Shown: positions 1 to 64,000 of the stretch, piece after piece
Numbering within the stretch: the first letter of the stretch is position 1
How the letters are laid out: each line of letters begins with the position of its first letter
NCBI GenBank assembly: GCA_039024555.1
Contig: JBCCQQ010000008.1
Location: forward strand, 72,736-136,735
Length of the DNA stretch: 64,000 nt
Source: Cyanobacteria bacterium P01_D01_bin.156
GTDB lineage: Bacteria; Cyanobacteriota; Cyanobacteriia; Phormidesmidales; Phormidesmidaceae
Direction: 5' to 3'
Made by a program: the position numbers and the translations under genes
The notes under the pieces: model-generated
The model's input: only the letters and a program-made list of their open reading frames with translations
Database searches by the model: none
What the model was told of the DNA's origin: nothing

Positions 1-1
1 C

Positions 2-1537
2 CTACAGCTGCGGGAAATGGAGCCAACCAATATTGTCTACCTGTGGCCCTTGGATCAGGGTAACAAAGACTTTATAACATTGTTGAATCTGGTAAAGACC
101 TGGGCGGTACAGACCAATCTGGTACAACTAACGGTGGTGACAGATTCTGCCTATGAGGTGGTTGGCCATGAGATCATCAATTCTCACCAGTCGTTACTAC
201 AGGGGTTGTGTCAGGTAACCAGCCAAGAATACCCTGCCATCGGCTGTCACCAGGTGGATATTTTGACCACCGACGGCACCCCCATGCAGCAGGCAAACGC
301 CCTATGGTCTACTCTACAGGCAGAACCGGCAGCGGTGGTGGCTCAGCGGGGACGACATCAGTGGCAACAAACTTACCAGTCTGTATCTCTGCAAACCGGT
401 TCTCCTTTACGCAAGGGCGGGGTTTATATAGTTGTTGGTGATGTGGAGCAGGGCCTAGGACAGGTATGGGCCAAAGCCCTAGCCAAGCAATATCGAGCAA
501 AAATCGCTCTGATCTGCAAAGACGGTTCCAATAGTGGTGCTCTACAGGCACAGCTGTTGGAACAAGGTGCAATCGAGGTCTTGCTACTAACCGCAGAGTT
601 AACTCAGTCTGAAAGCTTATGCAATAGTCTGGACCAGGTAGTGCAAAAACTGGGCAACATTAACGGTGTTTTCTTTAGCACTCCCACCACAAATGAAAAG
701 TCTGCCGCCCCCATTGCCTTACTACAGTCTGAGCAGCTTGCCTATAACAATCATACAAAACAGCAGATACTGAAAGGTTTAGCGATAGCTCTCGAAAACT
801 ATCAATCTGATTTTTGCTGTGTCCAGTCTTCTCTATCTTCTGTAATTGGCGGTGTGGGTCTCGCTGCCTACTCAGGCGCTAGCCATAGCTTAGATGCCCT
901 AGTGACCCAACAAAATCAGACTTCCCCATTCCCCTGGTTTAGCGTTAACTGGGATGCTTGGTCAGATGAAGTATCCAAGAACGAGACCGGCTGGGGAACC
1001 AGCCTAAAGGACTTTACCCTTACATCTGAAGAAGTTTGGACGGCTACCGAACGGGTGCTTGCTCAGGCACCAGGCCAGATTGTGGTGTCCAAGGGCAATC
1101 TCCCAGCCCGCATCGCCCAATGGATTCATCCACAACCAAGATTGGCAGCCCAGGAACAGTCGGACGGCAACCACAGTCGGCCTCAGCTATCTACGGTTTA
1201 TGTGGCTCCCAGCAACGATGTTGAAAAGACCATTTCAAGTATTTGGCAGGACCTGCTGGGTCTAGAACAGGTGGGTATCCACGACAGCTTCTTTGATCTG
1301 GGGGGCCATTCTCTGCTGGCAATTCAGGTAATTTCACGGCTTCGAGAAGCGTTTCCGGTGGAAGTGGAAATGCGTAATCTTCTGTTTGAAGCTCCCACTG
1401 TGGCAGGCATCGCCGCTGTGATTACCGAACAGCTACCCCAAACAGAAGAGTTGGATACCATGGCAGCCCTATTGGCAGAAGTGCAAAGCCTATCCAGCGA
1501 TGAGGTCCAGGCCCAGCTGGCGGGAGGTGACACATGA
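2..1537 (+). CDS. C-terminal part of type I PKS module: KR-like domain (degenerate) plus carrier protein; 5'-truncated by window edge
   Basis: Frame is open upstream of the ATG at 17 (LQLREM). KR-fold motifs GVYIVVG, SSLSS..G..G..AY and SVNWDAW; Ppant motif FFDLGGHSL; C-terminal docking helix; ATGA overlap with next gene. Confidence 0.85.
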   Translation, partial: LQLREMEPTNIVYLWPLDQGNKDFITLLNLVKTWAVQTNLVQLTVVTDSAYEVVGHEIINSHQSLLQGLCQVTSQEYPAIGCHQVDILTTDGTPMQQANALWSTLQAEPAAVVAQRGRHQWQQTYQSVSLQTGSPLRKGGVYIVVGDVEQGLGQVWAKALAKQYRAKIALICKDGSNSGALQAQLLEQGAIEVLLLTAELTQSESLCNSLDQVVQKLGNINGVFFSTPTTNEKSAAPIALLQSEQLAYNNHTKQQILKGLAIALENYQSDFCCVQSSLSSVIGGVGLAAYSGASHSLDALVTQQNQTSPFPWFSVNWDAWSDEVSKNETGWGTSLKDFTLTSEEVWTATERVLAQAPGQIVVSKGNLPARIAQWIHPQPRLAAQEQSDGNHSRPQLSTVYVAPSNDVEKTISSIWQDLLGLEQVGIHDSFFDLGGHSLLAIQVISRLREAFPVEVEMRNLLFEAPTVAGIAAVITEQLPQTEELDTMAALLAEVQSLSSDEVQAQLAGGDT

Positions 1538-4500
1538 GTCAGTTTTATCAACAGCTTTCTAAACTTACGCCGGAACAGCGCGCCCTATTTGAGAAAAAAC
1601 TAGCCGAAAAAGGTCTGCAGGCTCCCAAAGTAGGCACAATCCCCCAGCGTTCTCCTGGACAGCCCATACCGCTGTCCTTTGCCCAGCAACGCCTATGGTT
1701 TGTACAACAACTTGATCCAGAAAACACGGCTTACAATGTAGCAAGTGTATTTAAGCTACAGGGATCATTAGATTTCCTTGCTTTAGAAAAGAGTTTGAAT
1801 ACCCTGGTAGAGCGCCATGAAACCCTGCGTACTCGCTTTGTTAGCAATCGTGAAAATCAGCCAAAGCAGGTCATTGATTCACCCAGTTTTCGACCTCTTG
1901 AGAGAGTAGACCTAACGGCCTCTGAGTATCCTAAAGATTCAGCCCATAGGAAGATTCAGGAGATTACTCAAACACCCTTTGACCTGACTCAATCTATTTT
2001 GCGAACAGCACTGCTGAAGCTAGAAGAAGAGATTCATCTGCTGGTACTGACTACCCACCACATTGTTAGCGACCGCTGGTCGGTGATGGTATTCCTGAGG
2101 GAAATGACCATTCTTTATCGGGCATTTTCCCAAGGGATGGGGTCTCCCCTGCCCCCTTTGCTCGTGCAGTATGCAGACTGGGCCATCTGGCAGCGGCAGC
2201 AGCTCCAGGGTGACAAACTACAGCAGCAGCTCCACTACTGGACCACACAGCTAGACGGAGAGCTGCCGGTGCTGGACCTGCCCAGGGATAGGGGCTATGG
2301 CGCTGTTGCCACATACCGGGGAGCTCAGGTGCCGATTCAGATTACTCCTGATTGTTCTGAACAGCTAAAATCCTTAGCCAGCAGGCATCAGGTTACTCTG
2401 TTTACGCTGTTGCTAACCACCTTTAAGGTGCTGCTCCATCGTTACACTAACAGCGATGATATTGTGGTAGGCAGCGATATTGCCAATCGAGATCGCACCG
2501 AAACTGAAGGGTTGATCGGTCTACTGGTCAATACCCTAGTATTTCGCAGTGATTTATCCAACAATCCCAGATTTAGCGATCTGCTCAACCAAGTGCGTGA
2601 GACTGTTGTAAATGGTCTCGCACACCAGGATTTACCCTTTGAGAAACTGGTAGAAGCCATCAACCCCGAGCGTCATCTAAGCCAGATGATGCCCCTGTTC
2701 CAGGTAAAACTGGACCTGCAACAGGTGAATGTCAAACCCATGGAGTTGGATGGCCTCACTCTTGAGCGTTATCCTCTACAAGATAATCAGGCCAAATACG
2801 AACTTCGGTTTAACCTCCAAGATACGGAACAGGGAATTAGCGGACAGGTGGAGTATAACTGCGACTTATTTGATGCAGACACCATTGTTCGAATGGTAGG
2901 GCACTGGCAAATATTGTTGGAAGGAATTGTTGCAGATGTCCATCAACGACTCTCACAGCTGCCATTACTGAAAGAACAAGAAAAGAATACTCTCCTAATC
3001 AACTGGAACCAAACCCAGCAGGACTATCCCACCGATAGCTGCATTCATGAGCTGTTTGAAAAGCAGGTAGAGAAAAGCCCCGACGCCGTTGCAGTGGATG
3101 ATGGGGATATTTCCCTCACCTATGCAGAGCTAAATGTAGAGGCGAATCGGTTGGCTTGGCATTTGCGATCGCAGCAGGTCGCCCCAGAAACTCGAATCGG
3201 CATCTGCATGGATCGCTCCTGGCATATGGTGGTGGGCCTGTTGGCGATTTTGAAAGCGGGGGGAACGTATGTTCCATTGGATCCAGCTTATCCGAAAGAG
3301 CGGCTAGAATTGATTGTCCAAGACGCTGAGATTCCCTTACTGCTTACCCAGAAAGGAACGTTTGAAACCGATCAGGCTGTTCAAGTAATTGATCTTGAAA
3401 AACTGTCCGAGAACGAAGAGATTTCCAGGGAAGATGCTATCGGTGCTCCAGGCCCCCAAACCCCCAATGCTGGGGGCTTTGAATCTTATCCCAAAGAAAA
3501 TTTAGATATCAACGTTACTTCGAATCATCTTGCCTACGTTATTTACACCTCCGGGTCCACCGGTCGCCCCAAAGGCGTAGCTATCGAGCACCGTAGCACC
3601 GTAGCTATGCTTCACTGGGCTCAGGAACAATTTACCACCGAAGAGATTTCAGGAGTGCTAGCCGCAACATCTGTTTGTTTTGATCTCTCAGTCTTTGAAC
3701 TCTTTGTGCCCCTAAGCTGGGGTGGTCGAGTTGTTCTGGTGGAGAATGCCCTGACTTTGCCGAAGCTACCCGACAAGGCAAATGTTAGCCTAATCAACAC
3801 AGTTCCCAGCGTTCTCAATCAGCTACTAAAGCTCAGCCCGCTGCCCAATTCTATTCGAGTTGTCAACCTTGCAGGCGAAGCACTACCCGTCACTCTGGTA
3901 CAGCAGCTACAGACAATTTCTCATGTTCAAAAAATCTACAATCTCTACGGTCCCTCGGAAGACACCACCTACTCCACATGTGCTCCGCTGCATACTGGAA
4001 CAGTTGAGCGCGTCCCCATAGGCAAACCCATCACCAACACCCAAGCTTACGTGCTGGACCGCTATCAACAGCCAGTACCAGTGGGCGTTGTGGGAGAACT
4101 CTATTTGGGCGGTGCTGGACTAGCACGGGGCTATTTGAACCGACCAGAACTAACAACAGAGAAGTTTGTTGAGAATCCGTTGGCGGACTTTCCCTTCCGA
4201 CTTCCGACTTCCGACTTCCGACTTTATAGAACTGGAGACCGCGTCCGCTACCTCCCTGACGGTTCTCTCGAATTTCTGGGTCGCTTCGATCACCAGGTGA
4301 AGATTCGCGGCTTTCGGATTGAAATTGGGGAAGTGGAAACAGCATTGCGAAAGCATCCAGCGGTTCAGGATGTAGTGGTCACCGTTTATGGGGAACAGGA
4401 AAAGACGCTAGTAGCCTATGTGGTACCGAAGGAAGCTGCAGAGGATAGTGATTCTCTTACTAAGAAACTGCGCAGTGACTTGCTAGCAACGCTGCCCGAC

Positions 4501-7500
4501 TATTTGGTGCCAACGCTATGGGTACAGATGGAAGCTCTGCCCCAGTTACCCAATGGCAAGGTTAATCGTCGAGCATTACCCCGGCCAGAAGTCCAATCCC
4601 GTGGCATCTATGTTGCTCCTAGATCCTCCCTTGAGAAAACGCTGGCCACAATCTGGGGTGATGTGCTTCAGCAAGCAACCGTTGGCATCCACGACAACTT
4701 CTTTGAGCTGGGCGGCCATTCCCTATTAGGTATTCAGATTGTTGCCCAGGCAGAAGCCGCCCTTGGGTACAGTATTCCTCTGCGCACCCTGTTTCAGGCA
4801 CCGACCATTGCTGGCTTTGCCGCTCTGCTTGAAACGGATAATACCTCCACAGAAGCAGTAGAACAGTTTCCTAACATTAACGCCGACTTACCCCAGCGCC
4901 ATCAGCCATTTCCTCTCACTGATATTCAACAGGCCTACTGGCTGGGCCGGGTACAGGCATTTGAACTCGGCAATATTGGCACCCACGGCTACCGAGAATT
5001 TGATATATCAGGGCTGTCTATGGTCCAGGTAGAACAGGCACTTAACAGACTAATTGAGCGCCACGATATGTTGAGGGCGGTGGTGAATTCCGAAGGGCAG
5101 CAACAGATTTTAGCAGAGGTGCCCCATTACAGCATCGCAGTCACCGATTTGCGAGCAAATACCGCCGTACATAAGGATGCCCGGTTGACTGAGCTACGCG
5201 ATCGCATGTCCCACCAGGTCTTCACCCCAGACCAGTGGCCCCTATTTCAAATAGAAGCTGCCCAGCTAGAGGATAATAAAGTTAGATTTTACGTCAGTTT
5301 TGACGTGCTAATCGGCGATGCCTGGAGCTTTCAACTGTTGGGTAGAGAAATGGCCCAGCTAATCCGTGGCGAAAGTCTTACCCCGCTCTCCATCAGCTTC
5401 CGCGACTATGTCCTTGCGGAACAAGCCTTTCGTCAGACTAGTGCTTACGAAAAGGCCATGGACTATTGGCAACAAAAACTGCCAAAGATTCCCCCTGCGC
5501 CTGATTTGCCTTTGACCATGGCTCCTAGTCAGGTGGATTCCCCCAAATTTGAGCGACGAAGCGGTCGTCTGGAACCAGAACTATGGCAACGGCTTAAGCA
5601 AAAGGCCCACGCAGCTAACTTGACACCGTCGGGGTTGGTACTAGCCGCCTTTGCCGAGATTCTTACCATTTGGAGCCGTCAGCCTCAGTTCACCCTAAAT
5701 CTGACTCTGTTTAATCGACAGCCGGTGCATCCAGACGTGAATTATCTAGTGGGAGACTTTACGGCTTCTCTACTATTGGCCGTTGATAATGGCGGCAGCG
5801 ACACCTTTACTACCCGCGCCCAGCGATTACAGACTCAGCTATGGAACGACCTAGATAATCGCGCTGTCAGCGGTGTGCAGGTGCTACGGGAATTAGCACG
5901 ACAGCAAAACCGTAGCCCCGGTGCATTAATGCCAGTAGTCTTCACCAGCACCCTAAGTCAGGCGATTCCAGCTACAGCATCTAGGGACTGGCAAACCGAA
6001 ACAGTCTACAGCGTTAGTCAAACCTCCCAGGTATATCTGGACCATCAGGTTTCCGAAATAGCAGGTGCACTGGTCTTTAACTGGGATGCGATCTCATCCT
6101 TGTTCCCTGCAGGGATGCTGGACCAAATGTTTGCGGCCTATGACCAGTTGTTAAATCAACTAGCTACAGACAACTGGCAGACTTTACCTCGTCTGGCTCC
6201 CGCCGATTATCTTTTAGAGATTAATCAGACTAGCAAAGTACTCACCAAAGAACAGCATCTGCTACACACCCTGTTCTTTGAGCGGGTACAACAGCAGCCT
6301 GATCATCCGGCGGTCATTACCCCCGAGCGAACGCTCACATACAAGGAGCTGGCCCAGCAGGTACATGCCCTATCCCATCGGCTAGAGACCAGCCCCAATC
6401 AGCTGGTGGCCGTTTCTATGGCAAAAGGCTGGCAGCAGGTGGTAGCGGTGCTGGCTATTCTCACAGCAGGCGCAGCCTATGTCCCTATTGATCCCACACT
6501 TCCTCAGGAACGCCGCTGGCAGCTACTCGGGGATACTGCCGCCGAGATTGTTCTAACGGTTGAACCTGGCGGCTGGCCCGAACACGTTCAGCAGTTAACC
6601 GTTAACTTTGTCGATCTTGTTTTTGACAACATCGCCTGGGAACCACTTCAGAGAGAAACCGATCTGGCCTACGTTATCTACACCTCTGGCTCTACAGGCA
6701 CTCCAAAGGGAGTGATGATAGACCATCGGGGCGCAGTCAATACTATTTTGGATATTAATCAGCGGTTTGAAGTAGGAGAAGACGACCGTATCTTCGCCCT
6801 CTCTTCCCTGAGCTTTGACCTATCGGTATATGACATCTTTGGCACCTTAGCAGCTGGGGCAACAATGGTCATCCCCGACGCTGATCAAGTAAAAAACACA
6901 GTCCACTGGCGACAGCTATTAATCGAGCATCAGGTCACCATTTGGAACTCAGTCCCAGCACTGATGCAACTGCTGTTATCCGAATTGAATAACGGAGAGA
7001 ATACCGCTACACATATACGGTTAGCACTCCTCAGCGGCGACTGGATTCCCCTCACCTTGCCAGACCAGTTCAAGCAGCGGTGCCCCAAAGCAGATCTAAT
7101 CAGCCTGGGGGGCGCCACCGAAGCCTCCATCTGGTCAATATTCTACCCAATTGATACGGTAGACCCTAGCTGGTCCAGCATTCCCTATGGTCGCCCCCTA
7201 GCCAACCAGCAGTGGTATGTGCTGGATGAGAACTTACAGCCCTGCCCCCCTTGGGTTCCCGGCCATTTATATATCAGCGGCATTGGTCTTGCAAAAGGCT
7301 ACTGGAATCAACCTGAATTGACTGCAGAAAGATTTATTGAAAGTCCCTTCGAGAAAGCAGGTGAGCAGTCTTCATCCCTTCCCACCCTCACTCCTTCACT
7401 CCATCTACCTTCCGAATTTCGAATTCCAAATTCCGAATTCCGCCTTTATAAAACCGGCGACCTCGGCCGCTACCTTTCCGATGGTAATCTCGAATTTCTC

Positions 7501-8901
7501 GGTCGCGAAGACTTCCAGGTAAAGAGCAACGGCTATCGCATCGAGCTGGGAGAGATTGAAACGGCGCTGCAGCAGTATACAGCCATCGAATCAGCGGTGG
7601 TGAATGCAGTAGGGACACCGCCGGAGCTGGTGGCCTATGTGGTGCCTAAGGTGGGTAATGCGCTCAACCAGCCCCTGGCTAAGCTGGAGTTTAAACAACA
7701 GCAGTTGGGGATTCGTGCGATCGCACACTCCGAAGAAACTGTCGAACTGCCCCTACCCGAAAGCCACACATCAGAGGACCTTCTCCGCCGCCAAAGCCAT
7801 CGGCAGTTTCTAGAACAGCCTGTCACCCTAGCCAGATTTAGTCAGTTTTTATCGGCCCTCAAATCCCAATCCTTCCCAACAGCGCCGTTACCAAAATATC
7901 GCTATGCGTCCGCCGGGAGTCTCTACCCAATTCAAACCTATGTGCATGTTAAAGAAAATCGTATCGCTGGTCTGGTAGCTGGTTGGTATTACTATCATCC
8001 AGCAGAGCATCATTTGGTAAGACTGGCGGAATCGCCCAGTTCATCAAATCTATACGGTCCTCACCAACAGCTCCATGACGACAGTGCCTTTAGCCTATTT
8101 CTGGTGGCTCAGATGGAAGCTATTGAACCTGTTTACGGCGATAAAGCTCGAGATTTTTGTCTAATTGAAACGGGCTATATGGGTCAGCTGTTAATGGAAA
8201 AAGCCCCTGATTTTGACCTGGGGTTATGTCCCATCGGTGGCTTTAATAGTGATGCATTGCGAGAGATTTTAGACCTTAGCGAGCACTACCAGCCCCTCCA
8301 TGCCCTGGTAGGCGGAGCCATTGATACTCAGTGGTCTCAGCAGTGGATGGTCAACGCTCCCCGCAGCGTATCCATTACAGATACCTTACGTAAGCACCTT
8401 AGCAATACGCTACCTAGCTATATGGTGCCTACCCGCTATCAAATTTTAGAGAAAATCCCACTGACCCCCAATGGCAAAGTGGACAGACGGGCACTGCCAG
8501 TTCCTGCGTTGGGAGCCACCACTGAATATATCGCCCCGAACACTCCAACAGAGATCAAGATTGTCCAGCTGTGGCAAACGCTTTTAGAAGTGGAACAAGT
8601 GGGCATTAACGACAACTTCTTTGAAGTGGGCGGTAACTCTCTAACGGCTATGCAGCTCCTATCCAAGCTGCAGCAAACATTCTCTACAGAATTAACCATT
8701 GCCCAGCTATTTGGGTCACTTACTCCAGCTCTCCAGGCCCAGCTGGTAGATTCATCGGTTGGGGCATCTCAACAAGAAGCGATTCAACCTGCGGCCAGGG
8801 AAACAGATTTACCCGATATCACTACCCTATCGGACATAGACGTGGACGACATGCTAGCCCAGCTGCTAGCGGAGAACGATCAGCAGGAGGTGACACCATG
8901 A
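1534..8901 (+). CDS. NRPS: C-A(Ala)-T-Cy-A(Cys, with embedded oxidase)-T; thiazole-forming
   Basis: C motif HHIVSDRWS; A1 code read as DLFNNALTYK (Ala-type); Cy motif DVLIGDAWS and PFPLTDIQQAYWLGR; A2 code DLYNLSLIWK (Cys); FMN-oxidase motifs RRQSHRQF and YASAGSLYP at about 7780-8320 inside the A subdomain; GGHSL and GGNSL carrier motifs. Confidence 0.93.
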   Translation: MSQFYQQLSKLTPEQRALFEKKLAEKGLQAPKVGTIPQRSPGQPIPLSFAQQRLWFVQQLDPENTAYNVASVFKLQGSLDFLALEKSLNTLVERHETLRTRFVSNRENQPKQVIDSPSFRPLERVDLTASEYPKDSAHRKIQEITQTPFDLTQSILRTALLKLEEEIHLLVLTTHHIVSDRWSVMVFLREMTILYRAFSQGMGSPLPPLLVQYADWAIWQRQQLQGDKLQQQLHYWTTQLDGELPVLDLPRDRGYGAVATYRGAQVPIQITPDCSEQLKSLASRHQVTLFTLLLTTFKVLLHRYTNSDDIVVGSDIANRDRTETEGLIGLLVNTLVFRSDLSNNPRFSDLLNQVRETVVNGLAHQDLPFEKLVEAINPERHLSQMMPLFQVKLDLQQVNVKPMELDGLTLERYPLQDNQAKYELRFNLQDTEQGISGQVEYNCDLFDADTIVRMVGHWQILLEGIVADVHQRLSQLPLLKEQEKNTLLINWNQTQQDYPTDSCIHELFEKQVEKSPDAVAVDDGDISLTYAELNVEANRLAWHLRSQQVAPETRIGICMDRSWHMVVGLLAILKAGGTYVPLDPAYPKERLELIVQDAEIPLLLTQKGTFETDQAVQVIDLEKLSENEEISREDAIGAPGPQTPNAGGFESYPKENLDINVTSNHLAYVIYTSGSTGRPKGVAIEHRSTVAMLHWAQEQFTTEEISGVLAATSVCFDLSVFELFVPLSWGGRVVLVENALTLPKLPDKANVSLINTVPSVLNQLLKLSPLPNSIRVVNLAGEALPVTLVQQLQTISHVQKIYNLYGPSEDTTYSTCAPLHTGTVERVPIGKPITNTQAYVLDRYQQPVPVGVVGELYLGGAGLARGYLNRPELTTEKFVENPLADFPFRLPTSDFRLYRTGDRVRYLPDGSLEFLGRFDHQVKIRGFRIEIGEVETALRKHPAVQDVVVTVYGEQEKTLVAYVVPKEAAEDSDSLTKKLRSDLLATLPDYLVPTLWVQMEALPQLPNGKVNRRALPRPEVQSRGIYVAPRSSLEKTLATIWGDVLQQATVGIHDNFFELGGHSLLGIQIVAQAEAALGYSIPLRTLFQAPTIAGFAALLETDNTSTEAVEQFPNINADLPQRHQPFPLTDIQQAYWLGRVQAFELGNIGTHGYREFDISGLSMVQVEQALNRLIERHDMLRAVVNSEGQQQILAEVPHYSIAVTDLRANTAVHKDARLTELRDRMSHQVFTPDQWPLFQIEAAQLEDNKVRFYVSFDVLIGDAWSFQLLGREMAQLIRGESLTPLSISFRDYVLAEQAFRQTSAYEKAMDYWQQKLPKIPPAPDLPLTMAPSQVDSPKFERRSGRLEPELWQRLKQKAHAANLTPSGLVLAAFAEILTIWSRQPQFTLNLTLFNRQPVHPDVNYLVGDFTASLLLAVDNGGSDTFTTRAQRLQTQLWNDLDNRAVSGVQVLRELARQQNRSPGALMPVVFTSTLSQAIPATASRDWQTETVYSVSQTSQVYLDHQVSEIAGALVFNWDAISSLFPAGMLDQMFAAYDQLLNQLATDNWQTLPRLAPADYLLEINQTSKVLTKEQHLLHTLFFERVQQQPDHPAVITPERTLTYKELAQQVHALSHRLETSPNQLVAVSMAKGWQQVVAVLAILTAGAAYVPIDPTLPQERRWQLLGDTAAEIVLTVEPGGWPEHVQQLTVNFVDLVFDNIAWEPLQRETDLAYVIYTSGSTGTPKGVMIDHRGAVNTILDINQRFEVGEDDRIFALSSLSFDLSVYDIFGTLAAGATMVIPDADQVKNTVHWRQLLIEHQVTIWNSVPALMQLLLSELNNGENTATHIRLALLSGDWIPLTLPDQFKQRCPKADLISLGGATEASIWSIFYPIDTVDPSWSSIPYGRPLANQQWYVLDENLQPCPPWVPGHLYISGIGLAKGYWNQPELTAERFIESPFEKAGEQSSSLPTLTPSLHLPSEFRIPNSEFRLYKTGDLGRYLSDGNLEFLGREDFQVKSNGYRIELGEIETALQQYTAIESAVVNAVGTPPELVAYVVPKVGNALNQPLAKLEFKQQQLGIRAIAHSEETVELPLPESHTSEDLLRRQSHRQFLEQPVTLARFSQFLSALKSQSFPTAPLPKYRYASAGSLYPIQTYVHVKENRIAGLVAGWYYYHPAEHHLVRLAESPSSSNLYGPHQQLHDDSAFSLFLVAQMEAIEPVYGDKARDFCLIETGYMGQLLMEKAPDFDLGLCPIGGFNSDALREILDLSEHYQPLHALVGGAIDTQWSQQWMVNAPRSVSITDTLRKHLSNTLPSYMVPTRYQILEKIPLTPNGKVDRRALPVPALGATTEYIAPNTPTEIKIVQLWQTLLEVEQVGINDNFFEVGGNSLTAMQLLSKLQQTFSTELTIAQLFGSLTPALQAQLVDSSVGASQQEAIQPAARETDLPDITTLSDIDVDDMLAQLLAENDQQEVTP
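3165..3172. repeat. HIP1 octamer GCGATCGC (representative of many copies)
   Basis: Other copies include 20051, 38871, 52444 and 59544; a cyanobacterial hallmark. Confidence 0.9.
4194..4224 (+). repeat. Intragenic heptamer tandem repeat (CTTCCGA)x4
   Basis: Seen directly; encodes FRLPTSDFRL just before YRTGD. Confidence 0.95.
7410..7444 (+). repeat. Intragenic degenerate heptamer repeat (TTCCGAA)x5
   Basis: TTCCGAA TTTCGAA TTCCAAA TTCCGAA TTCCGCC before YKTGD. Confidence 0.85.
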
Positions 8902-11900
8902 GTGCAACAAATTCTCCTGACTTAAAGAATCTCTCCCCTGAGCAGAAGCGAGAACTACTCGCTAAGCTGCTGAAAAAGAAGGCGGCGAAGCAGCCCCAGC
9001 GCACTGCTCAGAAATTCCCCCTATCCTTTGCTCAGCAGCGGCTATGGTTTATCGATCAGCTTCAGACAGGACAAGCGGTTTATACCATTCCAGCTGCCCT
9101 CAGGCTCCAGGGAAATCTAAATGTAGATATTCTCCAGCGCTGTCTTGATGAAATTGTGACTCGCCATGAAGTGCTGCGTACGCAGTTTGTGACAGAAGCG
9201 GGGGCACCATCCCAACAAGTTCAACCTCCAACAAATGTGAACTTACCTGTGATAGTCCTGGATGGAGCGAGCGACAATTTAGAACAACAGATTCGGCCAT
9301 ATCTTAAAGCTTTGGTAGAACTGCCCTTTGACCTGGCCACAGGGCAACTGCTGCGCTGCCAGCTCATACGCTTGAGTGCTACCGACCATGTATTGGCCCT
9401 AGGCGTTCACCATATTGTTGCTGATTACTGGTCACTACGGGTATTCATGAAGGAAATTGCCCTGCTGTACCAGGCATTCTCCCAAAATCAGCCGTCGCCG
9501 CTGCCTGCTCTGCCAATTCAGTATGCGGACTATGCCGTTTGGCAGCAACAAAATCAACAAACTAGCCAGTCCCAGCTTGACTACTGGCTAGAGAAACTGG
9601 CAAATCCACCATCCATACTACAGCTACCGACGGACCACCCTCGCCCGGCTGTGCAAACATTTCACGGAGCGCGACACAGTTTTGCTTTATCAAAGCCTCT
9701 TTCAGATCAGCTATCAGCCCTAGGGCAACAGCACCAAGCAACACTGTTTATAACGCTCCTAGCAGCCTTTAAGGTGCTGCTATATCGCTACTCTGGCCAA
9801 GGTGATATTTTGGTTGGGTCTACGGTTACAAACCGCGATCGCACCGAGCTACAAAATCTAATCGGACTATTCGTCAACAACTTAGTATTCCGTAGCCAGA
9901 TAGATGCTCAGCTCACGTTCAAACAGCTCTTAGACCAGGTAAAGAGAACTGCCCTAGATGCTTATGCTCACCAGGAGGTCAGCTTTGAGCAGGTGGTAGA
10001 TGCTCTACAAGTAGAGCGGCAGCTTAGCCGCAATGCGCTATTCCAGGTGATGTTTATTCTCCACAACACCCCCAAGGCATCGGTCTCTTTGCCAGAGCTA
10101 AACGTAAGCGCTCTGGAATTTACAAACAACGCCTCCCGGTTTGACCTAAGCTTGGACATTTACGAAACCGAGGCAAGATTGACCGGTGTATTTGAGTACA
10201 ACACCGATCTGTTTGACGCCGATACTATCACCCGGCTGGCCGTCCATTTTGAAACATTGCTAGAGGGGATTGTTGCTGCACCCAACACAACTGTTGGGCA
10301 TTTACCCCTGTTGCCACCATCGGAGCTAGAAACCCTGGCTAGTTGGAATCAGACAAAAATAGCTATTCCAGAGGTATGTGCCCACAAACTGGTTGAAGCG
10401 CAGGCGGCAAGAACACCGGACGCGTCTGCCCTTACCGTCGACAACAAATTGCCGGAGCGTATTGCATCCCAGTTTGTGGCCCCAGAGAAACTCTGGACCT
10501 ACCAGCAACTAAACCAGAGCGCCAACCGGGTAGCTCGTTTCCTTAAGACCCAGGGCGCAGTTCCTGGCAGCCGCATTGCCCTAGCTTTTAACCGCTCCGC
10601 TGAACTGGTAATTACCCTGCTGGCAGTTCTGAAGCTAGGGGGCACCTACATACCCCTCGATCCCACCCATCCCACCGAACGGCTGCGGCATATTCTCCAG
10701 GATGCACATGTGGCAATGGTGCTAACCGCAGATAAGGCTTTTGCTGAGGACAGCCTACCTTCAGAAACTAAGCTGTTGGATCTTAAACAACATACAGAAC
10801 TAATCGAACAGCAGTCTTTTGAGAATCTTGGCAACACTACCACAGCAGAAGATTTAGCCTACATCATCTACACCAGTGGCAGTACCGGCAAACCGAAAGG
10901 AGTGCCTATCCGTCACCGTAGCCTGGTCAACCTACTTAGCTCCATGGCTAAGTCCCCCGGCATCACCGCAGACGATGCCCTTTTAGCCGTGACCACCGTC
11001 GCCTTTGACATTGCCACTCTGGAGTTGTTACTACCCCTAACCGTAGGTGCCCGCTTGGCCATTGCCAGCCCCGATACCGTATGTGATGCAAGTCGGCTAA
11101 TGTCTCAAATTGCCAACGATGGAATCACCATTATGCAGACCACCCCAGCAACCTGGCGATTATTACTGGACTCTGGCTGGAAAGGAAAAGAAACTCTCAA
11201 AATTCTCTGCGGCGGCGAAGCCCTAGATCCTGGATTAGCTCAGCAGCTTCTCCCCTGCAGCAGTGAGTTATGGAATATGTACGGTCCCACTGAAACCACC
11301 ATCTGGTCAGGAGCCTTACACATTACTGAAGAAAAGCTTACAGGGCAAACTGTTCCCATCGGCGGAGCCATCGACAACACCCAGTTTTACATTCTCGATG
11401 CCCAGCATCAACCCGTTCCCATAGGCGTTTCCGGAGAGCTTTGCATCGGTGGCGCAGGATTAAGCCCTGGGTATTTAAATCGTGATGAACTAACGGCGGA
11501 AAAGTTTGTTCTTAATCACTTTTCAGGGGAGCAGGGGAGCAGGGAAGCAGAGGAGCGGAGGAATGACTTCCGACTTCCGACTTCCGACTTCCGACTTTAT
11601 AAAACCGGCGATCTCGCCCGCTACCGCCCCAACGGCACCCTCGAATACCTGGGCCGTCTGGATCACCAAATCAAGCTGCGAGGTTTCCGCATTGAGTTGG
11701 GAGATATTGAAACCGCTCTTACCCAGCATAAAGATATTGATCAGGCCTTCGTGGTTCTCTGGAAGAACTCGTCTGATGATCCTCAGCTAGTAGCCTACTG
11801 CAAGGTTTGGTCTACAGCCATTGCAAAAGACCCTCAGACCATCCGCCAGCATCTCAGTGAACAGCTACCGGCTTACATGATTCCTACCGCCTATGTGCTG

Positions 11901-14900
11901 TTAGAAGAGTTTCCCCTGACTCCCAATGGCAAGGTGGATCGCAAAGCACTGCCCGAGCCTATTATAGAGAGCGGTTCAGCGTCGGCTGTTCCGCTGAAAA
12001 CAGAAACAGAACAACAGCTTGCGGCCATTTGGTCAGAGGTACTGAACCAGAATGCAATCAGCGCCAGCGACAACTTTTTTGAGCTGGGTGGGCATTCCTT
12101 GCTGGCGGCACGGGTAATGGCTAGACTACAGCCTATTTTTGGTGTTACCGTTCCCCTCAGGGCATTATTTGAGTCGTCTTGTCTGTCGGCCCTGGCCAAG
12201 GTGATAGACCAAGAACTAGGGCAACAGAATTTTGTGCCGGTACAGCCCATTGCTCGAACACAGCCACTACCGCTGTCCTATGCGCAGCAGCGGCAATGGG
12301 TACTAGCTCAGCTAGAGCCGGACAGTGCTTTCTACAATATTCCGGCTGCAGTTCGCTTAGAGGGAGATTTCTCCCTAGAAATATTCAAAGAAAGTTTGGA
12401 GATACTTTGCGATCACCATGAAAGCCTACGCACTGGTTTCAAATCGGTAAATGGCGCAGCAGAACTATTTATCCTGCCCCAGGTTAAACCCGTAGTTACC
12501 TACAGAGAACTTCAAGGCGCTACAAAAGAGACTATTACAAACTATCTTGAAACAGAAATTCAAAAAGCCTTTGACCTAGAAGCTGCACCACTGATGCGGG
12601 TACAGGTGCTCAGAACCGATATCCACACTCATGTGGTGTCTCTGGTGCTGCATCATATTATTGCCGACGCTTGGTCAGTGGGGCTGCTGATCAAGGAACT
12701 AGTGGCCGTTTATGATCAGCTTCAGAAAAAGCAGCCGGTAGCATTAGCACCACTGAGCATTCAGTACGTTGACTACGCCACCTGGCAACAGAATCTAGAT
12801 ACGAAGCAACAGCTAAACTACTGGCAACAACAGCTAGCGGATAGCCTGCCGTTACTGCCCCTACCAACAGACTACCCCCGTCCAGCAACACAACAGTTTT
12901 CTGGAAGCAGCCATCAGTTTACCTTCACCGAAGCTCAAACCACTGCCCTTAAAAATCTCAGCCAGCAACACAGCGCCACCCTATTTATGACACTGCTGGC
13001 AGCATTTAAGGTGCTGCTTCATCGCTACAGCGGTGCTAATGATGTGCTGGTGGGCACCCCCATTGCCCATCGTCCCCAGGCCGAGTTAGAAAACATTCTG
13101 GGTATGTTTGTAAACACCCTGGTGTTGCGCAGCGATTTCTCTGAAGAAATCTCCTTCAACCAGCTATTAGACCAAGTAAAGGAAACGTCACTGGCCGCTT
13201 ATGCCAACCAGGATGTGCCATTTGAGCAGGTGATCGATGTCCTGAATATTCCGCGCAACTGGAGTCATTCACCCCTGTTCCAGGTGATGTTTGTGTGGCA
13301 AGCAGCCACGCCAGACAGCCTGGAGATGCAGGGTGCAGATTTAATCTGGTCTCCCATATCCCTGGAGAGCAATACCACCAAGGTGGATCTGACGCTGATG
13401 ATGGCAGAGAAAGACGGTTACCTCAGCGGCAGATTTGAGTATCGCCAGGACTTGTTTAAATCTGGCACTATCGAGGCAATGGCGGAAGCATTCTGTACGT
13501 TACTGGATGCCGTTGTTGAATCTCCTACAGCAACTGTTTCAGGGCTGCCGCTATTGCATAAACATCAGCAGGAACAGCTAGTCCAGTGGAACCAAACTCA
13601 CCAAACCTATGGTTCAAATATTTGTCTACATCAGCTGTTTGAAAAACAGGTAAAGCATACCCCCGAGGCTACTGCATTAGTCGCTGCTGATAAGCGTCTC
13701 AGCTATCAGGAGTTAAATGCTCGCTCGAATAAATTAGCAGCCTACTTGATATCCATAGGCATTGGCCCTGAAGCTCGTGTTGGTGTCTGCCTGGATCGTT
13801 CGGAACATCTGATCGTCGCTTTGTTGGGGATTCTCAAAGCGGGAGGAGCCTATGTACCGCTGGACCCTGCATACCCCCCAAGTCGTCTGAACTATATTCT
13901 TGAAGACGCAGACGTTTCGGTGGTTGTCACTGAGCAACAGTATCACGAGCTTACGGAGAAAGGCTCGTTTAAGGTTGTCCTAACAAGTTCAGAGGAAATC
14001 TCTTATCAGAATACGGATACAATTGTTACTAACGTTCAGCCACACAACCTGGCCTATATTATTTACACCAGCGGCAGCACAGGACAGCCTAAGGGTGTGG
14101 CCATCGAACATCACAGCCCGGTCGCTTTAGTAAACTGGGCGAAAGAAGTCTTTTCTCCTGACCAGCTATCCGGCGTATTGGCCGCCACATCTATCTGTTT
14201 TGACCTGTCGGTATTTGAGATTTTTGTCACCCTCAGCAGCGGTGGCACCATTATCTTGGCCGACAATGTTCTGCAGGTAACTGATATACCCGCTGCCAAT
14301 GAGATTACCTTAATCAATACGGTGCCCACCGCTATTGCTGAGCTGTTAAGAATCGAAGGTATTCCTAAGAGTGTCTCGACTATTAATCTTGCTGGAGAAC
14401 CGATTCCTCCTGTCCTGGTGCAACAGCTGTACGCCGTAGATTCTGTGCAGCAGGTATTTAATCTATACGGACCTTCGGAAGACACCACCTATTCCACCTA
14501 TACGCTGCTGTCCCCCGATGACGCAGTTGTTCCCATCGGTTATCCCATCGCCAATACCCAGACACATGTGTTGGATAAGCATTACAATCCTGTTCCCATC
14601 GGCATGACTGGGGAGCTATATCTCGCAGGAGATGGCGTTGCACGGGGGTATTGGAATCGGCCTGAATTAACCCAGGATAAATTTGTTACTTCTGACCGGC
14701 TCACGGTGGGCAGTACCTACCCTACAGCATACAAAACTGGAGATCTTGTCCGTCATCGGCCCGATGGCCAATTGGAATTTCTAGGACGAATCGATTCTCA
14801 AGTGAAGCTGCGGGGGTTCCGGATCGAGCTGGGAGAAATTGAGGCAGTGCTATTGCAGCACCCTGATGTGGTTCAGGTAGCGGCCCGTGTGTGGACCGAT

Positions 14901-16796
14901 GAACAGGATAATCGGCGGCTGGTAGCCTATGTAGTGCTATCAGATTTATCGAATAGTGAGGAGTGGGGAATAGCTATTAAGGGGAGTGAGGGATTGCGAT
15001 CGCACCTTCAAGCCACCCTCCCCGACTATATGGTGCCAGCTTTCTTTATCCCCTTAGAGAGCCTGCCCCTGTTACCTAATGGCAAGCTAAATCGCAAGGC
15101 TTTACCAACGCCCGTTCTTCCCAAACAGGTCTCAACTGAGACCGTTACCCAAACCGAAACAGAGCAAAAGCTAGTCTCTATATGGCAAGGGCTACTGCAA
15201 CAATCTGTCGGTTTACACGACAACTTCTTTGAATTGGGCGGAGACTCTATCCTGGCAATTCAGGCCATTGCCCGTGCACAGCAAATGGATCTGCACTTTT
15301 CTCCTAGAGATTTGTTCCAGTATTCCACTGTTGCTCAGCTAGCAACTATTGCCCAAAAGCATCCCCAGAGACTGGTATCACAAAAGCCGATTGTAGGGAC
15401 TATCCCCCTTACCCCTATTCAGCACTGGTTCTTTGAGCAACAGCTAAATCATCCTCACCACTGGAACCAGTCGGTGCTACTCAAGGTGCAGCAGCCCCTG
15501 GAAACAGAGATTCTTTCCAAGGCACTGGGTCAGCTAATGACTCACCACGATAGTCTCAGAGCTACCTTCTACCTAACAGAAACCGGTTGGCAACAGCGCT
15601 ATGGTGAACCGTCAACAGCCGTTCCAATCGCCATCATTCGCAAACCGGTAGGCGATTCAACCGTAGAAAAAGAGATTATCAATACGGCCAACGCTGCCCA
15701 GGCCAGCTTTAATCTTGCTAAGGGGCCGCTATGGCGAGTGGTTTATTTTGAGCTAGAAACATCGACAGAAATAGAACGACGGCTGCTAATTATCTGTCAT
15801 CATCTCCTGGTGGATGGTATCTCCTGGCGCATTTTGTTAGAAGACTTACAGCGGCTCTACACCCAGCTAAACCAGACTGGTATGGCTCAACTGCCCTTAA
15901 AAACTCTCCCCAATCAGGACTGGGTAAGCCAGCTAGAGAGTAATGATAAATCATCAGAACTTACCTACTGGAAAACTGTTACTCAATTATCAATACCGCC
16001 GCTGCCCCGAGACTTTACCGATGGAACCAATATAATGGCCCTGGCAGATACCGTATCCGTTAACCTATCAGAAACAGATACCCAGCGATTGCTACAGCAG
16101 GTACCTGCTGCATATAACGTCCATATTAATGATTTACTACTAACGGCTTTAGGGCTGGCCCTCGAACCTTGGGCTGGCAATCAACTACGCCTTGCCATGG
16201 AAGGTCACGGACGCCCTGCTGATGTGGATCTTACCCGCACCGTAGGCTGGTTCACCACGCTGTATCCGGTACTTTTGGAAATACCCGAAGGTGATCTCAG
16301 TACTACTATTAAGGTTGTCAAAGAGACATTACGAGCAGTACCTGACCAGGGACTGGGCTACGGCATTTTACGCTATCTCCAAGCTAACGATAACAATCTT
16401 GAAACAGATATTCCCATTCGCTTTAACTACCTGGGGCAAACCGATCAGCTATTCTCAGGTAGCAATTTATTTGTTCCTGCCACTGAACCAACTGGAGCAT
16501 CCCGCAGCCCCCACGACGACCGTGACATGCTAATCGAAATTAACGCCGTTGTTAGCCAAGGGATATTAAAGCTGAACTGGACCTATGGCCAAGAAATTCA
16601 TCATCGGGAGACTATCGAAAATTTAGCCCATAGCTATTTACACCAGCTTAAAGAATTGATTAATCACTGCTTGTCTTCCGAAACCGACCAGGGCTATAGC
16701 CCAGCAGATTTCCCACAGATGGACTTTGCCCAGGGTGAGCTGGATGATTTATTAAGCAGCCTGGATCTAGACGATGGGGGAGGTGTAATGTCATGA
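8898..16796 (+). CDS. NRPS: C-A(Gly)-T-C-A(Ala)-T-E
   Basis: A codes read as DILQLGMIWK (Gly) and DLFNNALTYK (Ala); GGDSI carrier motif typical before an E domain; E motifs HHLLVDGISW, EGHGR, RTVGWFT; C-terminal COM-like YSPADFP. Confidence 0.93.
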   Translation: MSATNSPDLKNLSPEQKRELLAKLLKKKAAKQPQRTAQKFPLSFAQQRLWFIDQLQTGQAVYTIPAALRLQGNLNVDILQRCLDEIVTRHEVLRTQFVTEAGAPSQQVQPPTNVNLPVIVLDGASDNLEQQIRPYLKALVELPFDLATGQLLRCQLIRLSATDHVLALGVHHIVADYWSLRVFMKEIALLYQAFSQNQPSPLPALPIQYADYAVWQQQNQQTSQSQLDYWLEKLANPPSILQLPTDHPRPAVQTFHGARHSFALSKPLSDQLSALGQQHQATLFITLLAAFKVLLYRYSGQGDILVGSTVTNRDRTELQNLIGLFVNNLVFRSQIDAQLTFKQLLDQVKRTALDAYAHQEVSFEQVVDALQVERQLSRNALFQVMFILHNTPKASVSLPELNVSALEFTNNASRFDLSLDIYETEARLTGVFEYNTDLFDADTITRLAVHFETLLEGIVAAPNTTVGHLPLLPPSELETLASWNQTKIAIPEVCAHKLVEAQAARTPDASALTVDNKLPERIASQFVAPEKLWTYQQLNQSANRVARFLKTQGAVPGSRIALAFNRSAELVITLLAVLKLGGTYIPLDPTHPTERLRHILQDAHVAMVLTADKAFAEDSLPSETKLLDLKQHTELIEQQSFENLGNTTTAEDLAYIIYTSGSTGKPKGVPIRHRSLVNLLSSMAKSPGITADDALLAVTTVAFDIATLELLLPLTVGARLAIASPDTVCDASRLMSQIANDGITIMQTTPATWRLLLDSGWKGKETLKILCGGEALDPGLAQQLLPCSSELWNMYGPTETTIWSGALHITEEKLTGQTVPIGGAIDNTQFYILDAQHQPVPIGVSGELCIGGAGLSPGYLNRDELTAEKFVLNHFSGEQGSREAEERRNDFRLPTSDFRLYKTGDLARYRPNGTLEYLGRLDHQIKLRGFRIELGDIETALTQHKDIDQAFVVLWKNSSDDPQLVAYCKVWSTAIAKDPQTIRQHLSEQLPAYMIPTAYVLLEEFPLTPNGKVDRKALPEPIIESGSASAVPLKTETEQQLAAIWSEVLNQNAISASDNFFELGGHSLLAARVMARLQPIFGVTVPLRALFESSCLSALAKVIDQELGQQNFVPVQPIARTQPLPLSYAQQRQWVLAQLEPDSAFYNIPAAVRLEGDFSLEIFKESLEILCDHHESLRTGFKSVNGAAELFILPQVKPVVTYRELQGATKETITNYLETEIQKAFDLEAAPLMRVQVLRTDIHTHVVSLVLHHIIADAWSVGLLIKELVAVYDQLQKKQPVALAPLSIQYVDYATWQQNLDTKQQLNYWQQQLADSLPLLPLPTDYPRPATQQFSGSSHQFTFTEAQTTALKNLSQQHSATLFMTLLAAFKVLLHRYSGANDVLVGTPIAHRPQAELENILGMFVNTLVLRSDFSEEISFNQLLDQVKETSLAAYANQDVPFEQVIDVLNIPRNWSHSPLFQVMFVWQAATPDSLEMQGADLIWSPISLESNTTKVDLTLMMAEKDGYLSGRFEYRQDLFKSGTIEAMAEAFCTLLDAVVESPTATVSGLPLLHKHQQEQLVQWNQTHQTYGSNICLHQLFEKQVKHTPEATALVAADKRLSYQELNARSNKLAAYLISIGIGPEARVGVCLDRSEHLIVALLGILKAGGAYVPLDPAYPPSRLNYILEDADVSVVVTEQQYHELTEKGSFKVVLTSSEEISYQNTDTIVTNVQPHNLAYIIYTSGSTGQPKGVAIEHHSPVALVNWAKEVFSPDQLSGVLAATSICFDLSVFEIFVTLSSGGTIILADNVLQVTDIPAANEITLINTVPTAIAELLRIEGIPKSVSTINLAGEPIPPVLVQQLYAVDSVQQVFNLYGPSEDTTYSTYTLLSPDDAVVPIGYPIANTQTHVLDKHYNPVPIGMTGELYLAGDGVARGYWNRPELTQDKFVTSDRLTVGSTYPTAYKTGDLVRHRPDGQLEFLGRIDSQVKLRGFRIELGEIEAVLLQHPDVVQVAARVWTDEQDNRRLVAYVVLSDLSNSEEWGIAIKGSEGLRSHLQATLPDYMVPAFFIPLESLPLLPNGKLNRKALPTPVLPKQVSTETVTQTETEQKLVSIWQGLLQQSVGLHDNFFELGGDSILAIQAIARAQQMDLHFSPRDLFQYSTVAQLATIAQKHPQRLVSQKPIVGTIPLTPIQHWFFEQQLNHPHHWNQSVLLKVQQPLETEILSKALGQLMTHHDSLRATFYLTETGWQQRYGEPSTAVPIAIIRKPVGDSTVEKEIINTANAAQASFNLAKGPLWRVVYFELETSTEIERRLLIICHHLLVDGISWRILLEDLQRLYTQLNQTGMAQLPLKTLPNQDWVSQLESNDKSSELTYWKTVTQLSIPPLPRDFTDGTNIMALADTVSVNLSETDTQRLLQQVPAAYNVHINDLLLTALGLALEPWAGNQLRLAMEGHGRPADVDLTRTVGWFTTLYPVLLEIPEGDLSTTIKVVKETLRAVPDQGLGYGILRYLQANDNNLETDIPIRFNYLGQTDQLFSGSNLFVPATEPTGASRSPHDDRDMLIEINAVVSQGILKLNWTYGQEIHHRETIENLAHSYLHQLKELINHCLSSETDQGYSPADFPQMDFAQGELDDLLSSLDLDDGGGVMS
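11524..11597 (+). repeat. Intragenic octamer (CAGGGGAG-like)x5 followed by heptamer (CTTCCGA)x4
   Basis: Seen directly before YKTGD of the Gly A domain. Confidence 0.92.
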
Positions 16797-19700
16797 ATGC
16801 CGTAGCCGCAAAACGCAATTCTATTGAGGATATTTATCCCCTGTCTCCCATGCAGCAAGGGTTGTTATTTCACACCCTGCTGTCACCTGCAGCTGGGGCC
16901 TACGTCCCCCAGGTGGTTGTGTCCTTTTCAGGCAGTCTAGATAGCCAACTGCTGCAACAGGCTTGGCAAACAATTCTCGAACGCCACAGTATTCTCCGCA
17001 CTGGCTTCTACTGGGAACAGAGGGACCAACCATTCCAGGTGGTACAGCGTTCTGTAGCGTTACCTTGGGTAGAGCAGGACTGGTCGAGTTTGTCAGCCAC
17101 CGAGCAGGCATCCAAGTTGACGGTATTGTTAGAATGCAACCGCAACGAGTCGTTTAATCTCAGTAAACCACCGTTGATGCGTTTGACTTGGGTGTCCTTG
17201 GGTAAAGGAGATTTGGGTGAAGAACGCTATCACCTGATTTGGTGCTATCACCACTTAATTCTAGATGGATGGTCTAGCAGTCAATTACTAAAGGAAGTAT
17301 TCCAGCAGTATTTTATTCTGACGGGTACTCTGCCCTCCTTAACAGCTACACCGGCTAAACCCTATGGAGAGTATATCGCCTGGTTAAATCAGCAGGATAA
17401 AACCGCTGCCCAAAACTTTTGGGAAACCTATCTCAGCAATTGGCAGGGACCGACAGCATTACCAATCCTTCAGACTGAGCGTCCTCAAACAGGATCTCTC
17501 GAACAACAGCAGTATGTAATCTCCGCAGAGGCGACCCAAGTGCTGCGAGACTTTATTCAGCGCTACAAAATCACATTAAATACCCTAATACAGGGAGCAT
17601 TGGGTCTACTGCTCAGTCGCTACACCAATAGCCATGATGTTGTTTTTGGAGCTACCTGTGCCGGACGTCCGACAGAACTAGCCGGATCGCTATCCATGGT
17701 GGGGCTATTTATCAACACGCTGCCTGTGCGAGTTCAAGTTAAGCCTCAAGCAACTGCTGCTAGCTGGCTACAAGATTTAGTTGCACAGCAAACAGAGACC
17801 ATTACCTATGAGTATGTCTCCCTGAGAGAACTGCAAGCCTGGAGCAACGATGGCCGTTCTCTATTTGACTGTTTGTTGGTGTTTGAGAGCTACCCAGTGG
17901 CAACAGACATGTTCCAGGGGCAAACGGCCTTTAAGCTGGACGATATTCAGTTTAATGAATGGACCCATTTTCCCCTAACGTTGCTGGTATCCGAAGGAAA
18001 AGAACTGGCGATTACGGCAAAATATCGTTCTGAACAAATCTCACCGGAAGCCATCACCCGACTGCTAGGACATTTGAATAATGTTCTACTGGGACTGGCT
18101 CAACATCCGAAAGGAAATCTACAAGATATCGACCTACTATCGGCGACAGAGAAACAACAGCTAACCGAGTGGAATCTTACCCAAGCCAACTACCCGCTAG
18201 GGCAGGTACTGCCAAATTTGTTAGCACTGCAGGCAAAGAAATCACCCAGTACTACGGCAGTTATTTTTGAGGATCAGGCCCTTACTTATCAAGAACTGCA
18301 TCAAAAAGCCAACCAGTTAGCCCATCACCTCCAAAGCCAAGGCATTGCCTCTGAGCATCGCGTTGGCATTTATTTCCAGCGTGCTCTAGGTATGACGGTG
18401 GCAATTTTGGCGGTAATCAAAGCAGGTGCTGCCTACGTGCCTCTTGACCCAGAATATCCTGCCGCGCGTCTGCATTGGATGCTAGAGGATGCCGATATAA
18501 CAGCAGTGATTATAGACAAGCTCCTGAATTTACCACCGTTACCAGACACTGTTGTCACCATTGATGTCACAGATGGTTCGCAACAACCTTCTACAGAACC
18601 AAAGCATGGGCTAACGCATGAGAACAGCGCCTATAACATTTATACCTCTGGGTCTACAGGCAAGCCTAAGGGCGTGATTAACACTCATCGGGGATTGGTG
18701 AATCGACTGTGCTGGATGCAAGAAGCCTATGGCCTAACTGAGGAGGAACGTATTCTACAAAAAACCCCCCTAAGCTTTGATGTGTCGGTATGGGAACTAT
18801 TCTGGCCATTGCTGAATGGTGCCACTCTGGTTATCGCTAAGCCTGGAGGCCATAGGGACAGCACCTATCTTGCAAAAACAATCTGTCAGCAGCAGATTAC
18901 GACAGTCCACTTCGTCCCCAGCATGTTGGCCGCATTCCTAGAAGACCCGGATGTAAGCACCTGCACGTCTCTACGTCGGGTAATTTGCAGTGGTGAAGCC
19001 CTTTCGCCAGCGCTACAAAAACAGTTCTTTGAAAAGCTACCCAACACAGAACTGCATAATCTCTACGGTCCAACCGAGGCCGCCATTGACGTCACTGCCT
19101 GGCAATGCCAGCCCGGTGAGGCAACAGTGCCCATCGGTCGGCCCATTGCTAATACTCAAATTCATCTATTAGACCAGGACAACAATTCAGTCCCCATCGG
19201 TATTCCTGGAGAACTCCACATCGGCGGTGCAGGCGTAGCACGAGGATATTTGAACAGACCAGAATTGACAGCAGAGCGATTTATAACGAATCCATTTTTT
19301 GAAATTGGAAGTCGAAAGTTGGAAGTTGGAAGCAATACCTCGTCCTCCGCTCTTCGCTCTCCGTCCTCCGTCCTTTATAAGACCGGCGACCTCGCCCGCT
19401 ATCGTCCCGACGGTGCCATCGAATACCTAGGACGAAAAGATTTTCAGGTAAAGCTGCGAGGTATGCGGATCGAGCTAGGAGAAATTGAAGCGGCTCTAAA
19501 TGACTACCCTGGTGTGCAACAATCTGTTGTGCTGCTGCAGGACGATGTAGCAGGTGGACCAGCACTAGTTGCCTACCTGGTGGGTATCGCTGTTGGAGAT
19601 CTTAAACTAGCACTGACAGCTTTTCTAAAGCAGCGGCTTACTGAGGCCATGATACCCAAGGTATTCATCTCGATGGAGTCAATGCCCTTAACATCCAATG

Positions 19701-20041
19701 GCAAATTGGACCGACGAGCGTTACCTCAACCAGAGCAGATGGCCACGGTGGAGAAAGTTTTGCCTAGGAATAGGACAGAAACAGATATTGCTGCCATTTG
19801 GCAAGACATCTTACAAACTGATGCAATTGGTATCTACGAGAACTTTTTTGAACTGGGGGGCCATTCCCTAACTGCCACTCGTATGAATACGCGACTGCGA
19901 AAACAGTTTGAACTGAATTTGCCGCTCCATAGCGTGTTTGAATATCCCACCATTGAGGTCCTTGCAGTGCATATTGATGCCCTGCGCATTGCCGCTAAGC
20001 CCACCGAGTCACCCACTGGCCATAAGGAGATTGAGCTATGA
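16793..20041 (+). CDS. NRPS: C(DCL-type)-A(Ser)-T
   Basis: IEDIYPLSPMQQG start and HHLILDGWS (downstream of E); A code DVWHISLIDK (Ser); GGHSL; C-terminal acidic SLiM GHKEIEL. Confidence 0.92.
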   Translation: MNAVAAKRNSIEDIYPLSPMQQGLLFHTLLSPAAGAYVPQVVVSFSGSLDSQLLQQAWQTILERHSILRTGFYWEQRDQPFQVVQRSVALPWVEQDWSSLSATEQASKLTVLLECNRNESFNLSKPPLMRLTWVSLGKGDLGEERYHLIWCYHHLILDGWSSSQLLKEVFQQYFILTGTLPSLTATPAKPYGEYIAWLNQQDKTAAQNFWETYLSNWQGPTALPILQTERPQTGSLEQQQYVISAEATQVLRDFIQRYKITLNTLIQGALGLLLSRYTNSHDVVFGATCAGRPTELAGSLSMVGLFINTLPVRVQVKPQATAASWLQDLVAQQTETITYEYVSLRELQAWSNDGRSLFDCLLVFESYPVATDMFQGQTAFKLDDIQFNEWTHFPLTLLVSEGKELAITAKYRSEQISPEAITRLLGHLNNVLLGLAQHPKGNLQDIDLLSATEKQQLTEWNLTQANYPLGQVLPNLLALQAKKSPSTTAVIFEDQALTYQELHQKANQLAHHLQSQGIASEHRVGIYFQRALGMTVAILAVIKAGAAYVPLDPEYPAARLHWMLEDADITAVIIDKLLNLPPLPDTVVTIDVTDGSQQPSTEPKHGLTHENSAYNIYTSGSTGKPKGVINTHRGLVNRLCWMQEAYGLTEEERILQKTPLSFDVSVWELFWPLLNGATLVIAKPGGHRDSTYLAKTICQQQITTVHFVPSMLAAFLEDPDVSTCTSLRRVICSGEALSPALQKQFFEKLPNTELHNLYGPTEAAIDVTAWQCQPGEATVPIGRPIANTQIHLLDQDNNSVPIGIPGELHIGGAGVARGYLNRPELTAERFITNPFFEIGSRKLEVGSNTSSSALRSPSSVLYKTGDLARYRPDGAIEYLGRKDFQVKLRGMRIELGEIEAALNDYPGVQQSVVLLQDDVAGGPALVAYLVGIAVGDLKLALTAFLKQRLTEAMIPKVFISMESMPLTSNGKLDRRALPQPEQMATVEKVLPRNRTETDIAAIWQDILQTDAIGIYENFFELGGHSLTATRMNTRLRKQFELNLPLHSVFEYPTIEVLAVHIDALRIAAKPTESPTGHKEIEL
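19305..19375 (+). repeat. Intragenic degenerate heptamers (TTGGAAG-like)x4 and (CTCCGTC-like)x5
   Basis: Seen directly before YKTGD of the Ser A domain. Confidence 0.8.
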
Positions 20042-23000
20042 GTATGACCAGCGATCGCACCATTGAAACATTTCTGGCCGATCTTGCTCGCCAGGACATT
20101 AAGCTATGGCTAGACGGAGAAAAGCTCAGGTGCAGTGGTCCAGAAGAACTGCTTACCGACAACTTTAATGCAGGTCTAAAGGCTCGTAAGGCAGAGATTA
20201 TTGATTTTTTGCAACAGGTACATGGGCAATCGGCCACACCTAAAATTACTCCCGCCGAGCGCAGTGGCTCTCTGCCACTTTCCTTTGCCCAGCAGCGTCT
20301 GTGGTTCCTAAATCAGATGCAGCCTGAGGCGGCAGTGTATAACCTGCCCATGGCCATTGAAGTAGAGGGCTTTCTGGATGTAGCTGCCTTTACCCAGAGC
20401 CTAAACGACATTGTGCGTCGTCATGAAGCATTACGCACTCGATTTATTACCGTTGATGGTCAGCCAACCCAGGTGGTGGAAGCACCGGTCCCCGTCACCA
20501 TAGAAGAAATAAATTTACAGAATAAGGCTGATGTAGAAGCCCAGGTAAGACAGGCGGCGATTGTTGCTGCTCAGAAGCCTTTTGACCTGAGCCAAGACCA
20601 GCTACTGCGGGTTACTCTACTACGCCTAAGTGAAGCAAAGTCGGTGGTGTTGTTCACCCTCCACCACATTATTGCCGATGGCTGGTCCATGGAGATTTTG
20701 ATCCAGGAACTAGGGGCAGGCTATCGAGCTGCGTTGATGGGGCAGATGGCATCTTTACCCAACTTGTCAGTACAGTACGCTGATTTTTCGGTGTGGCAGC
20801 GCCAGTGGCTTCAAGGAGAGAATCTAGAAAAACAGCTTAACTATTGGCGAAATCAGTTAGACATTCACCAGCCTGTGCTGCAACTGCCGACAGATTTTCC
20901 TCGGGCCAGGGTGCAAACCTATCGGGGTGCAGTGAAACAGTTTTCATTGTCACCAGAATTAAGTCAAAAACTCACTGCCCTTGCCCAGAGTCAATCAGCT
21001 ACAGTCTTTATGACTCTACTGGCGGCATTCAAGGTACTGCTTTATCGGTATACAGGCCAAACGGACCTGGTGGTGGGCACACCCATCGCCAATCGTCATC
21101 GCGCCGAGGTGGAAGGGCTGATTGGATTATTTATCAATGTGTTGGCGCTGCGATCGCAACTCTCTCCCCAAGCTGGTTTTCAAGATCTCCTAGCTCAGGT
21201 AAAAGCCATTACTCTCAATGCCTACGACCATCAAGATCTTCCCTTTGAGAAGTTGGTGGATGAGCTGCAGCTAGAGCGAGATTTAAGCTACAGCCCTCTA
21301 TTTCAGGTCAAGTTTCGTCTGGAAAATGCCCCCCAAGAGACTCTCAGCTTACCGGGGCTAACCTTTAAGCGACTGCCCCAGGCGGTGACCACCGCCAAGC
21401 TAGACCTCAGTGTCGATCTATATGAAACTCCCAACGGCATTGTCGGTGGCTTTGAATACAACTGCGATCTGTTTAAGTCGGAAACCATTCAGCGGATGGT
21501 GCACCATTTTCAAATAATTCTGGCCTCCATTGTGGCTGCTCCAGATCGACCCATTGCTGAGCTCCCCATGCTTACCGAAACTGAACTGCAGCAACAGCTG
21601 GTGGACTGGAACACTACGGAGAAACCCTATCGCCAGAATAGCTGTTTCCACTATCTCTTTGAAGAACAGGTAGAGAAAACGCCTGGTGCGATCGCACTTA
21701 TCTACGACGACGGAACCACTCCTCAACAGCTGTCTTACCAGGAACTCAACCAGCGCAGCAACCAGCTAGCCCACCGCCTAATCTCTCTAGGCGTCAGCCC
21801 AGAAAAGATTGTCGGCATCTGCGTAGATCGCTCCCCTGAGATGATTATTGCTATGCTGGCTGTGCTTAAGGCCGGTGGAGCCTACCTACCCTTAGATCCC
21901 ACCTATCCGCCAGAACGTCTGGACTACATGCTCTCCGACGCCCTGGTAGCGGTACTGCTTACCGAGAGCAAATTCTCTTTTGACCTAAGCGCTCAGCGGG
22001 TAAACCTGGATACCCAATGGCCCCAGCATCAGCCCAATACTAATCCTGAGCATATCGTTGGCCCCAACAATCTGGTCTACCTGATTTATACCTCCGGCTC
22101 CACCGGTAAACCTAAAGGTGTCCTGATTCCCCACAGTGGTTTAGTCAACCTAACAGAAGACAAAATTCGCATCTGTCAAGTACGCCCTGGTGACTGCATC
22201 CTACAATTCTTCTCCTTTAGCTTTGATGCCTCTATTCCAGAAATCATCATGGCATTGGCCACAGGTTCAAAGCTTTTGCTGGCTCCGGCCACTACCATGC
22301 TGCCTGGCCCCGACCTGAAAAATCTCATCCAGCGGCACAACGTCACCCACATCACGATTACTCCGTCTGCCTTGGTGAGTGTACCCTACGATGATTTTCC
22401 AGAGCTGCGCATGGTGCTAGTCGGTGGCGAAGCTCCCAGTCCAGAACTCATTGAAACCTGGAGCCAAAACCGGCTATTTATCAATGCCTACGGTCCCACT
22501 GAAACCACTGTAAATGCCAGTATGGTGCCCTGCGGCAATGGCCATCCGGTGGAACCAACACTGTTACCCAGCACTAACAAACAGCTGTATATCCTGGACA
22601 ATAATCTCCAGCTGTTACCCATCGGCGTACCCGGTGAGCTACACATCGCCGGAGTGGGATTGGCCCGTGGGTATTTGAATCGTCCCGATCTAACAGCAGA
22701 ACGGTTTATTGCAAACCCATTTGCCAGGAAGCAGGGGAGCAACCGGAAGTCGGAAGTCGGAAGTCGGAAGTCGGAAGTCCACCCATCACCCACCCTCTAT
22801 AAAACTGGTGACCTTGCCACATACCTCCCCGATGGTCGCATTAAGATTCTGGGTCGCATCGACAATCAGACTAAGATTCGTGGCTTCCGCATAGAGCTGG
22901 GAGAAGTTGAGCGCATTCTACAGTCTCACCCAGATATCAAAACCAGCATTGTTGTGGTTAGAGAGGATAATGGCAACAAGCGACTGGTGGCCTACGGTGT

Positions 23001-23472
23001 GCCGATGGTGGCTAACGGCGCAACACCAACAGAAATTCGACAGTTTGTGGCAGAAACACTGCCTCAGTATATGGTGCCGTCAGTGTTTATATGGTTGCCT
23101 GCTCTACCGTTAACGCCCAACGGTAAGGTAGATACCAAGTCGCTGCCTGCACCCACTGTTGTCTCTAATCAGGAACAGGTAGCTCCTCGCAATGCCACAG
23201 AACAGACTTTGGCTGAGATTTTTGCCCAGGTGCTCTCTTTAAAGTCTGTAAGCATCTACGATGATTTCTTTGATTTAGGTGGTCATTCCTTACTGGCCAC
23301 ACAGCTTGTGGCTCAACTTCTCAATCAGTTCTCAGTGGAAATCACGGTGATTGATTTATTTGAGGCTACCACCGTAGCAGGGTTAGCCCAGCGGGTAGAG
23401 CAAAAACGACGCTTAGCTCAGATGCAGCTACCGGTAGACAGCGATGAAGAACGGGAGGAGATTGCATTATGA
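20038..23472 (+). CDS. Terminal NRPS: beta-hairpin docking (TubC_N-like)-C-A(Tyr-like aromatic)-T, no TE
   Basis: N-terminal FLADLARQDIKLWLDGEKLRC docking domain; HHIIADGWS; A code read as DAPTLGAVNK; GGHSL; ends in EEREEIAL with no TE or R domain. Confidence 0.88.
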   Translation: MSMTSDRTIETFLADLARQDIKLWLDGEKLRCSGPEELLTDNFNAGLKARKAEIIDFLQQVHGQSATPKITPAERSGSLPLSFAQQRLWFLNQMQPEAAVYNLPMAIEVEGFLDVAAFTQSLNDIVRRHEALRTRFITVDGQPTQVVEAPVPVTIEEINLQNKADVEAQVRQAAIVAAQKPFDLSQDQLLRVTLLRLSEAKSVVLFTLHHIIADGWSMEILIQELGAGYRAALMGQMASLPNLSVQYADFSVWQRQWLQGENLEKQLNYWRNQLDIHQPVLQLPTDFPRARVQTYRGAVKQFSLSPELSQKLTALAQSQSATVFMTLLAAFKVLLYRYTGQTDLVVGTPIANRHRAEVEGLIGLFINVLALRSQLSPQAGFQDLLAQVKAITLNAYDHQDLPFEKLVDELQLERDLSYSPLFQVKFRLENAPQETLSLPGLTFKRLPQAVTTAKLDLSVDLYETPNGIVGGFEYNCDLFKSETIQRMVHHFQIILASIVAAPDRPIAELPMLTETELQQQLVDWNTTEKPYRQNSCFHYLFEEQVEKTPGAIALIYDDGTTPQQLSYQELNQRSNQLAHRLISLGVSPEKIVGICVDRSPEMIIAMLAVLKAGGAYLPLDPTYPPERLDYMLSDALVAVLLTESKFSFDLSAQRVNLDTQWPQHQPNTNPEHIVGPNNLVYLIYTSGSTGKPKGVLIPHSGLVNLTEDKIRICQVRPGDCILQFFSFSFDASIPEIIMALATGSKLLLAPATTMLPGPDLKNLIQRHNVTHITITPSALVSVPYDDFPELRMVLVGGEAPSPELIETWSQNRLFINAYGPTETTVNASMVPCGNGHPVEPTLLPSTNKQLYILDNNLQLLPIGVPGELHIAGVGLARGYLNRPDLTAERFIANPFARKQGSNRKSEVGSRKSEVHPSPTLYKTGDLATYLPDGRIKILGRIDNQTKIRGFRIELGEVERILQSHPDIKTSIVVVREDNGNKRLVAYGVPMVANGATPTEIRQFVAETLPQYMVPSVFIWLPALPLTPNGKVDTKSLPAPTVVSNQEQVAPRNATEQTLAEIFAQVLSLKSVSIYDDFFDLGGHSLLATQLVAQLLNQFSVEITVIDLFEATTVAGLAQRVEQKRRLAQMQLPVDSDEEREEIAL
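22743..22777 (-). repeat. Intragenic heptamer (TCGGAAG)x5, the inverted form of CTTCCGA
   Basis: Encodes RKSEVGSRKSEV before YKTGD of the last A domain. Confidence 0.95.
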
Positions 23473-26400
23473 TCTCCCTCAAAGACTTCATCGGCTATCT
23501 TAAACCCCAGGTGGTAGCAGAACCGCTGATTCGTCAATGGTATGCCTGGAGCTATCTGATTCCACCAGCCACAGCGGCTCGGTATCTAACAGAGTCGCAG
23601 CTGAAAATTATGGAATCCTTTGTGGCTGCGCCAGAGGTTCATGCTTCTACGCTGAGAGATCCTGCTATGCAGGGAGGGCCTTTTATTAACCATGGACCTG
23701 GCCGAGTGGGTGAGGTCAAGACACTCTTAGAAAAGAGTAAAGCAGAGCAGGCAAAACTATTGGGTTTGAGCGATGCGATCGCAACCCTCACTCACCAGCT
23801 GAACCAACATCCTCCAGGCAAATCCCTAGAATCTCTTTATGCCCAGATACCGGAACCCCTCCAAGGCTACGTAGAGCTAGTTTATGATGCCGAAAACAAT
23901 CCATCTATTCGCTTTATTGAGGGTCTGTTGTACCGCAGCGAATATTACAACTCAGCGGACCAAAGTATTGCCTTACGCGTATACGCTAACAGCGACCAAC
24001 GTGCTTTTGTAATGAGCACTCCGCGTCTACCCGATAACGACAGTCTGTTTCTCCCCATCCCTTTTGTAGATTCCCGGTTAGATCAGCTTTTCCAAATGCG
24101 GCACACCCCTAATTCAGTGGAAGCCATGGCTGATTTATTGGAGATTACAGGCTCGAATCGTCCATTCTTTTACAATCTCTTTACCCCTGAAGCACCTAGA
24201 AAAAATCCGTCCTATCAAGATGACGGCGTTAGAATTCGCTACCTAGGACATGCCTGCGTGCTGATCGAAACCGCAGAAATCTCTATTCTCTGCGACCCGC
24301 TAGTGAGCTACGAACATCCTGCGGGAATGGAGCGCTACAGCTATAAGGACCTGCCAGAAACCATTGACTATGCCCTGATTACCCACAACCATCAGGACCA
24401 CGTCATGCTAGAAACATTGCTACAGCTGCGCCACAAAATCAAGCATATTGTTATCCCCAGCAGTCAAAAGGGCTCTCTCCTCGATCCATCCCTCAAGCTT
24501 GCCCTTCAACAAATCGGCTTTTCTCAAGTACGAACTTTAGACGAGCTAGAAAGCATCCCCCTTCCCGATGGTGAAATCATCAGCATTCCTGTTCTGGGGG
24601 AACACGGCGATCTCAATATCTCTACCAAAAACGCCTACTGGATTAACCTCAAGGGTCATTCCATACTGTGTGCCGCTGACTCTAACAATCTTGATCCTAG
24701 ACTCTACAGCCATATCAATCATTTACTGGGTGATCTCGATATTCTCTTTATCGGCATGGAATGCGACGGTGCCCCCTTCACCTGGGCCTACGGGCCGCTA
24801 CTGCCTCAGCCTACTCCCCACAAACAAGCCCAAACCCGTCGCCTTGATGGCTCCAATGCAGAACGAGCTCTTACCCTGGTTAACCAGCTCAACCCGCAAC
24901 AAGTTTACGTCTACGCTATGGGTCAAGAACCCTGGCTTACCTACATTACTTCTATCAATTACACCCCAGATTCCACTCCCATTATTGAATCCAATCAGCT
25001 AGTCAAACACTGTCAACAACAGAATCGCACTAGCGAACGTATGTTGGGACGAAAAGAAATCAAGCTACCCCCGAGCCAGACTAAACAAACGAAAAAGAAC
25101 AACCCCATTCCTGTCCTTTCCGAATTTCGAACTCCGAATTCCGAATTCCAAAGCCCACCGCTCCACCCCTCCACCGCGTCCCTACCCTCGTCATCCTCTG
25201 TCAAATCAATGACTGCTGACACCCTCACCCCCTTCCTCGCCCAACTTCAAAGCCTCGATATTCGCCTCTGGATGGACGGTGATACACTGCGCTGCAACGC
25301 ACCCAAGGGTGCCTTAACCCCAGAATTAACAATTAAACTAAAAGAACACAAACCAGAAATCATTGCCCTACTTAAAAACACCACGGCGCAAACTTCACCC
25401 TCGACACCAGCCAATCCTCAAGCAACATCTTCTGTTCAAGTGCCTGACTGGCGACAGGATCTCATTCTCCCAGCAGATATTATCCCGACTCCTCCGCTCC
25501 ACCACTCCACTACTCCCAAAAATATCTTCCTAACCGGAGCTACAGGATTCCTAGGGGCCTTTCTACTATATGAACTCCTACAACAAACTGATGCGACCAT
25601 CTATTGCCTGGTACGAGAATCTAAATCAGGCCTAGATACACTGGAACAGTGTCTGTCCAGCTATAGAATCTGGCAGCATAGTTTTGCCTCTCGTCTCATA
25701 CCAGTTTCGGGAGATTTAAGTGAGTCGTTTCTAGGATTATCTGAGACCTATTTTGAGGCTCTAACCGAACAAATTGATAGCGTTTATCACAATGGTGCTC
25801 AGGTTCACCATATTTCTCCCTACGCCCAGCTTAAAGCAGCTAATGTAAACGGCACCCGAGAAATTATTAAGCTAGCCTGCCAAGGGCGGCCTAAGTCCTT
25901 GCACTACACGTCCACGCTTAGTGTTCTACCGCCAACGCCGCTGCCGGGACAGGTCAAGCTCTATGAGCAGAGCAACTTGGGAGATTATCCTGTGCCAACT
26001 GGAGGCTACAACCGGACTAAGTGGGTAGCAGAACAGCTAGTGGCACAGGTTCGCGATCGCAACCTCCCTGTTACCATCTATCGCCCTGGTCCTATCTCTG
26101 GCCATAGTCAAACCGGCGTTTTTAATCGCAACGATTTTCTCTATCGGCTGATGCAGGGCTATGTGCAATCTGGCATGGCCCCGGAAGGAGAGATGCCTCT
26201 GGATATGCTGCCAGTGGACTACGTGAGTAAAGCCATGGTCTATTTATCCCTGCAACCCGAGTCCGTGGGTAAAGCCTTCCATCTAATTCACCCAGAATCG
26301 GCATCCTCAAATCTGTTATTTGAAGCATGTCAAAGGGCTGGCTATCCCATCCAGCGGGTGCCCTATGAGCAATGGTTTAAGAAACTAATGCTCATTGCCC

Positions 26401-26633
26401 AGGGAGATGAACAGCATGCATTGTATCCTCTAGTTTCCCTATTCTCATCACGGACTGGTGAGAGCAACGCGGCCAATCAGGCCCTGGAAGTTCCGTTTGA
26501 TACGGAGCAAACCTATACCGGATTGAAAAATGCTCCCTTTGATTTACCACGATTAAATCAATCGTTATTTGATACCTATCTGAAGGCCATGGTTGCAACC
26601 GGTACGTTATCGCCGCCCCCGGTGTTGACATAA
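23469..26633 (+). CDS. Fusion of CmlA-like MBL-fold diiron beta-hydroxylase, beta-hairpin docking domain and NAD(P)H-dependent thioester reductase
   Basis: N-terminal YLKPQVVAEPLIRQWYAW as in CmlA-type enzymes; THNHQDH (HxHxDH), GEHGDL, ADSNN; docking FLAQLQSLDIRLWMDGDTLRC; R-domain IFLTGATGFLG, HNGA, GYNRTKWVAE. Confidence 0.85.
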   Translation: MISLKDFIGYLKPQVVAEPLIRQWYAWSYLIPPATAARYLTESQLKIMESFVAAPEVHASTLRDPAMQGGPFINHGPGRVGEVKTLLEKSKAEQAKLLGLSDAIATLTHQLNQHPPGKSLESLYAQIPEPLQGYVELVYDAENNPSIRFIEGLLYRSEYYNSADQSIALRVYANSDQRAFVMSTPRLPDNDSLFLPIPFVDSRLDQLFQMRHTPNSVEAMADLLEITGSNRPFFYNLFTPEAPRKNPSYQDDGVRIRYLGHACVLIETAEISILCDPLVSYEHPAGMERYSYKDLPETIDYALITHNHQDHVMLETLLQLRHKIKHIVIPSSQKGSLLDPSLKLALQQIGFSQVRTLDELESIPLPDGEIISIPVLGEHGDLNISTKNAYWINLKGHSILCAADSNNLDPRLYSHINHLLGDLDILFIGMECDGAPFTWAYGPLLPQPTPHKQAQTRRLDGSNAERALTLVNQLNPQQVYVYAMGQEPWLTYITSINYTPDSTPIIESNQLVKHCQQQNRTSERMLGRKEIKLPPSQTKQTKKNNPIPVLSEFRTPNSEFQSPPLHPSTASLPSSSSVKSMTADTLTPFLAQLQSLDIRLWMDGDTLRCNAPKGALTPELTIKLKEHKPEIIALLKNTTAQTSPSTPANPQATSSVQVPDWRQDLILPADIIPTPPLHHSTTPKNIFLTGATGFLGAFLLYELLQQTDATIYCLVRESKSGLDTLEQCLSSYRIWQHSFASRLIPVSGDLSESFLGLSETYFEALTEQIDSVYHNGAQVHHISPYAQLKAANVNGTREIIKLACQGRPKSLHYTSTLSVLPPTPLPGQVKLYEQSNLGDYPVPTGGYNRTKWVAEQLVAQVRDRNLPVTIYRPGPISGHSQTGVFNRNDFLYRLMQGYVQSGMAPEGEMPLDMLPVDYVSKAMVYLSLQPESVGKAFHLIHPESASSNLLFEACQRAGYPIQRVPYEQWFKKLMLIAQGDEQHALYPLVSLFSSRTGESNAANQALEVPFDTEQTYTGLKNAPFDLPRLNQSLFDTYLKAMVATGTLSPPPVLT
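25118..25152 (+). repeat. Degenerate heptamer (TTCCGAA)x5 in the hydroxylase-reductase linker
   Basis: TTCCGAA TTTCGAA CTCCGAA TTCCGAA TTCCAAA. Confidence 0.85.
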
Positions 26634-26704
26634 TTTTTGGTTTCGTGCCCACCCTACAGTTTCCTCCTTGCCCCCTTCTCCCCTGCCCCCTTTCTCCTCC
26701 TACC

Positions 26705-27625
26705 ATGACCGAACGTTATACCGACTACAACAATTGGGCCTGGCTCTACAACAAGACCGTGGGACCAGACTATAGCAAGCCTCAACTGGCATTGCTTGAG
26801 AGGGTGTTGTTACCCCACATACCAAAGCAAGGAAAGATTTTAGATTTGTGCTGTGGTACGGGGCAATTGATTCAGCCACTAATTGAGGCTGGATATGATG
26901 TGGTGGGACTGGATGGCTCTGAGGAAATGTTGGCCTATGCCCGGCAGAATGCGCCCCAGGCTGATTTTCTCCTAGAGGATGCCCGCACCTTTGATTTGGA
27001 AGCCAGTATTGACGGTGTATTTTCCACCAGCGCTTCTCTCAATCATTTGATGAGTTTGCCAGAGCTGACCCAGGTATTTGAGCGAGTGTATCGGGCTCTG
27101 AAACCAGACGGCATATTTGTGTTTGACCTCAACCATCCAGAGCAGCTAGAACGCTGGTGGCAAGGGCAACCCACTGAAGGTGAAATTAGTCGCTACTTTG
27201 CTTGGATGATTACTCCTCGCTACGATTCCAACTCTGCTGAAGGAGCATTTGAAGTCACTATTTATCAGTCTTCCGTAAAATCCTCTGGCCTGATTAGACA
27301 GCTGTTGTTTCCCATTAAAAGGATGCTGTATACGCTATTAAGCCGCCCCCGCTTTATCGGTCTACGTCTGCGGGTTCTACAAAATTTTGCTGGCTTTGAA
27401 CCCCACTGGGAACAGAAAAAACTTAGCTATCCCGTCAAGGGCCACGAGATTAATGCTGTTATTACAGCACTTCAGCAGGTGGGATTTAAGGACATCTCGC
27501 TACAAACTATTGATGGTTCTTCAAAAATTGACGATCGCCATTCCGCCCATTTTATTTGCCAGAAATCGTCCTCTACTTGTTTAAATACAACGGCTGAAAC
27601 AGTCTCGGTTATGGATTCACCATAG
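26705..27625 (+). CDS. Class I SAM-dependent methyltransferase (cluster tailoring enzyme)
   Basis: ILDLCCGTG, GLDGSEEML, LKPDGIFVFD. Start moved to ATG 26705 because the upstream in-frame stretch is C/T-rich repeat DNA. Confidence 0.85.
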   Translation: MTERYTDYNNWAWLYNKTVGPDYSKPQLALLERVLLPHIPKQGKILDLCCGTGQLIQPLIEAGYDVVGLDGSEEMLAYARQNAPQADFLLEDARTFDLEASIDGVFSTSASLNHLMSLPELTQVFERVYRALKPDGIFVFDLNHPEQLERWWQGQPTEGEISRYFAWMITPRYDSNSAEGAFEVTIYQSSVKSSGLIRQLLFPIKRMLYTLLSRPRFIGLRLRVLQNFAGFEPHWEQKKLSYPVKGHEINAVITALQQVGFKDISLQTIDGSSKIDDRHSAHFICQKSSSTCLNTTAETVSVMDSP

Positions 27626-27695
27626 ATACTCAAGACGAGGGCAGGCAAAAGACCAGCCCCTTTTTCCATACCTGTTCTTCTGTTTACCCAAAACC

Positions 27696-29144
27696 ATGAC
27701 CACCACAATTTCCACACAACAACACCTCCAAGGAATCATAGAGCGTTACACTCAGCGTACTGTGAAATCAAAACAACAGGCTGCGGCCAACCGCTCTGTC
27801 GTGGCGGATAAAAGTTCCATTGGGTTTAATTTCTCCCTGGAAACGAAGGAGATGTGCTATCCAGTGGTGGCAGCAAGAGCTGAAGGTTCTCGACTTTGGG
27901 ATATTGATGGCAATGAATATATCGATATCCTGATGGGGCTGGGCACCTATCTATTTGGCCACAATCCTCCTTTTATTCGAGAAGCACTAGAAACCCAGTT
28001 AAAAAAAGGAATTCCCATCGGACCCCAAGCAGAGTTAGTGGGAAACGTTGCCCAACTAGTGAGTGCTCTCACGGGAATGGAGCGGGTCACATTTAGCAAC
28101 ACCGGCACTGAAGCGGTGATGACAGCTGTGCGCATTGCTCGTACGGCTACCAAGCGCAAAAAAATTGCGGTATTTACCAACTCTTACCACGGTCATTTTG
28201 ATGCGGCCCTGTTGCGAGCTCCCCTGAGCGAATATGCTCGCAAAAAGGCAGTAAGAGTAACCGGCTCTAAACCCTGGCTAGCGCCAGTTAACTGGCTACT
28301 CAAACAAAAAATTAACAGCCGTGCAGTACCGGCGGCTCTGGGTATTCCTCCAGCGGTAGCGCAGGATGTCATGGTTTTAGAATACGGCAATCCTCAGTCA
28401 TTAGCTGCCATTAAAGCCAACCGCAACAAGCTAGCAGCGGTTTTAGTAGAGCCTGTGCAAAGCCGCTGCCCGGAGCTACAGCCTAGAGATTTTTTACAGG
28501 AACTGAGATCGCTAACCAGCCAAATTGGTACAGCTCTAATTTTTGACGAAATGGTTACCGGCTTTCGGGTGCAACCTGGCGGTGCCCAAGCCCACTTTGG
28601 GATTCAGGCCGATCTCGCCACCTACAGCAAAATTGCAGGCGGTGGTTTACCCCTATCCATCATCGCCGGTAAATCTCGATTTATGGACCACATTGATGGT
28701 GGCCAATGGTGCTACGGTGACGACTCCCAGCCCCAGGTAAACACCACTTTCTTTGCTGGTACTTTCTGCAAACATCCTTTGGCTCTGGCCACGGCCCATG
28801 CTACCCTCAGCCGACTAAAGGCAGAGGGGACTGGGTTACAAACAGATTTGAACAAGAAAACAATTGATCTGGTAAATCGGCTTAACAGCTTTACCTCAGA
28901 GGCGCATTTGCCCGTGAGGTTTACCCAGTTTGGCTCCTTCTTTGCGATCGCACTCACCCAAAGCAAAATCTCCCCTCTGGCCACCAATCTACTGTCCTAC
29001 CATCTGCTCAACCGCGGCATCCACCTACGGGGCGGCGACAAAGGCGGTTTTCTCTCCACCGCCCATACCACAGACGACATCCACAAAATCTATACCGCCT
29101 TTTGCGAAGGTCTTACCGCCCTCCAACAAGCGAATTATATCTAG
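27696..29144 (+). CDS. PLP-dependent class III aminotransferase (GSA-aminomutase-like, as in PKS/NRPS AMT domains)
   Basis: WDIDGNEYID, NTGTEAVM, YHGH, LIFDEMVTGFR, YSKIAGGGLP (PLP lysine), FAGTF. Confidence 0.9.
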   Translation: MTTTISTQQHLQGIIERYTQRTVKSKQQAAANRSVVADKSSIGFNFSLETKEMCYPVVAARAEGSRLWDIDGNEYIDILMGLGTYLFGHNPPFIREALETQLKKGIPIGPQAELVGNVAQLVSALTGMERVTFSNTGTEAVMTAVRIARTATKRKKIAVFTNSYHGHFDAALLRAPLSEYARKKAVRVTGSKPWLAPVNWLLKQKINSRAVPAALGIPPAVAQDVMVLEYGNPQSLAAIKANRNKLAAVLVEPVQSRCPELQPRDFLQELRSLTSQIGTALIFDEMVTGFRVQPGGAQAHFGIQADLATYSKIAGGGLPLSIIAGKSRFMDHIDGGQWCYGDDSQPQVNTTFFAGTFCKHPLALATAHATLSRLKAEGTGLQTDLNKKTIDLVNRLNSFTSEAHLPVRFTQFGSFFAIALTQSKISPLATNLLSYHLLNRGIHLRGGDKGGFLSTAHTTDDIHKIYTAFCEGLTALQQANYI

Positions 29145-29189
29145 TCTCTTCGCCCTGCCCCCCCTTTCCCCTTATCCCTTCTAAGAACC

Positions 29190-29408
29190 ATGACCCAATC
29201 CACCGAAATCACCTATCGCGTAGTTATCAGCGACGAAGAACGTTACTCTATCTGGCCTGAATATAAAGAAATCCCTTGGGGTTGGAGGGCTGAAGGAAAA
29301 CTGGGTACTAAACAAGAATGTCTTGATTATATTGGCGAAGTTTGGACCGACATGCGCCCCCTCAGTTTGAGAAAAGCCATGGCGAAAAACCAGCAAGATA
29401 ATGATTAG
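29190..29408 (+). CDS. mbtH: MbtH-like protein
   Basis: [28 protein letters not shown]. Confidence 0.95.
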
Positions 29409-29949
29409 TCAGATTGCATCCACAATAGCTACTACCCATACCAGGGAAAGCTCGGTGACGCCAGAAACGACGCTTAATATGACGACACCAGATAACGCAC
29501 CCAAGACCCTGGATTTACTCGTGCCCTGGGATATTCCCCTGGAGTACTCGTTGAACGATACAGAAAAACAGAAGATTCAAATTATATTGGAACAGCTTTT
29601 GTACGCGTTAAATACAAAAGATTCTTCCCAGGCACTCGCTCAGGTAGAACAATTACTCACCACTCTGCCCATACCCAACACTAAGCTAGCCCAGGTGCAG
29701 TCCACCAAGACCTCTCTCAGCACCGACGATGTGGACGACTACGACCAGTACTTTGGTATTAATCATGTCCAAACTGACGAGACTTCCCTTTGTCTGGTGA
29801 GAGGACTATTAACTAACTGTCATCGATTTATTGCACTTTGCCATCAAAATTCTCAGCTTTCATCCAAGCATGTTGAACAACAAAAACAGGGGTTTATTAG
29901 CTATATCCATCTACTAGCAAGAGTCTTTTACCTGGAAGCGTTGTCATGA
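29401..29949 (+). CDS. Hypothetical helical protein coupled to the downstream heme protein (start uncertain)
   Basis: 182-aa ORF overlapping mbtH and sharing an ATGA with 29946; no recognised motif. Confidence 0.6.
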
Positions 29950-30509
29950 ATCAGACCACCCCCCAAGCCATCTGGCAAGGATTTCACTGGTCCTTTTTTA
30001 TCAATGTTCAGGGCTTAATTATCAGCCTTAGACGGTTTGAAGCTCAACTGGCCCTTGGCAACCTGGACCAAGCCGAACAAGAGTTAGTGACTGCAACAGA
30101 CTTGATGTTGGCATCTGGGGCCTCTATGGAACTGGCTGGCAGCTTTAGCCGGGATGCCTACGAACAAGATGTACGACAGTCCATGACACCCCCTCAAGTA
30201 CGCGCCGACAACTTTAGCGGTCTAATGTCGTGGGAACATGCGGCTCTGATGCAGATTTGGAAGCGACTGCGGCCAACATTTGAGGCCCTGCCCAATGAGT
30301 TAAAGCCACAACACGATAAGTTTGTACAAGCCTATTTTGAACTTGCCAAGTCTCATCGTGCTATCTGTGAAAAATTTGGTGGCAGCGAGGGTGGCAGCCT
30401 TCGATTTGGCCAAAGCTGCGCAGTCGCCACCCTCGATAAATTTAAAGATAGTCGTCTGGGATTAATTGCCCCTAAGCCACGGTCTGATTGTCCCTTTCAC
30501 ATGAATTAA
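29946..30509 (+). CDS. Putative heme-dependent aromatic (tyrosine) hydroxylase, SfmD/TyrH-like
   Basis: H98-x38-H137-xxx-C141; the Y...VR.SM....FSG segment and H..I..K...G.SL tail resemble the histidine-ligated heme aromatic oxygenase family (compared from memory). Confidence 0.65.
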   Translation: MNQTTPQAIWQGFHWSFFINVQGLIISLRRFEAQLALGNLDQAEQELVTATDLMLASGASMELAGSFSRDAYEQDVRQSMTPPQVRADNFSGLMSWEHAALMQIWKRLRPTFEALPNELKPQHDKFVQAYFELAKSHRAICEKFGGSEGGSLRFGQSCAVATLDKFKDSRLGLIAPKPRSDCPFHMN

Positions 30510-30604
30510 GTATGAGGTTAAACCTTGTCCACAACCAAAACTGAAATTTTTCCGAAGAATAATAGATAAGAGTATTTGTTCAAGGCTAAAAACACATAAA
30601 ACAA

Positions 30605-30639
30605 AATCAACCAAGCAATTGTGTTTTACTTGGTTGATT
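30605..30639. terminator. Inverted repeat between convergent genes, possible bidirectional terminator
   Basis: AATCAACCAAG (30605-30615) and CTTGGTTGATT (30629-30639) form perfect 11-bp arms in AT-rich flanks. Confidence 0.55.
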
Positions 30640-30684
30640 AAAATATTTTGCATAAACAATTTAACTGACCTTACATTTCAAAAC

Positions 30685-30840
30685 CTACATTGGTCCACCG
30701 CCAAACAAATGTCTGCCTGTTTGCGAACACCAATAAATAAGACCACCATTTACAACTTCGGCTTGCTTATCAGAAAGAGATTTCCATAGCACCGCTTTGA
30801 CTGTTTCGTTTTCTTTAGATAGTTGCATACATTTAGACAT
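30685..30840 (-). CDS. Small double-glycine-leader precursor peptide (bacteriocin/RiPP-like), 51 aa
   Basis: Manual translation MSKCMQLSKENETVKAVLWKSLSDKQAEVVNGG-LIYWCSQTGRHLFGGGPM*; below the ORF-track size cutoff. Confidence 0.65.
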   Translation of the reverse strand: MSKCMQLSKENETVKAVLWKSLSDKQAEVVNGGLIYWCSQTGRHLFGGGPM

Positions 30841-31139
30841 GGAATTTCAACCTGATAACTAGAAAGAACAATCAGAACCCTTAGTGCATTCACAAGATTC
30901 ATCTATTCGATTCTATTTTGCTATTAATACACCTACAAGGCAGTAGTACTCTCACTTAATTTCTGGCTGATAGTTTATAGACCTAGGATAAACAGAACAC
31001 ATCAATTGTGAAGCTTTACCATCTTATTTCGACTGGCATCCATAATCTCCGTATTTATCGGAGTCGAGGATTCTAGCTCAATCATATTGGGCGATAACGT
31101 TTAGAAAGCAGAAAGAGTCAAGGATAGAGCATAATTTAC

Positions 31140-31226
31140 CGTTACTGATTCAGAGGATAAAAAGATCTGTAGAACTTATCAATTGTCTGAATATGACAAA
31201 AAAAATTATCCTTTGAATCAGCAACG
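31140..31226. mobile_element. MITE-like element with 21-bp imperfect terminal inverted repeats
   Basis: CGTTACTGATTCAGAGGATAA (31140-31160) versus reverse complement of 31206-31226, CGTTGCTGATTCAAAGGATAA: 19/21 identical; non-coding interior. Confidence 0.5.
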
Positions 31227-31279
31227 CCCATAATTCTTTCCCAACCTGTCGGTTAAAACTCTGACATTGTATGGCAAGC

Positions 31280-31747
31280 CTATTGCTCAAACTTCTTGGC
31301 AATAAGTGCATCTAACGACCACTGCCCTGGACCGTTAGCCAAAAGGAATAAGTACAGCGCACCGTAGAGCGATGCAGTTTCTAATGGAGTAACTTTTAGG
31401 CCATTACCTTTAATGTGAAAGAAAATAGCCACACCCATCGTCGCTAACAAGGCTAAAGCATTCGGGCGCGTTAAAAATCCTAAAATGATTAATCCAGCGC
31501 TGATTACTTCCACATAAGCGGCACAGTAAGTAAAAAAGACTGGATACGGTAGCCCAATGTAGCTAACCACGTTATCAGCAAAGCCTTGAATATCCGCTAA
31601 CTTATCCAAGCCATTGTGAATCATCAAGCCGCCTGCCGCCAGTCGGACAATCAGCCAAACAATCTGAAATAAAGAACTATCAGATTTACCAGGGGCGAAT
31701 AGCTTTTGAGGTAAAGAGGATGAAGGTGTGATATCTGAGGATGACAT
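31280..31747 (-). CDS. DoxX family membrane protein
   Basis: RLAAGGLMIHNGLDKL, EVISAGLIILGFLTR, GPGQWSLD. ATG at 31747 preferred over TTG at 31795. Confidence 0.85.
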   Translation of the reverse strand: MSSSDITPSSSLPQKLFAPGKSDSSLFQIVWLIVRLAAGGLMIHNGLDKLADIQGFADNVVSYIGLPYPVFFTYCAAYVEVISAGLIILGFLTRPNALALLATMGVAIFFHIKGNGLKVTPLETASLYGALYLFLLANGPGQWSLDALIAKKFEQ

Positions 31748-31777
31748 AGGAATTAAAAATGGAAAGCTACATACATT

Positions 31778-31796
31778 ATTGCAATTTATTCTCAAC
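31778..31796. promoter_or_regulatory. Fur-like box upstream of doxX
   Basis: ATTGCAATTTATTCTCAAC, 19-bp imperfect palindrome with an ATTCTCAA half-site. Confidence 0.55.
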
Positions 31797-32166
31797 AGAG
31801 CAGTATTTCAGATATCAATCTTCGAACTAGTCTTATCTCATCATATTTGGACTATTTTTAGTGGCAAGGTCGTCTGTTGAATGGTCTGAACAATCGCTGG
31901 TTCAGACCATTCTGGACTAAATTTAGTAACAACCAACGCAGCTTTTTCAGCGATCGCAGCTGCGCTTAAATCTTGCTCATATAGAATCTCCAGGGCTCCT
32001 AAAACAAACCGTACGATACGCAGTGATCACAAAGATTCCGTAAGGTTAACCATCAATAATGGAGTCATTGAAACTCCGTAGGTTGGCATTTGTCATTAGT
32101 GATGGCTTCTCAAATTCTGAATATAATTAATTGGTCTACCGGCCAAGAAAGATTCAATATTTCGAT

Positions 32167-32367
32167 ATGAGGATATCTCCACGCTCGATACTCAATATGG
32201 CATTTATCGGCTTAAGTATTCTATTAAGCCTTAACGCATATGGTCACTTTATACTTCACCAACCTGCAGCTGTACCGTTTTCTAATCAGTGGTGGTCCAC
32301 TTGGGCTCCATGTTATATGGGTTGGATTGCAGTTTTAGGAGTAGGGCGATTAAGAAGATGTCGATAG
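32167..32367 (+). CDS. Hypothetical small membrane protein
   Basis: Two hydrophobic stretches; ATG at 32167 is in frame with the tracked ORF. Confidence 0.4.
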   Translation: MRISPRSILNMAFIGLSILLSLNAYGHFILHQPAAVPFSNQWWSTWAPCYMGWIAVLGVGRLRRCR

Positions 32368-32389
32368 TGGAAGGTTCTCCCAAAGACTT

Positions 32390-33199
32390 TTACCGACTTG
32401 TTGATGGAGTATATGCCCAAACCTCAAACTTTGCTGTTGAAGATAGCTCAGTTGTGCTTGGGCCATAGTATCTGATACAAAACTCTTCGAATTCTTCTAC
32501 AGCAAGCTGAAAAATGTCATCCGGTGCCCACCAGCAGAAGCCATAGGCACGCGATCTAATATTGCTTAGCAGCTCTTCAACAGTATTCTTGACGATCCAT
32601 TCTTTAGCAATCTGATAGGTAGATTGGTAGCCCTTATGGCGCAAGTAGAGATCAGTATCTTCAATCAAGTTATCAAGTATCTTGGGAAATTTCACCTCTT
32701 CATACTTTGAGAGAATGCGTTTGAAGTGCATTGAGAACTCTTTGTGCGCAGGTGGGGTATTCCATTGAGCATTGAGATAAAAACTTTCAGGCTTTAGAAC
32801 CCTGGCAACCTCGTCAAGAAAGGTTTGCCAATTCGAGACGGTATGAATCATATGAACAGTAAGGGCCACGTCAAAACTGGAATCTGGAAAGGGCAGTTTT
32901 GACGCATCTGCCTGAAGCAGAGTTAGGTTTGGGGGCATCGGTTGCAGTTTTTGCCTAAACTGGTCGAGCATTTCTTTGGAAATATCGATGCCAGTAACCG
33001 GGTAGCCCCGTTTGACCAATGGGAGAACATTTAAGCCTGTACCCACACCGGGTTCTAAAAAACAGGTACTGGGGGTCGCCTTGACCAGAGCCAGAATAAC
33101 GTCGGCAACATCTTCAGCAACGTGCTCGGTCATCCAGCGAGTTTGATCATAAATTGAGGCTATTGCGTTGTAGTAATTTGGCTTAACCATCTCAGGCAA
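32390..33199 (-). CDS. Class I SAM-dependent methyltransferase
   Basis: FLEPGVGTG, GIDISKEML, LPFPDSSFD, RVLKP. Confidence 0.88.
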   Translation of the reverse strand: MPEMVKPNYYNAIASIYDQTRWMTEHVAEDVADVILALVKATPSTCFLEPGVGTGLNVLPLVKRGYPVTGIDISKEMLDQFRQKLQPMPPNLTLLQADASKLPFPDSSFDVALTVHMIHTVSNWQTFLDEVARVLKPESFYLNAQWNTPPAHKEFSMHFKRILSKYEEVKFPKILDNLIEDTDLYLRHKGYQSTYQIAKEWIVKNTVEELLSNIRSRAYGFCWWAPDDIFQLAVEEFEEFCIRYYGPSTTELSSTAKFEVWAYTPSTSR

Positions 33200-33256
33200 A
33201 TTACCTTCGAGATTTAACGGATACTAAGAATTCAATTTCCATAGAGCTAAGCCCAG

Positions 33257-33652
33257 CTACTGACCTATCCGAAACACATGCCCATCAGGATATCTGACAT
33301 GAAATTCTCTGACGCCCCAAGGCATATCTTCGGGAGGAAAGACAACCTCAATGCCGTGCTCAATAGCAAGAGCGTATAGCTGATCTACATTCTCTACCCA
33401 AATGGACATCCAGACTCCCTTGTCTTGGGTTTCATCCCCTCCCGGACCAAATGTACTTGAGTTGTTACCTTTACCACGACCACCCTGTCCATCCTGGCAT
33501 AGAAAAATCTCACATTCTCCAGAACCTATTGCCCCAAATCCCGGTGGATCACCCCAATCCCACAGTTTCGTCCATCCCAGCTGGTCAAACCATTCAAAGC
33601 TTTCTTGCAAACTTGAAACATTTAGAATTGGGGTAATTGCTTTGGCTTTCAT
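33257..33652 (-). CDS. VOC/glyoxalase/bleomycin-resistance family protein
   Basis: ITPILNV, WVENVD, PEDMPWGVREFHVRYPDGHVFRI. Confidence 0.85.
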   Translation of the reverse strand: MKAKAITPILNVSSLQESFEWFDQLGWTKLWDWGDPPGFGAIGSGECEIFLCQDGQGGRGKGNNSSTFGPGGDETQDKGVWMSIWVENVDQLYALAIEHGIEVVFPPEDMPWGVREFHVRYPDGHVFRIGQ

Positions 33653-33912
33653 AAATTCATAACCTCTAGTTCTAAAATCCTGAGTTCTGTCTGTTCTTTC
33701 AGTCCGTATAAAATTCTTATCCTTGTAGTATCAAACATAAAGGTTTTACCGTTGCATCTAGCTCTGAATCAGCCATTCACGGCTCATAGTTCATCAGCTG
33801 AAATCCAGCAAAATAAAAAACTCTCGACGTATTATCTATAACAATCTTTTAACTCTGTCATTAGGAAAGAAAGTAGATTCTCCATAGCATTGCTCACATC
33901 TTTTACCTAGTC

Positions 33913-34341
33913 CTAAACCGCTCTTTGAAAGACCATCCTAACTGCTCGTCCTTCTTCACCCCAAGGGGCAATATTAGTCATTTGCAGAACCAAACTACCG
34001 TCCGGTCTCTTCGAGAGCTTACTGCGCCAACCCCAGGGAGGACCTGAGGGGTCACCATAGGAATAGTGCACAGTGAAAAGGCCCCAAGCTTCTGCCAAGT
34101 CTAGACATTGTACTGGTGTTTTCTGATGCCAACTATCTACCCAAGTAGCACTACTTTCATGAAATGTAAAAGACCCTGTTTTTATTTCGTCCTCGTAAAC
34201 CCATGTATAGGAAAGAACATTCGCCTCTATTTGCAGAGTGCATTCACTAACATCAGCGTTATTACCGGCAGGATCAAGCCACAACTCAGCTGTACCTTTC
34301 CACTTCGTTTCCTGAAAATCATTGAGCCATAATTGAGCCAT
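33913..34341 (-). CDS. Hypothetical beta-rich protein (DUF1579-like)
   Basis: WKGTAELWLDP, WVDSWH, PPWGWR, MTNIAPWGEE; family assignment tentative. Confidence 0.6.
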   Translation of the reverse strand: MAQLWLNDFQETKWKGTAELWLDPAGNNADVSECTLQIEANVLSYTWVYEDEIKTGSFTFHESSATWVDSWHQKTPVQCLDLAEAWGLFTVHYSYGDPSGPPWGWRSKLSKRPDGSLVLQMTNIAPWGEEGRAVRMVFQRAV

Positions 34342-34402
34342 TTTACATATCCTTCACGAATATTATCTGCTGCTTTTAGCGTCACAGTTATGCTTGGTTA
34401 AG

Positions 34403-34768
34403 CTACAGATTGTTTCCAATCCTCCACAACACACCCGTCGGATCCGTCAAGGTAAAATCACGCATTTTCCAGTCTCTATCTTCTGGGTTACCAAGCTTGA
34501 CGTTATATTTTTCTACGACTTGTTTGTCGCTAATTCGCTGCCACCAGTCATTGGCACTCTCCACGAGCAGATGCATCATAAAATTATCAGCATGCTCTTT
34601 AACATAAAAATTTTGAAGAAGAAAGCTACTACTTCCTGCTGTGAAATATGCCAAATCACTATCAGACCACTTTAATTCAAAGCCAATATCAACATAAAAT
34701 TTTTGGCTTAGGTTAAAATCTCTAGATGGCACGAACGCCTTTGCTTCGATTGTTTGATAGTTTGGCAT
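34403..34768 (-). CDS. VOC/glyoxalase family protein
   Basis: AFVPSRDFNLSQKFY..IGF, PEDRDWKMRDFTLTDPTGVLWRI. Confidence 0.85.
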   Translation of the reverse strand: MPNYQTIEAKAFVPSRDFNLSQKFYVDIGFELKWSDSDLAYFTAGSSSFLLQNFYVKEHADNFMMHLLVESANDWWQRISDKQVVEKYNVKLGNPEDRDWKMRDFTLTDPTGVLWRIGNNL

Positions 34769-34886
34769 TTTCCTTATCCCTTTAAATATTATCTCAACAA
34801 CATAACGATCAGATTTACGTCCACAAGGTGGCCTCTCTACATCCCCCCCTTTTCAGCACTCTTTGCACCATATCTAGCAATCGTAG

Positions 34887-35462
34887 TTAGGCCTTGATGT
34901 AACCCAGATAAAAACAACAAAGTTCTTCATTACTATTGAATGGAACCTCGTCATCAAATAGTCTCTCAAGTTTATCCACCGTCCCATGCCATCCTGCAGT
35001 GACTGAGGACCAAATTGTTCCAGGGCCACCAGACTGTTGTTCAAATTTCGTCGGCATGCCATTAATAGCTTCGGAAGCAAGGACAGTCGGCCCAAAAGTA
35101 TCCAAAAACATAAAAGTTGTTTCATTGTCACCCTTGGCCTCTAACTCGAATCTCATTCCTCCCGTTCCACGATAAGAGCCTCTTGGCTCATTGAGAGCGA
35201 TATAACGAAGTGGCTCATAGCTGGTGATTGTATTATCCCAATGATGACTGAAGAGGCCATCAATCCTGAGATTAAACACCCTAGGAGGCACTATCCACCA
35301 CTTTTCTAGACCTTCTTTAGTGCTTACCGCTTGCCAGACCTGCCCAATAGGCGCTTGTACATACCTCACCCAGCACATCGCATAAGCAGTTATCAAGTGG
35401 CCTACTCGGTCAAAACGTATCTCTAAAGTACTTTCCATAAGGCCCTGATGCCTTTCGTTCAA
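34887..35462 (-). CDS. SRPBCC/AHSA1-like domain protein (start uncertain)
   Basis: RYVQAPIGQVWQAVSTKEGLEKWW and C-terminal AGWH..VDKL helix. Confidence 0.65.
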   Translation of the reverse strand: MNERHQGLMESTLEIRFDRVGHLITAYAMCWVRYVQAPIGQVWQAVSTKEGLEKWWIVPPRVFNLRIDGLFSHHWDNTITSYEPLRYIALNEPRGSYRGTGGMRFELEAKGDNETTFMFLDTFGPTVLASEAINGMPTKFEQQSGGPGTIWSSVTAGWHGTVDKLERLFDDEVPFNSNEELCCFYLGYIKA

Positions 35463-35743
35463 GGATATATACTTACGAGGCTACTCAAACTTACCACACA
35501 ATAAAACATTTGTACTGCCAAAAGTGTTTACCATGAAGCGTACTGTGTGAAACGTTATGATGACAAATCTTGCGTCAAAGCAATGACCTTCAAAGTCAGT
35601 TGCATAGCGCAGTATATTTTCAACTCCAGATTCGTCAGTATCCGCAAACGCTAATATAGCAAATGAGCCTACACATAGGTCTGTTGAATGAAGTGATCAT
35701 ATCGAGCATTCGCACCTTCAGACGCGCTACGCTTAGCACTTAT

Positions 35744-35762
35744 ATTGAGAATAATTCTACCT
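35744..35762. promoter_or_regulatory. Fur-like box upstream of tyrosinase
   Basis: ATTGAGAATAATTCTACCT, with a complete ATTGAGAAT half-site about 90 nt before the start. Confidence 0.5.
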
Positions 35763-35853
35763 ATGAGCGTGCTAATTTATAGAGCTATAGCTCTTCGGAT
35801 GCTCCGTTTGTGAGAGCCATACCTGTTCGTTTTTAGTCTAACGACATTTTTCT

Positions 35854-37179
35854 GTGCTTCAAAGACTGAATTCTACATTTTCGTTTTCAAAGAAGTTAAC
35901 GCTGAGTTTTTTTATTGGCGTGATTTTGGTAGTTGCGATCGCAATCATTGCCCTTTCCAGGCTGCACGATAATTCTGGAGTTTACTATCCTCCTCCCCCA
36001 AATGCCACCGGTCCGGAGCTGGTTTTTCCAAATCTTTCCCAGTCTCAAGAACGCCATATACGTAAAAGCGTGACCGCGCTAACCCCAGAAGAAAAGTTCG
36101 CTTTTGTTACTGCCGTCAACACTCTACAATCAACATATCCTGAGGGCTCGCGGCTCAGCCTATACGAACAGTTTGTAGTTCAACATATTTTAACCATGGG
36201 ATTTCGTCAGAGCTTGGGAGCCACCGGTCCGGCTCGCGGGAATCCCGCCCACAGTTATCCAGCGTTTTTGCCTTGGCATCGACAGTTCCTACTCGACTTT
36301 GAGCAGGCGCTGCAGACAGTCGATGAAAGTATCACTATTCCTTACTGGGACTGGACCGATCCAGATGCGCTTAACGTGATGCTACAAGAAGATTTTTTGG
36401 GAACATCAGGGCAAGGTACCTTTGTTGAAGTTCCTGAACACGGACGCTTTGAGGGCGGTGAGGTAAAAACTAGCCCATTCGCAGCATGGCAGCTCAACGA
36501 AACTCTCCACTTTGATGCCATGACATTAGAGTCGTTAGGACCTCATCTGCTCAGGTTTTCTACGTTGCCGCCGTTTGATAGCTATCCCTTACCTCAGAGT
36601 GAAATCAACAGTCTCTTTAATACCGACAACTATGAAGTGTTTAATGCACTGATTGAAGGTGCACTAGTGCCGGATAATAATGCTAACTCAGATTATGTTC
36701 CTGGTTGGGCGCTACATGCCTTTGCCCACTCTATTATCGGTGGTAGTCAAGTCGATTGGACTGATTGGAACCAAGGGATTGCGCACCAAACGGATATTTT
36801 AGGCACAATGGACAGCATCCCCTGCTCTCCTTACGATCCTATTTTTTGGCTACATCACGCCAATGTGGATCGCCTTTGGGCGCAGTGGCAAGATGACGGA
36901 CACAGTGGTGATGCATTTTATCCAGCAAGCGAACGACCCTTTGGTCATAATCTCTCTGATCCAATGTGGCCCTGGGACGGTGGGCTATCTTCTCCCGGTA
37001 ACTACGGTCCTAAAAATGCAAACCTGACAGAGATGTTTACGCCCCCAGCAGCTACCAAGATTGTTAGCGCGCAAGATGTCTTAGATTTTCGTCAGCTAGG
37101 CTATACCTATACAGATTTAGCTGATGGCACAGAAGCAATAGATAAGACAGAGAACCGTGAGATAGTCCCAGCTTTATAA
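35854..37179 (+). CDS. Tyrosinase (type-3 dicopper oxidase) with N-terminal membrane anchor
   Basis: CuA region QH...AHSYPAFLPWHR, IPYWDW; CuB region HAFAH...DPIFWLHHANVDRLW; hydrophobic N-terminal helix. Confidence 0.92.
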   Translation: MLQRLNSTFSFSKKLTLSFFIGVILVVAIAIIALSRLHDNSGVYYPPPPNATGPELVFPNLSQSQERHIRKSVTALTPEEKFAFVTAVNTLQSTYPEGSRLSLYEQFVVQHILTMGFRQSLGATGPARGNPAHSYPAFLPWHRQFLLDFEQALQTVDESITIPYWDWTDPDALNVMLQEDFLGTSGQGTFVEVPEHGRFEGGEVKTSPFAAWQLNETLHFDAMTLESLGPHLLRFSTLPPFDSYPLPQSEINSLFNTDNYEVFNALIEGALVPDNNANSDYVPGWALHAFAHSIIGGSQVDWTDWNQGIAHQTDILGTMDSIPCSPYDPIFWLHHANVDRLWAQWQDDGHSGDAFYPASERPFGHNLSDPMWPWDGGLSSPGNYGPKNANLTEMFTPPAATKIVSAQDVLDFRQLGYTYTDLADGTEAIDKTENREIVPAL

Positions 37180-37281
37180 GCTTTAGACTACGACCAGGTG
37201 GTTGTACAGCACAAACCTCTGACTAATTCGGTTATTGGTTCTGACGTTCAAGCAATTCAGCTTTCTGTTTTTCCAAAGATT

Positions 37282-38199
37282 TCAACTTTCTCTTAAGACT
37301 ATTTTAGTTGCTATGAAATTGGCGGCCTGTTGTAGCGAACTTCGAGCCTCCGGAACAAAGCCGTCGAGCATTTGCCAGCTGTGGAAGACGCCAGCGCATA
37401 CCACCAACTCGCTTTCTCCACCGGAAGATTGGACCTTATCATGTACCCGCTTCGCATCGTCGAGAAGGATCTCGGTGTCACCAACCTGAATATGTAGCGG
37501 AGCAATCCCATCTAACCGTCCAAATAGCGGAGATGCGCCTGCTTCGCGCCATTCCTCTGGTCGAGCATAACAACGGGCGAACGCTTGAATATTTTCCGAT
37601 CGGAGCATGGCGCATTTACCATCATTGACGGTGACTGATGCACCACTCCCCGTCAGGTCCGTAGCAGGGGAGAAAAGCACGGCACAGGAAGGTAAAGCTA
37701 GACCTTGATCGCGAATACGAAGCAGGAGCGCTAGGGCTAGTCCGCCCCCGGCGGAGTCACCTGCCAAGGCGATATCGTGATGAGAGACGCCGCTGTTGAT
37801 TAACCATTGGTACGCGGCTTCTGCGTCGTCGAGCGCAGCCGGATACGGAAACTCAGGGGCTAGCCGATACTCGGACGCGAAGACTCTAGCGGGTGTGAGT
37901 CGAGCTAAGGCCGCTGTAATCGGCCGATGAGTCGAGGGCGAACACGAAACGTATCCGCCGCCGTGCAGGTAGAGGATGGTTCGACGGGTTGATGCGCTTG
38001 GGACTATCCACTCACCCGGCGGGTGATGGATCTCGGTGGGCGTTACGGTGACGCCAGCCAAATTGAAGCGTCGAAGGGGGCGCGGTGTGCCAAACAAACG
38101 TCGAGCACGACGTACCATGGACTCGGGTGGTCCCCAATCACGACGTCGGATCAGGACGCGAAGTATCTGAGCTACAAAACGTGCGCGTATACTGCTCAT
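37282..38199 (-). CDS. Alpha/beta hydrolase, HSL-type esterase
   Basis: YLHGGGY, YRLAPE, GDSAGG, EILLDD, FHSW. Confidence 0.9.
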   Translation of the reverse strand: MSSIRARFVAQILRVLIRRRDWGPPESMVRRARRLFGTPRPLRRFNLAGVTVTPTEIHHPPGEWIVPSASTRRTILYLHGGGYVSCSPSTHRPITAALARLTPARVFASEYRLAPEFPYPAALDDAEAAYQWLINSGVSHHDIALAGDSAGGGLALALLLRIRDQGLALPSCAVLFSPATDLTGSGASVTVNDGKCAMLRSENIQAFARCYARPEEWREAGASPLFGRLDGIAPLHIQVGDTEILLDDAKRVHDKVQSSGGESELVVCAGVFHSWQMLDGFVPEARSSLQQAANFIATKIVLRES

Positions 38200-38286
38200 C
38201 AGAGTACTGTATCGAATGGCTCGCTGAAGAGTGTGGAATTCGCCTTCCTAAAAGAGTAGGGTCGTGATCAAATTTAGAATTCTCCC

Positions 38287-39459
38287 TTACCGTCTCGCCA
38301 AAACCTGCTGATTTGAGTTTATCCCTAACAACAGTACTATCGCTAAGATTGTTGTGGTCACACTAAAATAAAAGGGCGCAGCGACTGATACTTGGGTATA
38401 GAGCCATCCTGCAATCAAGCTAGCGGGCAGTGTAGCTAACCCAATCAACATATGAAAGGTGCCAACCTCCGCACCGCGCCGATCGGGATTTACCAGATCG
38501 GCAACAAATGCTTTTTGCACACCCCGCGTCAGAGTGGAATAAAGACCATAAAACATAAAAAGGCCCCATACTATTTCAGCCTTTTGGGCCAGGGCAAAGC
38601 CCAGGTATACCAAAGCAAAAACTCCATAGCCCGCTATTAATAAAGGACGACGGCCAATACGATCTGATAGTCGCCCCGCAGTGAAGCCTAAAAAGGTTTC
38701 TACTAGGTTAAACACTGCATAAAGCAACAACAATTGACTACCTGTAAGGCCCAGATCTTGAGATCGCAGTAACAAAAACGCATCCGACGAGTTCCCTAAA
38801 CTAAACAGCCCCACCACCAGCAAAAACTGCCGATAGGCTGGGCTGAGTCCTTTTAGCGTAAATTGCGGTCGCGATCGCGGCTTAGTATCACGCCTTGGTT
38901 CCCGCACCCACTTTAAAAGTACGAATACCCCCAGCAGGGCTGGGATAAACGCAAACGCAAACACCCCTCGATATCCCACCTGGCTCAATAACAACAGACC
39001 CAACAGGGGACCCAGTACTTCTCCAACCGTTTCCAGGCTATGGTGTAGCCCAAACGCTTGGCCTCGCTGTTCCGGTGCACAGTTTTCCGTAATCAGCACA
39101 TCCCGTGGAGCCGCCCGCAATCCTTTACCAAGACGGTCCACCAGTCTAGCGGCTAGCACCATCCCCCAACCGCTAGCTGCTGCTAACCCCAGCTTAGAGA
39201 GTGCTCCCAAACCATAGCCTGTTACTGCAAAGGGCTTACGTTGACCCACCCGATCCGACAGCCAACCAGAATAGAGCTTTAACAAACTGGCTGTACTCTC
39301 AGCAATGCCCTCAATTACCCCTACCGTCCATACTGGAGCCCCTAAAACCGATGTTAGAAAAATCGGTGTAATCGGGTACACCATTTTGCTAGCAAAATCA
39401 GTGCAAAGACTTACCCAGCCGAGGGCACGTACTGTCGGCGACAGCGTCGATTTAGGCAT
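38287..39459 (-). CDS. MFS transporter
   Basis: GWLSDRVGQRKP and GRLSDRIGRRP motif A copies; about 12 hydrophobic segments. Confidence 0.9.
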   Translation of the reverse strand: MPKSTLSPTVRALGWVSLCTDFASKMVYPITPIFLTSVLGAPVWTVGVIEGIAESTASLLKLYSGWLSDRVGQRKPFAVTGYGLGALSKLGLAAASGWGMVLAARLVDRLGKGLRAAPRDVLITENCAPEQRGQAFGLHHSLETVGEVLGPLLGLLLLSQVGYRGVFAFAFIPALLGVFVLLKWVREPRRDTKPRSRPQFTLKGLSPAYRQFLLVVGLFSLGNSSDAFLLLRSQDLGLTGSQLLLLYAVFNLVETFLGFTAGRLSDRIGRRPLLIAGYGVFALVYLGFALAQKAEIVWGLFMFYGLYSTLTRGVQKAFVADLVNPDRRGAEVGTFHMLIGLATLPASLIAGWLYTQVSVAAPFYFSVTTTILAIVLLLGINSNQQVLARR

Positions 39460-40231
39460 GCTTTGGTACTGATTGCAGCAGCTTTTGAGGCGTCTTTGTG
39501 GGTAGAGCTACTTTTGGTAATAATTTTGTTGGACTAGCCTGCATTTTTTGGTTTAGCAATGCCTGGAACTGCTCGTTTAGTAGACGCTGACGCATAGCCT
39601 CATCAAGCCTAGCAGGAACAAATTTTTCCAACCTAACAATCACTAGCCAATCACCCAATTTTTCAGGTGGCCATAGCTCCTGCGGCTCAATTATTTGCAA
39701 AATTCTTGCCAAATTGGGGTGAAGGGTACCTAGCTCAACGGGGCCTACCATGCCACCGGTCTGCGCTTCCTTCCCTTGAGAATACTGCTTCGCTAAGTTT
39801 GCAAATGACACTTTATCGTCGCGTAGGCGAAAGTATAGTTCTTGGGCTAAGGAAACATCCTTAGTGCGAAGCAGCGAGTAGATGGCTCGGTCATACTTGG
39901 CCTTGTTTTGCATAAAGATCGACTGAATCTGAGAACCCCAAGTATCTTCCTTAAACCGATGCAATCGATAGGCACGCAGCGCTTCAGCAACTAAATGCTG
40001 AGGTTCTAACTGATGCTGCTGACACCAGGCTTGACGCTGTTCGTCACTAAGCAAGTTATTTTGGGTGCAATAGTACTCGTAGGCGACCTGCTGATCGCAG
40101 GTAATGCCACCGATGAGCTGATCAATCACTAGCTCTTTTACTAGCTGTGGCAACAGACGATACTGCCGAATTTTTTGTACCAGCTCCGGAGTGTTGAGAA
40201 TTTGAGCTCCAACTTGGATAGCGGGTTCCAT
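39452..40231 (-). CDS. PpiC/parvulin-type peptidyl-prolyl isomerase (cyanobacterial secretion-associated type)
   Basis: YSLLRT...AQELYFRL, FANLAKQYSQG.E..TGG..GP; ATG 40231 (or GTG 40246). Confidence 0.82.
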   Translation of the reverse strand: MEPAIQVGAQILNTPELVQKIRQYRLLPQLVKELVIDQLIGGITCDQQVAYEYYCTQNNLLSDEQRQAWCQQHQLEPQHLVAEALRAYRLHRFKEDTWGSQIQSIFMQNKAKYDRAIYSLLRTKDVSLAQELYFRLRDDKVSFANLAKQYSQGKEAQTGGMVGPVELGTLHPNLARILQIIEPQELWPPEKLGDWLVIVRLEKFVPARLDEAMRQRLLNEQFQALLNQKMQASPTKLLPKVALPTKTPQKLLQSVPKHA

Positions 40232-40256
40232 AGGCAGATACTGCACTCTAATGACT

Positions 40257-40275
40257 ATTAAAACTAAGTCTCAAT
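40257..40275. promoter_or_regulatory. Weak Fur-like box upstream of the PPIase-MFS genes
   Basis: ATTAAAACTAAGTCTCAAT. Confidence 0.35.
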
Positions 40276-40491
40276 AAACTTATTATGCTATTAGATTACC
40301 ATCCTTAAAACCGGAGTAATCTCACACAGTGTCTAGACTACTACTTATGTAATGGAAGCATTAGGTCGTAACTGCTCAGGATAAAAGGTTTAGCATTTTT
40401 TTACTATTCCATCTTCTCAAGGCACACGAACCTATTAAGCATACTCAAAGACATATCTGACCATAGGGAAGCCCAAATCGCTATTGAGTTT

Positions 40492-40510
40492 ATTGAGAAA
40501 GTTTTGCAAT
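40492..40510. promoter_or_regulatory. Fur-like box upstream of the small Cys-rich protein
   Basis: ATTGAGAAAGTTTTGCAAT, 19-bp ATTG...CAAT imperfect palindrome 40 nt before ATG 40551. Confidence 0.6.
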
Positions 40511-40550
40511 AATTTAGGCGCCCCACCATCAACAGGAATACAAAACAGGG

Positions 40551-40850
40551 ATGAACGACATTATCACCACCTGTTCAATCATCGTTGCCATCATCATGGG
40601 GCCTTTGTTGCTTCTGTGTCTAATGGCTTGGTTTACTGTACAAGCATTTGTAGATATCAAAACCAAAGCACTACAGATCTACTTACAACGCTCCACCCCT
40701 TGTGGTCGTTGTGCTTACTACACAGGCTGCAAAGAACTAGCCTGTGCTGTACACCCCTACTTAGCCTTGACACAGGCGGCAAAAGATTGCCGAGATTTTA
40801 CTGCAGCAGAGACAATTATTCCACCAGCTACTGATTGCTACAAGTATTGA
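40551..40850 (+). CDS. Small membrane-anchored Cys-rich protein (cyanobacterial CxxC...CAVHP...C type, DUF6464-like)
   Basis: N-terminal TM segment; PCGRCAYY....LACAVHP........CRDF. Confidence 0.7.
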   Translation: MNDIITTCSIIVAIIMGPLLLLCLMAWFTVQAFVDIKTKALQIYLQRSTPCGRCAYYTGCKELACAVHPYLALTQAAKDCRDFTAAETIIPPATDCYKY

Positions 40851-40894
40851 CAGGGAAAGTATGTAGCCTTTCGTACAGCTATTAGACCATTAAC

Positions 40895-41971
40895 CTAAAT
40901 CGGTATTGCTTTAACTGAGTATTGCTGCACAGGAACCAGCGGTTGGTCTGTTCCAGATTTCATCTGACTGAGTACAGAGTGGCTTACCTCCACTCGTACC
41001 CTATAGGTTTTAATTATCGCTCTCTCATGCCAAGAGATTTCAACGTCTGCCCAGGTCAATTTCCGTTCTAATTTCTTGAGTAAAATCTGAGCACGAATAT
41101 GGGGAATCCAGGGTAGAACCCATCGCAGGAACTGGTGTATGAATTTTCCCGGATCTCGTCTAATTACCCTGGCTAGTTTCGGTTTATGTAGCCAAGACCA
41201 TCCCTGCTGCATCCACAGGTCCCGTTCCGCAACTTGCTCCCAATGGGAAAAGCCAGTCCAGCCTCGGTAAAACAAGCGTAATTCAGAAATATCTCCCCGA
41301 CGATAAACTAGACTGTCTAACGCATCTGGCTCCAAATGCCCCCAAAATTGCCCCATGGGAAAGTCAATCAGCGTTGGTGCAAAGTTATGCCCTCCAAAGT
41401 GAGATGTTTGCCATATCTGCAGCTGTCCGTCCTGGGCATAGCGTTCTCGCAATGTCCGATATAAGGGAGTACCAAACCGTCCACAAGCGACATCATAGTG
41501 GGTGTGGGTACATACAAAAAGATTGCGAGTAAATGGCTGCTGATAGGCTGAGAATGTTTCTATCTGGGCGGGTTGAAGGGTCAGACTTTGAACTAAATTA
41601 GCAATTTTTTGGCGCGGTACCCAGTAATGTTGCTGGGTATAGTCTGCGACAGGCCCCCGGGGTTTGCGATAAAAAAATATGTGACAGCGATCCGGAGTTG
41701 AATGGTGTTTATCAGGAGCGATCGCAACAATCCGCAATCGCTTCCACAGCTTTGGCTTTCTTTCAATCTGCTGAAATACCTCCTGGAGCTCCGACAATTG
41801 ATCCTGCCAGGGGTTTTTCGCCCACGGTTGAGGCACCTCAATGAACATCCACTGATCTGCCACAACAGCGCTACCGATGGGATCTTCTTGATTAGCCTTG
41901 GAAGCTACCGAACAATACCGACAAGGTGAGTCAGTAGAAACTGACGTCGCCAAAGAGTGGTGAGCGGCCAT
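40895..41971 (-). CDS. Sucrase/ferredoxin-like (Apd1-type 2Fe-2S) protein
   Basis: CRYCS..S....EDPIGSA, FVCTH..YDVACG, SHFGGHNFAPT. Confidence 0.85.
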   Translation of the reverse strand: MAAHHSLATSVSTDSPCRYCSVASKANQEDPIGSAVVADQWMFIEVPQPWAKNPWQDQLSELQEVFQQIERKPKLWKRLRIVAIAPDKHHSTPDRCHIFFYRKPRGPVADYTQQHYWVPRQKIANLVQSLTLQPAQIETFSAYQQPFTRNLFVCTHTHYDVACGRFGTPLYRTLRERYAQDGQLQIWQTSHFGGHNFAPTLIDFPMGQFWGHLEPDALDSLVYRRGDISELRLFYRGWTGFSHWEQVAERDLWMQQGWSWLHKPKLARVIRRDPGKFIHQFLRWVLPWIPHIRAQILLKKLERKLTWADVEISWHERAIIKTYRVRVEVSHSVLSQMKSGTDQPLVPVQQYSVKAIPI

Positions 41972-42049
41972 TATGAATAGATTACTCAGCTAAAGGATTA
42001 ACTTAACGTTAGGATACTAATCCTGAACACCCCTACAGACTAATGCATC

Positions 42050-42775
42050 ATGAGCAGCTGGATAGTCTGTCCATACCCAAAATCGCATCCCAAAATCAGA
42101 CTGTTGTGTTTTGCCCATGCAGGCGGTTCTGCATGGATGTTCCGCACCTGGGCAAAACAATTGCCAGAGACCGTTGAAGTGTATGCCATCGAACTGCCTG
42201 GCCGGGGCAAACGTATAACAGAAGCCCCTCTCAAACGTGTCACCTCTATTATTGAAAAGCTAGGTCCTGAGGTCCTGCCTTACTTGAATCTTCCTTTTGC
42301 CTGCTTTGGTCACAGTCTAGGCGCCCTTATTGCCTTTGAACTGTGCCGATGGCTTAGACATAGTGTACAGCTAACCCCTCTACATTTATGGGTTTCTGCA
42401 GCCCAAGCTCCCCACCTCCCGGCAGAAAGAACCCTCATGCACACCCTACCCGACGCAGCATTTATCGATGAACTAAAACGCTATAAGGGTACCCCTGAAA
42501 ATATTTTGAACAACGCAGAGATGATGGCCCTCGTACTTCCCATCCTCCGCGCTGACTTTACTGTCCTAGAGACCTATAAATACCAACCTGGTATGCCACT
42601 AACTTGTCCCGTTACAGGCTTTTGGGGTCGCCAAGACACTATCGTTAGTCAGGAACAAGTTGCCGCTTGGGCAATTCATTCTCAAAACTTTTCATTGGAA
42701 GCTATTGATGGGGATCACTTTTTTGTACAGCAACCACTATTTGCCACCAAACTATTGCCAGCACTGGCTACTTAA
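42050..42775 (+). CDS. Type II (editing) thioesterase
   Basis: CFAHAGG, ELPGRG, FGHSLG, LRADF, GDHFF. Confidence 0.92.
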   Translation: MSSWIVCPYPKSHPKIRLLCFAHAGGSAWMFRTWAKQLPETVEVYAIELPGRGKRITEAPLKRVTSIIEKLGPEVLPYLNLPFACFGHSLGALIAFELCRWLRHSVQLTPLHLWVSAAQAPHLPAERTLMHTLPDAAFIDELKRYKGTPENILNNAEMMALVLPILRADFTVLETYKYQPGMPLTCPVTGFWGRQDTIVSQEQVAAWAIHSQNFSLEAIDGDHFFVQQPLFATKLLPALAT

Positions 42776-43788
42776 CTAACCTGCTCTGTGGCATAGGCTA
42801 TCTTCAAGGATTCAACCGATAGACCAGATGATGCGATCACACGCTGGCATCGAGCAATATCCGCATCTCCTCCGTATACATTCCGTTCAAGTCTATGGGC
42901 CGTGTATAGAATTTCAGGGTGGGGTAGCCACGGCAAAATAACCTGATCCTTAGGGCTAGACAATAAACAAAGCAGCTGCTCCAGTTTCTCTAACGAGAAT
43001 TCATCCTGGGGCAACACTACTACATTATCCACCTGCTCCACTAGCCAATCATGATCCCAGTCACTTCCGGTAAATGCAATTGCCAGCTTTGCTGTTGGCG
43101 CTGCATCAATAAATGAACAATCTGCTGTATCACCACAAAAAATCATATGCTTACCCCCCAGGCGATACCATCCCGGCTCAACGTTTAATGCCAGCTCATG
43201 GGACATAGCTAGAGATGACGAGGGCAGCGACTGTAGTTTTGCCTGTCTGGCTTTCCCTGGGATAACCCGAATAATTTCTGACTCAGATATGGGGACGTCA
43301 TCAAAATTGGGAATCCCATCATCGTCTTTAGCTACAGCAGCCGACTTTAGATGCTTCACCTTTTTAATGGCTGTCCGTAGCTCATTCGCCGTAATTTTCT
43401 TACCCTGTTCAGCAGCTTCTAACACCTCGTTCCGTAGGTCTTCAGGTACAGACGGTGATGCTAGCTGATACAACAGAGACGTCGCTATGTCGACTTTTGC
43501 AAGATTTGCAAATCTATCGCCAAAGGTTTCATAGACCTTAATAAAGTTGTACGCCGTTCGCTGACTCCAACCAAACTCAGCCTTTAGCCAGGTAAGAAAT
43601 TGGCCGTACTGCAGCCGCGATCTCACATCTGATAGCTTCTCACCAATTTCCCAAACATCCTGAGCCGATCGCCGTAACCGCTCTCGAATTTCCCCAGTAC
43701 GCTGCTGAATAATCGAACGCTGTGATACATCTAAGCTGCCATAGTCAAACAGCGCACTAATTGATGAAGCCTTAGAACCACGAGCCAT
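42772..43788 (-). CDS. DUF3102-domain protein with a C-terminal methylase-like stub
   Basis: EIGEKL..VR..L.YGQFLTWLKAEFGWS.RTAYNF; later WYRLGGKHMIFCGD. Confidence 0.72.
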   Translation of the reverse strand: MARGSKASSISALFDYGSLDVSQRSIIQQRTGEIRERLRRSAQDVWEIGEKLSDVRSRLQYGQFLTWLKAEFGWSQRTAYNFIKVYETFGDRFANLAKVDIATSLLYQLASPSVPEDLRNEVLEAAEQGKKITANELRTAIKKVKHLKSAAVAKDDDGIPNFDDVPISESEIIRVIPGKARQAKLQSLPSSSLAMSHELALNVEPGWYRLGGKHMIFCGDTADCSFIDAAPTAKLAIAFTGSDWDHDWLVEQVDNVVVLPQDEFSLEKLEQLLCLLSSPKDQVILPWLPHPEILYTAHRLERNVYGGDADIARCQRVIASSGLSVESLKIAYATEQVS

Positions 43789-43878
43789 AACAGAACCTAT
43801 AGGGCAGTAATAAATAAGCTGCAGGTCATTATGTTTTATAAGAAAACAAATTACCTACGAATTTATAACCAAAACTAA

Positions 43879-43897
43879 CTTGAAAATTTATTCCAAG
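43879..43897. promoter_or_regulatory. Fur-like box in the divergent DUF3102/ABC promoter region
   Basis: CTTGAAAATTTATTCCAAG (extends to ACTTG...CAAGT). Confidence 0.45.
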
Positions 43898-44060
43898 TCC
43901 ACATTTATGTTATCCGATTGACTTGACTTCACACGAATAACATGCAGTTTAATTTTTTGATATGCCTTATTGAAACAGTAGCCAATCAATTTATTAGGAT
44001 TATTTTTTGGTAGTTCCTATGATGAATACAGACGCATTTTAGTTTCCAAGGATTATGTGA

Positions 44061-45743
44061 ATGCTTCAACTGTTTGAGCGCGTTAGCCAACCGCTCTGGC
44101 AAATAATCCAGTTTTACTGGATGCACGCCGCCTCTCAACAAAAGAGAACTGCCAGCCTTTGCCTATTATTACTCGTAGCTCTATCAGCTATTAGTAGTAG
44201 TTTCTTAGTTTTTGAAAGTCTACAGCGAGGAGAATTTATTTCAGCTCTGGCAGCTCGGGACCCACAACGATTTCAAACCACCCTATCTCTTTTTATCGGC
44301 ATCCTCCTGGCGAGCGCACTTTTTCTCTCCATTAGTACCTACGTTCGAGATCGTCTAGGTTTGCACTGGCGGCGCTGGTTAACTCGTTATCTGCTGACAT
44401 CTTATTTGAGCCAGCGACGGTTCTATTACTTGTCTGATGATATCGATAATCCTGACCAGCGCATGGCTGAGGATATTAAACACATTACCCAAACATCTGT
44501 TTTTATTCTGTCCACGTTACTGGAATCTGGCATTCAACTCATTGGCTTTATTGGGGTGTTGTGGTCAGTTTCTTTGGGGCTAACAGGCTTTTTAAGTTTT
44601 TATGCACTCACTGGAAGTGCGATCGCAACATTCTTTTTCGGCAAACGACTCACCCGCATCAACGCTGAGCAGCTCAAACGAGAAGCCAACTTTCGCTTCG
44701 GCCTAATTGATATTCAAGAAAATGGCGAATCTATCGCTTTTTATCAAGGTCAAACCTACGCTAAGCAAGACAGTCATCAGCGTTTTGGCCAAGTCGTTGA
44801 AAACTTTAACCGCTTTATCCGCTGGCAGTTGGGCCTAGATTGTTTCCAAAATGGTTATCAATATCTCACCTTTATTATTCCTAGTTTGATTCTGGCTCCA
44901 CAAATTCTGTCAGGCAATATAGAAGTAGGAGCTGTTGTTCAATCCCAAGCAGCCTTTGACCGTATCTGGCTCTCTCTCAGTTTAGTAGTTGTACAGTTTG
45001 AACAGCTCACCACTTTAGCCGCCAGTATTGATCGGCTTAATCAGTTAATCCAAGGACTAGAAGTAACTGATACCATCAATCACCCCATCAAAGTATTACC
45101 GAGTTCTCAAATCAGAACACAAAACCTCACCTTAGAACTGCCAGAGACTCAACGCACTCTTGTTAATCAGCTCTCTTTCACGGTTGAAGCGAATCAAAAT
45201 CTTTTAATCACGGGTCCCAGCGGTGTTGGCAAAAGCTCCCTAATCAGGGCTATCGCCGGACTTTGGACTACTGGTCAGGGAATCGTCCAATGTCCCTCGG
45301 ACGATATTCTATTTTTGCCTCAGCGTCCATATCTAGTATTAGGGACCCTGCGACAACAGCTTCTATATCCCAAAATAAATTCTAACCTAGCAGATCAAGA
45401 ACTACTGTCTCTTCTGAAAACTGTACGGCTAGATGGCCTAACCGACCTAGAACAACAGCAAGATTGGTCCCAAAGGCTATCTACAGGGGAACAACAGCGA
45501 TTGGCCTTTGCTCGGCTCTTGGTTACTCAACCTGCCTATGCGCTACTGGACGAAGCTACCAGCGCTCTATCAGTTCACCAGGAACAACATCTCTACCAAC
45601 AGCTAGCCACTAAACCTATCACTTATATCAGTATTGGCCATCGTCCAAGTCTTTTAGACTACCACCACCAAGTTTTAACCCTAAATAAAGACCACAGTTG
45701 GAATCTGCAGTCAGCAAAAACTTATAAAGAATTTGCCATCTAA
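44061..45743 (+). CDS. ABC transporter fused permease/ATPase (ABCD/YddA/McyH-like)
   Basis: DNPDQR, EANFR..L....ENGESIAFY, Walker A GPSGVGKSS, LSTGEQQRLAFAR, LLDEATSAL. Confidence 0.92.
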   Translation: MLQLFERVSQPLWQIIQFYWMHAASQQKRTASLCLLLLVALSAISSSFLVFESLQRGEFISALAARDPQRFQTTLSLFIGILLASALFLSISTYVRDRLGLHWRRWLTRYLLTSYLSQRRFYYLSDDIDNPDQRMAEDIKHITQTSVFILSTLLESGIQLIGFIGVLWSVSLGLTGFLSFYALTGSAIATFFFGKRLTRINAEQLKREANFRFGLIDIQENGESIAFYQGQTYAKQDSHQRFGQVVENFNRFIRWQLGLDCFQNGYQYLTFIIPSLILAPQILSGNIEVGAVVQSQAAFDRIWLSLSLVVVQFEQLTTLAASIDRLNQLIQGLEVTDTINHPIKVLPSSQIRTQNLTLELPETQRTLVNQLSFTVEANQNLLITGPSGVGKSSLIRAIAGLWTTGQGIVQCPSDDILFLPQRPYLVLGTLRQQLLYPKINSNLADQELLSLLKTVRLDGLTDLEQQQDWSQRLSTGEQQRLAFARLLVTQPAYALLDEATSALSVHQEQHLYQQLATKPITYISIGHRPSLLDYHHQVLTLNKDHSWNLQSAKTYKEFAI

Positions 45744-45818
45744 AATAGCTGTCTTTTTCTATTGATAGACCTATCAATATCTGCATCTTAACTCTCCTTG
45801 CTCCCTGTCTCCACCTTC

Positions 45819-47525
45819 ATGTCCCAACCATCTTCACTAAAATCAGTCATTCTTCCCTATTGGCTCTCCCGAGAAAAGTTAGGTGCCTGGAGCCTTTTAG
45901 TCGTTCTTATTGGCTTACTCCTTATTCAAACTGGTCTCAAAGTTGTTTTTTTAATCTACGGTGGAGAAGTCACCTCGGCCTTGGCTGCTCAAGATGCCGA
46001 CCGATTCTGGCAGGCCATTGGTATCTTTTTAATCATTTTGTTAGTAGGCATTCCTCTTGCCTCTTTAAGTGGATATGTCCGGGCCAAACTAGGGTTGTTC
46101 TGGCGCACCTGGCTCACTCATCATTATTTGGATCACTATTTAAGTAACAATCACTTTTATCAAATACGCCTACGCCAGGTTTTAGCTAACCCGGACCAGC
46201 GTATCGAAGAAGATGTCCGTACCCTTACTCAAGAATCTCTGAAGTTTTTAGTCATTCTTCTAGAATCAGGATTCCAGCTCATCGGTTTTGCTGGCGTACT
46301 GTGGTCCATTTCTCAGCCATTAGTTGCTGTTTTAGTAGTTTATGCTGTTGTAGGAACTGCGATCGCAACTCTCTCTTTTGGCAAATCCCTTATCAGTATC
46401 AATGCGGAACAACTTCAACAAGAAGCAACCTTTCGCTACGATTTAGCCAGAATTCGTGAAAACACTGAAGCCATCGCCCTATATCGTGGAGAAAAGCAAG
46501 AACTCTCCCAAAGCTGGCAGCAGTTCGGGCTAGTACTTCGAAACTTCTCACGATTAATCCGCTGGCAGCTGGGCCTAAACCTTTTTCAAAACCACTATCG
46601 CTACGGCACTTTTATCATTCCAGGAATTATTCTAGCCCCCAGACTCTTCGCAGGAGACTTAGAAATTGGCGATGTTACCCAGGCCGGAGCAGCCTTTAAT
46701 CTAATGCTAGGGGCACTGGCCTTAATTGTTATTCAGCTGCAGCAGTTAACTAATCTTGGTGCAAGCATCCAACGTCTTACTCAACTAACAGCCACATTTA
46801 CAGATCTTAGCAAGCCTCTTTCAACACCTCTAGATTCTCAAGAGTTCAGCATCAAAAGATATTCTGGCTCCAACCTCTCCATCGAGCATCTAACCCTTTC
46901 CACACCCAACTCAGATAAAACTTTAATCCAAGACTTATCTTTTACTCTCCCACCTAAAAAAAGTTTACTCATCGTTGGTCCCAGTGGTATCGGTAAAAGC
47001 TCCCTACTCCGTGCCATTGCAGGCCTTTGGCATGCCGGTAGCGGTAATATTACTTGTCCAGAGTCCGTTGCATTTCTTCCCCAACGGCCCTATTTACCAC
47101 CTGGAAACTTACAACAACAGCTTCGCTATCCTGACTCATACTCCATCATAGACAACTCACAGCTCAACCAAGTGTTAGCAGCCGTCAATTTAGAACACTT
47201 AGCGCTATTGCCCACATATCAAGAAACTACGAAAAAGCATCTCTCATCTAATGAGAAACAAAAATCTCTCTCTAGCTTATCCTTAGGTGAACAACAGCGC
47301 TTAGCCTTTGCCCGCATTTTATTAAAATCCCCTACATATGTGTTCCTAGATGAAGCCACTAGTGCTCTGGACCTAGCCAATGAAGCATCACTCTATGGGC
47401 ATTTACAAACGCTAGGTATTAGTATCATCAGCGTTGGCCATCGGCCTTCCCTAGAGAAATATCATGACTATAAACTAGAACTCTTCGCTCATGGAGAATG
47501 GCAATACTCAGCAACTTCCCCATAG
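45819..47525 (+). CDS. Second ABC transporter fused permease/ATPase (paralog; possible heterodimer partner)
   Basis: NPDQRI, GPSGIGKSS, LSLGEQQRLAFAR, FLDEATSAL; ATG 45819 (or TTG 45798). Confidence 0.92.
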   Translation: MSQPSSLKSVILPYWLSREKLGAWSLLVVLIGLLLIQTGLKVVFLIYGGEVTSALAAQDADRFWQAIGIFLIILLVGIPLASLSGYVRAKLGLFWRTWLTHHYLDHYLSNNHFYQIRLRQVLANPDQRIEEDVRTLTQESLKFLVILLESGFQLIGFAGVLWSISQPLVAVLVVYAVVGTAIATLSFGKSLISINAEQLQQEATFRYDLARIRENTEAIALYRGEKQELSQSWQQFGLVLRNFSRLIRWQLGLNLFQNHYRYGTFIIPGIILAPRLFAGDLEIGDVTQAGAAFNLMLGALALIVIQLQQLTNLGASIQRLTQLTATFTDLSKPLSTPLDSQEFSIKRYSGSNLSIEHLTLSTPNSDKTLIQDLSFTLPPKKSLLIVGPSGIGKSSLLRAIAGLWHAGSGNITCPESVAFLPQRPYLPPGNLQQQLRYPDSYSIIDNSQLNQVLAAVNLEHLALLPTYQETTKKHLSSNEKQKSLSSLSLGEQQRLAFARILLKSPTYVFLDEATSALDLANEASLYGHLQTLGISIISVGHRPSLEKYHDYKLELFAHGEWQYSATSP

Positions 47526-47673
47526 ATCCGGAACAAAACTGCACTAGCAATGAATCTTTAAAAACCTACTGATACATCGTTGGCATGAGCTCCGATTGTA
47601 GATAGGCAACAACCACTCACGGGCAGACTTAGTCCATATGAACGTAACGGTTTTATGAGCTAAGGAAAATTTT

Positions 47674-50157
47674 ATGCTGTATCGCGGGCTGGGGGTGAGT
47701 CTACTACTTTGTCTGATAGGCCTGCCAGTTCTAGCACAGGTCAGTGAAGACAGCACTGTAGGAACAGTGGTAAGCGGAACAGGTCCATTCACTGTGACTG
47801 GAGGCACCCAGGAATTAACAACACTGTTTCACAGCTTTTCAGAATTTTCTCCAGGTACTAACGATGTAACGTTTGCGTTAGACGGTGGCCAGAACATGGT
47901 GAATGTAGTCATTGGTCGTGTCACAGGGAGCAATGCATCATTTCTCGATGGCCAGCTTTCTCTCACAGGAGGCAACAGCCCAGATCTCTTTTTAATTAAC
48001 CCCAATGGCATTAGCTTTGGTAGCAATGCGAGTCTATCTTTACCCGGCTCGTTTATCCCCAGTACCGCAGAGTCCGTTTTGTTTAGCCATGGGCTCGAAT
48101 TTAATGCCGCCACCTCCAATGAGGCACCGTTGCTGACAGTAAGCACCCCCGCAGGACTTCAGTTTGGAGCTGAAGCGTCTACATCGCAGCCAACTCTGGA
48201 AGTGGTTAACACTGGCCATAGCATTGTTAATGCGGGTCTATCTCTCTTAACTGGAGGCGGAGGCGATGTAGGGTTACGTATCGCGCCTCAGGAAACCCTG
48301 GCGCTAATCGGACACGACATTCGTTTATCAGGCGGCATAGTTAGCAATACTCTGGGTGGGCACTTACATTTGGGCAGCCCTCAGTCGGGCACCGTTGAAT
48401 TAAAGACTAGTCCGGCTGGCTGGGACTTTGACTACATAAACGTTAGCGACCTCGGTAATATCACCCTAAATAACCGTGCTTTGGTGGATACCAGCAGTCT
48501 AGTAGTCGGTCATCTCACAGTGAATACCCAAACACTAAATCTAGAGAATGGTTCGCTACTGTTGGCACAAAACTATGGATCTCAATCTGGAACTGACCTT
48601 GATATCCAAGCAACTGATGACATTAACATCATAGAAGTTGATAGTAGCGGTGGAGACATTATCCCCAGTGGCATTGTTTCCAGTACTTTTGGAACTGGAA
48701 ACGGCAGTACCGTTAACCTCACCGCAGACAATCTCTCAATGCGATCAGGGGGACGTATTGTAGCCAATAGCTTTATAGGGTCAGGTCAGGGAGGCGATGT
48801 CAAGATCCAAGTGGATGACACTCTCAATCTTGCAGAAGTAGGGGGTAATACCTCAGCCAGTCTTTTGGGAGCGGTTACCGGGAGCAGCGGCAATGCCGGA
48901 GATGTGTGGGTGACGGGCAATCAGTTACTAATCTCAGGCGGAGCAAGCCTTTCAACATTTACGTTGGATAGTGGTAATAGCGGTACCCTCAGTATTGATA
49001 TGTCAGAAAGGGTCGATATCGAAGGGTTTAGTCTTGCCATTGGCCAGGCTAGCAATCTTGCTGCAACTACTTTAGGCAGCGGCAACGCCGGAGATGTTTT
49101 AGTGAACACACCACAACTGAATCTACGCAATACCGGACGTCTAGACTCATCCACCACAGCTAGTGGTAATGCCGGGAACATCACTGTTAATGCCACTCAA
49201 GGAATCACAGTCGAGGGAGGTATCCAGACACCTATTCAGCTTTTATCATCAATCAGCTCATCTGCAGATATTCCCAGCGATACCTTTCGCTCAATATTTG
49301 GGTTACCGGCAATACCAACAGGTAATGCTGGTAATGTCACGTTGATAACACCCTCTCTTGTGGTTGAAGAAGGCGCTGAAGTGGCAGTCAAGAGCTTAGG
49401 TACTGGAGAAGGTGGAACCTTAACAATTAATGCTGAGCAAATTTCCCTCGATCAGGGTGGCCAACTCTCTGCTTTAACGACTGCAGGAAACGGAGGCAAC
49501 ATTTCGTTAACAGTGGATAGACTATTGTTAATGCGCCGCAACAGTTTGATTAATGCTGAATCGAGAAACATAGGTGACGGGGGCAACATTGTTCTGGCTT
49601 CACCAATTATTCTCGGTTTAGAAAATAGTGATATTGTGGCCAATGCCGTTAGTGGGGATGGTGGTAACATAAGCATTACGACTCGGGGCCTCTTAGGATT
49701 AGAATTTCGCGATCAGCTCACCGCTGGCAATGACATAACCGCTAGCTCCGAACTTGGCGTCACTGGTACTGTTGAAATTAACAACTTTGTTGTTAATCCT
49801 GACTCTGGCCTGGTAGAACTCCCTATTGATTTAGTCGATACTAGTAAACAGATTGCCCAAGGCTGTACCAGCAGTGGCAATGAGTTTATCGCAACCGGAC
49901 GTGGCGGCATCCCCAACCATCCCACCCAAGGGAATCAAAATCGCTTTTGGACCGACATCCGTAACTTGGCTAGTGAGCCCTCACATTCTACTTCCACCTT
50001 ACCCTTAAGTCCCTCTTCCCAATCCTCTGTTCCCCTAACCGAAGCGACTACCTGGCACACGAATACCACTGGGCAAATCGAGTTAGCAGTTGCAACAAAC
50101 CAGCGTGAACTAACCTCCTATACAACTTGCTCTGGCATATCAGTTAATCACCTATGA
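47674..50157 (+). CDS. Filamentous hemagglutinin N-terminal domain exoprotein (TpsA-like)
   Basis: Signal peptide; LFHSFSEFS, LFLINPNGI; repeated GNAG.V beta-helix units; FIATGRGG.P C-terminus. Confidence 0.9.
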   Translation: MLYRGLGVSLLLCLIGLPVLAQVSEDSTVGTVVSGTGPFTVTGGTQELTTLFHSFSEFSPGTNDVTFALDGGQNMVNVVIGRVTGSNASFLDGQLSLTGGNSPDLFLINPNGISFGSNASLSLPGSFIPSTAESVLFSHGLEFNAATSNEAPLLTVSTPAGLQFGAEASTSQPTLEVVNTGHSIVNAGLSLLTGGGGDVGLRIAPQETLALIGHDIRLSGGIVSNTLGGHLHLGSPQSGTVELKTSPAGWDFDYINVSDLGNITLNNRALVDTSSLVVGHLTVNTQTLNLENGSLLLAQNYGSQSGTDLDIQATDDINIIEVDSSGGDIIPSGIVSSTFGTGNGSTVNLTADNLSMRSGGRIVANSFIGSGQGGDVKIQVDDTLNLAEVGGNTSASLLGAVTGSSGNAGDVWVTGNQLLISGGASLSTFTLDSGNSGTLSIDMSERVDIEGFSLAIGQASNLAATTLGSGNAGDVLVNTPQLNLRNTGRLDSSTTASGNAGNITVNATQGITVEGGIQTPIQLLSSISSSADIPSDTFRSIFGLPAIPTGNAGNVTLITPSLVVEEGAEVAVKSLGTGEGGTLTINAEQISLDQGGQLSALTTAGNGGNISLTVDRLLLMRRNSLINAESRNIGDGGNIVLASPIILGLENSDIVANAVSGDGGNISITTRGLLGLEFRDQLTAGNDITASSELGVTGTVEINNFVVNPDSGLVELPIDLVDTSKQIAQGCTSSGNEFIATGRGGIPNHPTQGNQNRFWTDIRNLASEPSHSTSTLPLSPSSQSSVPLTEATTWHTNTTGQIELAVATNQRELTSYTTCSGISVNHL

Positions 50158-50325
50158 GTTGCTCTTATCACCACTAATAAGTTCAACAATTAGCTGTCTA
50201 GTTAGATAAATCACGAAATCATTCACACCTAAAAACTGATTTTTTGCCAAGTTTACTTTACGGTTCTTATTTACCTCTGCGCGCCCAATCTCCAGAGCGG
50301 GAAAACTATGGCCACTTAGTCTGAT

Positions 50326-52908
50326 TTGGTCATCGTGGGCAGAAGATTTACGATTTCTCTCAGTTGTTTTCCACGTCGTGTTTACCACCATTTGATTTGG
50401 GGGGTGATTGGGCTGAGCCTAGTGATTAGACTCGCAGCAATTCCCTTAACAGAGGCTGCACCCGCCGCAGATTCTGTACCTGAAGTAGAATTCCCGCAAT
50501 CTCATATCAATCCGATTACGGTGGGTCAGACGTTGTATCAGGAGGGGCGCTATTCTGATGCGATCGCTACCTGGCAAAGCACAATAGCAAAATTTAGCCA
50601 ACGTGGAGAACTGCCCCAACTCATCACAGTACTCAACCTACTCTCGGCTGCCCACCAGTCTTTAGCCCAATGGTCGGATGCGACCGTATACATTGAGCAA
50701 AGTCTGGCCCTGCTAGCAGAGCATTCCCAAGCACCGGAGCTCTACGGTCAAGCCCTTAGCACTCAAGCCAGTCTTCAACTTAACTTAGGGCAGCCAGAAC
50801 AAGCTCTGGAACTATGGCAACAAGCAGAAGACTATTATCGCCAAGCGGAAAACATTACAGGCATCCTGGGTAGTCAAATTAATCAAGCAGAAACCCTCCA
50901 GAGCTTAGGCTACTATCGACGATCCCAACAACGACTAGAAGTTGCCCGCCAGCAACTAGAAGCCCTACCAGATTCAATCGTGAAGGTGGTAGGCTTGCAG
51001 AGTTTAGGGAAAGCGTTTCAGCTCACCGGTGACCCGCGCGTTAGCTACGAGTATATGTCAAAGGCCCTAGCAAGTGCCCGCCGCATCAATGCCACAACAG
51101 AGTTGAGTTCAATTTATCTAAGCATTGGAAAACTAGCGACCGAGGTAGAGTCTGCCAATATTTCCTTGGCCTACTTCGATGCGGCCGAAGCCGCTGCCTT
51201 AACACCTCAGGAAAAACTACAGGCTCAGCTAGAAGAACTTAGCGTCTACATTGAGACAAAGCAATATGAGTCTGCCAATAGCCTGGCTCCACGACTCTTT
51301 GCTCAGCTCCGTCAACAGTCTGCAAGTCGAACTGCCGTCTACAATATTGTCAACTTTAGCCATCGTCTATTACAAGTTCCAACCCCAGCGATTACTCGAT
51401 CGAACTTGAATCAGCTGCTAGCACAAGCTGTTCGGTTCTCTAATGACTTACAGGATACTCGTGCTAAAGCCCATGCGCTACGACAAATGGGACAACTTTA
51501 TCGTGAGACACAACAGTGGACCGAGGCATTTGAATTAATCGAAAAATCTCTCCACGCAGCTCGAACAACTCAATCAGCCGATGTAATTTCTCAATCTGCC
51601 TGGCAATTAGGTCAGCTTCTAAAACAAAAAAATAAAACAAAGGCAGCTGTGGAGGCTTACAGCGAAGCAATAGCTGCCATACAATCGCTACGTGGAGATC
51701 TAGTAGCAATAAATCAAGATCTACAATTTTCTTACCAAAAACAGGTAGAACCAATCTATCGAGAGTTTATCTCTCTTTTGTTGGATATCAAAACTCCAGA
51801 GACCCTGAAACAGGCCCGAGATGTACTAGAAGCATTACAGATAGCTGAATTAGATAACTTCTTTCGAGAAGCCTGTATAGATCTCCAAGTTAATCAAATT
51901 GATCAGATTGATCCATCTGCCACGGTGGCATATTCCATCATTCTACCTAATCGCCTGGTCACTATATACGCTAAAGCTGGTCAACCCCTACAAGAATTCG
52001 AAGTCTCCATTGACAGTCAATCTGTTCAGAAAACTCTTCAAGAATACTTAAACCTACTGCATCTATCAAGTGATAAATCTCAGCGTTTGTCTACTGCCCA
52101 ACAAATTTATAATTGGTTAATACGACCGGCAGAAGACCAAGGACTACTTGTCTCTGATCAACCGGCTGTATTCGTATTAGATGGGCTATTAAGAAATATC
52201 CCTATGGCATCACTCTACGATGGCACACAGTATTTAATTGAAAAATATCCTGTAGCGCTCTCACCAGGCCTACAGCTAATACAGTCTCGCGATCTGAATC
52301 AGCAAAGTATTAAGGCTCTAGTTGGAGGGGTTAGCGAACAACGAGGTTCTTTCAGTGCTCTTCCAGCAGTTGAAACAGAAATAGAAACGATTCATCAGCT
52401 CATAAACTCAACCAAATTATTAAATAGCGAATTTACTCGTGATGCGATCGCTGAGCGCCTACGCTCAGAACCAATAGATGCGGTCCATTTGGCCACCCAT
52501 GGCCAATTTAGTTCTGACTTTAATCAAACCTATTTCCTCACCTGGGATGGTGTTATTAATATTCGAGAGCTCTCTGAGTTATTAAGACAACGTGAGGAAG
52601 CTAGTAATAAATCTATCGAACTATTGACCTTGAGTGCTTGTGAAACAGCAACAGGAGATGAGCGTGCAACATTAGGACTAGCAGGGTTAGCAGTCCGTTC
52701 CGGAGCACGGACAACTGTTGCTACTCTCTGGCCAATTAAAGATAACGTCGCCGCTCAGCTGATGACGAATTTCTATCAGGCATTACAACAACCAGACACA
52801 AGTAAAGCAGAAGCTCTCAGACAGGCCCAGATAAGACTAATACGAGAGACTAATTTTGATGATCCATTTTTCTGGTCAGCATACGTTTTGATCGGTAATT
52901 GGTTATAA
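50326..52908 (+). CDS. TPR plus CHAT (caspase-like) domain protein; start uncertain
   Basis: TPR-like helices; ELDNFFREAC; catalytic HLATHG and LTLSACET; PFFWSAYVLIGNWL. Confidence 0.9.
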   Translation: MVIVGRRFTISLSCFPRRVYHHLIWGVIGLSLVIRLAAIPLTEAAPAADSVPEVEFPQSHINPITVGQTLYQEGRYSDAIATWQSTIAKFSQRGELPQLITVLNLLSAAHQSLAQWSDATVYIEQSLALLAEHSQAPELYGQALSTQASLQLNLGQPEQALELWQQAEDYYRQAENITGILGSQINQAETLQSLGYYRRSQQRLEVARQQLEALPDSIVKVVGLQSLGKAFQLTGDPRVSYEYMSKALASARRINATTELSSIYLSIGKLATEVESANISLAYFDAAEAAALTPQEKLQAQLEELSVYIETKQYESANSLAPRLFAQLRQQSASRTAVYNIVNFSHRLLQVPTPAITRSNLNQLLAQAVRFSNDLQDTRAKAHALRQMGQLYRETQQWTEAFELIEKSLHAARTTQSADVISQSAWQLGQLLKQKNKTKAAVEAYSEAIAAIQSLRGDLVAINQDLQFSYQKQVEPIYREFISLLLDIKTPETLKQARDVLEALQIAELDNFFREACIDLQVNQIDQIDPSATVAYSIILPNRLVTIYAKAGQPLQEFEVSIDSQSVQKTLQEYLNLLHLSSDKSQRLSTAQQIYNWLIRPAEDQGLLVSDQPAVFVLDGLLRNIPMASLYDGTQYLIEKYPVALSPGLQLIQSRDLNQQSIKALVGGVSEQRGSFSALPAVETEIETIHQLINSTKLLNSEFTRDAIAERLRSEPIDAVHLATHGQFSSDFNQTYFLTWDGVINIRELSELLRQREEASNKSIELLTLSACETATGDERATLGLAGLAVRSGARTTVATLWPIKDNVAAQLMTNFYQALQQPDTSKAEALRQAQIRLIRETNFDDPFFWSAYVLIGNWL

Positions 52909-53065
52909 AACATGACCTAATCACTATTCGTCAAAAGTTTTAACAGGATTTTCACAGAATTGAGTACAGAAAGTAGAGAAAGCACGGATCAGATCTAGCT
53001 CAAAATTACTTACATTAGAAGAAAGAGTCTTAAAAGATAAGCTGTTTTATCAACTCTTCCTAAGA

Positions 53066-53095
53066 GTTGCGTCCGACTAGGTTGCGTCCGACTAG
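53066..53095 (+). repeat. Perfect 15-bp tandem duplication
   Basis: GTTGCGTCCGACTAG twice in the intergenic region upstream of the DUF928 gene. Confidence 0.85.
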
Positions 53096-53178
53096 TTGGT
53101 ATTTAAGATCTTATTGATTAGAGAATACCTTACTGAAAGTCTTTTGATATCCAAAACTACAAGGTTGTGTGAACATCC

Positions 53179-54195
53179 ATGAAAATAAATCTGTGGAAAA
53201 AAGTGTTCGAGCGCTTAGCGCTAATAGCCCTGATGATGTCGAGCTTACTGTCGACTATCTTAGCTCCAGCTAAAGCCGTCTCATTTACACCACCAGAAGA
53301 CAACAACGCACCTCAACAGAGTACGGGTGGAGCTTCTAGAGGAAACTGGCAGTTTGTGCCCCCTTCAGATAACAGCGCACCTCAACAGAGTACGGGTGGA
53401 GCTTCCCGCGATTTTGGGTTTATTCCACCCGCTGATAATGCAGTCCCTCACAGTAATACTAGCGGTGGGGCTTCTCGTAATGGTTTCAACTTTATCCCAC
53501 CGCCAGATAGTGCTGCTCCTCGAACGTCTAGTGGTGGAGCTTCCCGGGACATTGGCTTTATCCCTCCACTAGATAATGCAACTCCTAGTGACACAGCTGG
53601 TGGAGCTTCTCGAACCAATAGTTATGGTACTAACTCTTTACTATTTCAGGCTGTTAGCGATTCGATGTTAGCAATTACGCCTAACAGTTTCTATGGCCAG
53701 ACTTTGACTGCACGACCAATGTTCATGGCTTATGTGCCTCCCTCCACCATTCAACAAGCCGTCTTTAGTCTCAAGGATGAGGAACAGAATCTAGTTTTTG
53801 AGCAGATAGTTGCTATACCTGCTGAAGGTGGAGTAATGGCAATTCAGCTCTCAGAGTCAGCACCTGAACTGGAGATCGGTCAGAATTATCAGTGGTTTTT
53901 GACCTTGAAAGTGGATGCACAGATTACCCCAGCTAGTCCCTTTGTAGATGCTTGGGTTAAGCGTATTGCACCGACTGAAGAATTGGCTGACCTACTAGCA
54001 TCTGATTATTCACTCGAAAATGCAGAAACTCTAGCCCAGAATGGAATCTGGTATGACACTGCAGCCATTCTAGCGAGTCATCAAGCTGTCACTTCTACCC
54101 AAGATATTGCGGAGAGCTGGTCTGAATTATTGACTTCTGTAGGGCTTAGTCGCATGGCTGAAGCACCGATTATTGTAGTCAATGTTGATGAATAG
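53179..54195 (+). CDS. DUF928 domain protein with five N-terminal F.PP.D..P....GGASR repeats
   Basis: Signal peptide; T...RP.F..YVP, LEIGQNYQW, GIWYD, W.ELL.SVGL. Confidence 0.88.
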   Translation: MKINLWKKVFERLALIALMMSSLLSTILAPAKAVSFTPPEDNNAPQQSTGGASRGNWQFVPPSDNSAPQQSTGGASRDFGFIPPADNAVPHSNTSGGASRNGFNFIPPPDSAAPRTSSGGASRDIGFIPPLDNATPSDTAGGASRTNSYGTNSLLFQAVSDSMLAITPNSFYGQTLTARPMFMAYVPPSTIQQAVFSLKDEEQNLVFEQIVAIPAEGGVMAIQLSESAPELEIGQNYQWFLTLKVDAQITPASPFVDAWVKRIAPTEELADLLASDYSLENAETLAQNGIWYDTAAILASHQAVTSTQDIAESWSELLTSVGLSRMAEAPIIVVNVDE

Positions 54196-54375
54196 TGAAT
54201 TACAGGGAAAAATGAGAGTGAAGGTAAAACTAAGTTAGTCATTATCCTAGTTAAATATCCAGTCTCATACCTCTGAATTTTAATTGAAAATATATGATTT
54301 TCTAGGAATTTTCTGGCCTTGAGTTGGCCAGAAAATTCCACTGAGTACATGCCCGTAGGTGCCCATTTAATTAAT

Positions 54376-57177
54376 ATGTGGCAAAAAATAAAATCTCTCT
54401 TGAGTAAGGTCAATCGAACCTGGCTGATTGCACCAGGAGTTGCTATTACCGTGATAGCAGGCAACACTCTGGGCACCTTTGATCTACTGGAATGGGCTGT
54501 GCGTGATGAGTTTTTTCGACTGCGTACACTAGAATCAATAGAAGAGCGAATTGTTGTTGTCACCATTGATGAATCAGATATTCAAGCAACAGGTGATTGG
54601 CCAATTCCTGACCAAACTTTAGCCCAGCTTATCCAAGCAATACGTGCTCAACAACCTCGCGTTATCGGCTTAGATTTATATCGAGACTTACCCGAAGAAC
54701 CAGGCCATCAGGCTCTCTTAGAAATCTACAAAACAACACCACAGCTAATCGGTGTAGAAAAGATCACCGGCAGTCGAGTTTCTCCACCGCCTGTGTTAGC
54801 AGAGTTAGGTCAGGTTGCGATCGCTGATCTAGTTCTTGATAGAGATCGTACAGTTCGTCGCGCACTGCTTTCTTCCGAAGATATTCAAACAGGCTCAATC
54901 AAATCGGGGCTCGCTACTCAAGCAGCATTAACATATTTAGAAGCTGAAGGAATCAGCCTTGAAGCAATTAATACTGAACAACAACAGTTTCAACTAGGTC
55001 AAGCTTCCTACCAGCCTATACGATCTGGTGAGGGCGGCTATGACAAAAACGATCTGGGCGGCTATCAAATCTTGATGAACTGGCGTGGGGATTCTAGTCA
55101 GTTTTATCAGCTCACCATGAGTGATGTCTTATCTGGTGCGGTCGACCTTAGCTTAATGAGGGATCGTATCGTATTTGTTGGTTCTATTGCACAGAGCACA
55201 AACGATTTCTTTGAAACTCCATTCAGCCGAGCCTGGCTCTCCAAGACTCAGCCATTGGCCGGTGTATTTGTTCACGCTAATCTCTCGAGTCAGTTAATCA
55301 GCAGCGCCTTAAACAATCGCAAAAACTTAAGAGCTTGGTCGTTAAAACAGCAAGCAGTTTGGATTATTACCTGGGCTGCTCTGAGCAGTTTTGGTACTTG
55401 GTGGATAGAAGATCGCAGTCACAGTAGAGCAAGATATCGCCTTTCTATTGGATGGATACCAGTGACAGGTGGTTTAGCAATCGCATTACTCAGTGGAACA
55501 TACCTCGCTTTTTTAGCAGGCACACTAATACCTTTTATTCCAGCTGCAGTGGCTTTATTGGCAAGTGCTATTCTCACTACCGATACATATAAAAAACAGT
55601 GCTTATACCTAACAAATAAAAAACTTGAAGTCGCTAATAACCAGCTATTAGACGCTAATGCCACCTTAGAGCTGAAAGTTACTGAACGGACTCAAGAGCT
55701 GGTAATAGCCAAACAGTTAGCAGACACTGCCAACCAAGCTAAGAGCGAATTTCTTGCAAATATGAGCCACGAACTGCGGACTCCCTTGAACGGAATTCTT
55801 GGATACGCACAGATTTTACTAAGGTATCAACCCACTCACTCAAAAGATTACGAAAGAATTTCTATCATTCACCAATGCGGTTCTCACTTACTAACATTAA
55901 TTAATGACATTCTAGATCTATCCAAGATAGAGGCACGTAAGCTTGAACTGCACCCTAATAATTTTCATCTAATAGATTTCCTCAGGGGAGTCTCCGAAAT
56001 TTGTCGATTAAAAGCAGAGCAAAAAGGCATAATTTTTCAGCTTAAAACTGAAGATTGTTTACCAACTGGGCTTTATGCAGATGAGAAACGACTACGGCAA
56101 GTACTAATTAATCTGCTGGGAAATGCTGTTAAGTTTACTGACCACGGTAGTGTTGTCTTTTCCATCGAGCGCCTACCTGAAGAATCCACTTCTAAGACAG
56201 ATAGTCAGGAAACGTTAATAGGACTACGTTTCAAAGTAAAAGATACTGGAGTTGGAATGACTCCTACACAGCTTGAGAAAATATTCCAACCGTTTGAGCA
56301 AGTTGGCAGTAGCAATCATAAAGCTGAGGGTACAGGATTAGGACTTGCTATCTCTCAAAGAATTGCTCACCTTTTAGGTAGCCAACTGCAAGTATCGAGT
56401 CAGCCAAATGAAGGCAGCTGTTTCTGGCTGGATGTACAGTTGCCTATCTCCACGCATTGGGAAACAGAAGAATCGACCCATTCTTTATCTGACATCATCC
56501 ACATTAAGGGAAAGGTTCCTAAAATATTAATCGTCGATGACCAAGCATCCAGCTTAGCTGTTCTGGCAGATATTCTAATGTCGCTAGGTTGCGAATTATT
56601 TAAAGCCGACAATGGTCATACCGCTCTTGAATTAGCTCGTATTCATCGACCTGATGCAATTTTGACAGACCTAATGATGCCAGAAATGAATGGTTTTGAC
56701 TTAATGCGTCAAATTCGGATGGATACCTCATTAACCCAAACAACTTTGATCGCATACAGCTCTCACGTTTTTGATAGCGATCGCCAGGAATGTATAACAG
56801 CTGGAGCAGATGCATTTCTTCCTAAACCTATAAGTCTTGAAAGTTTGCTGCAAGTTTTACAAGAGAACCTCGATCTCATTTGGGAATATAAGCATAGCGA
56901 GCAAACAGAATTTCTAGCTCCATCTGCAATCTCAGAACCAATCCTAAACAATGATCAAGCTAGCTTTACACCATCCATTGAGGATTTAAACCACCTTTAT
57001 CATCTATCAATGATGGGTGATATCGGTGCCATTTCAGACTATCTCGATAGTCTAGAAGGAGAACATACTAGTGTGACTCCATTTTTGAAAACACTACGCA
57101 AATTTGCCGATGACTACCACGTCAAAGCGATTCGACAGTTCATAAGTAAAGCAATCACATCAACGAGTCAGTCATGA
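54376..57177 (+). CDS. CHASE2-domain hybrid histidine kinase (CHASE2-TM-HisKA-HATPase-REC)
   Basis: [45 protein letters not shown] 54376 preferred over TTG 54319. Confidence 0.92.
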
Positions 57178-58532
57178 AATCTTCCACTCTTGCAAATTCT
57201 GAATTCTTATTGCAGTCTGCTGCACATCGTATCCTGATAGTCGACGATAACCCAACAAATCTCAAGGTGCTGGCCGAAGCCATTCGAGAGCAAGGATGGA
57301 CAGCATTGGTTGCAACAGATGGAGAATCAGCGTTAGAGCAAATTGCTTACATGAGTCCAGACTTGATTCTATTAGATGTCATGATGCCTGGAATGGATGG
57401 ATTTGAAACCTGCCATCAGATCAAAACCCAGGACAAAACTCAAGAAGATATTCCTATTATTTTCATGACCGCTCTCGCTGACATAGAGGATAAGGTTAAA
57501 GGATTTGAGGTAGGAGCAGTCGACTATATCACTAAACCTATTCAGCACCAAGAAGCTATTGCCCGCATTAGAGTACACCTACAGCTTCGTCATCTCAATC
57601 AGACTTTAGAAGAGCAAGTTGATGCTCGCACTACGGAACTACAGAATGCGCTGACAACACTCAAACAAACTCAACTACAGCTTGTTCAGAATGAGAAGAT
57701 GTCTTCATTAGGACAGTTGGTTGCAGGGGTTGCCCATGAGATTAACAATCCTATTAATTTCATTCATGGAAATATCTCACCTGCAAAGGAATACATTCAA
57801 GATCTATTAAAACTGATTGACTGTTATCAAACATATATAAAGTTACCACCACAGCCTGTTCAAGAATGTATTGAAGAGATTGATCTCGATTTTTTACGAA
57901 CAGATCTTCCACAGTTGGTCAGCTCTATGAAATTTGGTACTGACCGTATTCGCAACATAGTTCTATCTTTGCGAAACTTCTCACGCATGGATGAGGCTGC
58001 TTATAAGCCTGTAACTTTATCTGAGGGGATTGATAGTACGCTTTTAATTCTGCGACATCGTTTCAAACAAACAGCTGGATATCCTGCTATTCAAGTCAAA
58101 AAAGACTACGGCCCACTGCCTGAGGTAGAGTGCTATCCCAGTCAGCTAAATCAAGTATTTCTCAACTTAATAAGTAATAGCATTGATGCACTGGAAGAGT
58201 GGCTTCTAGAGGAATCAGTACGTGAATCTAATTTCACCCCTAAAATATCTATTCAAACTCGCTTACTCGAAAATAACTGGGTAACCATCCATATTTCCGA
58301 TAATGGACCTGGTATTTCAGAGAACTTAAGAAGTAGAATCTTTGACGCATTTTTTACTACTAAAGATATTGGAAAAGGGACAGGTTTAGGGCTTTCAATT
58401 TGTCATCAAATTGTTGTAGACAAACATCATGGCTCTTTGAATTGCTATTCTGAGCCTGGTCAAGGAACAGAGTTTGTTGTAAAAATTCCGATTAAAATAA
58501 CAAACCAAGTTAAAGAGACTGATCAAGCATAA
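57174..58532 (+). CDS. Response regulator receiver fused to histidine kinase
   Basis: ILIVDD, LLDVMMP, KP; GVAHEINNP; FFTTK, GTGLGL. Confidence 0.92.
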   Translation: MKSSTLANSEFLLQSAAHRILIVDDNPTNLKVLAEAIREQGWTALVATDGESALEQIAYMSPDLILLDVMMPGMDGFETCHQIKTQDKTQEDIPIIFMTALADIEDKVKGFEVGAVDYITKPIQHQEAIARIRVHLQLRHLNQTLEEQVDARTTELQNALTTLKQTQLQLVQNEKMSSLGQLVAGVAHEINNPINFIHGNISPAKEYIQDLLKLIDCYQTYIKLPPQPVQECIEEIDLDFLRTDLPQLVSSMKFGTDRIRNIVLSLRNFSRMDEAAYKPVTLSEGIDSTLLILRHRFKQTAGYPAIQVKKDYGPLPEVECYPSQLNQVFLNLISNSIDALEEWLLEESVRESNFTPKISIQTRLLENNWVTIHISDNGPGISENLRSRIFDAFFTTKDIGKGTGLGLSICHQIVVDKHHGSLNCYSEPGQGTEFVVKIPIKITNQVKETDQA

Positions 58533-58665
58533 TTAATTAACCTTAATCTCAGAAATTTAGTAACTGCCAACAAGAAAATATTACAAGTAAGTTAGCAGTA
58601 TCTCTCTCATACTAATAAGATTCTAGATGAAACTAAACTATCTCCATAATTCTCGTGAAATTCAC

Positions 58666-59316
58666 TCAATTGATCCAAACTTCTTCAGTTTCATAAAACC
58701 CTCCACGTTGCTCTAGTTGAAATCCTCCTAGAAGCGATGCAATCCAAACTTCTACCAGGGGAATCTGCAGTTGTCGCTGCAGATCTATCAACCTTTGCGG
58801 TGTTGATTCGCATTTAGCAGAGATCGCAACGACCCAAGCAGATACATCTTCAGAATGGGAAACTGCCAGCGCCTTTTCCTTCGCTTCATCCAACGTTAGC
58901 TCATCTACCAATGCCAAGACTGCAGATTTATCCACTTCAGCCACAACAGAATCAGCAGCAGCAACATCGTCTTGACTAGTAGCTAATCGATTATTCGACC
59001 GCTGCACTAACTCAGAAAAGTCTATCTCCTGAGTCTGCCGCGTCAGTCCCCGCAGCCAATCCCCATCCATTACTGGACCATCACTGTTATTTGCATCCTG
59101 CCAGTCCTCCCACAGCGCCTCAGACTTTGCTTCACAAATCTCTGCTAGCTGAGCCAGAACCTCTCCTCCCATCCGTAGCTGCTCTCGCCAGGGTAGTTCT
59201 TCCATCACCACTGCAAACTGCTGCCATAGCTCCAGAATATTCGCCTCTTCAGGCATATCCGCTGCATCCTCAAAGACATCCCCCAAGTCCAGCTCTAGCT
59301 GACGTACATCAACCAT
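58666..59316 (-). CDS. Hypothetical acidic protein (start uncertain, ATG 59316 chosen)
   Basis: Long ORF overlapping the upstream gene; ends LLGGFQLEQRGGFY. Confidence 0.65.
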   Translation of the reverse strand: MVDVRQLELDLGDVFEDAADMPEEANILELWQQFAVVMEELPWREQLRMGGEVLAQLAEICEAKSEALWEDWQDANNSDGPVMDGDWLRGLTRQTQEIDFSELVQRSNNRLATSQDDVAAADSVVAEVDKSAVLALVDELTLDEAKEKALAVSHSEDVSAWVVAISAKCESTPQRLIDLQRQLQIPLVEVWIASLLGGFQLEQRGGFYETEEVWIN

Positions 59317-59848
59317 CTGCCACTCCATCAGACTCAAAACTCTCTTTTAGAGGACAACCCTTGATGGGACACTCAGTGGGCTCTAATCGAATTTCATTAG
59401 AAAAGTGGGTAATGCCAAAGCGCTCCTTCAAATAGGGCATCACCTTCTGCTCCATATAGCGTTCTAGCTGACGCTTACGGTAACCAGCACAGTGAATGGG
59501 CTCTACTTCGAGTACTTTTTCTCCATTTTGGATGACCGTGGCTGCGATCGCATGCACCGGTGCATCTTTCCGTTTCTCTCGCCAAATATACAAATTTGCA
59601 TAGGGCAAAGAATTATCGGCCACCTCTAGAGAAACTCGTTCTACGCCATCATCCGGTTTGGCCACCCGCTGACGATACTCTACCCGACGCTTTTCGTTTA
59701 ACCCTTGCCGATTTCGATAGTGAGATCGTCTACGATGACACCGCTTATCCACCCAACAGCCATCGCCAGACTCCCCATGGAGCTGCCGTGCCTTCGTCAC
59801 ACTCATCTGAGCACAGGCCACACATTTTTGATTAATCCGTCGTGCCAT
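59309..59848 (-). CDS. Hypothetical protein with Cys-rich N-terminus
   Basis: CxxC...C....C..RRSHY and terminal CPIKGCP. Confidence 0.7.
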   Translation of the reverse strand: MARRINQKCVACAQMSVTKARQLHGESGDGCWVDKRCHRRRSHYRNRQGLNEKRRVEYRQRVAKPDDGVERVSLEVADNSLPYANLYIWREKRKDAPVHAIAATVIQNGEKVLEVEPIHCAGYRKRQLERYMEQKVMPYLKERFGITHFSNEIRLEPTECPIKGCPLKESFESDGVADG

Positions 59849-60197
59849 TTGCTATCCAAAAGTCGAGCAATCGCCAAAACGCCTTTATTTCAAGGGCTAT
59901 GATAGCTCATATTTAACAGAATATTTTTAGTAAGGTTTTTAGTGTAAGTCAAATAAATTGATTTATCGGATATTGAATTTTAGCCCCCTACATCTTGAGC
60001 GAGGAATTGGGTGTTTCAGAGAATGGAGTTATTCAAATAACCCAAGAAATTGGTTGCTCAATACGGCATGATCGACTGATTTTAGATATCAGAATCACCA
60101 CAGATAACATCCGAAACTAGTCGTAAGCACTTCATCATCGGAACAAGCTATAGATTTTTTCAGAAATGCGGTGCTATGGCTAGCCTGAACTATAAAG

Positions 60198-60395
60198 CTA
60201 CACATTGGGGCTAAGGCCATTTAGACGCTCAGTATTTTCAATTACTTGAGGTGCTAAGCGTTCAGTCATTTGTAGCAGGCGTGCAATAGTTGCTTCATTT
60301 TGGGCCTGACGTTCAATCAGAGTTGCAATCGCAGCTGTATTTGCCTCTTATTGTTCAGCAATACGCTCTAATGTCGCTTGTAGTTCTTCACTCAT
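60198..60395 (-). pseudogene. Small coiled-coil gene with in-frame nonsense codon
   Basis: MSEELQATLERIAEQ*EANTAAIATLIERQAQNEATIARLLQMTERL...; TAA at 60348-60350. Confidence 0.5.
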
Positions 60396-60535
60396 AGTAA
60401 TTGCTTGTCAGAACCGACTGCTCATCAAATATATAACCATCTTCTAAATTCCTATACTCCTGCATCAACTTATATGACAGCATCACAGTAATACGGAAAT
60501 TGTAAGTACAACTATTAGCAAAATTTTCTGATTTT

Positions 60536-60922
60536 TTACCAAGGCAACCGCCAACGGGTACGTTTTGCCTCTTTTCGCACTAGACCAACAATTGCATCAT
60601 TTACTTCTTCTTGATCATTCCCTCCAATGGTTCCTATCATCCGCTCAAGCTCATGTGCTGTAAGCGACTCGTTAACCATGTACGCTTCCTGCGCTGGTTG
60701 AGGCAAGGAACTTCGGTCGTTTCGCTTACCGCCAGTTTCCCTGTAGAGTTCATCTACATCACAATCAAAGAGCTCTTGAGTTTGGGCGATCGCACTATCA
60801 CGATACACATCACCAGCTCCCCCATTATCCTTGATGGCCTTATTGAAGCGACGGTTAACAATAGCCCCGTCAATCCGATAACGTTTAGGCGTTAGCTCCT
60901 TCGAGTTGCCCGATAGCTCCAA
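60536..60922 (-). CDS. Hypothetical protein (start uncertain)
   Basis: Coding-like C-terminal part of tracked ORF 60536..61042; start trimmed to TTG 60922 to reduce overlap with the upstream gene. Confidence 0.55.
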   Translation of the reverse strand: MELSGNSKELTPKRYRIDGAIVNRRFNKAIKDNGGAGDVYRDSAIAQTQELFDCDVDELYRETGGKRNDRSSLPQPAQEAYMVNESLTAHELERMIGTIGGNDQEEVNDAIVGLVRKEAKRTRWRLPW

Positions 60923-61361
60923 CTGGGATGCTTGTTCCTCGTAAGTGTTTTTCTCTTCCTTCCAGAAGTTCAAAAAAACCATTATTCCGTGCTTCCTGTT
61001 GTTCGTCAGCAGTGAAATCGGTCGATGTAAAAATCTGTTCAAGGCCTGCTTTGATAATGTCCAGACCGTCTTCGTACATTAAAAATTCGTCTAGAATTTC
61101 GTTACGATACTCATAATCCCAACGGTCTTGAGTAAAGTTGAATCCATGAACAATAAGAGTCCAAGGGTCTAAAGTGCCTTTATAATGTAGAGTCGCCTCA
61201 AAGCGTGCAAGAGCAGCAATCCAGGTCTTCTTATAGCGTCTATCTCCGAACAGCTTAACTTCTCTCACATAGTCGTCTAACGACCCGGTGAGCCTTCCTT
61301 TAAAACTGTTGAGTTTGGACCAACTCTTCCAAACTCGTTTTTTAAGCTGCTGCATTTTCAT
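60885..61361 (-). CDS. Hypothetical protein
   Basis: 158-aa ORF with plausible RBS; FGDRRYKKTW segment. Confidence 0.6.
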   Translation of the reverse strand: MKMQQLKKRVWKSWSKLNSFKGRLTGSLDDYVREVKLFGDRRYKKTWIAALARFEATLHYKGTLDPWTLIVHGFNFTQDRWDYEYRNEILDEFLMYEDGLDIIKAGLEQIFTSTDFTADEQQEARNNGFFELLEGREKHLRGTSIPVGAIGQLEGANA

Positions 61362-61904
61362 AGGGGTTCACCTGTGTTTACCAGCGTAAATACATCTGAA
61401 CTAGGACAATAATAGCGTTACTGATTAGTGCTGTCTACTAGATGTTAAGTGACTTTTCAGCACACCCAGCCAGACGGAATAGAAATAAAGAAGCCCGATC
61501 TATCACTCTTACAGAGAGTTAATAAATAGGATGTCTGAGAAACTCCATTACTCTATCCATTAGTTCTTAAACGCCTAGCCTTTAAACAAAGCAGGCATCG
61601 TTAGAAGCCTATCTCACAGATGCCCACTCAGCTGCTCTTAACGACTAATCACCACAACACACAGTCCTTGCATCAGATGTGCTTTAACCAGCTCATCAAA
61701 CGCCATATCATCTGAAATGATAAGCACTTAGCAGCTAAATGAGGCAGAGCCATTGAACATACTTGAAAGTAGCCATCACACGTTTTCCACATTGCTAGTA
61801 ATCTCGTAACAGCTAAGTGCTGAGACTATATGGATCACGAGTGAGCTATATGCTCTAATATGAGCTGTCTTATAACGAATTCAGCTGCTTTAGGCCTGCC
61901 TACT

Positions 61905-62183
61905 ATGAATAAAGGTGAATTGATTGATGAGATCGCATCTTCTACTGACGTACCTAAGAATGTGATCGATAACGTGGTATCCGCAACAATTGACACAATA
62001 ATGGAAACCGTTTCAGCAGGTGAGAAGGTTACTTTGATTGGCTTTGGTAGTTTTGAGCCACGGGACCGTAAAGCCCGAGATGGGCGTAATCCTAAAACGG
62101 GTGAGGTGATCAAGATTCCGGCGACGACTGTTCCTGCGTTTTCTGCTGGGAAAGCGTTCAAAGAACGAGTCAAAGAGGCCTAA
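61905..62183 (+). CDS. hup: Histone-like DNA-binding protein HU
   Basis: MNKGELI, VTLIGFGSF, GRNPKTGE, PAFSAGKAFKE. Confidence 0.95.
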   Translation: MNKGELIDEIASSTDVPKNVIDNVVSATIDTIMETVSAGEKVTLIGFGSFEPRDRKARDGRNPKTGEVIKIPATTVPAFSAGKAFKERVKEA

Positions 62184-62289
62184 CAAGCTAAAGAGCTAAC
62201 GATTCATTACTACAGGTGCTTACTATGGGCACCTATCTTTCAAACTTAGTTCTAGCTAAGTATTTTTATAAGACAGCTAGAACATATCA

Positions 62290-62910
62290 ATGGTTCGAAA
62301 GTATTGTCCGTTTAGTTTTTCCTGTGAGGCGATTACTCAATTGCCAGATTTATTCGCCGCTCAATGTCCTAATTTAGCGGCTTGTTTAGACCTGGCTAAA
62401 GCTGATGGAGATAAAGAAACGGTTCATCTTCAGGTGGGTAACGAATTACAGGCACAGCGTTCTGTACCGATGTCAGCCAACTCAGCTGCCACCCTAATGT
62501 TACGACAGCGAGGAAACCCTCAAGACCTGGAATCGCTGGGGATTTCGTCATTGATGGAAACACTCCAAGAAGCCATGGTTGAGTTAGAAACTCAGTTAGT
62601 TCAGTTAGAACCGGAAGGCAAACAGTATATTGCGCCTGAGGGAACAGAAGTTCATGCCTATGCGGTAAAACGACCCTACGGTACCTATTGGTACAACAAA
62701 CTGGCAGCTCATAGAGAAATGTTTCATCCCCAGGCGCAGCAACGGTTAGTTCGGCACATCCATTTGGGTAAAACAGACGAACCACGACATCGGGAAGCAA
62801 AGGCAGGAATTGAGCGTCGCAATCAGTTGGTCAAAACTCGAACACAGTTGATGACAGCAGCCAAGGCATTGGAAGAAGCGCTCTCGATCCTACAAAATTC
62901 ACGTTCCTAA
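62290..62910 (+). CDS. Hypothetical protein
   Basis: 206-aa ORF; YIAPEG, Y.VKRPYG.YWYNKL, HLG, GIERRN. Confidence 0.65.
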   Translation: MVRKYCPFSFSCEAITQLPDLFAAQCPNLAACLDLAKADGDKETVHLQVGNELQAQRSVPMSANSAATLMLRQRGNPQDLESLGISSLMETLQEAMVELETQLVQLEPEGKQYIAPEGTEVHAYAVKRPYGTYWYNKLAAHREMFHPQAQQRLVRHIHLGKTDEPRHREAKAGIERRNQLVKTRTQLMTAAKALEEALSILQNSRS

Positions 62911-63174
62911 AACCCTGTTCCGCCACAAGATTATTAGGAATATCTCTGATACCCTTGTACCAATATTACAGCACTCCATGGCTAAATCCGATCCACAGCC
63001 CAAATTTATTGAGTTCCAAGATGGGGTGATATAAGCGTAGCTGTCATAAAGTGCCATAAGCTCAAAAGCACTGGTATGCAAGGACTGAAGGGTAGTTTAC
63101 TTGTACTATTTTTTCAGCGAAATTATAAATTTGAGTTCAAACTCTAACGAGTTTTCGGCGTTTCAGGCAACTGA

Positions 63175-63760
63175 ACTGCGTTAGACCAACGGCAAGTGTG
63201 TTGGGCTCATCTCAAGCGAGACTTAACAGCAATGACAGAGCGGATGGGTGTTTCGCAAGAGATTGGGGAAGCGTTGCTGCGTCGCCAGCGTCGGCTGTTT
63301 CGGTGGTGGCATCAACTGAAAAATAAGACGTTGTCCCGTGAGCAGTTTATCCGTCAAGTCACCCAGCTACGGCAAGGATTCAAAACGACGTTAGAAGAGG
63401 CTGCTTCACTTCCGATTGACCCTTATGAAAAATCTCCGTTGGCGAAGACCGTCAGAACCTGTCGTCGGTTGCTCAAGGTCGAACCTGCGTTATGGACCTT
63501 CGTTGCCATCGGAAATCTTGAACCCACCAATAATGCGGCTGAAAGAGCCTTGCGGCCAGCGGTGATTTGGCGGAAAACCAGTTTTGGTTCTCAAGCTCAA
63601 CGCGGTAGTCAGTTTGTTGCACGCTTGTTGACCGTCACTGCTTCGCTCAAGGCTCAGGGCAGAGATATTCTTGATTTCCTCGCTCATGCCTGCTTGGCTG
63701 CACGAACTGGAAAAGAACCTCCTTCGTTGATTCCACAAGATCAACGCTAGGGACGGTTAC
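63175..63760 (+). mobile_element. IS66-family remnant: 3' part of transposase plus right end
   Basis: RQVCWAHLKR, EPTNNAAERALR.AVIWRK, GSQFVARLLTV. In-frame stop at 63172-63174 shows 5' truncation. Ends GGACGGTTAC (reverse complement GTAACC, IS66-type GTAA terminus). Confidence 0.85.
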
Positions 63761-63931
63761 GGTGAATTTTATGATTCAGGCAATATCCGAGAGCGTCTAT
63801 CCATGCGGAATTTTATGGAAACTCTGCGCAATAGCGGAGTAGAAACAGGAGGGCCGCCGCCTTTGAATCATCGAGATCGTGAGGCATTTGCGAACCAGCT
63901 TGATCGATTTCTGCGCAAACATATAGATTAA
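63761..63931 (+). pseudogene. 3' remnant of a gene cut by the IS66 insertion
   Basis: Open frame starts directly at the IS end: [56 protein letters not shown]. Confidence 0.45.
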
Positions 63932-64000
63932 GTGACCTTTACAGAGAAACCGAGTGATCGGTGTTGCACGCAACGCAGTAGCACTTATATCACTTCACCA

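What the first reader, a model, noticed from the sequence alone, without database searches (positions are those of the whole stretch)
20038..37179. Complete enzyme set to turn the terminal aromatic residue into a catechol amine or quinolinium chelator on an apparently new thiazole-containing backbone
Seen: a TE-less last module with a Tyr-like A code, followed by beta-hydroxylase/reductase, methyltransferase, aminotransferase, MbtH and an SfmD-like heme protein, with a membrane-anchored tyrosinase 5 kb downstream. Established: the anachelin dihydroxy-tetrahydroquinolinium chromophore was proposed to arise from a C-terminal Tyr/DOPA by reduction, amination, N-methylation and catechol-oxidase cyclisation; the pyoverdine chromophore is closed by the tyrosinase PvdP. 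Inference: the product is polyketide-Ala-thiazole-Gly-D-Ala-Ser-(modified Tyr), released as an aldehyde, transaminated, N-methylated, ring-hydroxylated and oxidatively cyclised, possibly with an extra beta-hydroxyl. The residue order differs from anachelin (Thr-D-Ser-Ser before the chromophore). A saframycin-type Pictet-Spengler fate of the aldehyde is an alternative.
Basis: partly seen in the sequence, partly recalled or inferred. Interest (0 to 1): 0.88.

Follow-up and report, generated by a model that had tools for sequence, protein, structure and literature searches.

The report
Hydroxylated Dmaq-type cyanobacterial siderophore pathway
These genes are the known enzyme set that builds the iron-binding catechol tail of the siderophores anachelin and fabrubactin, here with two extra enzymes (a hydroxylase and a membrane-anchored copper oxidase) that point to a modified and still unisolated chelator, probably the unidentified second siderophore of the model cyanobacterium Nostoc PCC 7120.

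Summary
The genes are real and sit where stated. They form the known Dmaq (dihydroxy-tetrahydroquinolinium) cassette of anachelin and fabrubactin: a DOPA-type module (code DAPTLGAVNK), reductase, methyltransferase, aminotransferase, MbtH and a split SfmD-like peroxidase.

The backbone is not new. Gly-ketide-Ala-thiazole-Gly-D-Ala is collinear with Agrobacterium fabrubactin-type clusters. The nine-gene peptide line matches relatives in Nodularia, Gloeocapsa and, by inference, the Nostoc PCC 7120 cluster all2649-all2641, whose product is still uncharacterised. Upstream of the window lie a fatty-acyl starter, an FbnE-like monooxygenase and TonB uptake genes, which predict two alpha-hydroxy acids plus the catechol.

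Two additions were not found in the papers searched. (1) A CmlA-type beta-hydroxylase is fused to the reductase in 39 of 80 related loci; its iron ligands are invariant and it tracks the DOPA module, predicting 4-hydroxy-Dmaq. (2) The tyrosinase belongs to one clade found beside Dmaq cassettes (14 of 80 loci), but it is missing from a sister genome with the same cluster, so it is an accessory oxidase.

Verdict: new variant of a known kind.

The parts
1..1537 (+). 3' end of PKS4 (KS-AT-KR-ACP, starts upstream of the window); KR with degenerate NADPH motif, predicted source of the second alpha-hydroxy acid
   Evidence: 45% identical to A. fabrum PKS AAK89721.2
1534..8901 (+). NRPS C-A(Ala)-T-Cy-A(Cys)-Ox-T: Ala-thiazole
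   Evidence: 47% over its length to a 2399-aa A. fabrum NRPS
8898..16796 (+). NRPS C-A(Gly)-T-C-A(Ala)-T-E: Gly-D-Ala
16793..20041 (+). NRPS C-A(Ser)-T with a C-terminal docking peptide
20038..23472 (+). Terminal NRPS module: TubC_N dock-C-A(DOPA/Tyr type, DAPTLGAVNK)-T, ending in a conserved acidic docking peptide (EEREEIAL)
   Evidence: same code in A. cylindrica UHCC 0172, Allorhizobium and A. tumefaciens Dmaq modules
23469..26633 (+). CmlA-type diiron beta-hydroxylase (about 23496-25064) - TubC_N docking domain (25233-25376) - thioester reductase (25521-26606)
   Evidence: iron-ligand motifs invariant in 37 of 37 aligned domains
26645..27625 (+). SAM methyltransferase, predicted N,N-dimethylation of the amine
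   Evidence: 41% and 47% to the cassette MTs of A. tumefaciens and Allorhizobium
27696..29144 (+). Class III aminotransferase, aldehyde to amine
   Evidence: 58% and 55% to the Agrobacterium/Allorhizobium cassette enzymes
29190..29408 (+). MbtH-like protein
   Evidence: PF03621 E 1e-18
29401..29949 (+).
   Evidence: 29% to A. fabrum C58 AAK89723.1; profile match to the N-half of fused homologues, prob 99.6; top three Foldseek hits are SfmD, weak E 0.03-0.17, TM 0.52
29946..30509 (+). C-terminal half of the split SfmD-like peroxidase (FbnM-like), with HxxxC motif
   Evidence: 6VDP E 1.2e-9; 63% to A. cylindrica PCC 7122 protein P0085, 50% to A. fabrum C58 AAK89722.2
35744..35762 (+). AT-rich imperfect palindrome 110 nt before the tyrosinase start, resembling the palindrome before the first biosynthetic gene; possible Fur box
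   Evidence: 3 mismatches to the symmetrised site, reached by 1 of 600 background upstream regions; only 6 mismatches to the published FurA consensus, reached by 100 of 600
35854..37179 (+). Membrane-anchored type-3 copper oxidase of a clade found beside Dmaq cassettes; accessory
38287..39459 (-). MFS transporter that recurs beside these cassettes
40895..41971 (-). Sucrase/ferredoxin-like (thioredoxin-like ferredoxin) protein that recurs in these clusters
42050..42775 (+). Type II thioesterase
44061..47525 (+). Two ABC transporter genes (ABC_membrane_2/SbmA-like) that recur in these clusters

Best explanation
This is the terminal part of an iron-regulated, fabrubactin-type lipopeptide siderophore pathway. 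Steps: (1) the split heme peroxidase (29401-30509) turns free L-Tyr into L-DOPA [reported for FbnL/FbnM; inferred here by orthology]. (2) A FAAL-acyl-CoA dehydrogenase-ACP protein and two methylating, fully reducing PKS modules build a branched acyl tail; the line then adds ketide*-D-Asn-Gly-D-Val-Gly-ketide*-Ala-thiazole-Gly-D-Ala-Ser [domains shown; residues from recalled specificity codes]. The two starred PKS modules have degenerate KR NADPH motifs, and an FbnE-like flavin monooxygenase converts each into an alpha-hydroxy acid [proposed for fabrubactin; inferred]. (3) The last module loads DOPA. Its C-terminal peptide docks on the TubC_N domain inside the CmlA-dock-reductase protein; the diiron domain hydroxylates the beta carbon of the tethered DOPA and the reductase releases the chain as an aldehyde [architecture shown; target inferred]. 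(4) Aminotransferase and methyltransferase give the dimethylamine. (5) Oxidation of the catechol to the o-quinone lets the amine add to the ring, giving 4-hydroxy-Dmaq. The membrane-anchored copper oxidase speeds this step outside the cytoplasm where it is present; elsewhere air, Fe(III) or the peroxidase suffice [inferred]. The product has six oxygen donors for Fe(III) and returns through the adjacent TonB receptor.
For: Cassette gene order and orthology with Anabaena cylindrica and Agrobacterium clusters. Identical A-domain code in those Dmaq modules. Literature on FbnL/FbnM and FbnE (PMC12971057) and on the anachelin cluster genes Red, MT, AmT, TyrH (PMC4247773). LLM of the MupA/Atu3671 family, 63% to A. 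fabrum AAK89730.1. KR motifs AGDLVDGLG and VGDVEQGLG resemble the four Agrobacterium/Allorhizobium PKS KRs, while the three KRs from salicylate-type clusters keep a glycine-rich motif. TonB receptor, TonB, ExbB, ExbD upstream. CmlA ligands invariant in 37 of 37; 21 fused CmlA domains form one side of a branch against 7 stand-alone ones, 99/100; G240 has the fusion with a different backbone and no Asn module, and G455 has an Asn module without CmlA, so CmlA follows the DOPA module. Tyrosinase: 14 of 80 loci, inside the cluster in Gloeocapsa PCC 7428, 19 linked proteins on one side of a branch, 97/98.
Against: No chemistry or expression data. The fabrubactin paper could not be read, so FbnL/M/E roles are second-hand. 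The target of CmlA is inferred from two contrasting clusters and domain position only. The tyrosinase is not found in 10 of the 14 sampled genomes with a split peroxidase nor in G015, and here it is separated from the cassette by 5.3 kb of unrelated genes. Tyrosinase and FbnM-like identities correlate only weakly (Spearman 0.29, 120 non-independent pairs). PKS1 has an AT without the active-site serine motif, so the tail may be shorter than drawn.
Confidence: 0.6

Rival explanations
1. The product carries ordinary Dmaq. CmlA acts on another residue, or its hydroxyl is lost without trace, so the cluster is just a longer fabrubactin.
For: Clusters without CmlA (11 of 80 loci have C-A-T-R) share the A code and downstream genes, so CmlA is not needed for Dmaq. 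Six of the fully seen CmlA clusters (window, G015, Gloeocapsa, Nodularia, G115, G405) also have an Asn module that could be a target.
Against: G240 has CmlA without Asn and G455 has Asn without CmlA. Iron ligands are invariant. The closest solved relatives hydroxylate carrier-bound aromatic or hydrophobic residues (activities recalled). The docking domain lies between CmlA and R and the DOPA module ends in a conserved docking peptide.
Confidence: 0.2
2. The beta-hydroxyl is eliminated after oxidation, giving a conjugated 1,2-dihydroquinolinium, a pyoverdine-like coloured or fluorescent chromophore, matured outside the cytoplasm by the copper oxidase as PvdP does for pyoverdine.
For: A benzylic hydroxyl on a catechol ring can leave through a quinone methide (chemistry recalled). 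The oxidase is membrane-anchored, forms a dedicated clade and has Ala, not Asn, after the first CuB histidine in 19 of 19 linked proteins against Asn in 9 of 9 unlinked ones. 8 of the 10 tyrosinase loci with a resolvable reductase type have CmlA.
Against: Two tyrosinase loci have no CmlA (L052, L070) and most CmlA loci have no tyrosinase, so the two enzymes are not an obligatory pair. The Asn rule is not strict (PMC8049008).
Confidence: 0.12
3. The copper oxidase has a side role: it boosts DOPA supply, re-oxidises or detoxifies the catechol, or cross-links it in the sheath; it does not close the ring.
For: Dispensable across genomes. Predicted location outside the cytoplasm fits poorly with supplying DOPA but fits recycling or cross-linking.
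Against: Often directly coupled to the FbnM-like stop codon (offsets -3 to +3 in 5 of 14 loci). A tyrosinase-driven ring closure was proposed for anachelin (PMC6562677). This rival concerns only the oxidase and is compatible with the rest of the best explanation.
Confidence: 0.3
4. Saframycin-type Pictet-Spengler chemistry on the released aldehyde gives a tetrahydroisoquinoline.
For: SfmD homology and a terminal reductase.
Against: The last module is 34% identical to renieramycin RenF but 45% to the Agrobacterium Dmaq module; its C domain has a normal HHxxxDG motif; the window's methyltransferase has no match to RenB or RenC; an aminotransferase captures the aldehyde; iron-uptake genes flank the cluster. 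A cluster that does fit this type, G298, looks different.
Confidence: 0.02

Closest known systems
Fabrubactin (fbn) cluster of Agrobacterium fabrum C58 (atu3663-3693; Vinnik et al. 2021, not read; compared through the syntenic A. tumefaciens AF1/95 plasmid cluster whose proteins share 90% clusters with A. fabrum proteins)
   Same: FAAL start, two PKS modules with degenerate KR, MupA/Atu3671 monooxygenase, Gly-PKS-Ala-Cys(Cy,Ox)-Gly-Ala(E), DOPA-type code DAPTLGAVNK, R, MT, aminotransferase, MbtH, split SfmD-like pair, TonB receptor.
   Different: Here: acyl-CoA dehydrogenase in the starter, two extra methylating PKS modules, extra D-Asn-Gly-D-Val, a full Ser module (C-T only in AF1/95), R detached from the last module and fused behind CmlA and a docking domain, and a tyrosinase.
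Nostoc (Anabaena) sp. PCC 7120 siderophore cluster all2649-all2641 (Jeanjean et al. 2008, not read) and its Nodularia orthologue
   Same: Described as nine ORFs, seven NRPS and two PKS, FurA-regulated (PMC4005646). The window's line has seven NRPS, PKS4 and the CmlA-dock-R gene, and the same nine genes in the same order are in Nodularia chucula.
   Different: The PCC 7120 locus itself was not fetched. In Nostocales relatives the starter PKS genes and LLM lie apart from the nine genes, and no tyrosinase was found in N. chucula, G115 or G405. Its product is described as uncharacterised (10.64898/2026.07.24.740629).
[quoted passage not shown] 2014; MIBiG BGC0002532 as listed)
   Same: Dmaq genes: terminal module with reductase, MT, aminotransferase, tyrosine hydroxylase; 63% identity of the FbnM-like half; Ser before the last residue.
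   Different: Salicylate start, intact KRs, no LLM, C-A-T-R without CmlA, no tyrosinase. These were seen in A. cylindrica UHCC 0172, whose cluster lacks the Thr-D-Ser gene; the PCC 7122 locus itself was not fetched.
Pyoverdine maturation by tyrosinase PvdP
   Same: A type-3 copper enzyme outside the cytoplasm linked to a Tyr-derived catechol quinoline chelator (PMC12971057).
   Different: Analogy only; the window protein was not compared with PvdP, and a separate heme peroxidase supplies the catechol here.
Leptochelin and fatuamide clusters
   Same: Marine cyanobacterial PKS-NRPS metallophores with thiazol(in)e rings.
   Different: Both start from salicylate; leptochelin ends in a TE; no Dmaq genes were seen in the passages or gene table read.

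Membership tests
Dmaq cassette (anachelin/fabrubactin) | Two-protein SfmD-like heme peroxidase FbnL + FbnM | tested here: met
   the names FbnL/FbnM for the C58 accessions are inferred from gene order
Dmaq cassette (anachelin/fabrubactin) | Terminal module with the DOPA-type code of Dmaq clusters, no TE | tested here: met
   DAPTLGAVNK in the window, A. cylindrica UHCC 0172, Allorhizobium, A. tumefaciens
Dmaq cassette (anachelin/fabrubactin) | Thioester reductase, N-methyltransferase and class III aminotransferase | tested here: met
   R keeps TGATGFLG and YxxxK
Dmaq cassette (anachelin/fabrubactin) | Reductase in cis on the terminal module (C-A-T-R), as in the A. cylindrica and Agrobacterium clusters | tested here: not met
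   R is on a separate CmlA-dock-R protein; this is the variant feature
Dmaq cassette (anachelin/fabrubactin) | Product contains Dmaq | not testable with these tools
   needs LC-MS/NMR
Fabrubactin-type siderophore cluster | FAAL start, FbnE-like LLM and two PKS modules that do not reduce the ketone | tested here: met
   KR inactivity is read from motifs, not assayed
Fabrubactin-type siderophore cluster | Module-for-module identity with the fabrubactin line | tested here: not met
   two more PKS modules and D-Asn-Gly-D-Val, full Ser module
Anachelin-type cluster | Salicylate starter and reducing PKS modules before Thr-D-Ser-Ser | tested here: not met
   FAAL start, different residues
CmlA-type diiron beta-hydroxylase | CmlA_N + metallo-beta-lactamase fold with HxHxDH, E, D, E iron ligands | tested here: met
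CmlA-type diiron beta-hydroxylase | Hydroxylates the carrier-bound residue of the DOPA module | tested here: inconclusive
Type-3 copper tyrosinase / catechol oxidase | Six conserved copper histidines | tested here: met
   28 of 28 aligned proteins
Type-3 copper tyrosinase / catechol oxidase | Monophenolase versus diphenolase-only activity | tested here: inconclusive
   Ala at HisB1+1 hints at catechol oxidase, but the rule has exceptions, including an Ala tyrosinase
Saframycin/renieramycin Pictet-Spengler pathway | SfmC/RenF-like terminal module plus tyrosine C- and O-methyltransferases | tested here: not met

The most novel reading that the evidence does not exclude
The commonest cyanobacterial form of the Dmaq pathway makes an undescribed chelator, 4-hydroxy-Dmaq or its dehydrated pyoverdine-like form, on a hexadentate photolabile lipopeptide. 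It is the unidentified second siderophore of Nostoc PCC 7120 and is also encoded in bloom-forming Nodularia and in Crocosphaera watsonii. In a subset of strains a dedicated membrane-anchored catechol oxidase closes the ring outside the cytoplasm: this would be the enzyme long proposed for the anachelin chromophore and a convergent counterpart of PvdP.
Probability: 0.3. Interest if true: 0.75.

Novelty: new variant of a known kind. Interest (0 to 1): 0.5.

Why it matters
Few cyanobacterial siderophores are structurally known (24 structures in five families in a 2026 preprint, none of fabrubactin type), and the PCC 7120 cluster has been known genetically since 2008 without a product. The analysis gives an explicit structure to look for, with a diagnostic +16 or -2 shift on the Dmaq fragment. 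It also supplies natural pairs of clusters with and without the hydroxylase and with and without the oxidase. The oxidase clade is a concrete candidate for the ring-closing step proposed for anachelin. The core pathway and most of the backbone are already known, which caps the surprise.

Tried and rejected
1. New thiazole backbone: rejected.
2. My own first guess that the tyrosinase is an unrelated neighbour: rejected. The opposite claim, that it is required, is also rejected. The family search rang nowhere and was only trusted after a positive control.
3. CmlA acting on Asn: disfavoured by G240 and G455.
4. One origin or one loss of the CmlA state on the reductase tree: not shown; the best quick tree needs 6 changes, at least 3 forced by well-supported branches, and the Agrobacterium rows are long-branched.
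5. Fur box: a generic recalled Fur pattern gave 1 match against 0.57 expected; genome-wide 3-mismatch sites are only mildly enriched (52 against 32-35); the published FurA consensus does not single out the tyrosinase site. Kept only as a weak hint.
6. Sequence searches of the FbnL-like ORF in Pfam, NCBIfam and PDB found nothing; only profile and fold comparisons did.
7. Co-evolution of tyrosinase and FbnM-like protein: weak.
8. Complex prediction of the CmlA domain with the last A domain: tool not available, no result.
9. Sequencing runs: no RNA holder listed; no reads were laid.
10. Vinnik 2021 and Baude 2016 are not held. Searches found no paper describing a CmlA-reductase fusion or a linked tyrosinase in Dmaq clusters, but Vinnik's genome-mining section and supplements may do so.
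Full report
1. What is in the sequence. The window is the last 64 kb of contig C8 of G000. The last NRPS (20038-23472) is dock-C-A-T without a TE. The next gene (23469-26633) joins a CmlA-type diiron hydroxylase, a TubC_N docking domain and a thioester reductase. Then come a methyltransferase, a class III aminotransferase and MbtH. ORF 29946-30509 matches only the C-terminal half of SfmD. The ORF before it (29401-29949) is the N-terminal half: both halves are fused in several cyanobacterial homologues, the profiles match with probability 99.6, and the three best fold hits of its model are SfmD, though with weak E-values. The tyrosinase-family gene starts 5.3 kb later, behind a lower-GC stretch of small unrelated genes.

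2. The rest of the cluster. It starts 43.6 kb upstream of the window: FAAL-acyl-CoA dehydrogenase-ACP, two PKS with DH-cMT-ER-KR, PKS3, a MupA/Atu3671-family monooxygenase, NRPS modules with Asn(E), Gly, Val(E), Gly codes, then PKS4 (code-to-residue assignments recalled). An AMIN-domain TonB receptor, TonB, ExbB, ExbD and an MFS gene lie just before it. PKS3 and PKS4 have degenerate KR NADPH motifs, like the four PKS KRs of the Agrobacterium and Allorhizobium clusters and unlike the three KRs from salicylate-type clusters.

3. The cassette is the known Dmaq pathway. Reitz et al. [quoted passage not shown] Calteau et al. (PMC4247773; passages) assign Red, MT, AmT and TyrH genes to Dmaq in A. 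cylindrica. The window's halves are 29% and 50% identical to A. fabrum C58 proteins AAK89723.1 and AAK89722.2, the monooxygenase 63% to AAK89730.1, and the C-half 63% to the A. cylindrica protein. The last A domain has the code DAPTLGAVNK, as in A. cylindrica UHCC 0172, Allorhizobium and A. tumefaciens. Vinnik 2021, Jeanjean 2008, Rondon 2004 and Gademann 2005 were not read; I know them only through citing papers.

4. The backbone is not new. The A. tumefaciens AF1/95 plasmid cluster reads FAAL-T, PKS, LLM, Gly, PKS, Ala-Cys(Cy,Ox), Gly-Ala(E), C-T, C-A-T-R. Six of its eight proteins looked up share a 90% cluster with listed A. fabrum members, including the 2399-aa Ala/Cys NRPS (five clusters directly; one search lists A. 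fabrum members for clusters 1, 4, 5, 7 and 8, and the PKS falls in cluster 4). The window's Ala/Cys NRPS is 47% identical to it over its length. The full nine-gene order Asn(E), Gly-Val(E), Gly, PKS, Ala-thiazole, Gly-Ala(E), Ser, DOPA, CmlA-R is in G015, Nodularia chucula, G115, G405 and Phormidesmis priestleyi Ana; near-identical versions are in Gloeocapsa PCC 7428 and Chroococcus FPU101, and a scrambled one in Crocosphaera watsonii WH 8501. Nostoc PCC 7120 has a FurA-regulated nine-ORF cluster, all2649-all2641, of seven NRPS and two PKS (PMC4005646; passages), called orthologous to Nodularia and C58 clusters and still without a structure (PMC6562677; 10.64898/2026.07.24.740629; passages). 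A CmlA-dock-R protein annotated 'polyketide synthase', BAB74340.1, probably its all2641 (assignment partly recalled), matches the window protein in all three domains. Leptochelin (passages) and fatuamide (sections 6 and 7) start from salicylate and do not match.

5. First addition: the hydroxylase. The genome scan confirmed 126 relatives and returned the best 80. Of these 80 loci, 40 show CmlA (39 in one frame with the reductase), 11 show C-A-T-R, 6 show a reductase of neither type or cut off, and the rest are too short or rearranged. In 401 cyanobacterial genomes, 14 have a strong split-peroxidase match, and 12 of these have a roughly 1000-aa CmlA frame, which none of the other genomes has. 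The two samples overlap in part and kin are not independent. The iron ligands are invariant in 37 of 37 domains, and 21 fused domains group apart from 7 stand-alone ones (18 of the 36 locus rows were used). The DOPA module ends in a conserved acidic peptide in 12 of 12 loci printed, the expected partner of the internal docking domain (pairing recalled). G240 has the fusion on an unrelated backbone without Asn; G455 has Asn without CmlA. The simplest reading is beta-hydroxylation of tethered DOPA, which ends up at C4 of the ring. Earlier notes of this scan reached the same view; they are not independent evidence.

6. Second addition: the oxidase. It lies within 10 kb of the cassette in 14 of 80 loci (7 of the 35 with at least 9 kb downstream), in five cases abutting the FbnM-like stop, and inside the cluster in Gloeocapsa PCC 7428. 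In the 401-genome sample 12 genomes match it; the four best are all among the 14 cassette genomes. Nineteen linked proteins form one side of a branch (97/98) against nine others, four of which sit between trpA and trpB. Two of the 19 were counted as linked only through neighbouring TEII and ferredoxin-like genes on other contigs, and one partial protein was left out. All 19 have an N-terminal hydrophobic stretch and Ala after the first CuB histidine; all 9 others have Asn. This hints at catechol-oxidase activity, but the rule has exceptions (PMC8049008; passages). Against a required role: no match in G015 (97% complete, same cluster), A. cylindrica UHCC 0172, N. chucula, C. watsonii, Leptolyngbya JSC-1, G115, G405, G088 or G337 (positive control). 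A palindrome 110 nt upstream resembles the one before the FAAL gene (1 of 600 background regions as close), but it is not close to the published FurA consensus (PMC8634477 passages gave no letters).

7. Mechanism. Tyr to DOPA by the split peroxidase; assembly of acyl-ketide*-D-Asn-Gly-D-Val-Gly-ketide*-Ala-thiazole-Gly-D-Ala-Ser-DOPA; monooxygenase conversion of the starred units to alpha-hydroxy acids; beta-hydroxylation and reductive release by the docked CmlA-R protein; transamination; N,N-dimethylation; catechol oxidation and ring closure, helped by the oxidase where present. Domains, orthology and co-occurrence are shown; every chemical step is inferred. The saframycin route is unlikely.

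8. Verdict. What remains is a widespread, apparently unstudied hydroxylated variant, a dedicated accessory oxidase, and a testable structure for the PCC 7120 siderophore. Searches found no description of either addition, but the library lacks most subscription papers, including the fabrubactin paper and its supplements. Other papers seen as passages only: PMC11837247, PMC12283262 (reference only), PMC13451346, 10.64898/2026.07.30.741596, PMC3610870. Interest 0.5.

Noticed in passing
L198 (G298:C4:37001-50400): Saframycin/renieramycin-type gene set in a cyanobacterial genome: Ser/Gly NRPS, C-A-T-R 43% to RenF over its length, full-length SfmD-like protein 36% to RenD, O-methyltransferase 51% to RenB, UbiE-type methyltransferase, MbtH.
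   Followed up: partly
L129-L134 (Crocosphaera watsonii WH 8501, 4.555-4.675 Mb): Nearly all modules of this siderophore line, with CmlA-dock-R, LLM, FAAL and TonB receptor, scattered among transposase-like ORFs in an open-ocean nitrogen fixer. Integrity not checked.
   Followed up: partly
L087 (Symploca sp. SIO3C6): DOPA-type module after a PKS, followed directly by the split peroxidase and TEII, with no reductase, methyltransferase or aminotransferase within the locus: possibly an uncyclised DOPA product.
   Followed up: no
L097 (Hyella patelloides) and L095 ([Phormidium] LEGE 05292): Odd cassette forms: DOPA module extended by E and C domains before CmlA-dock-R, without adjacent MT or aminotransferase (L097); stand-alone dock-R without CmlA (L095).
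   Followed up: no
L193-L197 (G121, G348, G381, G350, G393): Full-length fused SfmD-like proteins in cyanobacteria outside Dmaq cassettes, some beside A-T or A-T-R proteins and a decarboxylase-like gene.
   Followed up: partly
G000:C8:33034-40623 (upstream of the window): PKS1 acyltransferase has GYGRG instead of GHSxG, as in G015 and Nodularia chucula; probably inactive and complemented or skipped.
   Followed up: no
L121-L123 (Anabaena cylindrica UHCC 0172): Anachelin-like cluster with a single Ser module and no Thr-D-Ser gene, so a shorter analogue than anachelin.
   Followed up: no
window 30510-35850: Lower-GC (41.5%) variable stretch: DoxX, methyltransferase, two glyoxalase-fold proteins, DUF1579-like and AHSA1-like genes; only DoxX is shared with G015.
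   Followed up: partly
window 47674-58532: TPS-domain secreted protein, CHAT-TPR, DUF928, CHASE2 hybrid kinase and a receiver-kinase gene in one + strand run; an IS66 transposase fragment at 63196-63750.
   Followed up: no
G000:C8:1294-20785: Three very large - strand ORFs (1393, 1645, 3310 aa) next to the TonB receptor; similar-looking large ORFs flank the cluster in G015, Nodularia and Calothrix.
   Followed up: no

Follow-up and report, generated by a model that had tools for sequence, protein, structure and literature searches.

A putative split SfmD-type tyrosine hydroxylase at the end of a cyanobacterial siderophore cluster

Two small adjacent genes in the window (the whole 64,000-nucleotide stretch of DNA that was analysed) very probably encode a co-translated SfmD-type heterodimer that would hydroxylate tyrosine to DOPA for the catechol of a Dmaq siderophore. 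This reading is based on homology, motif conservation, genetic linkage, the existence of fused relatives and the content of the surrounding cluster, and from these we infer the attachment of heme, catalysis, the use of free tyrosine, the order in which the later steps occur and the identity of the product. The core of the original prediction, which had proposed a split SfmD-type heme tyrosine hydroxylase from the letters of the DNA, passed every computational test that we ran, with heme binding and catalysis as its predicted properties.

The gene pair and its likeness to the two halves of SfmD

ORF1 (29401..29949, + strand, 182 aa) is an FbnL-like candidate for the N-terminal, non-heme half of the split enzyme, and ORF2 (29946..30509, + strand, 187 aa) is the FbnM-like, predicted C-terminal heme-binding half. 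The two are coupled by an ATGA stop/start overlap at 29946..29949 (+ strand), as had been read originally, and the same overlap joins both halves in A. tumefaciens 15955 and A. vitis. Inspection of ORF2 also bore out the motif that had been claimed for it, with H98, exactly 38 intervening residues and then H137-R-A-I-C141, as well as the Y...VR.SM....FSG segment (Y72...V76R77.S.M80...F90S91G92). The spacing of 38 falls within the range of n = 37-40 by which we recognised the HxnHxxxC motif of SfmD-like proteins.

The description of the genes as orphans proved wrong. With a cut-off of E 0.001, 248 homologues of ORF2 were found, many of them named 'siderophore biosynthesis protein', and HMMER found 127 relatives of ORF1. 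Neither protein matched a family in local Pfam-A or NCBIfam, and a precomputed Pfam match to PF27188 was present on 120/120 ORF2 homologues, the best 120 of the 248. Within these same best 120 the motif spacing was always n = 38 (120/120), and H98, H137 and C141, the conservation of which had been named as a check, were invariant in 121/121 rows once ORF2 itself was included.

Searching the PDB with phmmer, we found that residues 10-179 of ORF2 match SfmD (6vdp) 187-358 with an E-value of 1.2e-9, the sole match below E 1 among the two phmmer matches listed. In this alignment H98, H137 and C141 fall on SfmD H274, H313 and C317 (numbering of PMC8179489), which the available text of that paper gives as the two axial heme ligands and the thioether cysteine. 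The ORF2 model (pLDDT 87) has the TDO-superfamily fold, with Z-scores of 15.5 for MarE and 14.7 for TDO in a structure search whose best 50 rows did not include SfmD; in Foldseek, MarE and TDO likewise outranked SfmD (rank 34, TMq 0.56). By sequence and model, then, ORF2 has the C-terminal helical layer with a TDO-like fold that is characteristic of SfmD-like proteins. The proposed comparison with the TDO/SfmD/TyrH fold thus gave a TDO/MarE fold for ORF2, and for the ORF1 model the first three Foldseek ranks were SfmD entries. Among its relatives, ORF2 is 63% identical to the A. cylindrica PCC 7122 homologue P0085, 49.7% identical to A. fabrum C58 AAK89722.2 (P0264; E 5e-69 in a small pairwise database) and 28% identical to the C-terminal half of RenD.

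The suggestion that the upstream ORF supplies the missing N-terminal half was supported by Foldseek, structural alignment, fused relatives, profile search and the complex model, even though the link between ORF1 and SfmD is weak by each single measure. The ORF1 model (pLDDT 83) has a folded core at about residues 30-180, with residues 1-28 disordered. Its three SfmD entries at Foldseek ranks 1-3 carry weak E-values of 0.05-0.27, and in an unfiltered VIA-align search the model aligned with the N-terminal layer of SfmD only (18-165; 141 residues, Z 9.1, rmsd 3.4). SfmD stood at rank 13 in that search, behind shorter generic helical-bundle matches, and had the most aligned residues among the best 50 rows; identity to the SfmD N-half was 16-19% in the structural alignments. 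The helices of Cys-loop receptors that topped the search (Z up to 10.5) were rejected as generic bundles with about 100 aligned residues and 5-10% identity. Neither ORF1 alone nor its 24-row profile gave a significant sequence match in the PDB.

Three of the 127 ORF1 relatives are 366-396 aa long, their first half resembling ORF1 and their second half ORF2 (39-44%), with a motif spacing of n = 41. We built a profile from ORF1 and 124 short relatives, leaving out the fused forms, and ran it with 1000 shuffled decoys as a control. With this profile, a full-length SfmD-like protein from Streptomyces parvulus scored E 4e-8 in its N-half, and the E-values were 8e-4 for Embleya, 0.015 for RenD and 0.54 for Azospirillum; the best of the decoys reached 0.65. 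Comparison with three full-length relatives by hhalign gave a probability of 60% and E 9e-5, and ORF1 shares 29% identity with A. fabrum C58 AAK89723.1 across 144 aa (P0249; E 7e-15 in a small pairwise database). An SfmD-like N-terminal layer thus appears to be supplied in trans by ORF1, each single score being modest. The two proteins do sum to 369 aa, as had been pointed out; the agreement of this total with a full-length enzyme is partly coincidence because residues 1-28 of ORF1 are disordered in the model.

Multimer prediction, another of the checks proposed, yielded a heterodimer. The model of the ORF1-ORF2 complex scored 0.92 versus 0.02 for the best of three controls, its runs agreed in at least 97% of contacts, the pLDDT of the partners was at least 89, and the interface comprised about 150 contacts. 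The mark set for this score was reached by 116/157 solved pairs and by 2/215 mismatched pairs. Because likeness can carry the two parts of a split gene through such a test, the score may reflect likeness to SfmD more than binding.

The surrounding cluster and the proposed pathway

The pair forms the 3' end of a co-directional cluster that extends 5' beyond the window, and the window would hold the end of an uncharacterised catechol-siderophore cluster. Immediately upstream lies a gene for an MbtH-like protein (29190..29408, +, 72 aa; PF03621, E 1e-18), the end of which overlaps the start of ORF1 by 8 nt. It is preceded by genes for a class-III PLP aminotransferase (27696..29144, +; PF00202) and a SAM methyltransferase (26645..27625, +; PF13649), which are 58.5% and 41% identical, respectively, to the enzymes of the Agrobacterium cassette. 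Next upstream is a fusion of a CmlA-type di-iron beta-hydroxylase, a docking domain and a thioester-reductase (R) domain (23469..26633, +; PF18456, PF18563, PF07993, TIGR01746), and then the last NRPS module (C-A-T; 20038..23472, +), which would load Tyr or DOPA. This module shares 45-56% identity with the modules that close the cassettes of Agrobacterium, Acaryochloris and Gloeocapsa, and the pocket region is near-identical in the three for which it was printed. The end of a PKS and three NRPS genes of the same cluster occupy 17..20041 (+) and include a module with a nitroreductase-family (oxidase-type) domain.

Farther 5' on this contig, beyond the window, we found additional NRPS and PKS genes, a luciferase-like monooxygenase, an FAAL-acyl-CoA-dehydrogenase-ACP starter, a TonB-dependent receptor and, by eye, ExbB/ExbD- and TonB-like ORFs, as well as an MFS-like ORF. 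The monooxygenase, an FbnE-like flavin enzyme, is 62% identical to the one in Agrobacterium, which is presumably FbnE. Inspection by eye of the ORFs listed for the cluster showed no salicylate synthase.

Several genes beyond the cluster were also recorded. A tyrosinase-domain protein with an N-terminal hydrophobic segment (PF00264; 35854-37179) is encoded 5 kb past the cluster end, outside the operon. Farther downstream, 8-17 kb from the cluster (38287-47525), are genes for an MFS transporter, a sucrase/ferredoxin-like protein, a type II thioesterase and two ABC exporter-like proteins, and the Acaryochloris cassette is likewise flanked by a sucrase-ferredoxin gene and an MFS gene. In close relatives (L001:4108-5055, L003:10573-11511), a polysaccharide-pyruvyl-transferase-family gene follows shortly after the C-half; none is present there in the window.

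By analogy with SfmD, we envisage a pathway in which the two-layer SfmD fold would be rebuilt from ORF1 as its N-terminal layer and from ORF2 as its helical heme layer. Heme would be held on C141 by one thioether, with H137 remaining on the iron and H98 acting as a labile ligand that would come off when substrate binds or on reduction. With H2O2, or O2 and a reductant, as its source, a single oxygen would be placed ortho to the phenol of L-tyrosine, which would make L-DOPA, and the last C-A-T module, aided by the MbtH-like protein, would add the DOPA residue to a lipo-polyketide-peptide. The R domain would then release an aldehyde that the aminotransferase would convert to an amine and the methyltransferase would N,N-dimethylate, and oxidative ring closure would yield the dihydroxy-tetrahydroquinolinium catechol of Dmaq, which would bind iron.

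A variant, which we consider improbable though the strongest of the alternatives, is that the same heterodimer acts on carrier- or peptide-bound tyrosine, or that it also carries out the oxidation that closes the ring (catechol to o-quinone to quinolinium). The two genes are placed directly after MbtH, and a domain search of the cassette genes (20038-30509) found no tyrosinase or other dedicated oxidase. An older proposal, given in the available portion of a review (PMC6562677), has tyrosine incorporated first and hydroxylated afterwards, with a tyrosinase closing the ring, and speaks for a tethered substrate. Against it, SfmD is a 3-methyl-L-tyrosine hydroxylase that acts on free 3-Me-Tyr and Tyr, according to the accessible part of PMC8179489, and FbnLM is said to initiate synthesis by converting L-Tyr to L-DOPA in the text available of PMC12971057. 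Hydroxylation of free tyrosine by the heterodimer is the reading that we prefer.

The CmlA-type domain adds a second modification to this scheme. It matches the solved structures of CmlA di-iron beta-hydroxylases at E 3e-115 or better and keeps the THNHQDH motif (TH-N-H-Q-D-H). The substrates of CmlA are aromatic residues bound to a carrier, which it hydroxylates at the beta carbon. We compared 23 Dmaq-type cassettes, which were chosen since their loci reached far enough upstream and are not a random sample; the CmlA-reductase fusion was present in 18/23, each with the TH-N-H-Q-D-H motif, and the five without the CmlA domain were two Agrobacterium loci, Acaryochloris, G029 and G289. The loci with the fusion include the window, L003, L006, L034 and L073-L077. 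Because a CmlA-type domain is fused to the terminal reductase, a beta-hydroxylated Dmaq is predicted. We see roughly an even chance that the terminal Tyr/DOPA receives two hydroxyl groups, one on the ring from the split heme enzyme and one at the beta carbon from the CmlA-type domain while the residue is carrier-bound, which would give a norepinephrine-like unit and a lipo-polyketide-peptide siderophore with 4-hydroxy-Dmaq or a further aromatised form. The literature that we searched showed no such compound or CmlA-Dmaq gene arrangement; closed-access work and supplements may cover it. A chelator modified as the fusion predicts might be sought by mass spectrometry in iron-starved cultures.

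Split and fused forms of the enzyme

A separate gene for the N-terminal half lay upstream of the C-terminal half in 26/26 ORF2-homologue loci (25 by BLAST and all 26 by profile), in two of which the C-half is frameshifted. The spacing between the halves varied between loci. In one locus (L020:3660-6209), a photosystem-II-antenna-family gene and a flavodoxin gene are inserted between them; we take these to be isiA/isiB-like, and the insertion is consistent with an iron-starvation context.

A survey of the phylum, using an even sample of 401 genomes that included the window's own, found a C-half match in 20/401 genomes and at 21 places in total: 13 adjacent split pairs, 6 fused genes and 2 places without an N-half within 1.5 kb. 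In one of the two unlinked genomes (G375), an intact N-half is kept after MbtH and aminotransferase genes on another contig (L060:4080-4619, L069); the C-half, also intact, is placed among unrelated genes. In the other (G267), no N-half match was found in the genome, and the C-half is shortened with its first His replaced by Arg; this lone copy is probably a decaying gene. It lies (L061:7877-9810) directly before a strong match to a pyridoxal-dependent decarboxylase (E 6e-121).

These loci bear on the original description of ORF2 as a stand-alone heme domain, and on a reading in which it would be a heme oxygenase by itself and ORF1 an unrelated accessory or dispensable. All of the heme ligands do lie within the C-half, and the two unlinked places among the 21 would agree with such an arrangement. 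We judge it very unlikely, however, and the description is unsupported because the N-half lies upstream in every one of the 26 loci, both genes are kept in G375 and the G267 copy is degraded; ORF1 is, moreover, homologous to the N-halves of the fused forms and shares the modelled interface of some 150 contacts with ORF2. The idea that one gene was recently broken by a frameshift, or that the assembly is at fault, as the 4-nt overlap of the frames and the existence of fused full-length relatives (six of the 21 cyanobacterial matches among them) might suggest, is refuted because the same split, with separate start codons and variable spacing, is conserved in all 26 loci and in Agrobacterium, and one locus carries two iron-stress-type genes between the halves.

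A word-index search returned no longer (fused) ORF2 relative among its 832 candidates; fused forms were found through plasmid tblastn, the HMMER search with ORF1 and the 401-genome survey. In a tree of 32 C-halves, 17 split rows and the unlinked G375 fell on one side (support 85/89, unstarred) with the fused forms outside, a pattern compatible with a single fission event on the C-half tree. The split forms of Burkholderiales and Agrobacterium (L023, L027, L028) nest inside the cyanobacterial split forms, nearest to ORF2, with support of 90/84 and 86/45 (both unstarred).

The fused genes occur in other settings. In three cyanobacterial genomes, a fused SfmD-like gene is near a PLP-dependent decarboxylase gene, adjacent in two and two genes off in the third (L062:6859-9419, L065:8315-14653, L063:8177-13046), with a small A-T protein in two of these loci; such an arrangement points to a dopamine-type pathway separate from the siderophore cassette. 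In G249 (L064:2857-12941), a fused SfmD-like gene follows an NRPS-reductase and is accompanied by O-methyltransferases, MbtH and a Rieske oxygenase, and the locus resembles a tetrahydroisoquinoline-type cluster in a cyanobacterium.

Comparison with known systems

The novelty implied by the original prediction does not hold. In the text available of PMC12971057, FbnL and FbnM are described as a two-protein heme enzyme that oxidises L-Tyr to L-DOPA at the start of Dmaq synthesis in fabrubactins, and antiSMASH detects Dmaq pathways, which make up less than 2% of metallophore regions, through FbnL and FbnM models. Judged by sequence, ORF1 and ORF2 fit a further pair of this kind. They are two adjacent small genes homologous to the C58 pair AAK89723.1 and AAK89722.2, to which we attach the names FbnL and FbnM from the order of the genes and the scores in the supplement, there being no labelled sequence, and they lie in a siderophore cluster with the expected NRPS-reductase, methyltransferase, class-III aminotransferase and MbtH genes. 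Searching plasmids with ORF2 by tblastn gave 24 records, of which 14 are Agrobacterium. In two Agrobacterium plasmid loci the gene order is NRPS-R, methyltransferase, aminotransferase, MbtH, N-half and C-half, and the proteins of the pair share 90% clusters with the adjacent C58 AAK89723.1 and AAK89722.2. In the part of the PMC12971057 supplement consulted, the Acaryochloris region NC_009926.1:178212-271394 scored 159.9 for FbnL and 287.6 for FbnM, and a metallophore region of A. cylindrica PCC 7122 scored 231.4 and 337.3. The homologous Acaryochloris pair, which shares 40% identity with ORF1 and 60% with ORF2, lies at 246679-247742, inside the scored region.

Like the fabrubactin cluster of A. 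fabrum C58, the window has the two small genes after MbtH, aminotransferase, methyltransferase and NRPS-reductase genes, the same H-x38-HxxxC motif and, in its cluster, an FbnE-like monooxygenase. Unlike the fabrubactin system, it comes from a cyanobacterial host, its R domain stands apart from the terminal C-A-T, joined instead to a CmlA-type domain that both Agrobacterium plasmid cassettes lack, and the PKS/NRPS front end of its cluster is different and longer, with the FAAL-acyl-CoA-dehydrogenase starter. The pair itself would be an ordinary addition to a marker family that is rare but already described; with the enzyme pair known, what remains new is the CmlA-reductase fusion in a widespread cyanobacterial variant of the cassette.

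Anachelin offers a cyanobacterial comparison. Dmaq was first found in anachelins, as the accessible text of PMC12971057 states, and Calteau et al. (PMC4247773, in the part available) assign the Red, MT, AmT and putative TyrH genes of the anachelin cluster to Dmaq production. The producer A. cylindrica PCC 7122 carries P0085, the 63%-identical ORF2 homologue, and anachelin itself carries Dmaq; it differs in its salicylate starter and short Thr-Ser-Ser core. The sister of P0085 on our tree belongs to G289, where a salicylate synthase is nearby and the CmlA domain is absent from the anachelin-like cassette. The fatuamide pathway was judged not relevant from the part of its source consulted.

The available part of PMC8179489 describes the single-thioether bis-His motif as specific to SfmD-like proteins. 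ORF1 and ORF2 share with SfmD (6VDP/6VDQ) and RenD both the HxnHxxxC motif and the two-layer architecture, ORF1 corresponding to the N-layer and ORF2 to the C-layer. SfmD is a single chain of tetrahydroisoquinoline antibiotic pathways that prefers 3-Me-Tyr, in contrast to the two chains and siderophore pathway here, where two genes take the place of one polypeptide of about 350-370 aa. Searches of PDB sequences with ORF1 and ORF2 returned no split SfmD form among the solved structures, and in the literature that we searched, which left most subscription journals outside, we found nothing linking SfmD with FbnM or with a split siderophore enzyme. If our reading is true, the pair is a natural two-chain SfmD with halves that can be studied separately. 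The ORF2 model also shares its fold with TyrH/LmbB2, MarE and TDO, TyrH (7kqt) being in the Foldseek list; unlike SfmD, these enzymes gave no sequence-level phmmer match to ORF2 in the PDB. By analogy, the ORF1/ORF2 enzyme would work like SfmD but belongs under the split FbnL/FbnM form.
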